From assembly GCA_020024475.1 (NCBI GenBank), contig JAHHTS010000022.1, forward strand, positions 1 to 32,000: 32,000 nt of DNA, written 5' to 3'. Every line of letters begins with the position of its first letter. Positions within the stretch are counted from its first letter, which is position 1. Source of the DNA: Oscillospiraceae bacterium (lineage in GTDB: Bacteria > Bacillota > Clostridia > Oscillospirales > Ruminococcaceae). The notes under the pieces are model-generated. The model worked only from the letters and a program-made list of their open reading frames with translations, ran no database searches and was not told the DNA's origin. A program made the position numbers and the translations under genes. Shown piece by piece: positions 1 to 32,000 of this stretch.

Positions 1-289
1 TTTATTTCGATTGGTTATTTAGTTATGAATAGACAATATCATTCAATACAATCTCATAAGTACAAAAACAAATGTTATTTATCAATACTATCTCTCTCAT
101 CACCCCCTATGCTTTTAAGTGCTCAGTTACACCTTGCCTTTCGCCATTTCCTTTATCAGATGCTCCGCCATATTCCACTCCAAAGTATAAATTTGAGTAA
201 TGTGTTAATATAACTTTCCGCTGTGCATAAGTTTACATAAAATACCTTTATGTGTTCCTTTAAATACAGTTTCATCATTTGGATATATA

Positions 290-899
290 CTAAAACAGTA
301 TCTATCTAAAAAAGTAATAAACTAAAAAGGAGCTGTTATTAAAAAAATTATCTAATCATCATAGTATAAAAATTTTATTAAAAGTATTGAAAATACACAG
401 TAGTACTAACTATTGATAATATTAGGCGAAAGGTTTACGTAAAATAAGTGTTAATCATGTATCAATATCAATTAAACAACTTAATATACATTCTATTGCA
501 ATAAAAAAGCATAAACACCACAAACAAAAACTTAACTCTACTATTTCTCATTAAAATCTTGCAGAACAAAAATTCACAGCCAATAAATCTAATCAAATAT
601 GGTTATCTTATATTATGTATATCTATACCATTAAAAATGGTTGGACTTATTTATCAAGCGTAGTAGATGTTTATACCAGAAAAATTATTGGTTTTTATGC
701 TAAGAAATAGATAAACATATTATTTTATTTGACATTAAAAACGCTTGCCTTAATCAAAGCTACCCTAGCGGTGTTATCTCACACAGTAATAGTAAATTTC
801 AATATAACTCCAATAATTATATATATTTTGCTATCAGTTTTAATACAAACTTTCTCTATACTAAAATTCGTATTTTCATGCTCAGATTATTGACTATAA
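290..899 (+). repeat. Left copy of a 610-bp direct repeat; partner at 20713..21322 (offset 20423)
   Basis: Read base by base against 20713..21322 with no mismatch or indel seen. Flanks diverge immediately outside both ends (289 a vs 20712 t; 900 g vs 21323 t). Confidence 0.93.
308..899 (+). pseudogene. IS3-family transposase orfB remnant, truncated at both ends, with stops and a frameshift
   Basis: A AAA AAG slippery heptamer at 308-314. Translation of 573-710 gives FTANKSNQIWLSYIMYIYTIKNGWTYLSSVVDVYTRKIIGFYAKK*, which fits the IS3 DDE core around the first catalytic Asp (W.sDITYI..YL..V.DLysRKIIGw). A shifted frame downstream reads GVISHSNSKFQYNSNNY, the HSDxGxQY box with D to N. There are in-frame TAA/TAG stops. 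No orfA, inverted repeats or orfB C-terminus are present. Confidence 0.75.
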
Positions 900-909
900 G
901 CTAGTCGTA

Positions 910-933
910 TTTTGTCTATAATTATAGACAAAA
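910..933. repeat. Perfect 24-bp palindrome ttttgtctataa/ttatagacaaaa, function unknown
   Basis: Self-complementary over all 24 nt. It lies 11 nt beyond the right edge of the left 610-bp repeat. No U-tract follows on either strand, so it is not a typical terminator. Confidence 0.85.
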
Positions 934-934
934 T

Positions 935-978
935 AAAATCAAAATATGTTACTCTTTTTTGTAACATATTTTGATTTT
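935..978 (-). terminator. Rho-independent terminator closing the minus-strand gene array
   Basis: 18-bp perfect stem (aaaatcaaaatatgttac / gtaacatattttgatttt) with an 8-nt loop. On the minus strand it is followed by UUUUAUUUU. It starts 10 nt after the stop of the 403-aa ORF. Confidence 0.7.
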
Positions 979-987
979 ATTTAGATT

Positions 988-2199
988 TTAGGATAGTAAA
1001 TAAATTTTTTTATCATCAAAATATATTTGCGAAGTATGGTTATAAATGCTAATCATAGTATCCATTTGTTGTAATATACCTGTTGCACCTGGATTACTTA
1101 GTGTTGCAAATTCTTTAACACATTTAGTCTCAATTTCTTTAGCATTACCTTTAATAGTTTTACCACCGTCCTGAAGAAACTCATCAACTTGACCTTCTTT
1201 AACAAACGGAATAGATCCTATAAAATCTCCTACACCTTTTGTAGCAATTCCAACTCCTTTAAGTAAATTAGTCTCCATTGAGGAATCACTTATTTTTTCG
1301 ATATATAACGAAGCTTTGCTAAAAATATCTCTATATATAGCGGACAAATTTGTTATCTCATTTTTTATCTCAGATATGTATTCTTCTTTAAAATTACCAC
1401 CTAGCATAATTTCCAACAACGAAGCTAAAGAGTATGTATAAAGAGATAATCTGTAATAATTGAATTTATCCTGCAATTTATTAAACTTTGACTTAACTTG
1501 CGTATGCACCGTAATAAAATGTTTTGAATCAATTAATTCAGAAACTTCTTTTTGATAAGCATTCATATTCTTGCGGGCAGTTCTTTGTATATCAAGAACC
1601 ATTTTATAATTACTTGTAATAAAATTCTCATTGTCCCAATTCAACTTATACTTGTTCACAATATTCATTAATGTTTCAACATCTGCTTCGATTTCTGCCT
1701 TTTTCTCTCTTTCTAAAAAAACTAAAATTTGCTTTTGCATTTCTTGAATTTGACCGAGCTGTTTTTCAATGCTGAATAAAGCAACCGCCATCATCATCGT
1801 TGCCGGATTTATGGGCATAACAGTAGTTGAAGTTGCTGTTAATGGATTAGCAGCTTGAAGTTGGGCGAATTTTGATTTCCCTGTAGCAGTCTTAAATGCA
1901 CCCCAAAAGTTTCCGTTTTGAGCCACTTTAAGTGTATCTCCTAACCCTGCATTTGCTAATCTAAATAATCCTTGTGTGTTAATTGTTGCTGTCTGTGTCA
2001 CTGTGTGTAAAGAAGGAATTAGTGATGAAACACCTGCTCCTAAAGTAGCTAATTGTGCAATTGGAACACTTATAGTATTACTGCTTTCTATATTTTTTCT
2101 TGCTGTAGATAGCATTTCTTCGCCAATTTGAATAATTTCATTTGATTCATTGGTCATATCTATGTGATTTATACTATCTACTTTAATTATTTTCCCCAT
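988..2199 (-). CDS. Hypothetical 403-aa protein with no recognisable domain; candidate effector downstream of the WYL regulator
   Basis: Uninterrupted ORF with AGGAGG 6 nt upstream of the ATG. The N-terminal third is Gly/Ala/Thr-rich with hydrophobic stretches (LATLGAGVSSLIPSL, PATMMMAVALFSI). The middle is helical or coiled-coil-like, and the C-terminus is Gly-rich (KGVGIATKGVGDFIGSIP). I could not find nuclease, ATPase or protease motifs. Confidence 0.8.
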   Translation of the reverse strand: MGKIIKVDSINHIDMTNESNEIIQIGEEMLSTARKNIESSNTISVPIAQLATLGAGVSSLIPSLHTVTQTATINTQGLFRLANAGLGDTLKVAQNGNFWGAFKTATGKSKFAQLQAANPLTATSTTVMPINPATMMMAVALFSIEKQLGQIQEMQKQILVFLEREKKAEIEADVETLMNIVNKYKLNWDNENFITSNYKMVLDIQRTARKNMNAYQKEVSELIDSKHFITVHTQVKSKFNKLQDKFNYYRLSLYTYSLASLLEIMLGGNFKEEYISEIKNEITNLSAIYRDIFSKASLYIEKISDSSMETNLLKGVGIATKGVGDFIGSIPFVKEGQVDEFLQDGGKTIKGNAKEIETKCVKEFATLSNPGATGILQQMDTMISIYNHTSQIYFDDKKIYLLS

Positions 2200-2267
2200 A
2201 AAAAACCTCCTATTTTTATAATATTAAATTAATTTTTATTGTAGGATTTGTTTGGTTTACGAATCCG

Positions 2268-3242
2268 TTATTCCATTTTATTGTAAGTATCTCGAACCAT
2301 ATCTTTATATTCTTCTTTTACATTTTCCGGACCAAGTATTTGTATTTTTCCTGAGAAACCAAATACCCAACCATAAAATGTTGGACTTGATGCAACATTT
2401 GTAATCACTCTAAATGAGTTCATATCATAAGCAAGGGTAGTTACATCCTCACCAAACTTGTCAATAATAGTTTTCATCAAACTGTTGTCGCAACGAAGAT
2501 CAACCTCAACAACATCACCTTCAAACATTTTAAACACTGTTTTTGTGAATTCATTAAGATCAAATTCTTCTGGTTGTGAATAACTTTCTCTTTCAAGAAT
2601 AGTAGGTATTGTTGCTATACGATCAACTCGAAAAGCAATAACTTTTTCTCGTTTTTCCGAGTACCCTAATACATAATAGTAATCACCATTCCAAGTAAGA
2701 TGGTAGGGACTTATAGTATAAACCTCACCATTATTCTTCAGCACTTTTTTCTTCAATCCAGTGAAATCATAGTACTGGAATGAAATTTGTTTATTTTCGT
2801 TAATAGCATCATTAATTGCATCAACGATGTAATATACCTGTTCATTATCAGGCTTGATATTTTTAACAACATAGTTGTTTCTTTTTAATTTCTTGATCTG
2901 ATAAATACTTGCTAAATCATTTATTTTATCTATTAGTATTTTGCTTTTATTTGAAGTAATGAACTTTGAAGATTCTACTGCATCGATGAGTAACTTTAAT
3001 TCAGGTAATTCAAACTTTCTATCACCCATAAAATATTTATTCTGTGATGATCTTGTTTCTACAATATCATAGCCAATATCTTGTAAAGCTTCAATGTCTC
3101 TCTTAAAAGTGACTCTATGCACAGTTAACCCATATTCACTTTCAAGCATATTAGATAATTCTGATGTAGTAAGCTGATGTTCCTCATCGGTATATTTTTC
3201 TAATAGTTTCAGTAAGCATATAATTCTTGGCTTTGTATCCAT
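2268..3242 (-). CDS. WYL-domain transcriptional regulator (HTH-WYL-WCX architecture, BrxR/CapW-like)
   Basis: N-terminal wHTH (RIICLLKLLEKYTDEEHQLTTSELSNML). Central WYL-type core (ISPYHLTWNGDYYYVLGYSEKREKVIAFRVDRI). C-terminal extension of about 100 aa. RBS AAGGA lies upstream of the ATG. Confidence 0.85.
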   Translation of the reverse strand: MDTKPRIICLLKLLEKYTDEEHQLTTSELSNMLESEYGLTVHRVTFKRDIEALQDIGYDIVETRSSQNKYFMGDRKFELPELKLLIDAVESSKFITSNKSKILIDKINDLASIYQIKKLKRNNYVVKNIKPDNEQVYYIVDAINDAINENKQISFQYYDFTGLKKKVLKNNGEVYTISPYHLTWNGDYYYVLGYSEKREKVIAFRVDRIATIPTILERESYSQPEEFDLNEFTKTVFKMFEGDVVEVDLRCDNSLMKTIIDKFGEDVTTLAYDMNSFRVITNVASSPTFYGWVFGFSGKIQILGPENVKEEYKDMVRDTYNKME

Positions 3243-3292
3243 AATATTTTCCTTTCAAAACAGGACTTACTGTTATAAAGTATAAAAACCAA

Positions 3293-5047
3293 TTATTTAA
3301 AAAGATTTTGCGCTTTAACAAATTTTATAAAATGAGAATAGATTTGCTCTGTCCTATTCAAGATATTTTCTTCGGTATAATCTTGATACTTACTTGCTAA
3401 TTTAACCAATTCTTCATCCTGTGTTCCATTTTTGTAAACACCTTTATCATTTTCAAAACCATTATAGTATTTTGCTTTATCCGTAAAGCGATAATCAGAA
3501 GCTCTGACGTTTATCTTTTCTTCCAATAATGCTTTGTTTCCAAGTTTTTCTAAACTGTTTTTATCTGATAAAGATTTTTCATTTTCCTGACGTTTTTTAG
3601 GATAAATATGTTCTATTTCTAATTTTGTATTAATATTAATTAGTTCTTGATTTGGTTCTTGATACATCCACCAAGCTAACATTGATTTTGTAATAGGACG
3701 CCCGTTAGTAAAAATATAATTTCTAATGCCATTATCTACTTCATTTTCATTTAACAAATAATCATTAAAAGAAATTTCTGCACCATTAACAATATTAATC
3801 ATTTCTGGATAAATAGGTGTTCTTAATGCATTAACACCTGGTCTAATAAATGAATATGCCCATATAAAGGCGATTGTTTTATTTAAGAACACATATAGCT
3901 TTTCTTCATCCAATTCGTTTTCATTATTTCTATTAGACATAAAATATACTGATAAGAAATATGACCACATTCCATTTGGAGCATAATTAAGCACAAATAG
4001 TTGTTTAAGAACTCTATCCGAAAATACATTGGATTGAGTTTCTACAGAATGCCAAAATGAAGCTAATACTTCTAAATCATTCAAAGCTTGATCATTCTTT
4101 AATAAAGCATATCCATTCTTCTCAAAGAATTTACGTAAAGCTTCTGTTGTGGTATTCCTATTGCCTTGTTTAGCTCTTAGATAATACATATATTTTGTAA
4201 ATAATTCGTCCATAGGTGAGCCGGATTTAGAACTAAAAATTTGCTGAGAAACAAGTTCCAGTTCTTTCCATCTAGAAATAAATTCATCTTTTTCACCTTT
4301 CAACGAATAATATTTATAAAGTTGTGCTTTAAAAATATCTGTATCAGAAAGAGGTTTTCCTCTATCATTTAATGTTGAGAATATTCTTAAAGCTGTATCT
4401 TGTGATTCTGCTTCAATAGGCAATAATATACAATTCTTTAGAACTCTATTTGGTAAAAAAGCAAAGTATGATGGGTATTCGTTTAAGAATTCTTGAATAC
4501 GTATTTCAAAGAACCTAAACGTATCAGCATACTTACTTTTCATTGTTTTTGTTGCTTCACCATTCTTTAAAATTGAAATGAACTCTTCTTTATCCTCATC
4601 TGTTGAAACTTCAGAATCAATTTTTAAATGATTCTTATCAGGATTATCAAATTCATCAACTTTCCAAATACAAGCAGCAATGCTTTCTTTTGTTTTCTTG
4701 GTGTTATCATCTTTCATATTGAATAATTTTGAATAGAACGCTCTAAGTAAAAGCATAAGTGTTGTTAAACGTTGCTGTCCATCAATTATTTCTTGTTTGT
4801 TGTTACTATTCTTAAATGTAACAATCGGTCCTAAAAAATATTCATCGTTGTCTGAATCAAAATTATCTGCGTTACCTTCGGGAAAAGCAAATGAGAAAAT
4901 ATCATCCCATAATGTTTGACATTCAGCTTCTCCCCAAGCGTAAGGTCTTTGATAATCAGGAATTAAAAAATCAGACTTTTTATCCGAGAATAATTCTTTA
5001 ATTGTTTTTTGATCTATGTTTAATTTTGACATTTTTCTCCTCATCAC
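3293..5047 (-). CDS. DUF262/DUF1524 GmrSD-family enzyme (type IV restriction-like, BrxU-like)
   Basis: DUF262 motifs IPDYQRPYAW and IIDGQQRLTT. C-terminal His-Me finger-like LEIEHIYPKK (DUF1524). The ORF-track start is GTG at 5047. An ATG at 5032 preceded by GAGGAG is a plausible true start. Confidence 0.85.
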   Translation of the reverse strand: MMRRKMSKLNIDQKTIKELFSDKKSDFLIPDYQRPYAWGEAECQTLWDDIFSFAFPEGNADNFDSDNDEYFLGPIVTFKNSNNKQEIIDGQQRLTTLMLLLRAFYSKLFNMKDDNTKKTKESIAACIWKVDEFDNPDKNHLKIDSEVSTDEDKEEFISILKNGEATKTMKSKYADTFRFFEIRIQEFLNEYPSYFAFLPNRVLKNCILLPIEAESQDTALRIFSTLNDRGKPLSDTDIFKAQLYKYYSLKGEKDEFISRWKELELVSQQIFSSKSGSPMDELFTKYMYYLRAKQGNRNTTTEALRKFFEKNGYALLKNDQALNDLEVLASFWHSVETQSNVFSDRVLKQLFVLNYAPNGMWSYFLSVYFMSNRNNENELDEEKLYVFLNKTIAFIWAYSFIRPGVNALRTPIYPEMINIVNGAEISFNDYLLNENEVDNGIRNYIFTNGRPITKSMLAWWMYQEPNQELININTKLEIEHIYPKKRQENEKSLSDKNSLEKLGNKALLEEKINVRASDYRFTDKAKYYNGFENDKGVYKNGTQDEELVKLASKYQDYTEENILNRTEQIYSHFIKFVKAQNLFK

Positions 5048-5086
5048 TTATCCGATAAAAATTAAATGAATTTATCATTAGGATAT

Positions 5087-7159
5087 CTACTCAACTCCTA
5101 ATGCTTTATATACAGCATCCTCTGCACTTACGTACGGTATTAACTGAAATGCTGACATTAATTCAGGTGGAACTGTAACTAAATCAGCCATAGAAATTGC
5201 TGGAATAAGTACCTTTTTAGCACCACTATCCAAACATACTTGAAGAACATTTGCTAATTCTTCAACTTTAATCATAGTTCCTGCAATAGTTATATCACCT
5301 AATACTGCTAAACTACTTATAGTAGGTTTCCCTAAAGCAATAGATGAAATTGCAATTAATGTAGGAAGCGCCAATGTATCTGTCATTCCTATTCCTTGAA
5401 GATCTTGGTAATTAACAATATAGTCTTTTGTAGTTGTACTAATACCTCCACTGATACGTGATGAATTAGCTTTTAAATAATTAAGTGCTGTGTTTGTAGC
5501 CTCTTTTGCTTTAGTGTTAGTACCAAGTCCAGAACGCTCAAATTTACCAGTACCAGGCATAATTTGAGATTCTAAACGATAAGCTCCAAGCATTCCCGAT
5601 TTACCTCTAGATACTGTGTAAATTTGTCCTGGATTACATATTCCTTCTGGAATAAGTTTTCCTCCACCTTGTTCAGGAACTGAAACATAATGTTCATCAA
5701 AAGTTTCATTATCAATGTAAGAGAAATTTACGTCATAAAATTCCATTCCACCAAGCTTTTTAAGTTGTTCTTTTACTCTACGACGCATTTCTAATGCAAT
5801 CTGAAGAATTTCTTCTAATTGCTCTTTAGTATATTCACCATCTGGATAAATTAACTTAATAAATCCACCAACTATTTTTCTAACTGCAATGGTATCTCTT
5901 TGGTTAAGGTTTTTTCCTAAATGAAAATATTTATCTAATGCATCCCCACATTGTTCCTTGCGTAATTCACGAATAAATTCTGCTAAATAATCTGTAATAA
6001 AACCATAAGCATTTGTAAAATGTTCTGGTCTAAATTTAGGAATTTCCCATCCCGGTATGTAACAGTGCATGCGATCTAAGAATGCAGTGTCTGTACCCAT
6101 TTCGGGTGGAAATGGATCAAACAAACTTGACGTCTTTAACAAAACATCCACACTTTGATTTATATTACCAACAAAAACCATAGATGCAGAAGCTGCTTTT
6201 TCTTCTTTTCCACGTGCAAAAGATCCAGATGCCATATAGTCTTTCATAATTTGAATACCATCTTTATCTTTAAAATTGATTCCAGCAACTTCATCAAAAG
6301 CAACACAATCCCAAAGTCCAACTAAACCAACAGTTTTTCTTCCCATATTATAGAAAAGGTTGGCAACTGTTGTTTGTCCTCCTGATACAAGGATACTATT
6401 CGGAGAGATTTCTTTATAAATATGAGATTTACCAGTGCTTCGTGGTCCTAATTCGCAAAGGTTAAAATTGTTTTCTACAAGAGGAAGCATACGTGCAAGA
6501 AGTAACCATTTTTCACGATATTCTAACTTGTCAGGTTCCATTCCAATAGAGCGAAGCATAACATTCATCCATTCTTCTTGGGTAAACATTTTTCTACCTT
6601 GTTTCAACTCATCAATATCAACGTGTGGCATTTGAATCGGTGTCAACTTGCGAATATGAATAGGAGAGGAATTTTTATCTTCCTCAATAAACTCATATTC
6701 TAATTGACAAATACACCAAATACCACCACATAATAAACGATCAAATTTACTTGGGTATTGTTCTGATATAGGAATATTTTTTATTCCTAAGTTTGAAAAT
6801 TCAGCCTCATATGTATCTTTCTTTATATTTAGATTTACCGTGATCTTATCAATAACTGTATAACTTCCTTTTTGACGAAGTACCGATAATATTTTTTGTG
6901 CTTCATCCGGACGCACATAGTTATCTGCTAAAATCTTTTTTACTGTAGCAACTCCTTCTTCAATGATAGAAGGATCATCTGAACTACAATATTGTCCTAA
7001 CAAGAATTCAAGAACGTATACAGGGACGTTTGCTCCTTCTTTAATTGACTTTGTTAAGTCCTTACGAACGATTTTTCCATCAAAGTTTGTTCTCAACTTC
7101 CTATTTATTTCTTCATTTTGATCAATATACAAACTTGAATCTATCATAAATTCATCCAA
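5087..7159 (-). CDS. brxL: BREX Lon-like protease BrxL
   Basis: 690 aa with P-loop GPRSTGKSH and a C-terminal Lon-protease-like domain. It sits directly after pglZ, as in type 1 BREX. It ends in TAG. Confidence 0.92.
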   Translation of the reverse strand: MDEFMIDSSLYIDQNEEINRKLRTNFDGKIVRKDLTKSIKEGANVPVYVLEFLLGQYCSSDDPSIIEEGVATVKKILADNYVRPDEAQKILSVLRQKGSYTVIDKITVNLNIKKDTYEAEFSNLGIKNIPISEQYPSKFDRLLCGGIWCICQLEYEFIEEDKNSSPIHIRKLTPIQMPHVDIDELKQGRKMFTQEEWMNVMLRSIGMEPDKLEYREKWLLLARMLPLVENNFNLCELGPRSTGKSHIYKEISPNSILVSGGQTTVANLFYNMGRKTVGLVGLWDCVAFDEVAGINFKDKDGIQIMKDYMASGSFARGKEEKAASASMVFVGNINQSVDVLLKTSSLFDPFPPEMGTDTAFLDRMHCYIPGWEIPKFRPEHFTNAYGFITDYLAEFIRELRKEQCGDALDKYFHLGKNLNQRDTIAVRKIVGGFIKLIYPDGEYTKEQLEEILQIALEMRRRVKEQLKKLGGMEFYDVNFSYIDNETFDEHYVSVPEQGGGKLIPEGICNPGQIYTVSRGKSGMLGAYRLESQIMPGTGKFERSGLGTNTKAKEATNTALNYLKANSSRISGGISTTTKDYIVNYQDLQGIGMTDTLALPTLIAISSIALGKPTISSLAVLGDITIAGTMIKVEELANVLQVCLDSGAKKVLIPAISMADLVTVPPELMSAFQLIPYVSAEDAVYKALGVE

Positions 7160-7177
7160 AACAAAAACCTCCTAAAA

Positions 7178-9697
7178 TTATCCGAAGAAACCAAAGTCAT
7201 CTGCAAAAGCAATATCCATAACAATTTCGTGCCTAAAAATTTCAATATCATTTTTATCGTCGAATGCTACTAAATAATACTTTTGTGATTTATCATATTT
7301 CTTATTTTTTAAGCTAAAGCGAAGTCTGAACATTCTTTTAGCTGTGTCAGTATCTTTTTTATCTGCAACAATAATGTTCTCATTTGAAATCTTTTCATTA
7401 TCATCAGAAATAAAGTAAACTCTGTAATTCGTTTCTTTTACAACATCACTTACTGGCTCAGTTTGTACAAAATCTAATGTAGTAATTAAGTTAGTTATTT
7501 TATTTGTTAGACTTACTAATGCAATTTGTGCAGAAGTTGTTTCTTTCTTACCACGTTCTACTTTAACTTCTAAAAGAGGAACAAGTAATTCTTGAGGTGA
7601 GCAACCACCGTGAACAAAGTTTTGTCCAGCACCACCAACTTTAAATATATCTGAAGCAATAGGGTACGAAACATATCTGTCATCCTTATTTCCTAAGACA
7701 CGTCCAAGTGAAATAGAATTAACTCCATCTTCATTAATTGCATCCGGACTAATAACATATCTTTGACCTGTACTAGCTGATTTAGCTTTAAAAGATATTT
7801 TATCGTTAGCTTCTATCTTATCTCTTTTGTAGATAAATCCGTGATCAGCTGTAACAAAGAAATGGTGTGTATTAGCTAAAGAAGATACTCTACGCATAAA
7901 TGTATGGATTTCTTCTATCGCTTCTTCGCAAGCTGTAAATACTTCGTTTTCAGTATTTGATGCATCACCTCTAGCATCAACTTGATTATGATAAACATAA
8001 ACTACATCTTGTCCAGTAAATATTTCTCGTAATTCATCACGTTTCATATTTTTCATTGTGTCAAATTGAATGCAATTACTATTCACCTTGTAATTCTTTA
8101 AGATTCTAGAACGCTGTTCAGTTGTAGCACAAGGCTTTGCATCAATCAACACTTCATACTCATCTGTATATGAAAGTTCTTTATGAGGAAGTAAAGAAGC
8201 CATACCTAATGGGGTATACGATGGAAGTACACCTTGCATAGCATTAAGTGATGATATACATTTTTCATCGGCTTGTAATTTTTCATATAATGTATGAGCA
8301 ACTTCATATCTTAACGCATCCGAAATAATAACAACTGTTCTTTCTTTAGCATTATTTATATGATTAGCAAAGAAGTTTTTCTGATAACGCAATCCAGTAT
8401 CTCCACCTGCACTGGTGAATTCTGTGTTCCAGTTAACTGTAATTTTGTTCAAATAGTCATTAGTATAAATGTTTTCAACTAGTTCTCTAACTTTTTCAAA
8501 AGCCGTTGTATCTTCGATAGAATCTAAATGATAATAGAAATATCTGTATCTTCTATCAATCTTAAATCCTTCATTTAAGTAGAATTTAAGCACATTGTTT
8601 ATACCACTGATAGGGTGATACTTACCACTTGATATAATTGCAAATGCATTTTCAATTACAAAGTATTCATTTTTAAATCTCTTGCCATAATGCTTTTTAC
8701 GTTGTTGTAAACACAATTCATCAATAGACTTATTATTTAACTTAGCACCAATATCTTCTTGCTCTAAGCGTTCTATCATCCATTTAATGAGTAGCTTATC
8801 AATTCCTGAGAATATGTTGCAATCGACTATATCATTGATTTCCATTTTTGCAAAATACTTATCACCGTTGATAGCATTAAATACTTTATCAGCAATCTCA
8901 TCATATCTCTCGCCGTAAATATAACTATTCATAAGATTGTCTATGAAAGCAATAATATTTCCAGACTTATAAGACACAAACGGTTTCCAAGCTTGTGGTA
9001 CATCTGTACGAATTGCTTTCGCAATATATGTTACAAACATAGTAATAACAAGTTTTTCTAAAGTTGGTTTTGCGTCATTGTATCCAAAGTTATTGTCTGC
9101 TTGTTGCCAAAAGGCCTCAAGCAGATCATATTTTTCAAACTCCTGAAGATATTTATTATCTACAAAATCATCGTCAGTTATAATTACACGAAGTACCTCT
9201 TCAAAAGAGCAAGTTTTACTCTTGCATAAAACACTCATCAAAGCTACTTCTATACTACTTCTTGTGAAATTATCAATTTCTAAATCATAGAATTTTTGTA
9301 TTCTATCTTTGTTTGCGAAGAATTTAATGTAATGTTGAATTACTGGTTTATATCTCTCATCTATTCCCAAGTCAACAGTTAATAGAGAAGCTCTATCTGC
9401 AAAAAATTCTTTTGAATACTGAATTGTGTCAAATAGATGATTTTCTCTAATGTTTGGTTTTGGAAACGGAGCATAAATCAAATAATTTGTTGTTTTATCT
9501 TCGCATTCTAAAAAATATTTTATATAAAATTGATTGTCCGGTTCTAAATATAGTACTTTTGCATTTTCAAGTTCAATCGTATTTATATCTTCTTGAAACT
9601 CTGCATTGGCATCGTACCAGAACACTAATTTTCTCACATCACCGACAAACTCAGCATTGAGCTTGTCGGTAATCTGTTTTAAGTTAAGTTCTGCCAT
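7178..9697 (-). CDS. pglZ: BREX alkaline-phosphatase-superfamily protein PglZ
   Basis: 839 aa with PglZ-domain motifs VVIISDALRYEV and FFVTADHGF. AGGAGA RBS. Position and size are canonical. Confidence 0.93.
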   Translation of the reverse strand: MAELNLKQITDKLNAEFVGDVRKLVFWYDANAEFQEDINTIELENAKVLYLEPDNQFYIKYFLECEDKTTNYLIYAPFPKPNIRENHLFDTIQYSKEFFADRASLLTVDLGIDERYKPVIQHYIKFFANKDRIQKFYDLEIDNFTRSSIEVALMSVLCKSKTCSFEEVLRVIITDDDFVDNKYLQEFEKYDLLEAFWQQADNNFGYNDAKPTLEKLVITMFVTYIAKAIRTDVPQAWKPFVSYKSGNIIAFIDNLMNSYIYGERYDEIADKVFNAINGDKYFAKMEINDIVDCNIFSGIDKLLIKWMIERLEQEDIGAKLNNKSIDELCLQQRKKHYGKRFKNEYFVIENAFAIISSGKYHPISGINNVLKFYLNEGFKIDRRYRYFYYHLDSIEDTTAFEKVRELVENIYTNDYLNKITVNWNTEFTSAGGDTGLRYQKNFFANHINNAKERTVVIISDALRYEVAHTLYEKLQADEKCISSLNAMQGVLPSYTPLGMASLLPHKELSYTDEYEVLIDAKPCATTEQRSRILKNYKVNSNCIQFDTMKNMKRDELREIFTGQDVVYVYHNQVDARGDASNTENEVFTACEEAIEEIHTFMRRVSSLANTHHFFVTADHGFIYKRDKIEANDKISFKAKSASTGQRYVISPDAINEDGVNSISLGRVLGNKDDRYVSYPIASDIFKVGGAGQNFVHGGCSPQELLVPLLEVKVERGKKETTSAQIALVSLTNKITNLITTLDFVQTEPVSDVVKETNYRVYFISDDNEKISNENIIVADKKDTDTAKRMFRLRFSLKNKKYDKSQKYYLVAFDDKNDIEIFRHEIVMDIAFADDFGFFG

Positions 9698-9710
9698 AAA
9701 ATTTCTCCTG

Positions 9711-10016
9711 TTAAAAAGGAAGCCAGTCCCTTAATTCTTTCAACCCTTTATAAGTTTTCATCAATGTTGAATTATTATTCAGGTATTCCATTCCTTTTAC
9801 TGTTAATTTCGTACCATCTAAAAAGCAGTTTATAAAATGACTGCTATTTCCACTCTCTATAAATTGTGCGCCTTTAATAAGCCCTTCGTCTTGGCAAGCT
9901 TCAATTATATCGAAATACTCCCATTTTTCTATATTATAGTCTTCGGCTGTAGGTATATTGCCATCATTTAGTTCTCGCATAAAGCTGAGCATAACTTTTA
10001 GCTTGTTTACTGCCAT
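9711..10016 (-). CDS. YjcQ-like small winged-helix protein inserted between pglX and pglZ
   Basis: 101 aa. The pattern KLKV..SFMRELNDGNIPTAEDY...EACQDEGLIKG...LTVKGMEYLNNNS.MKTYKGLKELRDWLP matches my recollection of the YjcQ family. GAGGTGA RBS. Gaps to both neighbours are tight (10 and 13 nt). Confidence 0.7.
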   Translation of the reverse strand: MAVNKLKVMLSFMRELNDGNIPTAEDYNIEKWEYFDIIEACQDEGLIKGAQFIESGNSSHFINCFLDGTKLTVKGMEYLNNNSTLMKTYKGLKELRDWLPF

Positions 10017-10026
10017 TTATCTCACC

Positions 10027-13000
10027 TCAAATCTTAGCCAAAATCTGCATATTCTTTCCGTCTACGGTCTGAACCTTATCATAGTTGACCTTAACGCCGT
10101 CATCGAGATCAATGTCGATACGGGACAAGGCAATATGAGCAATCTTGGCATCGTAATCTTTCGTTTCCTTGAGCTGTTTTTGAAGCTTTTCTTTACGCTT
10201 GTTTGCTGCGGAAATCTCTTTGTTGTCATTACTGTTATCAATGATGTCCTGCATACGCTCAATTTCTTTTTCATACACACGCTGCATCTTGTGGAGATAT
10301 TCTACACGCAGGTGACCAACAGTGTCCTCATTCCAACGGTGCATATAAACAAGAGCCTTAAAGCCATTCTGCTTACCACTGTCAAAGAGCCAGTAAATCG
10401 GGCGTTTCTGATACTTCTTAATGTGATCCTTGATAAAGTCATTAAGGAAGTAGTTGCGAATAACCTCTCTGCTGGTTTTCCCCTTGTTTCCAAGTGCATC
10501 AGCAACAAAGTTAAGGTTTTCTTCCAAGGTATCCTTACCGTAAACCACTTCAATAAACTTCACAAAGCGGCCTACAATGTCATCCTCAAAGTATTCTTCG
10601 TCAGTCAGCGGGATGCAGTTATCCGCATCAGGAATAAAGGTTGTATATTTGCTGTCATCCCATTCGCTGCCGGCGTAAGCAAGTCCATCCACATCCAATG
10701 AATATCGTCCCAGCATACAGCCCACAGCATAAGAAATGAGGGATTGGATATCTCTTGTTTTGTCGGCAAGACGCATTGCTATATCACGAGCTACGACTTC
10801 CGGAGTTACATCATTTTTAAGATTATAGGTTTTAATGAATAAAGTATTTATTCTTTCTTCATTCTTCTTTAATGTAGAATATCTTTCCGAGGAGTCGTAT
10901 GCCCACTGGTTGAAAGATTCTTCTATTTTTGTTGAATTATAGCGAAGTAATGGATGTTTTTCAAAATCCCAAGATTCTTCAAAATCGTCCCAATCAGCCT
11001 TTGCCAACTTTATACATTCTTTTGAGAGGTCATCAATTTCCTCCTTGATATCTTTATCCACAATCAAGGGTAAATCCCCGATATTTCCAACCTGAAAATT
11101 AACAGTTGGTGCAAGTATAGACAAATACATAAAAGCAACCTTACTACAAAGAAAGGCCAAAATATAGTACATTAAGTCATCTGATGGAAACATAGACGAA
11201 CCAGAAACATCAAAAAGAAATCCGTTTGTTTTATATCTAACGCCAAAGTTTTCGAATCCAAATAAAGACCAAGTAATTCCTGGTTTAAAATAAAAACTTG
11301 GATTCCTTAAGACTGCACTCTTGTAGTTTCTTAGTTCATAACCATCGTTTTCCCAATTTACAATATATTCGTTCATTCCATACCATTTTCGGAAATTTCC
11401 ACCTTTGTTGTATGGAAACCATTTTAACCCCTTTTCCTTTCCATTGTTAAACATTGAGGCTTTTTCTTTCGAAATTTCTGTCCAAAATCTAACAAAACGA
11501 TTATTATCAGCAGTTGCCATACCCTGTTTAGGTTCGGCATATTTTCTTAAAGGATTTGAAATATTGAAATTATTTAACGCTTCATTAGAAATCCAATATA
11601 CAAACGGGTTTCCTGGTATTTGATAAAACTCGGTCTGATCTACATTAAATACCTGTTCACTATTTCTAAAATTTCTGAGTTTTTCTTCTGTACTATAAAA
11701 ATCAGCCAGTCTCAAATAACTTCCTTTATAGTTCTTTAAGTGTGCTTTTCTCAATGAAAAAGAAGTTGCCAATACATTAAATGAATTAAGTTCTTCAAAT
11801 GTAGCAGCACCAGTATGAACCATTGATGTTATTGTTGTTTCATTTAATACCTTGGAACGTAATTTTTTAAAAGAAGCAATAAACATCCAAGTATGAATTG
11901 TTATCATCGAGGTGAAGCCTCTGTGTTTTGTAAAATTCACACATTTCATAATAAACGCTGAATATAGTTCGGATTTCTCATCAGTATAGTTTTTATCAAG
12001 AAAATCACTTAATTTCCCATTCAAACTTTTTTTGCCCATATATGGAGGATTCGTGCATACGACATCATATTTTTGAGCCATTACTTCTGCAACTTGTACT
12101 AAAGGTAATAGTTCATCCAAGACAACTTCACGGCTCATACTAATATCATCTTCAATTTCTTTGAATCGTGCATATAGTGCATTAAAATCGACAGGAGTCA
12201 CATCAATAATAGAGCCATATTCTTTAGCATCGTGCATTTCAGACAGAATACTCTTAATGGCTTTAATAAGCGTGCTATCACCATTGCAGAAGTAATCAAC
12301 CGCATGCTGATCCAATCCATTGCTTTCACGAATTGCGTATACATTAGGTTGAATATTTCGACCAAGGAATCTGCGATCATACTGTCGAGCTTTCATCATC
12401 ATAGCAAAATAAGAAAGCTGCGCCGCACGCTTATCAATATCTAAACCATAGATATTGTTCTCAACGATGTTGCGGACTGCATCACGGGCAGTGTATCCCA
12501 TTGAATCATATATCTGCATTAAAACATCAAAGGCATACACAAGAATATGTCCACTACCCATACAAGGGTCAATCAATTTGATGTCTTCCGGAGAGATGGT
12601 TGAATAATTCTTGCGAATTTCTTCAAGTTGCTTCTCAACAGATTCTTCCTGCTGAGCTTCCTCCAAATAATACTTCCAGTTGCTTTTCAGTTCTTTATTC
12701 GGATGTCCCTCCACCCAAAGACGACCAAGGCTGTTTTCAACCATATAGCGAACAATCCAATCAGGGGTGAACAACTGTGTTGCGGCAGGAATATCCTCCT
12801 TGCGTATTTTCTTATTTTTCTTCAAGTTAGCAAAAACGGTATCCTTTGGAACGGAATTATAGAACTGATACATCCAGCCGATAATTTCAATCTGGCCTTC
12901 TTTTTCCACATTGAAATCATCTTCATCTACATCGTGTGTCAAACGATATACAAGACCATCTTTATCTGTGAAGGAGATAGTAAGAAGAAGTTCCGTATAG

Positions 13001-13572
13001 TCGTCAGTTTTTTCAAAAAGCTCAGGTAAAATCTCGTGGAGCTTATTGCACTGCTTAATAAAAAGCATACGGAACAGTTCATCCAGCTTATTTTTATCCT
13101 TAAGCTCGATAATATGATCCTGCTCAAAAGGTGTAAACTCCAGATCTGTATCAAACGGAGAGGTTACAAAGTCAGGCTCCACCTTGGCTTTGTTTTCAGA
13201 AGAGAGTACACGGATACCGGAAGGAAGATAGTTGTTGACCTCCATAAAACGGATAGCAACCAAACGGTTGAACCAAGTGTAGGCAACTTCTTCCACGACA
13301 AATTCAAAAGCTTCCTTGTATTTACCGCAATCTTTTTCCTTTTCATGAATTGCTTTTACAAGAGCATCACGCTGCTTAATTTCTTTCCCCTGAACCTCAG
13401 CATATTCTTTTGTTCCAATATCAAAGAATTTGAGGTCAGCAGTAGACTGCGGAAGTTCTTGCGCAATTCCACTGTCTGTAATGCCAAGCATTCCTGCTTT
13501 GTATGTTATATCTGCAATGAGCTTTTCTCTTGCTCCTATTGCAAAGTTTTTAATTTTAGTCTTATTCATCAT
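10027..13572 (-). CDS. pglX: BREX N6-adenine DNA methyltransferase PglX
   Basis: 1181 aa with SAM motif I LIDPCMGSGHIL and catalytic VVCTNPPYMGKK. AGGAGGA RBS. Position between brxC and pglZ is canonical. It ends in TGA. Confidence 0.94.
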   Translation of the reverse strand: MMNKTKIKNFAIGAREKLIADITYKAGMLGITDSGIAQELPQSTADLKFFDIGTKEYAEVQGKEIKQRDALVKAIHEKEKDCGKYKEAFEFVVEEVAYTWFNRLVAIRFMEVNNYLPSGIRVLSSENKAKVEPDFVTSPFDTDLEFTPFEQDHIIELKDKNKLDELFRMLFIKQCNKLHEILPELFEKTDDYTELLLTISFTDKDGLVYRLTHDVDEDDFNVEKEGQIEIIGWMYQFYNSVPKDTVFANLKKNKKIRKEDIPAATQLFTPDWIVRYMVENSLGRLWVEGHPNKELKSNWKYYLEEAQQEESVEKQLEEIRKNYSTISPEDIKLIDPCMGSGHILVYAFDVLMQIYDSMGYTARDAVRNIVENNIYGLDIDKRAAQLSYFAMMMKARQYDRRFLGRNIQPNVYAIRESNGLDQHAVDYFCNGDSTLIKAIKSILSEMHDAKEYGSIIDVTPVDFNALYARFKEIEDDISMSREVVLDELLPLVQVAEVMAQKYDVVCTNPPYMGKKSLNGKLSDFLDKNYTDEKSELYSAFIMKCVNFTKHRGFTSMITIHTWMFIASFKKLRSKVLNETTITSMVHTGAATFEELNSFNVLATSFSLRKAHLKNYKGSYLRLADFYSTEEKLRNFRNSEQVFNVDQTEFYQIPGNPFVYWISNEALNNFNISNPLRKYAEPKQGMATADNNRFVRFWTEISKEKASMFNNGKEKGLKWFPYNKGGNFRKWYGMNEYIVNWENDGYELRNYKSAVLRNPSFYFKPGITWSLFGFENFGVRYKTNGFLFDVSGSSMFPSDDLMYYILAFLCSKVAFMYLSILAPTVNFQVGNIGDLPLIVDKDIKEEIDDLSKECIKLAKADWDDFEESWDFEKHPLLRYNSTKIEESFNQWAYDSSERYSTLKKNEERINTLFIKTYNLKNDVTPEVVARDIAMRLADKTRDIQSLISYAVGCMLGRYSLDVDGLAYAGSEWDDSKYTTFIPDADNCIPLTDEEYFEDDIVGRFVKFIEVVYGKDTLEENLNFVADALGNKGKTSREVIRNYFLNDFIKDHIKKYQKRPIYWLFDSGKQNGFKALVYMHRWNEDTVGHLRVEYLHKMQRVYEKEIERMQDIIDNSNDNKEISAANKRKEKLQKQLKETKDYDAKIAHIALSRIDIDLDDGVKVNYDKVQTVDGKNMQILAKI

Positions 13573-13584
13573 TGATCCTCCTGA

Positions 13585-16500
13585 TTAGAACTCAATGTTG
13601 AGTACAGTGTCGTCTTCAAGCGATGCCATCAGTTTCTTTTCCAACTCAGCTACATAGTGTTTTACATCATCCTGAGTTTCAATCTGCCAAGTGGTAGAAT
13701 TGTTGATGGTCTTAATGCTAACTGTTTTTGTCTTCTTAACCGGAGCAACAGGTACCGGTTCACTGCCAGAGTTATCATCCTCGTGGTCAGGCTCTACCGG
13801 AGCCGGTGTCAGCTTTGCTTCTTCAGTAGCAATTTCATTCAGGCAACGCACCTTAAGTGCATCTACCTCAACAGTAATCGTCTGGAGTGTTGCTACATTA
13901 TTGCAATGAGAAGTCTTGTCACGGATTTCTCTAAAAGCTTCTACATATTTATCAACCAGCTTATCGTGGCATTTCTTGCCATCAAGCTCGTCAAAGACAC
14001 GCTTTCTTGCCACATCAATCGCTGCATCAACAGGCTTCTGCATCTCAGAGAGCAATCCGCCATAGGATTTGATAAAGTTTTCTAACAAGTCAGGCAGCTT
14101 AAAGATTTCACCGTAAGGATCAGCCTTTTTAAGGATGCTCTTAATGCTGGCTACAATGGACTCAATATCTTTATTTACAATGAAAGTCTTACTGTCATCG
14201 TAAATACCCATCAAACGCAGAGCTTTATCAAAGATGCCTTTCTGTTCGCCCTCAAAGAATTTCTTTACAGGCTCATAGTCTTCTGCAAAGTCGAGATATT
14301 CATCCTTGCTTTTATCAATACCAGCAAAGAACTCGGCAGAATACTTCATCTGGAGAACATCCGTCATCAGCTTCTTGCCTGTACCGATAAATCTCTTTCC
14401 GGGATAGGCAGGCTGATTCTTATAGTGAATTTCCAGCTTTTCAAGTTCAACCTTAAGTCTATCAGCATAACCGAGGAAGCTCTTCATAATGGCATCGTCA
14501 TCATCACTGGACGGAGTAATGCCAAATAGTTCCTTCATTACTTCACGGACTGCTTTCTTCTGGCGTTCATTTGCTTTGACTTTCTTGTCCGTCATCAGTT
14601 TGTCCTGGTACTCTTTTCGGGTGAGAAAGCGAATGATTTCTTCCTCAGATTTAGAAATAAGAGTAACAGCTTCGTTATGAACGAACAGTGCAATCTCGCC
14701 ATCCTTAAAGAGTTTTGCAACAAGCCACTGAACATCAGCTTCAACAAAACCGTAAGGTGCTTTAATAAAACGCTCTATCAATGATTTCATAGATGTCTTC
14801 ATATGTCTTTGTGTGTTAAGTGAAATGTAGTCATTGACATCCTTTAATGCAAGTTCGTTTTTCTTAGTACTTGTGCTAGATAATGCTAATTGTTGAGTAG
14901 GATCTTTAAACATTGAACGAATGTCGCTTTCACTCATAGCAGTATCAATATAAGAGAGTTTATGATAAACGTTAGCCACCAATTTGCCAAGTGCATCATT
15001 TATTTTTGTATGTATATCCTTAGATGTTGACTGGATTTTATCTCCATTAACATAAATTTCTGCATTTTTTAAACTTTCTTCTAAGAATAATCTTGCAGTT
15101 GCGTTTCTTTCACGCATTTCGACTTTCTTAGCTTCTTTAATTTGTTCGAACTTAGTTACTGCGTTTGTAGCATCGTAACGAATAAATTTTTCTATCTGTA
15201 AAGCAGATCTTATTTCATCTAAAAAAGTTCTGTCTTCTGGCATAACAATCAATACACAGTTATACTGATCTGAAACAATTCTCATTGTTATGTCATCAGA
15301 TCTTTCGTCACTATTAGGTGTTAGAATCTTTAATGTAATATCATTATTTTGATTAGCTTTATATGGCTTTTCATCAACAACTTGGTTAAACGCAAATGCG
15401 TATCTACCGTTAAAAGAAGGGTAACGATATTTCTTTTCATCATATAATCCATCGAAAATCATTTCCGAAACTTTGGCAATAACTTCTCCAGAATCAACAT
15501 TCTGTGATTCGATAGCTCTATTTATCTCTTGTTCTTCATCTGTAAGAAAAACATAAATTTCACCATTCTTTTGTACAAGTGTTTGACGAACTAATCGTTT
15601 TAAGGAATCCTCAACCTTTTGTGTTAAACTCATACGGTCATCATTTATATTTGTAACCATAAGACTAGTAATGTTTTCTACATTAGCTTTTATTTCTTTT
15701 ACATATTTAATCATAAATAATGCTTTAAGGACATTAACATCAAAACATTCTTTATCGTGATTAGGGTTGAGGTAATCATTATCTAACGCACGAGAAATTA
15801 CTCCTTTATGAGAATGATCCAAAAATTGTTCAAGTGCATCATAGAACATATTAAACGGAACAATTTCTCCGGGCTCTTTATCCATAACTTTAACTGCTGA
15901 CTCTTTAAAAAGAGCAAGCATTGAACGTTCACCTTCAGCAAGGTGCTTGCCTGATGCACCGTGTGTACGAATAGATGTAAGTACACTTGCTAAAAGATTA
16001 AATTGATATGGTATAAAAGGATAAATATCCGAAAAGTTTTCTTTTCCTGAATATAATTTTTTTTCAATACCATCATTAAATAAAATCAAATTTTTAATTA
16101 TAGTTGACTTATCATCATAAAGTAAAGAAAGTGTTTGTTTAGCACTATCACTTTTTTCAAGAATTCTCTTTTTAATAACTTCATCAACGTTTGCAGAAGA
16201 AAGAGAGAGTCTAGTGTCAAAACGTCCTTGAATTTTAGAAAAGTCGTTTCCTTTTGTTTTAGTAATAGAATCAATGTCTTGTTGGCTCGTTACGATAACC
16301 CAGGCTTTACCCTGACAAGCTGTTCCTAAATCTTCAGTCACAGTTTGAAGATTTAACATTAATTTAGAATCATCACCAATATACTGACCAATTTCATCAA
16401 TCAAAAATACAACGTGATGATTATTTCCTTTACTAGTAATATACTTTTTAACTAGCTGTGCAAAGTCTTCTACTTTATATTTGTATTCACCAGTTGCTTT

Positions 16501-17187
16501 TTCACACCAGTTTCTTCCTGCTTCTTCGCTCATAAAGTCAATATCAGCAAGAACTTCTACTACATCGTCTTGAATGAAGTCAAAATCACTGCGAGATTCT
16601 TCCCATTCAGAGCCAAAACTTTCTTCAAATCTCTCTTTGAATAAATCAAATTTTCCTTCTTCACTTAGTTTTCTCTCTAAATCTGCAAGGAATGGATTAG
16701 AGCCACTAAAACCTAACATTTCATTAAATACATTTTGCAAAACAGAAACAATAGCAACTTTAGATTGCTTTCCATTGACTTCACTTTTTGAATCAATGTT
16801 AAAAAGAACAACATCAGCAGGCACAGATGTAGCTAATTTCATATCTGCTAAGACCATTGGATCTGCAATCTTATTGTCTTCGATAAAATAATCAATAGCT
16901 TTTTTGCCATTAACATCTTTATTTTCTAAAAGGTAAGATAAAATTTTTAAGAAGTGAGATTTACCACTTCCAAAGAAACCGGAAATCCAAACACCCATTT
17001 TGTCAGTATTTCCGTTAATTCCTTTTTTATAGCTTTCAAAAAAATCAGCAAAATGCTTCTGTAATTCTCTTGTAACAACGTATTCTTCTAATTCCTGTTG
17101 GACACTTGCACTATCATCTTGACCCACCTTAATTACGCCTTTAATATCTCTATCAATAGGCTTATTAAACATGTTTTTAATGATCAT
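13585..17187 (-). CDS. brxC: BREX P-loop ATPase BrxC/PglY
   Basis: 1200 aa with Walker A GFFGSGKSHFLK and Walker B VVFLIDEIGQY. Size and position are canonical. Confidence 0.94.
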   Translation of the reverse strand: MIIKNMFNKPIDRDIKGVIKVGQDDSASVQQELEEYVVTRELQKHFADFFESYKKGINGNTDKMGVWISGFFGSGKSHFLKILSYLLENKDVNGKKAIDYFIEDNKIADPMVLADMKLATSVPADVVLFNIDSKSEVNGKQSKVAIVSVLQNVFNEMLGFSGSNPFLADLERKLSEEGKFDLFKERFEESFGSEWEESRSDFDFIQDDVVEVLADIDFMSEEAGRNWCEKATGEYKYKVEDFAQLVKKYITSKGNNHHVVFLIDEIGQYIGDDSKLMLNLQTVTEDLGTACQGKAWVIVTSQQDIDSITKTKGNDFSKIQGRFDTRLSLSSANVDEVIKKRILEKSDSAKQTLSLLYDDKSTIIKNLILFNDGIEKKLYSGKENFSDIYPFIPYQFNLLASVLTSIRTHGASGKHLAEGERSMLALFKESAVKVMDKEPGEIVPFNMFYDALEQFLDHSHKGVISRALDNDYLNPNHDKECFDVNVLKALFMIKYVKEIKANVENITSLMVTNINDDRMSLTQKVEDSLKRLVRQTLVQKNGEIYVFLTDEEQEINRAIESQNVDSGEVIAKVSEMIFDGLYDEKKYRYPSFNGRYAFAFNQVVDEKPYKANQNNDITLKILTPNSDERSDDITMRIVSDQYNCVLIVMPEDRTFLDEIRSALQIEKFIRYDATNAVTKFEQIKEAKKVEMRERNATARLFLEESLKNAEIYVNGDKIQSTSKDIHTKINDALGKLVANVYHKLSYIDTAMSESDIRSMFKDPTQQLALSSTSTKKNELALKDVNDYISLNTQRHMKTSMKSLIERFIKAPYGFVEADVQWLVAKLFKDGEIALFVHNEAVTLISKSEEEIIRFLTRKEYQDKLMTDKKVKANERQKKAVREVMKELFGITPSSDDDDAIMKSFLGYADRLKVELEKLEIHYKNQPAYPGKRFIGTGKKLMTDVLQMKYSAEFFAGIDKSKDEYLDFAEDYEPVKKFFEGEQKGIFDKALRLMGIYDDSKTFIVNKDIESIVASIKSILKKADPYGEIFKLPDLLENFIKSYGGLLSEMQKPVDAAIDVARKRVFDELDGKKCHDKLVDKYVEAFREIRDKTSHCNNVATLQTITVEVDALKVRCLNEIATEEAKLTPAPVEPDHEDDNSGSEPVPVAPVKKTKTVSIKTINNSTTWQIETQDDVKHYVAELEKKLMASLEDDTVLNIEF

Positions 17188-17201
17188 ATTATTTTTCTCC
17201 T

Positions 17202-17777
17202 TTAATCAACTAATTTAAATGCTCGGTAATAGTTGTCATCTTTAATTTCACTGAATAATACTAATTCTTGTCCATCGTATACACCTGGATAAAAAAGCAC
17301 TACAGGAACATTATCGATTACCTGATGTAAATTATTTAAAACCGTATGTGACCTAAGAATTGGATAACATTTTCCTATTCCAGTAATAAAAACGATTGCT
17401 TTTTCTGGAGTATTTTCTTGAATGTGCTTTATTATTAAACCATCTGCCGATGTAATTTTAAGCATATTGCTTATAGATTTAGAAACACGTTCAAAACCTT
17501 TCTTCTTTTCAAAGTCGTAACACTTTTCAAGGAACCCTTTTTTCTTTAGAATATCAATCGTAATATAATATAAATCAAATTCTACGATTTTATAATCATC
17601 CATTGATGAATTATTTTTCTTTTTCATATAATCAATTCGTTCTCTAACATACAGTTCTTTTTCGGCTGGATAATCAAAAATATAATATCCCACTTCATTT
17701 CCTAATCCTTTATTTTCTCTAAAGCTTGGCTTTTTGATAATTTCTTCAGCCTTATCAAGTCGTTGATCAAGTGTCAT
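17202..17777 (-). CDS. brxB: BREX protein BrxB (DUF1788)
   Basis: 191 aa with the N-terminal pattern GLGNEVGYYIFDYPAEKELYVRE typical of DUF1788. Lies between brxA and brxC. Confidence 0.88.
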   Translation of the reverse strand: MTLDQRLDKAEEIIKKPSFRENKGLGNEVGYYIFDYPAEKELYVRERIDYMKKKNNSSMDDYKIVEFDLYYITIDILKKKGFLEKCYDFEKKKGFERVSKSISNMLKITSADGLIIKHIQENTPEKAIVFITGIGKCYPILRSHTVLNNLHQVIDNVPVVLFYPGVYDGQELVLFSEIKDDNYYRAFKLVD

Positions 17778-17780
17778 CTC

Positions 17781-18383
17781 TTAATTCACCCCCGTAATTG
17801 CTTTTACAATCGCACTTTCGCCTACAGCTTCAAGATAGCGTTCTAACGCTATATCCATAATAGGCGGTGTTATTGTTTTTTCTTTCCCATTAATACTTAA
17901 CAAATTTGCATCTACCATAAAATTGAAATATGCAGAACGTAATCTTTTTCTAGTAGCATCTGTTAACTTAGCTACATCATCTGTTTGTATTTCCTTGTTA
18001 TTGAAAAAAATATTTGCATCTTTGTCTTCTATGGCAGGTATTCCTAAGATTTTTTTTTCTCTGTACACTTCAAAAATAAATTCAAAAAATAACCTATCTC
18101 CACGTAATATCGCAATTAAATTTATCAGTTTTTGTGTTTGCAAGTCTGATGTCAAAAATAATTGTAATAAACTATCATCTAGTTTTTTGACTCTTTTCCA
18201 TATGTATCCATACATTCTTCTTGCACGATATTCTTTTGCAGCCCCAAATAGATTTTCATCTATACATAACTTTTTAATTTCTTCGTCTGTTTTTCCATCA
18301 CTTATTAGTTTTATAACTTTTTTAAACTCCACAAACCAAAACGATTGTGAAACCAATCCTGCACTATATTTATCATCTATCAT
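17781..18383 (-). CDS. brxA: BREX protein BrxA (DUF1819)
   Basis: 200 aa, first BREX gene. YSAGLV...FWFVEFKKV...DEEIKKLCIDENLFG is typical of the BrxA helical fold family. The stop lies 3 nt before the brxB start. Confidence 0.85.
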   Translation of the reverse strand: MIDDKYSAGLVSQSFWFVEFKKVIKLISDGKTDEEIKKLCIDENLFGAAKEYRARRMYGYIWKRVKKLDDSLLQLFLTSDLQTQKLINLIAILRGDRLFFEFIFEVYREKKILGIPAIEDKDANIFFNNKEIQTDDVAKLTDATRKRLRSAYFNFMVDANLLSINGKEKTITPPIMDIALERYLEAVGESAIVKAITGVN

Positions 18384-18395
18384 TCTATATCACCT

Positions 18396-18602
18396 TTAAT
18401 CATCTAAAATAACTTCACATATATCACCAATATCGCAATGAAACACCTTGCACATTTTCATAAGTACTTCTAATGAAACTGGTTCATCCTTATTAAGTTT
18501 AGTCATTGTATTAGAACTTATCTCGGCAGCTCTTAACAAATCAGCTCTTTTCATTTTGTTATCTATCATCAATTTTTGAAGCTTGTTGTAACTTATTTTC
18601 AT
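18396..18602 (-). CDS. Small XRE/Cro-type HTH regulator heading the BREX operon
   Basis: HTH core KRADLLRAAEISSNTMTKLNKDEPVSLEVLMKMCKVF. The ORF track begins at a TTG at 18629. The ATG at 18602 has AAAGGA 7 nt upstream and gives a 68-aa protein. The stop lies 12 nt before brxA. Confidence 0.8.
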   Translation of the reverse strand: MKISYNKLQKLMIDNKMKRADLLRAAEISSNTMTKLNKDEPVSLEVLMKMCKVFHCDIGDICEVILDD

Positions 18603-18689
18603 AAACATTTCCTTTCTAATAATTGACAAATAGTTATTATATGTGACTATTTAACAATAAATAACATTAAATAAACTTATTCACTTTAT

Positions 18690-18718
18690 ATTATAGTGTT
18701 TATTTCTGATCCCTTCAA
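18690..18718 (-). promoter_or_regulatory. Candidate sigma-70-type promoter for the XRE-BREX array
   Basis: On the minus strand: TTGAAG (18718-18713), a 17-nt spacer, then TATAAT (18695-18690), about 88 nt upstream of the XRE ATG. A second TATAAT at 18641-18636 has a poor -35. Confidence 0.4.
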
Positions 18719-19908
18719 TAATTATGATGGTATTTAGCATTTTAAACAAATATGTTGTCTATTTTTCGAACATATTAGTTATATGTTTCTTAGTATTGAT
18801 TAAATATACAAATGCCTACTCATACTAGTAACCACTCGTATAATATGCGGTGAATCACACTATCAAGTGCAACAGTTTTAAAAAAATTCATATAAATTTA
18901 TAGTAGAATAAAGTCATCACAGCACACCACTAAAAAATGAAATCTATATGAACTATATTCGCATCTTACCGTATAAGAACGCAGTTGTATACGAAAATAT
19001 TGTGTGAATGGATTAGTTGATCGAAAAATTGCTGACTCATTGTGCTCAGCTACAGTACTGTTTATCATGAAATAAGAAGAAATTGCATACATATGTATGT
19101 CATTACAACATATTACACATATACAACACAAAAGAAGTATATGCTACGTTGATCTTGCCGTCATCGCGGAATGTTTCATTCACAGCAAGTAATCAAATAT
19201 CTTGAAGAAAAATGAAAGATACTTGATATCCAGAACAGAATTCTAATACACTATGTGAGTTATGTTCAAGTCAACTAATCATTTTCAACTGATTATTGTG
19301 AAAATGTTTATTAAACGGTAATTTAAAAGTCTTCGGTCTCAAGGAAAAGAATCTCAGCAACAAGGAAGCACGTGGTAAATTTAGTAAAGGCAAGTCTATA
19401 ATAAATTTTGATAAATCTGTTTAGATCAGACTGGAATCCTAGCACCAGCAAGCTGAAACAGTAGTTAGCTAGAAGAGTAAAATCAAAGTAGGTTTTGCCA
19501 CATTGTCAAAATGTAATACAAGATTTTACATAGCAGTTAAAATGTCTGACCGCAATGCTGAAACAACGTAAAATACTATAGTTAAAACTCTTTATGCTTT
19601 TTTCTCATTAACTGCTTAACACCATTACATCTGACGTATATACATAATTAGTAAACTGACATAATAATGAACAACAATTTAACTGTTATATTTATTTTGA
19701 CATTTCTTATTGTGCTTGGAAAATGAACAAATAAAAACTCAAACGTATTACTCATAAAGTTTTATTCTAAATGTATAAATCTTTCAAAAGTCAGTACTAT
19801 AACATTAAAAATAACCTGGCATTAATTAACACTAGTCCTTGTAAAGTTTTAAATTTTCTGTCTGTCCAAGAATTATGAAATTCTAAGCTTGCTAATTGTT
19901 GCTCTTAG

Positions 19909-20046
19909 TTTGACAATTCACTGCTTCAAAAAGAATTATTGGAAGAATTACAGCCATATGCCCGCCAAAATAATATTTCTGCAAATGAACTGGTTGCTCA
20001 ATGTTTCAAATATACAATGCAAAAGAAAGTTACAAAAGACAAATAG
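19909..20046 (+). pseudogene. Ribbon-helix-helix (CopG/antitoxin-like) gene remnant lacking a start
   Basis: 45 codons: FDNSLLQKELLEELQPYARQNNISANELVAQCFKYTMQKKVTKDK*. This has the RHH helix A/helix B pattern. A TAG lies immediately upstream and there is no start codon. A terminator-like hairpin follows. Confidence 0.3.
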
Positions 20047-20057
20047 ATAAAAAACAA

Positions 20058-20100
20058 CTGCATTAAAAGATTATACTCTTTTTAATGCGGTTTTAATTTA
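20058..20100 (+). terminator. Rho-independent-type hairpin after the RHH remnant
   Basis: Stem gcattaaaaga / tctttttaatgc (20060-20088) followed by ggttttaattt. Confidence 0.4.
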
Positions 20101-20330
20101 CATTTCTTCTGTCAATACTATATATTATAAATCACCATTTCCTCTTTTAAGAGATCTATGTGATTCTTTTGATTTTAATTAAAACTGTAATTTGATAAGA
20201 TTACACATACCGTTAAGCTTTCAATAGTAATATTAACCTTGTTCTTTCCTCTTGAGTTTCAATTTCTACAATGCCTCATTTGTTATCTGGAACTACAACA
20301 ATTATTGTTTCATAATATATTTCTATTTTA

Positions 20331-20594
20331 TTAATATCCCAAAAATATTATTTTAAAATTGTTTTTAATATCATCCTTTGTTGCAACTTCCAATAGATTC
20401 TGGAAATAAGTATTCACTTTAACCGTATAATCTACAAGCACATCTTTTCACATTAATATTTCAGCCAATACTTTTAAATCGTCGTGTAATATTCTTTCTA
20501 TAATTTCATCTATTTTTTTGATATTCCCATCAATTTCAGTCACATCTGTTTGTATAGTCTGCTCTGTTTCCGATTCTTCGTTTGAAAATAACAT
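20331..20594 (-). pseudogene. Unidentified 87-codon reading frame interrupted by an in-frame TGA
   Basis: ATG at 20594 opens a 48-codon frame ending ..HDDLKVLAEILM, then TGA (20450-20448). The same frame continues KDVLVDYTVKVNTYFQNLLEVATKDDIKNNFKIIFLGY to TAA at 20333-20331. No family recognised. Confidence 0.3.
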
Positions 20595-20712
20595 TACTTA
20601 ACTTGAGCCAAATACCAGAGATTAAAGTTTAAAATTGAAAAACTTTAACTGTTGCTGAAATTTAAAAAATCTCCAACAAAAACTTGCTCTTTTGGAGAAA
20701 TAAAATAACATT

Positions 20713-21322
20713 CTAAAACAGTATCTATCTAAAAAAGTAATAAACTAAAAAGGAGCTGTTATTAAAAAAATTATCTAATCATCATAGTATAAAAATTTTA
20801 TTAAAAGTATTGAAAATACACAGTAGTACTAACTATTGATAATATTAGGCGAAAGGTTTACGTAAAATAAGTGTTAATCATGTATCAATATCAATTAAAC
20901 AACTTAATATACATTCTATTGCAATAAAAAAGCATAAACACCACAAACAAAAACTTAACTCTACTATTTCTCATTAAAATCTTGCAGAACAAAAATTCAC
21001 AGCCAATAAATCTAATCAAATATGGTTATCTTATATTATGTATATCTATACCATTAAAAATGGTTGGACTTATTTATCAAGCGTAGTAGATGTTTATACC
21101 AGAAAAATTATTGGTTTTTATGCTAAGAAATAGATAAACATATTATTTTATTTGACATTAAAAACGCTTGCCTTAATCAAAGCTACCCTAGCGGTGTTAT
21201 CTCACACAGTAATAGTAAATTTCAATATAACTCCAATAATTATATATATTTTGCTATCAGTTTTAATACAAACTTTCTCTATACTAAAATTCGTATTTTC
21301 ATGCTCAGATTATTGACTATAA
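20713..21322 (+). repeat. Right copy of the 610-bp direct repeat
   Basis: Identical by eye to 290..899 over the full length. Confidence 0.93.
20731..21322 (+). pseudogene. IS3-family transposase orfB remnant (second, identical copy)
   Basis: Same sequence, the same internal stops, frameshift and truncation points as 308..899. Confidence 0.75.
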
Positions 21323-21518
21323 TCTAAATAACATATATGTACACTGAGTTTTAATATTGATTATATAATTGTATTTTTTTACTTTTCATAGTTTTATATT
21401 GTTCTATTTCTCAAATAATAAAGAATTGCTAATGTATATAAATTGATATAATTATAAACAAATATTGCCAAAATGTTTGACTACAACAAAGTTAAATCTA
21501 CTTGGTGAGTTTTCTTCG

Positions 21519-21547
21519 TTGTTATTTTGCAAAAAGCACTATATAAT
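21519..21547 (+). promoter_or_regulatory. Candidate sigma-70-type promoter for the MazG-like/nuclease/helicase cassette
   Basis: TTGTTA (21519-21524), a 17-nt spacer, then TATAAT (21542-21547), about 70 nt upstream of the ATG at 21617. Confidence 0.4.
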
Positions 21548-21616
21548 ATGATTAATTATATATTTAACTTAAACTATAATCCAACTATTTAAACTTTTTT
21601 AAGAAAGGCTATATGT

Positions 21617-21937
21617 ATGGGCGTAAAACATTACCAAAAACTGGTGCGTGATCGCATCCCTAAAATCATAGAGGCAGATGGAAAATCTTGTATAACAGAA
21701 GTTCTTTCTGATGAAATGTACATACAAATGCTAGATGCAAAGCTTAATGAGGAATTATTTGAATATCAAGAAAGCAAATCATTGGAAGAGCTAGCTGATT
21801 TATTAGAGGTAATACAATCAATAGTAAAAGCTCGAGGATGGAGTTTGGAGCAATTGGAACAGGTTCGTATTGAAAAAAATTCTAAACACGGTGGATTCAG
21901 CAAAAAGCTTCTGCTTAAAGAAGTAAATGATAAGTGA
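21617..21937 (+). CDS. MazG-like all-alpha NTP pyrophosphohydrolase (small house-cleaning type)
   Basis: 106 aa. KLVRDRIPKII...LSDEMYIQMLDAKLNEELFEYQES...EELADLLEVIQSI...RIEKNSKHGGFSKKLLL shows paired EExxE / EExxD metal-binding helices typical of this family. GAAAGG RBS. Confidence 0.75.
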   Translation: MGVKHYQKLVRDRIPKIIEADGKSCITEVLSDEMYIQMLDAKLNEELFEYQESKSLEELADLLEVIQSIVKARGWSLEQLEQVRIEKNSKHGGFSKKLLLKEVNDK

Positions 21938-21946
21938 GGTAAGTCT

Positions 21947-22288
21947 ATGGAAAATACACGATACGAATCTTGCACTACATCAGAAAATATATTTGCCAAT
22001 CTATTTGTAGACACTTTCGGTGCCGAAAAAGCAGACTATCTATACCCACAATATCATTTTTATGATATTTACCAGGGAAGTCGTTACGCTGATTTTATGG
22101 TAGATGCTGGAGGTCGAAAAGTTGTTATTGAGATTGACGATGAAGCCAGTCACAATAAGCAGTTAGTATCCTCTGGCAAGTTCTATGATGATTTACTCAA
22201 ACAAAACAGCATGGTTCATCTTGGTTGGGATGTTTACCGCTGGGCAGTGCGACAACTACAAAAAGAACCAGAAAGAGTCAAGGATTAG
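21947..22288 (+). CDS. DUF559/Vsr-like PD-(D/E)xK nuclease domain protein; probably the severed N-terminus of the downstream helicase
   Basis: 113 aa. YADFMVDAGGRKVVIEIDDEASH ... LLKQNSMVHLGWDVYRWAVRQL fits the DUF559 pattern (DF..., vEvDG..H, R..L...GW.V.R). GAGG RBS. It ends in a TAG that is in frame with the next ORF. Confidence 0.7.
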   Translation: MENTRYESCTTSENIFANLFVDTFGAEKADYLYPQYHFYDIYQGSRYADFMVDAGGRKVVIEIDDEASHNKQLVSSGKFYDDLLKQNSMVHLGWDVYRWAVRQLQKEPERVKD

Positions 22289-22378
22289 CTTCGTATTTTT
22301 CTAGGTACCCATCCACACTTTCAAGAAATTGATGATTATCTACCCAAACAGCGTGGCAAGATATTAGACGGTTCTAAT

Positions 22379-24226
22379 TTGAAGCTAAAACAGCATCAAG
22401 TAGCCGCACTTAATGCTTTAAGTGAAATGCGTACCAACCATGAATCTATTGCCATTTTATATCATGCAACTGGAACCGGAAAGACAGTTACTGCAGTGAT
22501 GGACGCCAAGCGATGTGGTGGTAGAGTGTTATTTTTAGCACATACTCAGGAGCTAGTTAACCAGGCGGCAAAGTCTTTCCAAAAATTGTGGCCAACCGTT
22601 ACTGTGGGTCGATATGTGGAAGATATAAAGCAGTCCGATTCCCATGTAGTTTGTGGCAGTGTACAGAGCGTCGCCTTGCATTTAGACAGTTTTAGAGACA
22701 TAGATTTTGATTATCTGATTGTGGACGAAGCACATCACGCTGCCGCTGATACATACCAAAAGGTTTTATCATTTTTTAATCCATCGTTTACACTTGGATT
22801 AACTGCTACTCCGGAACGTGCAGATGATAAAAGTATACTGGATATTTTCAAAAACACAGCCCACAAAATCGACATTCAGACTGCTGTGGAAATTGGAGAA
22901 CTCGTACCTGTGCGATGTATTCGAATCCACACAAATATTGATCTAACCAAAGTACGGTTTTGTGGTGTTCAGTACAACATCCGTGATTTGGAGAGTAGAA
23001 TCTATGTACCAGAACGCAATCGTTTAATTGTACAAACATGGATGCAGTATGTTAAAAATAAGCGCACAGTAATATTTTGTGCTTCCGTCAAACACGCAGA
23101 ACAAATTGCAGCTATGTTTTGTGAACAAGGTATCTCTGCTGTAGCAGTGTCTGGCGCTATGAAACAATCCGATCGCAAAGAATTTCAAGATAGATTTGTA
23201 AACCGAGAAATTCAAATTCTCTGTGCTTGTGATTTACTGAACGAAGGATGGGACTGTCCTGAAATTGAAGTTCTATTCATGGCTCGCCCAACCATGTCCA
23301 AAGTTCTGTATACTCAGCAACTTGGACGTGGGATGCGCTTATACGAGGGAAAAGAAAGTTTGATGGTGTTTGATTTTGTGGATAACGCAAGCCAATACAA
23401 TGCCCCATATTCATTGCACCGTCTATTCAAATTGAAAGAATATCACCCTGGAAAACTGGCTATATCACCAAACGCAAAAAGAGCAGCCGAGGAGAATCTA
23501 TACTTAAAAGGAGAAAAACCGGATGCCTTAATTGACTGGCCTGTTGATGTTACTGATTACGAGGTGGTAGATATTTTCAACTGGCAGGAAGAAGCCATAG
23601 GTATGATTTCTCAAATGGAGTTTGTTCGCCGTGTTGATGTTCAGACAGAAACTATTGAACGATATGTAAGGGAGGGCAAATTGGTTCCAGATTTGGTAGT
23701 TCCAATGAGTGAACATCGTACATTCAAATATTTCAAGGAAGATACACTTCATAAATATGCGAAACAGTATGATTGGCGCATTATAGACGACAGCAATCGC
23801 AAGGATATGTTTATGGAAATGATACGTCAAATGGATATGAGCTATTCCTATAAGCCTGTGCTTATCAAAGCTATTTTACTATATGCCGACAACAAAGGTT
23901 GTGTAAAATTGGATGATATTGTAACTTATTTCCGTTCATTTTATGAAAATAGACGGTCTATAGGTCTTATTGTAGAGAAATCTAACAGCATTTTCGCCAA
24001 AGGTGGATATACTGATAAGGATGCCACACGAAATATCCTGTCTAACCCTTTCAAGCGTTTTGAAGATATGCAAATAATACGCCATACTAAAACATTGGGA
24101 ATTATCCAGGTCGATGAATCGGTGTGGAAGCATTTAAGCAAAGAGGAAAAATCAGAAATTGAAAAAATCTGCGATAATAAGCTGAATGCATACTATGAAA
24201 ATTTATCTAAAAAAGCCAATAAATAA
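22379..24226 (+). CDS. SF2 (DEAH, ResIII-type) helicase with a C-terminal HTH-like and unknown domain; N-terminus probably lost to the upstream TAG
   Basis: Motif I HATGTGKT, II VDEAHH, III LTATPER, VI QQLGRGMR. The track start is TTG with no RBS. The 30 codons upstream (22289-22378) are open in the same frame. Confidence 0.8.
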   Translation: MKLKQHQVAALNALSEMRTNHESIAILYHATGTGKTVTAVMDAKRCGGRVLFLAHTQELVNQAAKSFQKLWPTVTVGRYVEDIKQSDSHVVCGSVQSVALHLDSFRDIDFDYLIVDEAHHAAADTYQKVLSFFNPSFTLGLTATPERADDKSILDIFKNTAHKIDIQTAVEIGELVPVRCIRIHTNIDLTKVRFCGVQYNIRDLESRIYVPERNRLIVQTWMQYVKNKRTVIFCASVKHAEQIAAMFCEQGISAVAVSGAMKQSDRKEFQDRFVNREIQILCACDLLNEGWDCPEIEVLFMARPTMSKVLYTQQLGRGMRLYEGKESLMVFDFVDNASQYNAPYSLHRLFKLKEYHPGKLAISPNAKRAAEENLYLKGEKPDALIDWPVDVTDYEVVDIFNWQEEAIGMISQMEFVRRVDVQTETIERYVREGKLVPDLVVPMSEHRTFKYFKEDTLHKYAKQYDWRIIDDSNRKDMFMEMIRQMDMSYSYKPVLIKAILLYADNKGCVKLDDIVTYFRSFYENRRSIGLIVEKSNSIFAKGGYTDKDATRNILSNPFKRFEDMQIIRHTKTLGIIQVDESVWKHLSKEEKSEIEKICDNKLNAYYENLSKKANK

Positions 24227-24545
24227 ATGATACTGACTTATAACAGCAATTCTATAAACTATATAGTCTTTAGATTATAAACCTAATTTTAAAAAATATT
24301 TTCTCATAAGTGAGAAACAGTTAGGTAATCCGCTGAATAACTACCTTGAAAGTCTAAATCAAGACTTGCAATGATATTATAGAATTGTAATGTACTGACA
24401 TTGAGATGTTATCATTATTAGAATTAAAATTATATATGTTTTGAACCAAGTATTGCGAATTTAGTTTATACAACAAACTTTTTTAACTAGTGTTTTAAAT
24501 ATTTATATCAAATCTCCATCATAGATAGCTGGTTATATAAAAATT

Positions 24546-24577
24546 AGGAATAGCCTGTATATTATTTGGCTATTCCT
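24546..24577. terminator. Bidirectional rho-independent terminator
   Basis: 10-bp stem aggaatagcc / ggctattcct with a 12-nt loop. T-rich runs follow on both strands. It lies 67 nt past the stop of the minus-strand lipoprotein gene. Confidence 0.6.
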
Positions 24578-24644
24578 TTATTATTTATACTATTTAATTA
24601 CAATTTATCAATTTAATATTCTAAATACCTTATGATTAATTGCT

Positions 24645-25880
24645 TTATACAGTTTCCCATACTCTCCAGCTTATACCATCATCGGTTGTTATGTAGTAAT
24701 TTGTGTAATCATTCTCGGTATTATTTACGCTTACAATACCTATATTACTATCAAAATAGATTATTTTATCAACATAACCAGTTTTATCCAAAACCGTTAC
24801 GTCGGTGAATTTTTTGTCCGAAATGCTCTTTTTAAGCATAATATTACTGCCAAAATTTCCTGAGATATACTTTGTGTCGTCGAAGGTTACCAAATCAAAA
24901 GGCACAATCTGCTCTTCTTCATTAAACAGGTTTTTTATTTTATATTTTTTTGTTTGCTTCCAGTTGGCTCCGTTATCAGTTGATGTAAACTGCAAAATTC
25001 CGTCAGGAGCAAAGAACAATAGTGTGCCTACACCAGATGTGTCAAAATGGAAACTAGCATTGGTTTTACCGTATTTTTCAACATCAATTTTCGGTAAAAA
25101 GCAATAATCAAATTTGCTGTTCATATTAGATCTTGTATTCACAATCACTCTGTCTTGGCTTCCAACATAGTCAACATACGCCGAATATGTATCGGACAAA
25201 TATATACCCATATTCTTTGTAGTTGTCCCTCTTAAAATACACATATAGCCTATTTTTTCTTTCGTAATTGGTGAATAATAGTCAAACCATAAAAGTTCAT
25301 TTTCAAACCTTACTCCATGTTCAACATATCTACTCAGAATATCATCTATCATGGTTATTTCTTCTTTGGTATATATAAGTTTGTTTATGTTGTCTATACC
25401 AAATCCTCTTTCACCTGCCATAACAGAGCCGTCTTTGAGAGATATTGCAGGTTCAAATTTCATAGTTTCTGTATCTGTTGTTATTTCGATAAATATTTCG
25501 CTGAATACTTCGCTATAATTGCCACACACAACAAAAGGTGAATTTCCATCAAATTCAAACATTAAATCCTTGTTTTGACCAAATATATCGTTTTTATAAA
25601 TCTTTGTATTTCTTACATTTTCTTTTGGGATAATAAGATAATATTCTCCCTGTGAAATTTCGTAAATAGGTATTTCTTCCTCATTAAGAAATACCTCGTT
25701 ATATGTTTTTAGTCTGTGTGTAGCCATTTCTTGCTCAAACCCAAGATAAGCTACTACATACATCTTATCTTTTGCATGTTCAAAAATATCCAGTGTTGTA
25801 TTTTTGTATGTTTGCTCTGCTGAGCATGCTGAAAATATTACTACAAATAGTGATGTTAAAAGTATTATTATCTTTTTCAT
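24645..25880 (-). CDS. Lipoprotein with BNR/Asp-box repeats
   Basis: Signal peptide plus lipobox (LTSLFVVIFSAC). Asp-boxes STDNGANW and TTDDGISW. Confidence 0.8.
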   Translation of the reverse strand: MKKIIILLTSLFVVIFSACSAEQTYKNTTLDIFEHAKDKMYVVAYLGFEQEMATHRLKTYNEVFLNEEEIPIYEISQGEYYLIIPKENVRNTKIYKNDIFGQNKDLMFEFDGNSPFVVCGNYSEVFSEIFIEITTDTETMKFEPAISLKDGSVMAGERGFGIDNINKLIYTKEEITMIDDILSRYVEHGVRFENELLWFDYYSPITKEKIGYMCILRGTTTKNMGIYLSDTYSAYVDYVGSQDRVIVNTRSNMNSKFDYCFLPKIDVEKYGKTNASFHFDTSGVGTLLFFAPDGILQFTSTDNGANWKQTKKYKIKNLFNEEEQIVPFDLVTFDDTKYISGNFGSNIMLKKSISDKKFTDVTVLDKTGYVDKIIYFDSNIGIVSVNNTENDYTNYYITTDDGISWRVWETV

Positions 25881-26489
25881 AAATATTACCTCTAATCAAA
25901 CTTTGATACTATACGAAAATATTAACATATATAATTTACTCATTCAATAATATCAGCAACACAATTCCTGACATCAGCAGTATAACTAGAATAATATCCA
26001 TATATGTCTATACAATATAATATATAACCTATGTGCGTTTACTGTATAGTGCCACATCTCTTATCATATTGGTATTTTTATTTTCCGATTACTTACGCTA
26101 TTGTTATAAAGTTTGTAAGTACATAGTTAATGTTTGTATCTATCATATTTCTGTCTATTATGTTCACCAATGCTCTAGTATTTTGAATATTATCCGTATA
26201 ATATATAATCTCGGTCAATTAGTCAGCATATTGGTAAAATGTTTTATTGCATTTTTAATTTTTCCTAAATCTTAACCACTTTGTTCTACTTATTTCTCAT
26301 TATTTTATTTAGTGTATATATTTGTATTTATATAAATTCTATAAACCTATATCATGCTTTCATCTATAGCTTTACAAGCAATATCCTATCTATTATAATG
26401 AAATTAAATTTAATCAATAAAATAACAGATTGTAGTAACATTTAAGTCATTGCTTGTAAGTATAAACAAAGCAATTGACAGGAGACGCT

Positions 26490-26747
26490 ATGAAAAAATT
26501 AAAAATATGGGATTTGGTATCAACAGCTATAGTATTGCTTGGAGCAATGCTATTCTATTTGGGTTGTATAACAACAGAAAGATTTGACAACTTTATGTCT
26601 GCAACTGGGATTGTACTTGTCTCGATAGCGATAATTATTTCATTAATAAAACAGAGATGTCCATTTTGTAAGCATTATTTAGGCTACTTTTTCAGCTCTA
26701 AGCGTAAGTTTTGTCCGTATTGTGGATGTGAAATTGACAGCAACTGA
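26490..26747 (+). CDS. Small two-TM membrane protein with a C-terminal CxxC...CxxC zinc ribbon
   Basis: ATG at 26490 preceded by AGGAGA (the ORF track begins at TTG 26475). Two hydrophobic helices, then CPFCKHY...FCPYCGCEI. Confidence 0.65.
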   Translation: MKKLKIWDLVSTAIVLLGAMLFYLGCITTERFDNFMSATGIVLVSIAIIISLIKQRCPFCKHYLGYFFSSKRKFCPYCGCEIDSN

Positions 26748-27002
26748 TACTGCCTTATAAAATTTTATCGAAAGTAGCCGTGGCTTTATTGTATTCAGTT
26801 TATCTAAAGCCCAACTCTTACTATCTGTCCATTGTTATAAGATATCCATATAATTTAGTTTTCTCTATGCTGTCTGATAACTAACTCTATGTAAAATAGA
26901 GTTTTACTATACAGATTAAATTAAATCTAGAAGTATTTGAGTTTTTTATGGCTCACATTCGCCAGATTATTGACAATATTATAAATCATTATGAAATATA
27001 AA

Positions 27003-27048
27003 CCAAGGCGTGGGCACTCAAAAGAGAGTGTTCATGCCTTGGCTTTTT
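27003..27048 (+). terminator. Strong rho-independent terminator
   Basis: About 17-bp stem (ccaaggcgtgggcactc / gagtgttcatgccttgg, including G-U pairs) with a 6-nt loop, followed by cttttt. Confidence 0.7.
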
Positions 27049-27158
27049 GTGTTACAAAACTAACTAACTATCTATCGGCAAATATATAATATATTTTGTA
27101 TTGTGTAAGTATTTTTATTTTACTTATATTTATTTTACATATTTAACTATAAAATAAA

Positions 27159-29519
27159 TTATACAACAGAATACTCATCTGTCAGTAATGTGTATGTAAC
27201 ATAAATTATAGATACAGAAAGTATTAAATATAACCAACTAAATATGCTTAATCCACCATTCATAAAAAAGTGTGCAAAATGGAATGTTGGATATAAAGTT
27301 ATCCATTTAGTCCATTCTACTCCTAGATAATACAAAATAGCCGGAAAACCTAGTAACAATACTGAAAACATAACAGCTGATATATAACTATCAAGTTTTT
27401 GTGAAATAAATAATACTACCATTGTCATAGTAAAGGTAACTAATAATCTTACTCCTATCATAAAAATTATTAAAGCTACCACCGGAATATGTTCGCTAAT
27501 ATTATGTAGCATATCTATACTTTTAGCTGGTACAAAAAGACCTTTAAAACCATAGTCTTTTCCAACTTGCCAAAATCTTGGTGCAATTGAAACTGCTGTT
27601 ATAATACCTGAAACTATAAACGAAACTTTTATTTTAGTTTTAGCTGTGTATTCCATACCAAGTGGTGTTGCTTTTATTACTTTTAGCATTCCACTTGATT
27701 TTTCAATGCAAAATAGTCCTGCAAAGGATAAGCTTGTAACTAAAATTGTAAATAGATAATCTTTTAAATCCAATAAGTCATTAAAATCAAACAACTTAAT
27801 ATATCCTGTATCATAAATAAGTTGAATTCCTTTATTCTCGTTCACAAACTTGACTTTATCTAAAACTTGCCTATATACCTCATATTCCATATTTAATGCA
27901 TAGTTTGAAGATGTTATCATTGAATATTCTTCTTGACTTATCTGTTTATTCTTTAGCATTTTTTTAGCCTTATACAAAGGTTCAAATTTTTCATTTTCTT
28001 CTTTTAAAAATTCATAAGACTTTGTATCATACGGACCGGTTATTTCTTTCATATAATAAGAATAAAACATTTCTTCTGCTGTAATATAATTTTCTGCTTT
28101 ATATGCGTTGTATCCCTGAAAAATACAGAACAAAGCCAATATAAATGCCGCACCATTTACAACCGTAAGCTTGTACCATTCTTGTTTAAATACTGTTGTT
28201 GCTTTATATTTTCTTTTAATATTAAAGCTTATTTTTTTATTATCTGACTTACTTAGCTGTGCTTTTTCAAACGTTATCAAGAATATTGCTATAAAAATAA
28301 CTGTAAATATAATTGCAGCTATAATTTCAACCCAAAATAAACGTACTGGTTTTCCAAACCAATAAATATTTCTATAACTGCCCAGTATTTCATTTGTTGT
28401 TAAAAAACTTACAAGATTAGAATATTTAATAACATTTAGATGGCTTGTTGCAGGTATCATATTTCGTATAATTAACTGTAATACCGGCATTGATAGTGAT
28501 AAAACATACCCTGTAAAAACTCTTTTAGTTAAAACCATACTAAATAAAATCCATACACCACAAATAAATGCTGCTATCCATTTTGTGAAAATAAATATCA
28601 ACAAATATTGCGCAACATTTATTCTCATTGTACTTCTCATAAGATATGGTATTGACTGTATACTTCTTGTTAAACTTCCAAGCCCGTATGTATAATTACA
28701 AAAAAATAGATTTACTACATATATCGCTGTTACCGCTATAAGTAGACTTACACCCATTGCTAAAATTTTTACAACAGCTGTTTTTGTTCTCCCAGCAGAA
28801 TTTGTACGAATAAGTGTTAATAATCCATTGTCTTTTTCTTCTCTAACTATAAATGATGCAAGTAATATCATTATAAATATAAGGACTACATCACTATATT
28901 TATAACTTATAGCTTTAACCAAACCCTCTTGTGGAAAATACTCTGTTTTTATGCCGGATATATCTTCATAAGCTTTTGCAGTTGCTTTAATATTTAAACT
29001 ATCATAACTTCCCTCTTTATTGAAAATTGATATTTGTGATAGTTGAACTGCTTTTTTCTGTATTTCCTCCAAAAAGTTTTCATAACCCGATGACTCTTTG
29101 ATTTCGTTATTTATCTTTTGCAAAAAATAGTATTCTGTATATAGATTGTCAGTATATTTTATATATGTTTTTTTCTTATATATTTCTCCATATTTAAGAA
29201 AAATCTCCCGATATTCACCGTCCATCATTTTCTGTGCAGATTTTGGATTATAACTGTATTCTTTCATAATATTATCAATCTTTGTAATACCAGAAATCAT
29301 ATCAAACTGACTTTGTATATATTTTACTTTTTGTTCTTCCGTCATGCCTTTAAGGTCGATAGTCAATTGCTTATATGCTTTTGGAGAAGCAACATAACTT
29401 GATGCTGTTTGGGAACTCATCCATATTAAAAACAGATTGACACATACAAGTAAAGCAAAATAGAGCAAAAACGTCTTCTTGCTCCATAGCTTTTTAATTT
29501 CATAGAGGAAAAGTCTCAA
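27159..29519 (-). CDS. ABC-2-type transporter permease (large, multi-TM)
   Basis: 786 aa with many hydrophobic helices in two clusters. Its start overlaps the stop of the upstream ATPase gene by 4 nt (ATGA). Confidence 0.8.
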   Translation of the reverse strand: MRLFLYEIKKLWSKKTFLLYFALLVCVNLFLIWMSSQTASSYVASPKAYKQLTIDLKGMTEEQKVKYIQSQFDMISGITKIDNIMKEYSYNPKSAQKMMDGEYREIFLKYGEIYKKKTYIKYTDNLYTEYYFLQKINNEIKESSGYENFLEEIQKKAVQLSQISIFNKEGSYDSLNIKATAKAYEDISGIKTEYFPQEGLVKAISYKYSDVVLIFIMILLASFIVREEKDNGLLTLIRTNSAGRTKTAVVKILAMGVSLLIAVTAIYVVNLFFCNYTYGLGSLTRSIQSIPYLMRSTMRINVAQYLLIFIFTKWIAAFICGVWILFSMVLTKRVFTGYVLSLSMPVLQLIIRNMIPATSHLNVIKYSNLVSFLTTNEILGSYRNIYWFGKPVRLFWVEIIAAIIFTVIFIAIFLITFEKAQLSKSDNKKISFNIKRKYKATTVFKQEWYKLTVVNGAAFILALFCIFQGYNAYKAENYITAEEMFYSYYMKEITGPYDTKSYEFLKEENEKFEPLYKAKKMLKNKQISQEEYSMITSSNYALNMEYEVYRQVLDKVKFVNENKGIQLIYDTGYIKLFDFNDLLDLKDYLFTILVTSLSFAGLFCIEKSSGMLKVIKATPLGMEYTAKTKIKVSFIVSGIITAVSIAPRFWQVGKDYGFKGLFVPAKSIDMLHNISEHIPVVALIIFMIGVRLLVTFTMTMVVLFISQKLDSYISAVMFSVLLLGFPAILYYLGVEWTKWITLYPTFHFAHFFMNGGLSIFSWLYLILSVSIIYVTYTLLTDEYSVV

Positions 29520-30283
29520 TGAACTCCCTCCTCGCCGAATATATTAAGATACACCTGTTCCAGATTTTCGCCTGGTGCATATTTTTCTATAAGTACATCT
29601 ACTGGCGCTTTATCAACTAAATGACCGTCTTTAAGTAACAAAATCTCATCTGCAACTGTTTCAACATCGCTTACAACATGTGTTGCTGTAAGAACTATTG
29701 CATCTTTGGACAATTCTTTCATAAATTGTCTTAATCTTACTCTTTCTTTTGGGTCAAGACCAGCTGTTGGCTCGTCAAAAATCAAAAGTTTTGGGCTACC
29801 TAAAACTGCTGATGCTGCAAGCAATCTTTGTTTCATACCTCCTGAGTATGCGCCAAGTTTTTTATCAAGTTGTTCTGTTAAATTTACTCTTTTTGCAACA
29901 TTTTCAACTTCTGTAACTGCATTTTCTGATTTTATTTCTTTAAGAGCACACATATACAGCAAAAATTGGCGACCGGTGAAAGTATCATATAGGTTTTGTT
30001 GTTGTGGCATATATCCCAAAATTCTTCTATATTTTTTACCAAGTTTTCTTATAGATACATCGTCCCATTTTACACTGCCACTATTTTGTTTTAATGTACC
30101 GGTGATAATATTTATAAGTGTGGATTTGCCTGCACCGTTAGGCCCTAAAAGGCCATAAAGCCCTGGAGCAAGGTCAAAACTGACCTCGTCCAAAGCTTTT
30201 TTATATTGTTGTTTTTCTTTGCTCAAAAATTTCTTTGGCAAAGGATATTTTTTTGATAGTTCGTTTATTGTTAATCTTTCCAT
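29516..30283 (-). CDS. ABC transporter ATP-binding protein
   Basis: Walker A GPNGAGKST, signature YSGGMKQR, Walker B LLIFDEPTAGLD, H-loop TATHV. Confidence 0.92.
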   Translation of the reverse strand: MERLTINELSKKYPLPKKFLSKEKQQYKKALDEVSFDLAPGLYGLLGPNGAGKSTLINIITGTLKQNSGSVKWDDVSIRKLGKKYRRILGYMPQQQNLYDTFTGRQFLLYMCALKEIKSENAVTEVENVAKRVNLTEQLDKKLGAYSGGMKQRLLAASAVLGSPKLLIFDEPTAGLDPKERVRLRQFMKELSKDAIVLTATHVVSDVETVADEILLLKDGHLVDKAPVDVLIEKYAPGENLEQVYLNIFGEEGVH

Positions 30284-30809
30284 TTTATTTTTACTTATAT
30301 AGATTTAATAAATTCCTTGCAATTCTTGATATAAATTTTTTGCATATGTATCTGTCATTCCACTTATATAGTCTGTTATTAGTAAAAATCTAAGATACAG
30401 GTTATAGTTTTCATCTTTAGTTTTATATTTTATATATCTTGATTAATAATTTTCAAATAATACTCACGGAAATGTTTGTAATTAAAATTGTTCTTTATTA
30501 TCATTAATTACTTTTTAATATTATTCAATATATATTTACAATCAATTCAAATTAATGTAAAAATTATTATATTTGTGACTTGTTGGATATTTTACTTTCC
30601 CATTTTATTTTTAATATTACACTCAAAAAATTATACAAATATTAACATCTATACTAAATAATGCTGTTATTATGTGTAAATAATACTATTTGACAACATT
30701 TCAACTAAGTATTATATGTTTGTAATCAGTTTTTGTAAGTAAAACTCTTTTCGATTATTGCAATCTATACTCTAACTTTATATATAGTGTATCTTTTAAA
30801 ACAAAACAA

Positions 30810-31124
30810 TTATTTATTTTTCTTTTTAGATAATATTCTTATGCATAATATAAAGAAAACAATTATTATCAATATTGCTGATATTTTCAAGTACAGTGAA
30901 TTTAAAAAATTTATATTTGAAAACATCATAAATAACATCATTGGACACCAAAGTAACACAATATATGCTAATATACATATATATTCAAATAAGTTCATAT
31001 TCCCCATTGTCTGTTCTATTAATAAGTTTTGATAACCACCACAAACGGATACAATACAAGAAATTAATATACCAAATAATACATACAATAATATGATTTT
31101 TAATAATTTTTTTAAAAAGTTCAT
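30810..31124 (-). CDS. Small hypothetical membrane protein (about 3 TM)
   Basis: 104 aa, strongly hydrophobic, 15 nt downstream of the preceding minus-strand ORF. Confidence 0.55.
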   Translation of the reverse strand: MNFLKKLLKIILLYVLFGILISCIVSVCGGYQNLLIEQTMGNMNLFEYICILAYIVLLWCPMMLFMMFSNINFLNSLYLKISAILIIIVFFILCIRILSKKKNK

Positions 31125-31139
31125 TTACACAATATTCCT

Positions 31140-32000
31140 TTATTTTAAAGCTACTATTCCTGGTACTAATTCTAATTCATTTAAGTCATATTCTGTTATA
31201 TTTTCATTTGTCAAGTTGTAAACAATTAATGTTTTCGGAGTTTGAAAATAATAATTATTTTCTCCTTTAGAAAAATATATAGAATAATCACCATATGTAC
31301 CGTAATCAAACTCTAAAGATGTGATAGTTTTTGTTTTTAAATTATATATAGAGTAACAATTCATTCCCAAACTATATCTATCATGCATAAAAATAATATT
31401 ATTATTTTTTTCATCATATCTTATATGTTTTGGATATTTATATTCCAGTGAGATATAGTTTGATTTTAATGTCATTTCACTTAAGTCATATATATCTATC
31501 TTATTAGAACCTATTGCATATTTATTTTCATCTAATCCCTCTGTAGTTTTAGCTAAATAAATTAAATCATCTATTTTACATGCGTGTTGATAACTACCAT
31601 CATATAACTTTAAATCAGTACTCTTTTTCAAATTAAATTTTAAATCAAATTCAAACAGATAGTTTGTTATATCTCCATAAGATGAATTTTTATCTATTAT
31701 TCCGCAAAATAAGTATATATTTTCTTCACTTACTACGATTCCTGATGGAAAAATAATTGCGGCATCATATTCAAATTTTTCAGTATAATTTAAGCTCAAA
31801 TTGCTATCATAAACTTCTAAAACTAAATATGGATTTTCATCCACATAACTACTGATAGCATATATATCACCTTCATATTGACATGCTGTATAAAAATCTT
31901 TTTGAAGTTTTATCGTATTTTTTTCGTTTCCGTCTTTAGAAATTGTTTGTAAATATGTATCTCTTTTTAAATCAGTTTGAGTTTTTAAATAAGTCAAATT
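31140..32000 (-). CDS. Hypothetical repeat protein (beta-propeller-like strand repeats), 5' end outside the window
   Basis: The frame is open to the window edge. Recurrent motifs such as LEVYDSNL, IDIYDLSEMTL, YSIYNLKTKTIT and LIVYNLTNENIT. The track start at 31997 is only a TTG. Confidence 0.6.
   Translation of the reverse strand, partial: NLTYLKTQTDLKRDTYLQTISKDGNEKNTIKLQKDFYTACQYEGDIYAISSYVDENPYLVLEVYDSNLSLNYTEKFEYDAAIIFPSGIVVSEENIYLFCGIIDKNSSYGDITNYLFEFDLKFNLKKSTDLKLYDGSYQHACKIDDLIYLAKTTEGLDENKYAIGSNKIDIYDLSEMTLKSNYISLEYKYPKHIRYDEKNNNIIFMHDRYSLGMNCYSIYNLKTKTITSLEFDYGTYGDYSIYFSKGENNYYFQTPKTLIVYNLTNENITEYDLNELELVPGIVALK

Follow-up and report, generated by a model that had tools for sequence, protein, structure and literature searches.

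How does a complete defence island come to lie between two copies of the same dead insertion sequence, and can it be gained or lost as a unit by recombination between them? The question is raised by a BREX island of an Oscillospiraceae bacterium (JAHHTS010000022.1:1-32000; "the window" below means this whole stretch of 32,000 nt).

A base-by-base comparison of positions 290-899 and 20713-21322, at an offset of 20,423, found 610 of 610 bases identical in direct orientation, although, should the window derive from a short-read graph assembly, this complete identity would not be fully independent evidence, because such an assembly would print one node twice and a twice-traversed repeat would be identical by construction. 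The alignment confirmed the identical direct 610-bp repeats described in an earlier, sequence-only reading of the window. Such identity by chance is impossible. The full homology of the two copies spans 285-902 and 20708-21325, and the only three mismatches (286, 289, and 900) sit at its very ends. The identical segment is the entire stretch common to both copies and therefore represents all of their shared homology, as expected for recombination or conversion. The repeats enclose 19,813 bp (900-20712), and the content assigned to this interval, an 11-gene BREX array plus 2.1 kb of decayed DNA, holds (Table 1).

Table 1 Features of the BREX island, its bracketing repeats, and its flanks (window coordinates)
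Feature	Position	Strand	Remarks
Left flank	1..284		not IS-derived, without clear gene
Left copy of dead IS3-family remnant	285..902 (exact repeat 290-899)	+	truncated at 284/285; right end is the native IS terminus
Bidirectional terminator hairpin, 20-bp stem	933..980		between left repeat and last island gene
403-aa conserved protein, last gene of the island	988..2199	-	no family match; 2,233 homologues
WYL/WCX-domain regulator (BrxR-like)	2268..3242	-	Pfam/PADLOC
GmrSD-family type IV restriction nuclease (BrxU-like)	3293..5047	-	Pfam/PADLOC
BrxL (Lon-like)	5087..7159	-	PADLOC/Pfam
PglZ	7178..9697	-	PADLOC/Pfam
YjcQ-like 101-aa ORF, between pglX and pglZ	9711..10016	-	
PglX methyltransferase	10027..13572	-	PADLOC/Pfam
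BrxC	13585..17187	-	PADLOC/Pfam
BrxB	17202..17777	-	PADLOC/Pfam
BrxA	17781..18383	-	PADLOC/Pfam
HTH_26 (Cro/C1-type) regulator, head of BREX operon	18396..18629	-	
Decayed IS30-family transposase remnant	18950..20040 (approximate)	+	NF033563 E=4.9e-6 at ~19311-19599; weak HTH_38 near 18955
Decayed ORF	20130..20594	-	48-aa piece still called as gene
IS3 orfA 3' remnant	20606..20712	+	continuous with right repeat
Right copy of dead IS3 remnant	20708..21325 (exact repeat 20713-21322)	+	native IS right terminus adjoins right flank
Right flank: 106-aa ORF and 759-codon nuclease-helicase frame (type IV restriction-like)	21617..24226	+	

All 11 ORFs of the island lie on the minus strand (HTH_26, BrxA, BrxB, BrxC, PglX, YjcQ-like, PglZ, BrxL, GmrSD, WYL/WCX, and the 403-aa protein). 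PADLOC recovered BrxA (1e-71) and BrxB (3e-73) at full length, as it did BrxC, PglX, PglZ, and BrxL (E=0 each). With brxA, brxB, brxC, pglX, pglZ, and brxL together in one minus-strand array, the island is predicted to encode a complete type 1 BREX system. The plasmid pEFER carries a type 1 BREX island with BrxR (WYL) and BrxU (GmrSD) accessories, and the present island resembles it in the series brxA-brxB-brxC-pglX-pglZ-brxL, accompanied by a regulator with a WYL domain and a type IV nuclease of the GmrSD family. However, the WYL and GmrSD genes are here downstream of brxL, an HTH_26 gene heads the operon, and the YjcQ-like and 403-aa genes are extra. The closest relative of PglX among GTDB representative genomes was only 62% identical (a Lachnospiraceae MAG), so that no close island relative could serve for flank comparison. 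Searched against plasmids (near mode), the whole island gave only ~77% matches, to BREX genes of Ligilactobacillus. Exact-protein look-ups with the 403-aa, WYL, and GmrSD proteins returned no match, and the 403-aa gene was recovered elsewhere only as a truncated call (P0001/L088). A conserved junction between the IS3 sequence and the 403-aa gene was considered and rejected: in the 73-75% homologues of this gene the likeness does not extend past the stop codon, and the surrounding DNA is unrelated.

The repeats had been attributed to a dead IS3 orfB, and the searches agree. A tblastn search with a Listeria IS3 OrfB gave E=2e-15 and 36% identity over 118 aa, with the same in-frame stops in both copies. 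The blastn matches of the repeat were annotated IS3 transposase genes, and its closest protein relative (P0121, 55% identical) has HTH_21 and rve domains. The repeat preserves the remains of an OrfB with a DDE/rve core homologous to IS3 transposases and, where orfA and orfB overlap in IS3 elements, an A6G-type -1 frameshift motif; TAAAAAAG at ~309-316 aligns with the A7G of a relative, L089. The left copy holds this motif and a decayed orfB (HTH_21/rve) that is interrupted by many stops and has two frameshifts as well as two internal deletions, and every reading frame of the repeat holds 10-21 stops. The Pfam rve match (E=3e-4) fell below the cut-off because of the decay of orfB.

Two details of the sequence-only reading changed on comparison with IS relatives. 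It had assigned the two copies identical truncation points. The left border is a truncation, of the left copy only, whereas the right border is the native IS terminus in both copies. The likeness of two relatives, L089 and L090, ends at ...TTATTGACTATGGT(T)CA, where the window has ...TTATTGACTATAA[T/G]CT. Since this is the right border of the repeat, the repeat keeps the right terminal inverted-repeat region. The terminus is degenerate (...GACTATAA[T/G]CT in the window versus ...GACTATGGT(T)CA in the relatives), and ~26 of 34 bases of the terminal region match the relatives' ends in both copies. The left end of the IS is absent from both copies in the same comparison; instead of two terminal inverted repeats (TG...CA) with a 3-5 bp target duplication, only the right terminus was found. 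The reported absence of orfA is correct for a full orfA, but the repeat begins in the orfA end and A6G region, and the right copy is preceded by a 107-bp 3' piece, all that survives of the gene. A Listeria OrfA gave no tblastn match in the window. A single HSP joins L089 76-310 to window 20610-20842, and the alignment score of the orfA remnant was 53 against a null of 11.7 +/- 2. Neither the left copy nor the empty site described below has this remnant. What is left of the IS3 element is non-autonomous and no longer a working member of its family. A compound (composite) transposon was rejected on the stops in every frame, the internal deletions, and the lack of left ends.

No long ORF was found in 18630-20712, which matched a few Subdoligranulum fragments among plasmids and nothing among phages. 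Integrase, recombinase, and transposase families were absent from every island ORF (Pfam, PADLOC, NCBIfam), recombinase families were absent from the six-frame translation of 18630-20712, and the only debris of mobile elements found was of IS3 and IS30. The unit has no means of movement of its own: no integrase, intact transposase, or left IS end. An integrase-driven genomic island, ICE, or prophage was discarded, there being no recombinase and no tRNA and the repeats being 610 bp of IS sequence; tRNA and Rfam families are absent from the whole window, so the att-at-tRNA model was dropped. An IS origin of the left flank was also rejected; it would have pointed to two ancient copies that had diverged except for a core made uniform by conversion, but 1-284 resembles neither the IS relatives nor 20424-20707 (shuffle p 0.45-0.72). 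The right flank has a GC content of 0.36-0.41 versus 0.23-0.27 and looks like foreign defence DNA with a type IV-like helicase. The flank GC of 0.23-0.27, together with the relatives of the genes, would suit a low-GC, Bacillota-like inhabitant of the gut or rumen. Its nuclease-helicase frame is broken by one stop (22286-22288), and this nonsense allele in the neighbouring restriction-like gene is common to filled and empty strains.

If the island is gained or lost across the repeats, a site with the left flank, exactly one copy, and the right flank is predicted, and this empty allele was found in a closely related strain. Logan contig L001 (SRR14298097) consists of window 167-289, one repeat, and 21323-24299, without a break at either border, and aligns with window 167-903 and 20708-24299. 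Its left flank is 100% identical to the window over 167-284, and its right flank directly follows the repeat. Contigs 100% identical to the filled arrangement came from the sister sample SRR14298098: L004 (13013-20737), L088 (870-2165), and L002 (21293-24043). Each ends exactly 30 nt (k-1) inside shared sequence, as expected if the repeat has two entries and two exits. Of the four junctions of the repeat, three are recovered by these independent contigs; the fourth is implied. The exact BrxA and PglZ proteins are on record only in SRR14298098. These comparisons cover assembled contigs from the only three samples that carry the locus, all of one study.

Given the single-copy site of a closely related strain, the polymorphism is most naturally explained by recombination across the repeat, and homologous recombination as the source of the repeat arrangement, which had been proposed from the sequence, is upheld to that extent. 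We consider it probable that the 20,423-bp unit was gained or lost by RecA-type homologous recombination between the repeats. In the proposed mechanism, an IS3-family element that died long ago has left two direct copies of its last ~615 bp, with the BREX island and IS debris between them, and these copies would offer a 610-bp substrate for such recombination. One crossover between the copies would take out the 20,423-bp unit (the island plus one copy) and would leave the left flank, one copy, and the right flank; in the reverse crossover, a one-copy circle or incoming DNA would recombine with the resident copy and the unit would be inserted. We infer recombination between the copies, rather than another process, as the maker of the polymorphism; its RecA dependence, and any direction or frequency assigned to the exchange, would likewise be inferences. 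The earlier suggestion of a population-level on/off switch went too far, as only the presence and absence states were seen. It is unlikely that the unit behaves as a transposase-independent translocatable unit that is repeatedly looped out by RecA, passes between co-resident strains, and re-inserts at any surviving copy of the same dead IS fragment. If it did, natural populations in the gut or the environment would be mixed for BREX, with the on and off states reversible, and the shared nonsense allele would mean that the empty strain formerly had the island.

The polymorphic sites indicate a history of more than one step. The repeat of L001 differs from both window copies at four positions (317, 330, 341, and 689) and has the right-copy alleles at 286 and 289. 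After a deletion, this 286/289 edge should derive from the left copy, yet L001 shows the alleles of the right. Based on the four shared differences and the 286/289 alleles, L001 did not directly give rise to the window arrangement, nor did it arise directly from it. A recent deletion from a window-type site as the source of L001 does not fit the SNPs. Campbell-type integration, which had been offered as an example, also fails in its simple form, since both window copies share four non-L001 alleles and a single crossover into an L001-type site is therefore unfit. Divergence between L001 and the window is higher in the repeat than in the flanks (6/618 versus 2/3092; Fisher p = 4e-4, or binomial p = 0.036 allowing a threefold faster pseudogene rate). 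Extra events are needed to account for this excess: either conversion or the transfer of the entire segment from a different strain.

The latter possibility underlies one alternative, in which the repeats are bystanders and the whole segment was imported by a double crossover in conserved flanks at a defence hotspot. The greater divergence of the repeat, the clustering of SNPs at 286-341 as in an imported tract, and the foreign-looking, GC-distinct defence DNA of the right flank are all consistent with it. However, the empty and filled alleles differ by exactly the island plus one copy, with both breakpoints inside the repeat. Flank replacement explains the transfer of alleles between strains, not why they differ by that unit, and only moves the repeat-by-repeat event back to another lineage; we therefore regard it as quite unlikely. 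The filled arrangement could instead be an assembly path, in which an empty-site chromosome and a separate element with the island and one copy were threaded as flank-repeat-island-repeat-flank through a single node that was printed twice. SRR14298098 shows one repeat node with two entries and two exits, a graph that fits an integrated unit and a circle plus empty site equally well, and on such a path the identity of the copies would be automatic. Furthermore, the end of L004 at 20737 requires an L001-type 'T|ACATTC' entry and not the 'TATATAC' of the window, which suggests that an empty-site-like strain may coexist with the island in SRR14298098. Against this, a 20.4-kb circle consisting solely of defence genes and IS debris, without replication, partition, or transfer genes, could not persist as a replicon, the two private SNPs at the window's left junction (286 and 289) suggest that the sequence of the left copy came from separate molecules and not from the node, and the island ends join only the repeat. 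An artefact of this kind is very unlikely. A live IS3-family transposase elsewhere, acting in trans on the right ends to move or rearrange the unit, is scarcely credible. Both copies do keep a right terminal region recognisable by its match to the relatives, but IS3-family transposition requires both ends, and each copy lacks the left one. In addition, no target-site duplication can be defined, tblastn found no live relative in the window, and a 29-mer from the repeat had no exact match in genome_contigs (GTDB representatives), JGI metagenome contigs, or IMG/VR.

A different origin of the two copies is possible but less likely: two insertions of a live IS3 in direct orientation may have flanked the island and later died, while conversion kept their shared part uniform. 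A variant resembles Hfr formation, in that an IS-bearing BREX plasmid would have merged with a chromosomal copy. The copies would then be old, with no need for a fragment already dead to have been duplicated recently. Both right junctions coincide with the native IS terminus, and the DNA beyond differs between them; a transposase makes such junctions, whereas a random duplication breakpoint would rarely fall there. The claim that the copies cannot come from two transposition events is thus not sustained, as ancient transposase-made junctions with later homogenisation are possible. The identical stretch corresponds exactly to the whole shared homology, the three differences lie within 5 nt of its edges, beyond conversion tracts, and the IS30 debris in the island region could be the remains of a plasmid backbone. 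However, a 20-kb island between direct repeats of at least 0.6 kb would have had to outlast the gain of at least 10 stops, two frameshifts, and two deletions, and its survival would need sustained selection for BREX. Conversion is itself a supposition in this account. This alternative concerns origin only, and the repeat pair would still drive loss by recombination.

Insertion and deletion driven by IS homology are textbook processes. In Hfr-type Campbell integration, the F plasmid recombines with chromosomal IS2, IS3, or gamma-delta homology, so that the inserted replicon comes to lie between direct IS copies with native IS ends at the outer junctions, a state reversible by the same homology. 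Direct IS copies likewise flank the island here, and both end on the right at the native IS terminus. However, there is no recognisable plasmid backbone, only IS30 and other debris, the IS copies are dead, and the SNPs misfit one simple crossover into the observed empty allele. The pgm locus of Yersinia pestis, which is bounded by IS100 and commonly lost in culture (PMC4658026), is similar in being a large accessory region between direct copies of one IS that is lost as a unit leaving one copy, so that strains or populations with and without it coexist (PMC4658026). It differs in that the present repeats are 0.6-kb dead fragments rather than complete, active IS, and in that the cargo is a BREX island. 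As in IS26 translocatable units, the unit comprises cargo plus one IS copy, and integration beside a resident copy yields direct repeats without target duplication (PMC4894685, PMC4196232). In contrast to those units, whose targeted conservative integration is catalysed by active Tnp26, the family here is IS3 and not IS6/IS26, and the element, dead and without a left end, offers no transposase-catalysed targeted route; an IS26-type unit was therefore rejected. A circular unit with a frameshifted IS26 integrates beside a frameshifted IS26 only in recA+ cells (PMC4894685), and of the IS26 routes only this RecA-dependent side route can apply here.

We regard the locus as genuine but unremarkable: an island probably gained or lost through homologous recombination, without a new mechanism. 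It provides a natural example of a large defence system, comprising BREX, a type IV nuclease, and regulators, that can be dropped in one recombination step without any mobility gene, and the whole defence unit could perhaps be regained in one such step. IS debris can thus shape the turnover of defence islands long after the death of the IS itself.

The two IS3-family remnants that bracket the BREX island were compared base by base at an offset of 20,423, which gave 610 consecutive identical positions in direct orientation (290-899 and 20713-21322), bearing in mind that a repeat traversed twice comes out identical from a short-read assembler. They enclose 19,813 bp (900-20712), as the sequence-only reading had claimed. 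The full homology is slightly wider (285-902 and 20708-21325), and the copies differ only at positions 286, 289 and 900, each lying no more than 5 nt from an edge of the homology.

The repeat is a dead IS3-family element, and the orfB origin proposed earlier is borne out. A Listeria IS3 OrfB aligned to both copies across in-frame stops (E=2e-15, 36% over 118 aa), blastn matches of the repeat landed on annotated IS3 transposase genes, and its stitched translation retrieved two related proteins, P0121 (HTH_21+rve, 55% identical) and P0122. Every reading frame contains 10-21 stops, and the repeat has two internal deletions relative to L089 and L090, unrelated contigs carrying relatives of the remnant. 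L089 and L090 stop resembling each other at ...TTATTGACTATGGT(T)CA, which therefore marks the right terminus of the IS; the corresponding window sequence is ...TTATTGACTATAA[T/G]CT (887-902 and 21310-21325). Both copies thus end at the native right terminus and retain the right terminal inverted-repeat region, contrary to the earlier view that inverted repeats were absent, and they adjoin different DNA there (the island terminator for the left copy, the right flank for the right copy). At the other end, a single HSP between L089 (76-310) and the window (20610-20842) extends across the right copy's left border. Positions 20606-20712 (107 bp) encode the 3' end of orfA (local score 53 versus 11.7 ± 2 in the shuffle null), a gene previously thought to be missing, and no IS similarity was found in the left flank at 1-284 (shuffle p 0.45-0.72). 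The right copy is thus the longer remnant and the left copy is truncated at 284|285; the "repeat" is all sequence still common to the two. The identical truncation points claimed earlier are not supported as stated, the right border being the native IS terminus in both copies and the right copy continuing 107 bp past the left one.

The island has 11 ORFs, all on the minus strand, among them every gene of a type 1 BREX system and accessories that are BrxU-like and BrxR-like. The YjcQ-family ORF between pglX and pglZ is a non-canonical extra gene within the BREX core. The 403-aa protein had no Pfam, PADLOC or NCBIfam match, and has more than 2,200 homologues at 60-75% identity (e.g., in Anaerostipes and Varibaculum). 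Since its 73-75% homologues stand alone in unrelated neighbourhoods (arginase/amidohydrolase; NERD and polysaccharide genes), the gene is suggested to be a mobile single-gene module. No long ORF lies in the 2.1 kb at 18630-20712, whose right end is further IS3 sequence. What is left of an IS30-family transposase was recognised there at about 19311-19599 (NCBIfam NF033563, E=4.9e-6), and HTH_38 matched weakly upstream of it. Like a repeat element, 19802-19923 is similar to sequence found at the ends of several assembly records of Subdoligranulum variabile. Family searches of the island ORFs and of 18630-20712 found no integrase, recombinase, replication or transfer families, and there was no tRNA or Rfam match anywhere in the window. 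The GC content is 0.36-0.41 in pglX/brxC (9500-15000) and the right-flank nuclease-helicase (21500-24000), versus 0.23-0.27 in the flanks and repeat.

Features between the left and right IS3 copies
Feature	Position	Strand	Location
Bidirectional terminator, 20-bp stem	933-980		between left repeat and last island gene (403-aa)
403-aa protein, no family match	988-2199	minus	
WYL/WCX regulator	2268-3242	minus	
GmrSD nuclease	3293-5047	minus	
BrxL	5087-7159	minus	
PglZ	7178-9697	minus	
YjcQ-like ORF, 101 aa	9711-10016	minus	
PglX	10027-13572	minus	
BrxC	13585-17187	minus	
BrxB	17202-17777	minus	
BrxA	17781-18383	minus	
HTH_26 regulator	18396-18629	minus	
Decayed IS30-family transposase remnant	about 18950-20040		between BREX operon and right IS3 copy
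Decayed ORF	about 20130-20594	minus	

When the protein of the first right-flank gene was searched for exact matches, three Logan contigs were obtained, all from one study. One of them, L001 (SRR14298097, 3,709 bp), aligns to 167-903 and 20708-24299 and consists of the left flank, a single repeat copy and the right flank with both borders unbroken, which is the single-copy empty site that had been predicted. Three contigs 100% identical to the window, L002 (SRR14298098, beginning at 21293), L088 (ending at 870) and L004 (ending at 20737), each stop exactly 30 nt (k-1, k=31) into shared sequence, the pattern left by a repeat node that has two entries and two exits. The junctions from the island's right end into the repeat, from the repeat into the island's left end and from the repeat into the right flank are independently confirmed by L004, L088 and L002, respectively. 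Exact BrxA and PglZ were recorded solely in SRR14298098; the filled allele and the empty one are therefore both represented among sister samples. L004 and L005, both from SRR14298098, overlap inside pglX by exactly 30 nt (13013-13042), and L005 ends at the brxL 3' end (about 5099); such branching of the graph may reflect variant alleles of pglX or of the accessory module in SRR14298098.

In the best-supported reading, which we consider probable, a 20,423-bp unit would be gained or lost via RecA-type homologous recombination between the two copies. Of the sequence-only reading, homologous recombination and the empty site are supported; its reversible on/off switch is not supported as stated. 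The simplest histories do not fit. Four sites distinguish the L001 repeat from both window copies (317 A/G, 330 G/T, 341 A7/A6, 689 T/C), and at 286 and 289 its alleles are those of the right copy. Had a circle entered an L001-type site by one Campbell crossover, as proposed earlier, two reciprocal chimeras would be expected; instead, both window copies share the four alleles absent from L001. Recent deletion from a window-type chromosome predicts a window-identical copy with left-copy alleles at 286 and 289, from which L001 differs. L001 is therefore a related haplotype and not the immediate partner. Its divergence from the window is higher in the repeat (6/618) than in the flanks (2/3092; Fisher p = 4e-4; binomial p = 0.036 when a threefold higher pseudogene rate is allowed), which suggests additional conversion, or a segment imported from another strain. 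At its left edge (286, 289) the left copy reads TATATA where TACATT stands in L001 and in the right copy, so that two changes fall within 4 bp; the contig ends of SRR14298098 imply that this sample has the TACATT form. TATATA could be a genuine private mutation, or else an error introduced by polishing or assembly of low-complexity sequence. Because the end of L004 at 20737 requires a 'T|ACATTC' (L001-type) repeat entry in SRR14298098, that sample either also contains a strain resembling the empty-site type, or the two SNPs private to the window are missing from the true left junction.

As to the origin of the pair, recent duplication of a dead fragment has a serious alternative, namely that two old, genuine insertions (or a plasmid fusion of the Hfr kind) have been kept uniform by gene conversion, because each right junction coincides with the IS terminus and the copies differ solely at the very edges of homology. 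SRR14298098 might also hold a circle with the island plus an empty site instead of an integrated island, as the assembly graph is alike for both topologies; however, no gene for replication or transfer lies in the 20.4-kb unit, which speaks against a free circle. Mobilisation of the unit in trans by a live relative is unlikely, since no left end exists.

In the right flank, a 113-aa ORF and a 615-aa helicase ORF form one 759-codon frame (21947-24226) with a PD-(D/E)xK-like N-terminus and an SF2 helicase (PADLOC type IV methyl-directed REase model, 1.4e-50). One TAG codon, at 22286-22288, interrupts it in the window, L001 and L002, so that the empty-site strain carries the same nonsense allele as the window. 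L003 (SRR14298096; 407-2653) has GAG at this site but another nonsense change, GGA>TGA, at 23510; this restriction-like gene beside the BREX site was therefore knocked out twice independently. By their GC content, the island and the DNA next to the empty site both have a foreign look, which would place the IS remnant inside a defence hotspot.

The defining features of compound transposons, IS26 translocatable units and integrase islands were tested and not found, so the island is assigned to none of these classes. Its arrangement works like the RecA-dependent route of IS26 units, in which a circle bearing a frameshifted IS26 is inserted beside a frameshifted IS26 in recA+ cells only, ~100-fold less efficiently than by the transposase route (PMC4894685; PMC4196232). 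Similarly, the IS100-bounded pgm locus of Y. pestis is a region between direct IS copies that is lost by recombination between them (PMC4658026). Island turnover here would be a further example of an already known type of IS-homology recombination.

Follow-up and report, generated by a model that had tools for sequence, protein, structure and literature searches.

A candidate single-gene defense cassette with a predicted orphan fold at the edge of a BREX island

At one end of a BREX island, a gene for a 403-aa protein lies 68 nt behind a WYL-domain regulator gene, which raises the question of whether the two form a regulated defense module or whether the gene, here called X403, stands on its own. 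The first-pass annotation of this 32,000-nt stretch of DNA (the window) proposed the former, an independent two-gene unit in which a BrxR/CapW-like WYL protein controls a possibly membrane-active abortive-infection effector. Its description of the locus itself, with the regulator and a downstream open reading frame as the last two minus-strand genes, an AGGAGG ribosome-binding site, and a terminator, was borne out:

988 to 2199, minus strand: X403 gene, 403 aa, ATG start (list of open reading frames)
2206 to 2211, minus strand: ribosome-binding site AGGAGG of X403, 6 nt ahead of the ATG (sequence)
931 to 982, minus strand: intrinsic terminator of X403, with a 22-bp stem, an 8-nt loop, and a U-run (sequence and RNA fold)
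2268 to 3242, minus strand: HTH-WYL-WCX transcription regulator, 324 aa (Pfam, PADLOC)
3243 to 3292, minus strand: 50-nt interval separating the GmrSD gene from the WYL gene, a possible regulator promoter or operator (weak signals)

X403 is certainly a genuine gene, judging from thousands of homologues at 25 to 100% identity. The arms of its terminator make a perfect 22-nt inverted repeat (931-952/961-982), and the RNA fold reaches -23.4 kcal/mol (z = -8.5 versus shuffles). Between the WYL gene and X403, the 68-nt spacer (2200-2267) contains no terminator, and so read-through from one gene into the other may occur, making WYL control of X403 by this route possible at the window locus. The spacer has no significant RNA structure. 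An Rfam search of the window gave no match.

The pair closes a defense island, of which X403 is the outermost edge in the window:

287 to 903: direct repeat, left copy, 617 nt
908 to 935: perfect 14+14 palindrome TATTTTGTCTATAA/TTATAGACAAAATA at the left island junction
3293 to 5047, minus strand: GmrSD/BrxU-like type IV restriction enzyme (Pfam, PADLOC)
5087 to 18383, minus strand: type 1 BREX block (brxL, pglZ, a yjcQ-like small gene, pglX, brxC, brxB, brxA)
5087 to 7159, minus strand: BrxL
7178 to 9697, minus strand: PglZ
10027 to 13572, minus strand: PglX
13585 to 17187, minus strand: BrxC
17202 to 17777, minus strand: BrxB
17781 to 18383, minus strand: BrxA
18396 to 18629, minus strand: XRE-type (HTH_26) regulator, directly upstream of brxA
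20710 to 21326: direct repeat, right copy, 617 nt

The two repeats are 99.7% identical and bracket the whole BREX-GmrSD-WYL-X403 block. As had been noticed at first pass, the XRE protein holds the slot before brxA that BrxR would occupy.

Searches of Pfam, NCBIfam, PADLOC-DB v2, and PHROGs yielded no meaningful match for X403; the best Pfam and PHROG E values for X403 (0.046 to 0.05) fell short of the cut-offs, and the PADLOC and NCBIfam results, BREX components included, were empty. A PDB sequence search with X403 and a profile search with a 117-sequence family alignment returned nothing. The Pfam candidate HEPN_AbiU2 (E = 0.046), was rejected as a domain of X403 after being found in only 1 of the 117 family members, and because neither it nor the other weak Pfam matches recur in the family, we regard them as chance. 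A motif scan found no Walker A, HExxH, or HEPN Rx4-6H sequence. These results uphold the earlier judgment that the protein belongs to no recognizable family and has no nuclease, ATPase, or protease motif.

Residues 41 to 131 of X403 are 45% G+A+T+S and nearly lack acidic residues, while glycine makes up 20% of residues 311 to 345. An AlphaFold model (pLDDT 80.8, pTM 0.70), which replaced a poor earlier one derived from close homologues (pLDDT 56), predicts a beta head (residues 42 to 126 and 391 to 402) and a long helical bundle (residues 132 to 387). The composition agrees with the first description of the protein, which gave it a Gly/Ala/Thr-rich N-terminal third, a helical middle, and a Gly-rich C terminus. 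Foldseek matched the model to no known fold in the PDB (best E = 0.025), and its sole confident structural match was an uncharacterized siphovirus protein (one BFVD model). Domain fusions in the family were uninformative, with a 612-aa member adding only an acidic low-complexity N terminus. As judged from these searches and a predicted structure, both the sequence and the fold of X403 are true orphans. The suggestion that it is membrane-active fared less well: hydropathy maxima (19-residue Kyte-Doolittle) of 1.56 at residues 43 to 61 and 1.48 at residues 126 to 144 stay under the 1.6 threshold, and no transmembrane helix is predicted in X403 itself, whereas 39 of the 117 family members surpass 1.6, with a segment near residues 97 to 125 in most of the top scorers listed.

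The family is large and has no name. It comprises 1197 clusters at 50% identity, belongs to the accessory genomes of Firmicutes, and recurs in gut Firmicutes; relatives 53 to 67% identical occur in Lachnospiraceae, Oscillospiraceae, Erysipelotrichaceae, Streptococcus, and Enterococcus, a patchy distribution and identity pattern that point to horizontal spread. Phages hold few copies (1 of 50,697 GenBank phages and three IMG/VR loci), and none was found in the 72,556 plasmids searched. The exact window protein was absent from the contig index searched, as was the closest WYL match.

Gene neighborhoods were compared at 160 related loci, 80 from genomes and 80 from metagenomes. Neighbors are heterogeneous (122 Pfam families upstream, 92 downstream), and X403 relatives tend to recur on the 3' flank of many different defense operons, above all those of BREX/BrxL type, and to sit at mobile-island edges. 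For instance, X403 lies directly 3' of, and is co-oriented with, BrxL (L064 and L067, with a 15-nt gap); BrxC-PglX-PglZ, where PglZ adjoins it and brxL is lacking (L195-197); a BrxL-like ATPase system (L016, L044, L047, L215, L216, L239, and L278); SNF2 plus PglZ-domain genes (L013 and L226); type III Res (L060, L019, and seven metagenome loci); GmrSD (L011, L014, and L210); and RT plus HD-CE, a defense-type reverse transcriptase, or DRT (L026). Five genome and 10 metagenome loci have a PD-T4-3-like GIY-YIG nuclease gene directly downstream. AbiLi, UzuA, AriA, a type I REase, and Cas9 occur as single cases, and a 27%-identical member heads an SNF2-GHKL-HNH-GHKL operon. At least 18 of the 80 genome loci have a defense gene within two genes of X403 (4 of the 18 through a WYL regulator only), a count that has no matched background and is based on rough ORF calling and pooled PADLOC/Pfam tallies; the pattern was seen again in the 80 metagenome loci. 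With relatives recurring beside such diverse defense genes, the family is strongly associated with defense islands, and so its description as a candidate new defense gene stands.

Most X403 relatives also share a promoter box, which consists of the 16-nt element TTCGCGAAAATTACAA, N4, and a -10-like hexamer (T.WATGA), 47 to 74 nt ahead of the ATG. At four or fewer mismatches, 45 of the 80 genome loci and 45 of the 79 metagenome loci (about 55%) have the box ahead of X403, behind unrelated upstream genes. A scan of 1.17 Mb from bacterial loci gave 50 matches with three or fewer mismatches, of which 32 fall at X403. The window copy is degenerate, with its spacing and its distance from the ATG (66 nt) as in the homologues:

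2238 to 2263, minus strand: degenerate X403 box TTCGTAAACCAAACAA (2263-2248), 4 nt, TACAAT (2243-2238); agrees at 10 of 16 positions

The box sits at about -32 to -17 before a sigma-70-type -10, with no -35 hexamer at 16- to 18-nt spacing, and could be no more than a host-RNA polymerase promoter. In bacterial X403 boxes, the -10 often appears weakened. Readings as a hairpin or as a site for sigma-54, a sporulation sigma, sigma-H, LexA, CodY, Spo0A, cre, or MerR-type spacing were discarded, since they match neither its spacing nor its conserved bases. A Mor-family activator was likewise set aside: such a gene lies behind a box in L076, but a search of the other fetched loci gave no Mor homologue.

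The same element is abundant in phages. The exact 16-mer occurs in 92 IMG/VR stretches, around which 45, 38, and 111 further copies were found at one, two, and three mismatches, versus 0, 0, and 13 in shuffles. Individual phage contigs carry up to eight co-oriented copies, which follow terminators and precede small genes and tRNAs. At least eight are present in Arthrobacter phage Giantsbane, at least six of whose proteins also occur in the gut contigs; the conserved phage proteins gp50 and gp54 found no relative in the PDB. On sequence grounds, the X403 box is a multicopy intergenic element of a lineage that spans phages of gut Firmicutes and those of Arthrobacter cluster AU. A 32-bp intergenic repeat of cluster AU phages, interpreted by others as a recombination "boundary sequence" (bioRxiv 10.1101/2020.01.10.891226), coincides in position with the X403-type box in Giantsbane. 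Searching the literature for the box sequence returned nothing relevant, and its occurrence in gut Firmicutes phages or ahead of a bacterial gene family is not described in the papers searched.

We tentatively read X403 as an autonomous single-gene cassette and a stand-alone candidate anti-phage or anti-mobile-element factor, a reading to which we give somewhat less than even weight and whose functional case is one of guilt by association. Because most copies lack a WYL gene and have their own box, a self-contained candidate is a better reading than a WYL-controlled pair. The cassette would consist of its own promoter box, ribosome-binding site, gene, and terminator, and its most likely role would be to act against phages or mobile elements without enzymatic chemistry. 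Transcription would start from a box that otherwise serves as a multicopy promoter-like element of a broad phage lineage, and the often weakened -10 of the bacterial copies may keep expression low until the factor that drives the phage promoters is present. The protein itself may stay soluble and latent, as a helical bundle whose beta head is uncharged and rich in Gly, Ala, and Thr and whose tip loop is Gly-rich, and would then change conformation or oligomerize on the membrane or on a phage component and so stop infection. A bolder version is a long shot: X403 as the founder of a single-gene immune family with an unseen fold, its expression triggered by the phage transcription programme through a (weakened) copy of the box that a lineage with Firmicutes and Actinobacteria hosts uses many times in its own genomes, and the box, as a recombination boundary, moving the cassette between defense islands.

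Of the rival explanations, the one that survives best, although we consider it unlikely, is that X403 is not immune at all and is instead integrative-element backbone, a "moron"-type accessory, or a stress/envelope protein beside defense hotspots. One mobile-element lineage has the backbone YjbR-X403-Metallophos_2-HTH, 4 to 5 kb from tandem large recombinase-like genes, and different defense cargo has been swapped in upstream of the YjbR-X403 block, so the defense association could reflect life beside a hotspot. A recombinase-like cluster (c1) occurs in 20 of 80 loci; in the window, X403 occupies the extreme end of the repeat-bounded island; and its box is the phage intergenic element proposed as a recombination boundary (bioRxiv 10.1101/2020.01.10.891226). 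Moreover, many copies sit amid housekeeping or metabolic genes with no defense gene within 5 to 10 kb; some are stable and single-copy, rlmCD-X403 being a stable locus in 24 contigs, and other nondefense settings include arginase/urease and beta-lactamase-fold neighbors. Against this, the family is nearly missing from the phages and plasmids searched, and the variety of its adjoining defense systems, taxa, and arrangements exceeds what one element backbone would give.

A module in which a BrxR/CapW-like repressor silences a membrane-active abortive-infection effector until infection is less probable still. The two window genes are adjacent and co-directional, with a terminator-free gap, and the regulator has the expected domains (Pfam WYL, 1.6e-13; WCX, 4.5e-7; weak HTH_11, 0.016; PADLOC WYL models, 2.6e-29). 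However, phmmer of the 324-aa protein against all PDB chains, a set that we take to contain the solved BrxR and CapW structures, gave no match at E ≤ 0.01, and relaxing the cut-off to E ≤ 10 brought up only PafC, PafBC, and chains with a WYL domain, the last presumably DriD. Of the label "BrxR/CapW-like," then, the HTH-WYL-WCX architecture holds up and sequence similarity to the solved chains is undetectable. BrxR and CapW are wHTH-WYL-WCX regulators of defense systems (PMC9122601; PMC9122589; PMC9122588; PMC11662680). The BrxR structure has been deposited, and Picton et al. defined BrxR homologues, reported as 97% proteobacterial, by BLASTP E < 1e-5 to BrxR-Efer (PMC9122601).

Comparative evidence bears on this module more directly. 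Within three genes upstream of X403, a homologous WYL gene (41 to 44% identical) was seen at 6 genome and 11 metagenome loci out of 80 each (about 7 to 14%), in three or four arrangements, which is far above chance for one regulator subfamily but leaves about 86 to 92% of loci without one. Direct adjacency is confined to the window and L215, L216, and L239, where the X403 box is nevertheless kept. A YjbR gene intervenes in most WYL-bearing loci (WYL-YjbR-X403 in L016, L044, L045, L047, and six metagenome loci), and the WYL gene is 2 kb away in L070, L071, L285, and L287. In related loci, the WYL gene adjoins the preceding operon, at 2 to 46 nt, rather than X403; in L044-type loci, this spacing separates it from an aminotransferase gene, and so it ends that operon. 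Close homologues of the window WYL protein (67 to 79% identical) are followed by quite different genes, which counts against a fixed WYL-X403 pair; on the other side, the variability behind WYL homologues and reports that BrxR-type regulators control the defense genes downstream (PMC9122601) favor the module. Ahead of the window WYL gene are only a 71% palindrome (3232-3259) and a weak promoter-like match (within 3243-3292), and no convincing inverted-repeat operator was found before it or before X403. The two-gene module is thus not supported in the form proposed: under the best explanation, the WYL regulator is mainly part of the island or of the operon that precedes it and contributes to X403 in the window by read-through transcription at most.

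The weakest alternative, X403 as a BREX-linked accessory (for example, a second-line effector or BrxL/PglZ partner) that accompanies BREX much as BrxU/GmrSD does and whose function depends on the neighboring system, accounts for its place at the 3' end of BrxL/PglZ loci in four or five independent arrangements, window included, but is very improbable, given that about 85 to 90% of loci lack a BREX-type gene within 10 kb and that X403 is found equally after type III R-M, GmrSD, or DRT genes, or alone, with its own promoter and terminator.

Defense discovery has mostly used Proteobacteria, and defense in gut Firmicutes is under-explored for that reason. If the reading of X403 as a stand-alone immune gene is right, more than 1,000 clusters at 50% identity, novel in fold and free of enzymatic motifs, would be added to the defenses of human-gut Firmicutes. 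Its repeated placement after BREX, PglZ, and BrxL genes gives an entry point to BREX mechanism. The box is of independent interest, connecting phages of very different hosts and being common to one bacterial gene family, and this sharing would make phage-triggered expression of X403 directly testable. The locus also cautions that WYL-adjacent genes are not automatically WYL-regulated cargo.

Both genes can be compared with known systems. The 324-aa regulator resembles BrxR and CapW in its HTH, WYL, and WCX domains, its BREX/type IV island, and its co-directional downstream gene; it differs in lacking detectable similarity to the solved chains (its weak matches being PafC and, presumably, DriD) and a clear inverted-repeat operator, and in its place at the 3' end of the BREX-GmrSD array, the slot before brxA being taken by the XRE gene. 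Like BrxU/GmrSD, X403 is repeatedly placed 3' of BREX/BrxL/PglZ genes, and in the window both are found consecutively, but X403 has no nuclease or NTPase domain and is more often found without BREX. With single-gene defense systems and prophage morons (PD-T4-type, Abi), it has in common a self-contained unit, a patchy, horizontal distribution, and a defense-island setting, although it matches no PADLOC or PHROG model and is rare in phages. The predicted helical bundle, small Gly/Ala/Thr-rich beta head, and buried, moderately hydrophobic segments recall, purely by analogy, the alpha pore-forming toxins ClyA, Hbl, and AhlB; Foldseek similarity to ClyA, AhlB, and AhlC was not significant, however (E 0.2 to 0.7, TM 0.14 to 0.16), and X403 has no signal peptide. 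The boundary repeat differs from the box as we read it in that the preprint takes it for a recombination site instead of a promoter and deals with cluster AU only (bioRxiv 10.1101/2020.01.10.891226). Finally, activator-dependent phage promoters that lack a -35, such as T4 MotA-box middle promoters and Mu Mor/C-dependent promoters, resemble the X403-type box, which stands before a sigma-70-type -10 with no -35, in multiple co-oriented copies in early-type regions of phages.

The 403-aa protein encoded by the 3′-most gene of the minus-strand array (X403) is a genuine orphan, yet it is not rare. Searches of Pfam, PADLOC, NCBIfam, and PHROGs gave no matching model, and neither its sequence nor a family profile matched any PDB chain, which, together with a Foldseek search of an AlphaFold model, bears out the first-pass annotation's view that it can be placed in no family. 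Relatives number 2233 among 90%-identity clusters; a profile search recovered 1197 clusters (50% identity) at an E value of ≤1e-3, 458 of them at ≤1e-30, and almost all members are unnamed proteins of ~380 to 430 aa. Relatives with 53 to 67% identity occur in Lachnospiraceae, Oscillospiraceae, Erysipelotrichaceae, Peptostreptococcaceae, Desulfosporosinus, Enterococcus, Streptococcus, and Globicatella, and also in MAGs labeled Flexilinea or Bacteroidales, a pattern that, judged from sequence, indicates horizontal spread. Relatives are scarce in phages (1 of 50,697 GenBank records, three IMG/VR loci, and one BFVD model) and were not found in 72,556 plasmids.

The AlphaFold model (pLDDT 80.8, pTM 0.70; diverse 117-sequence alignment) predicts a β-sheet domain made from residues 42 to 126 and C-terminal strands 391 to 402, a long-helix bundle at residues 132 to 387 (longest helix, 272 to 327), and a Gly-rich, low-confidence tip loop at 317 to 331. 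Residue counts agree with the composition first described, a Gly/Ala/Thr-rich N-terminal third and a Gly-rich C-terminus: residues 41 to 131 are 45% Gly/Ala/Thr/Ser and nearly devoid of acidic residues, and Gly makes up 20% of residues 311 to 345. Foldseek against the PDB returned generic helical bundles only (best E = 0.025); fold matches to ClyA, AhlB, and AhlC (E = 0.2 to 0.7, TM ~0.15) give no evidence for kinship. That X403 is membrane active is a guess, and no segment of it reaches transmembrane-like hydropathy (maximum, 1.56). One-third of family members exceed 1.6, owing, in most of the highest-scoring members listed, to a segment near residues 97 to 125, and a latent membrane-inserting element is possible.

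The first-pass description of the ORFs, gap, AGGAGG, terminator, and HTH-WYL-WCX regulator was accurate in every checked detail, and an XRE gene does occupy the slot before brxA. The window contains the following features.

287 to 903 and 20710 to 21326, direct repeats of 617 nt, 99.7% identical, AT-rich, noncoding
908 to 935, perfect 28-nt (14+14) palindrome TATTTTGTCTATAA/TTATAGACAAAATA, at the exact left repeat/island junction
931 to 982, minus strand, X403 terminator, perfect 22-bp hairpin plus U-run (−23.4 kcal/mol, z = −8.5)
988 to 2199, minus strand, X403, 403 aa (ORF call)
2263 to 2248, then 2243 to 2238, minus strand, degenerate promoter-like box TTCGTAAACCAAACAA, 4 nt, TACAAT, at the usual spacing and distance
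2268 to 3242, minus strand, HTH-WYL-WCX regulator, 324 aa (profile matches)
3293 to 5047, minus strand, GmrSD/BrxU-like enzyme, upstream of the WYL gene
5087 to 7159, minus strand, BrxL
7178 to 9697, minus strand, PglZ
9711 to 10016, minus strand, YjcQ-like small gene, 101 aa, within the BREX operon between pglX and pglZ
10027 to 13572, minus strand, PglX
13585 to 17187, minus strand, BrxC
17202 to 17777, minus strand, BrxB
17781 to 18383, minus strand, BrxA
18396 to 18629, minus strand, XRE (HTH_26) gene ahead of brxA

X403 starts 68 nt past the end of the WYL ORF, with AGGAGG 6 nt ahead of its ATG; the 28-nt palindrome overlaps the foot of its terminator. The repeats enclose a 19.8-kb block (904 to 20709) running from X403 through the XRE gene plus ~2 kb of ORF-poor DNA. 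No recombinase, tRNA, or Rfam match was found between the repeats. The block looks like a Campbell-type insertion via homology or a hotspot cassette, and X403 therefore travels with the BREX island in the window. Just outside the right repeat (21617 to 24226, plus strand), a 615-aa ResIII/SNF2-type helicase gene accompanies two small ORFs of 106 and 113 aa; relatives of the helicase occur in seven X403 loci, and these genes may form another defense-like module.

The proposal that X403 belongs to a WYL-controlled two-gene module is unsupported as family biology. We sampled 80 species-representative genome loci, 80 metagenome loci, and annotated contigs, a set weighted toward the close subfamily (≥53% identity), with ORFs called crudely (longest ORF, greedy). 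A homolog of the window's WYL regulator lies within three genes upstream of X403 in 6/80 genome and 11/80 metagenome loci. Direct adjacency to X403 is confined to the window and L215/L216/L239, and in L215/L216/L239 the X403 box is retained between the two genes; most other WYL-bearing loci have a YjbR gene in between. In L016/L044/L047, the WYL gene is joined to its upstream operon, from which 2 to 46 nt separate it. This operon recurs (L044 1 to 9424, L016, and L047, also L215, L216, L239, and L278), ends in the WYL regulator, and encodes a PglX-like protein of 1100 aa, a DUF7864-DUF7863-DUF7862 protein of 758 aa, a BrxL-like ATPase of 486 aa without the Lon protease domain, and a cysteine-desulfurase-like class-V aminotransferase; it looks like a BREX- or phosphorothioation-flavored defense system, apparently undescribed. 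Close homologs of the window's WYL protein (79% and 67% identical) sit behind other multigene defense-like operons and are followed by unrelated genes. These homologs (L183 to L189) are on integrative elements, one of them widespread in Clostridium innocuum; the preceding operons encode two N6_N4 methylases and an Fe-S protein, or a helicase and an ADP-ribosylglycohydrolase, and the small genes that follow encode 127 aa, or 301 aa plus HIRAN. The WYL gene behaves like a component of the island or of the preceding operon. In the window, WYL control of X403 is unproven; with no terminator between the two genes, transcription may read through, and WYL input is possible there.

X403 is best read as an autonomous cassette with a control region of its own. 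When X403 5′ regions were aligned, a 16-nt box emerged, TTCGCGAAAATTACAA; it includes the palindrome TTCGCGAA and stands 47 to 74 nt ahead of the ATG, with a −10-like T.WATGA 4 nt past it. With ≤4 mismatches, it is present at X403 in 45/80 genome and 45/79 metagenome loci (~55%), irrespective of the upstream gene; L002, L009, L012, L015, and L030 are examples. The window's copy begins 4 nt past the WYL stop codon, and TTCGTAAAATTTGCAA fills that position in its nearest relative, L001. A scan of 1.17 Mb of bacterial DNA gave 50 matches with ≤3 mismatches, of which 32 stand at X403. The few strong boxes elsewhere are in L076, where they precede the gene of a Mor-family activator and an ORF of 59 aa. 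These genes (7080 to 7322 and 8280 to 8751; Mor, 99 aa, with a short leader ORF before it; the other, a coiled coil) lie 1 to 3 kb from X403. A candidate for the factor that binds the box is the L076 Mor protein; no Mor homolog was found in the other fetched loci. The box may alternatively be a promoter for host RNA polymerase. It spans about −32 to −17 relative to the −10 hexamer, no −35 hexamer was found at 16- to 18-nt spacing, and the second base of the −10 is often G or C in X403 versions (TGTTATGA, TCTTATGA), which would weaken an unassisted promoter.

Homologs recur beside the genes of many defense systems; a nearby WYL gene is uncommon. The two genes on each side of X403 represent 122 Pfam families upstream and 92 downstream (PADLOC/Pfam neighbor counts are aggregated tallies, not set against a matched background), and X403 has no conserved partner gene. 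Its recurring position is just downstream of very different defense operons. It is preceded by brxL at a 15-nt gap (L064, L067), by pglZ in a BrxC-PglX-PglZ locus without brxL (L195 to L197), by type III Res (L060, at a gap of 12 nt; L019; seven metagenome loci), by GmrSD (L011, L014, L210), by a gene for an RT+HD-CE protein (L026), or by SNF2+PglZ-domain genes (L013, L226). A PD-T4-3-like GIY-YIG gene lies directly 3′ in 5 genome and 10 metagenome loci, and single cases involve AbiLi, UzuA, AriA, a type I REase, and Cas9, along with several PADLOC candidate systems. A 27%-identical member (L191 to L193) opens, at a 12-nt gap, an SNF2-GHKL-HNH-GHKL operon (SNF2, a helicase; both GHKL proteins, HATPase_c_3) beside a DNA methylase, which looks like a defense-like system.

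Other copies have different surroundings. One X403 protein, on 24 contigs, invariably lies between a tRNA-U5-methyltransferase-type gene, which we take to be rlmCD-like, and a TetR gene, with no defense gene found nearby; two more copies lie among metabolic genes. The methyltransferase gene, which also matches the PADLOC "mad2" model, is directly upstream of X403 in several unrelated taxa (L200 to L207, L002, L022, L025, L032, L055, L217, L233, L255), an adjacency that may reflect an insertion hotspot or a functional link. Twelve loci (L013, L019, L044, L045, L226, L232, L235, L236, L241, L263, L278, L286) share a conserved backbone of YjbR, X403, Metallophos_2 (152 aa), and HTH (114 aa), with two or three large recombinase-like genes in tandem 4 to 5 kb away. 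Type III R-M, SNF2+PglZ, or BrxL-like+WYL cargo is swapped in just upstream, and the backbone looks like a defense-cargo hotspot on an integrative element.

We tentatively favor X403 as a stand-alone immune-type factor. It would be expressed from its own box promoter as a nonenzymatic, latent helical bundle with an uncharged β head and would act by conformational change or oligomerization at the membrane or a phage component. An orphan fold, a large family, and repeated lodging beside unrelated defense systems make "candidate new defense gene" a reasonable description, better grounded than when it was first proposed. The main rival, which we consider rather unlikely, is that X403 is a backbone or moron-type gene merely living beside defense hotspots; it is suggested by the conservation of the YjbR-to-recombinase block while defense cargo changes and by the placement of X403 at the extreme end of the island in the window.

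The box is also a phage element. Exact copies of the 16-mer were found in 92 IMG/VR stretches, and the 713 kb around them contains 45, 38, and 111 further copies at 1, 2, and 3 mismatches, versus 0, 0, and 13 in shuffles. Viral contigs (L091 to L170) carry up to eight copies, all co-oriented, usually just past a terminator hairpin and just ahead of small genes, DUF6353 membrane proteins, or tRNA genes; the consensus of nonexact copies is tttttt..TTCGCGAAAaTTACAa-N4-TATtATGAaA. Arthrobacter phage Giantsbane (cluster AU, 50% GC; L208/L209) has at least eight copies at 27.9 to 31.7 kb, and at least six of its proteins have homologs in 16 to 45 gut viral loci; these shared proteins place the box in one broad phage lineage, comprising gut Firmicutes phages and cluster AU. 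A 32-bp intergenic repeat around Giantsbane genes 37 to 41 has been proposed to be a recombination "boundary sequence" (bioRxiv 10.1101/2020.01.10.891226). Six of the Giantsbane boxes fall around these genes, and we take the repeat and the box to be the same element. Our literature search did not find the box described as a promoter, in gut phages, or ahead of bacterial genes.

Two likenesses to known systems emerge. The "BrxR/CapW-like" label given to the window's WYL regulator holds for architecture, which is common to both, whereas sequence similarity to the solved BrxR/CapW chains is not detectable. Phage promoters that depend on activators or sigma appropriation include those with the T4 MotA box and those served by Mu Mor/C, and by analogy, the box shared by X403 and phages appears to resemble both in layout.
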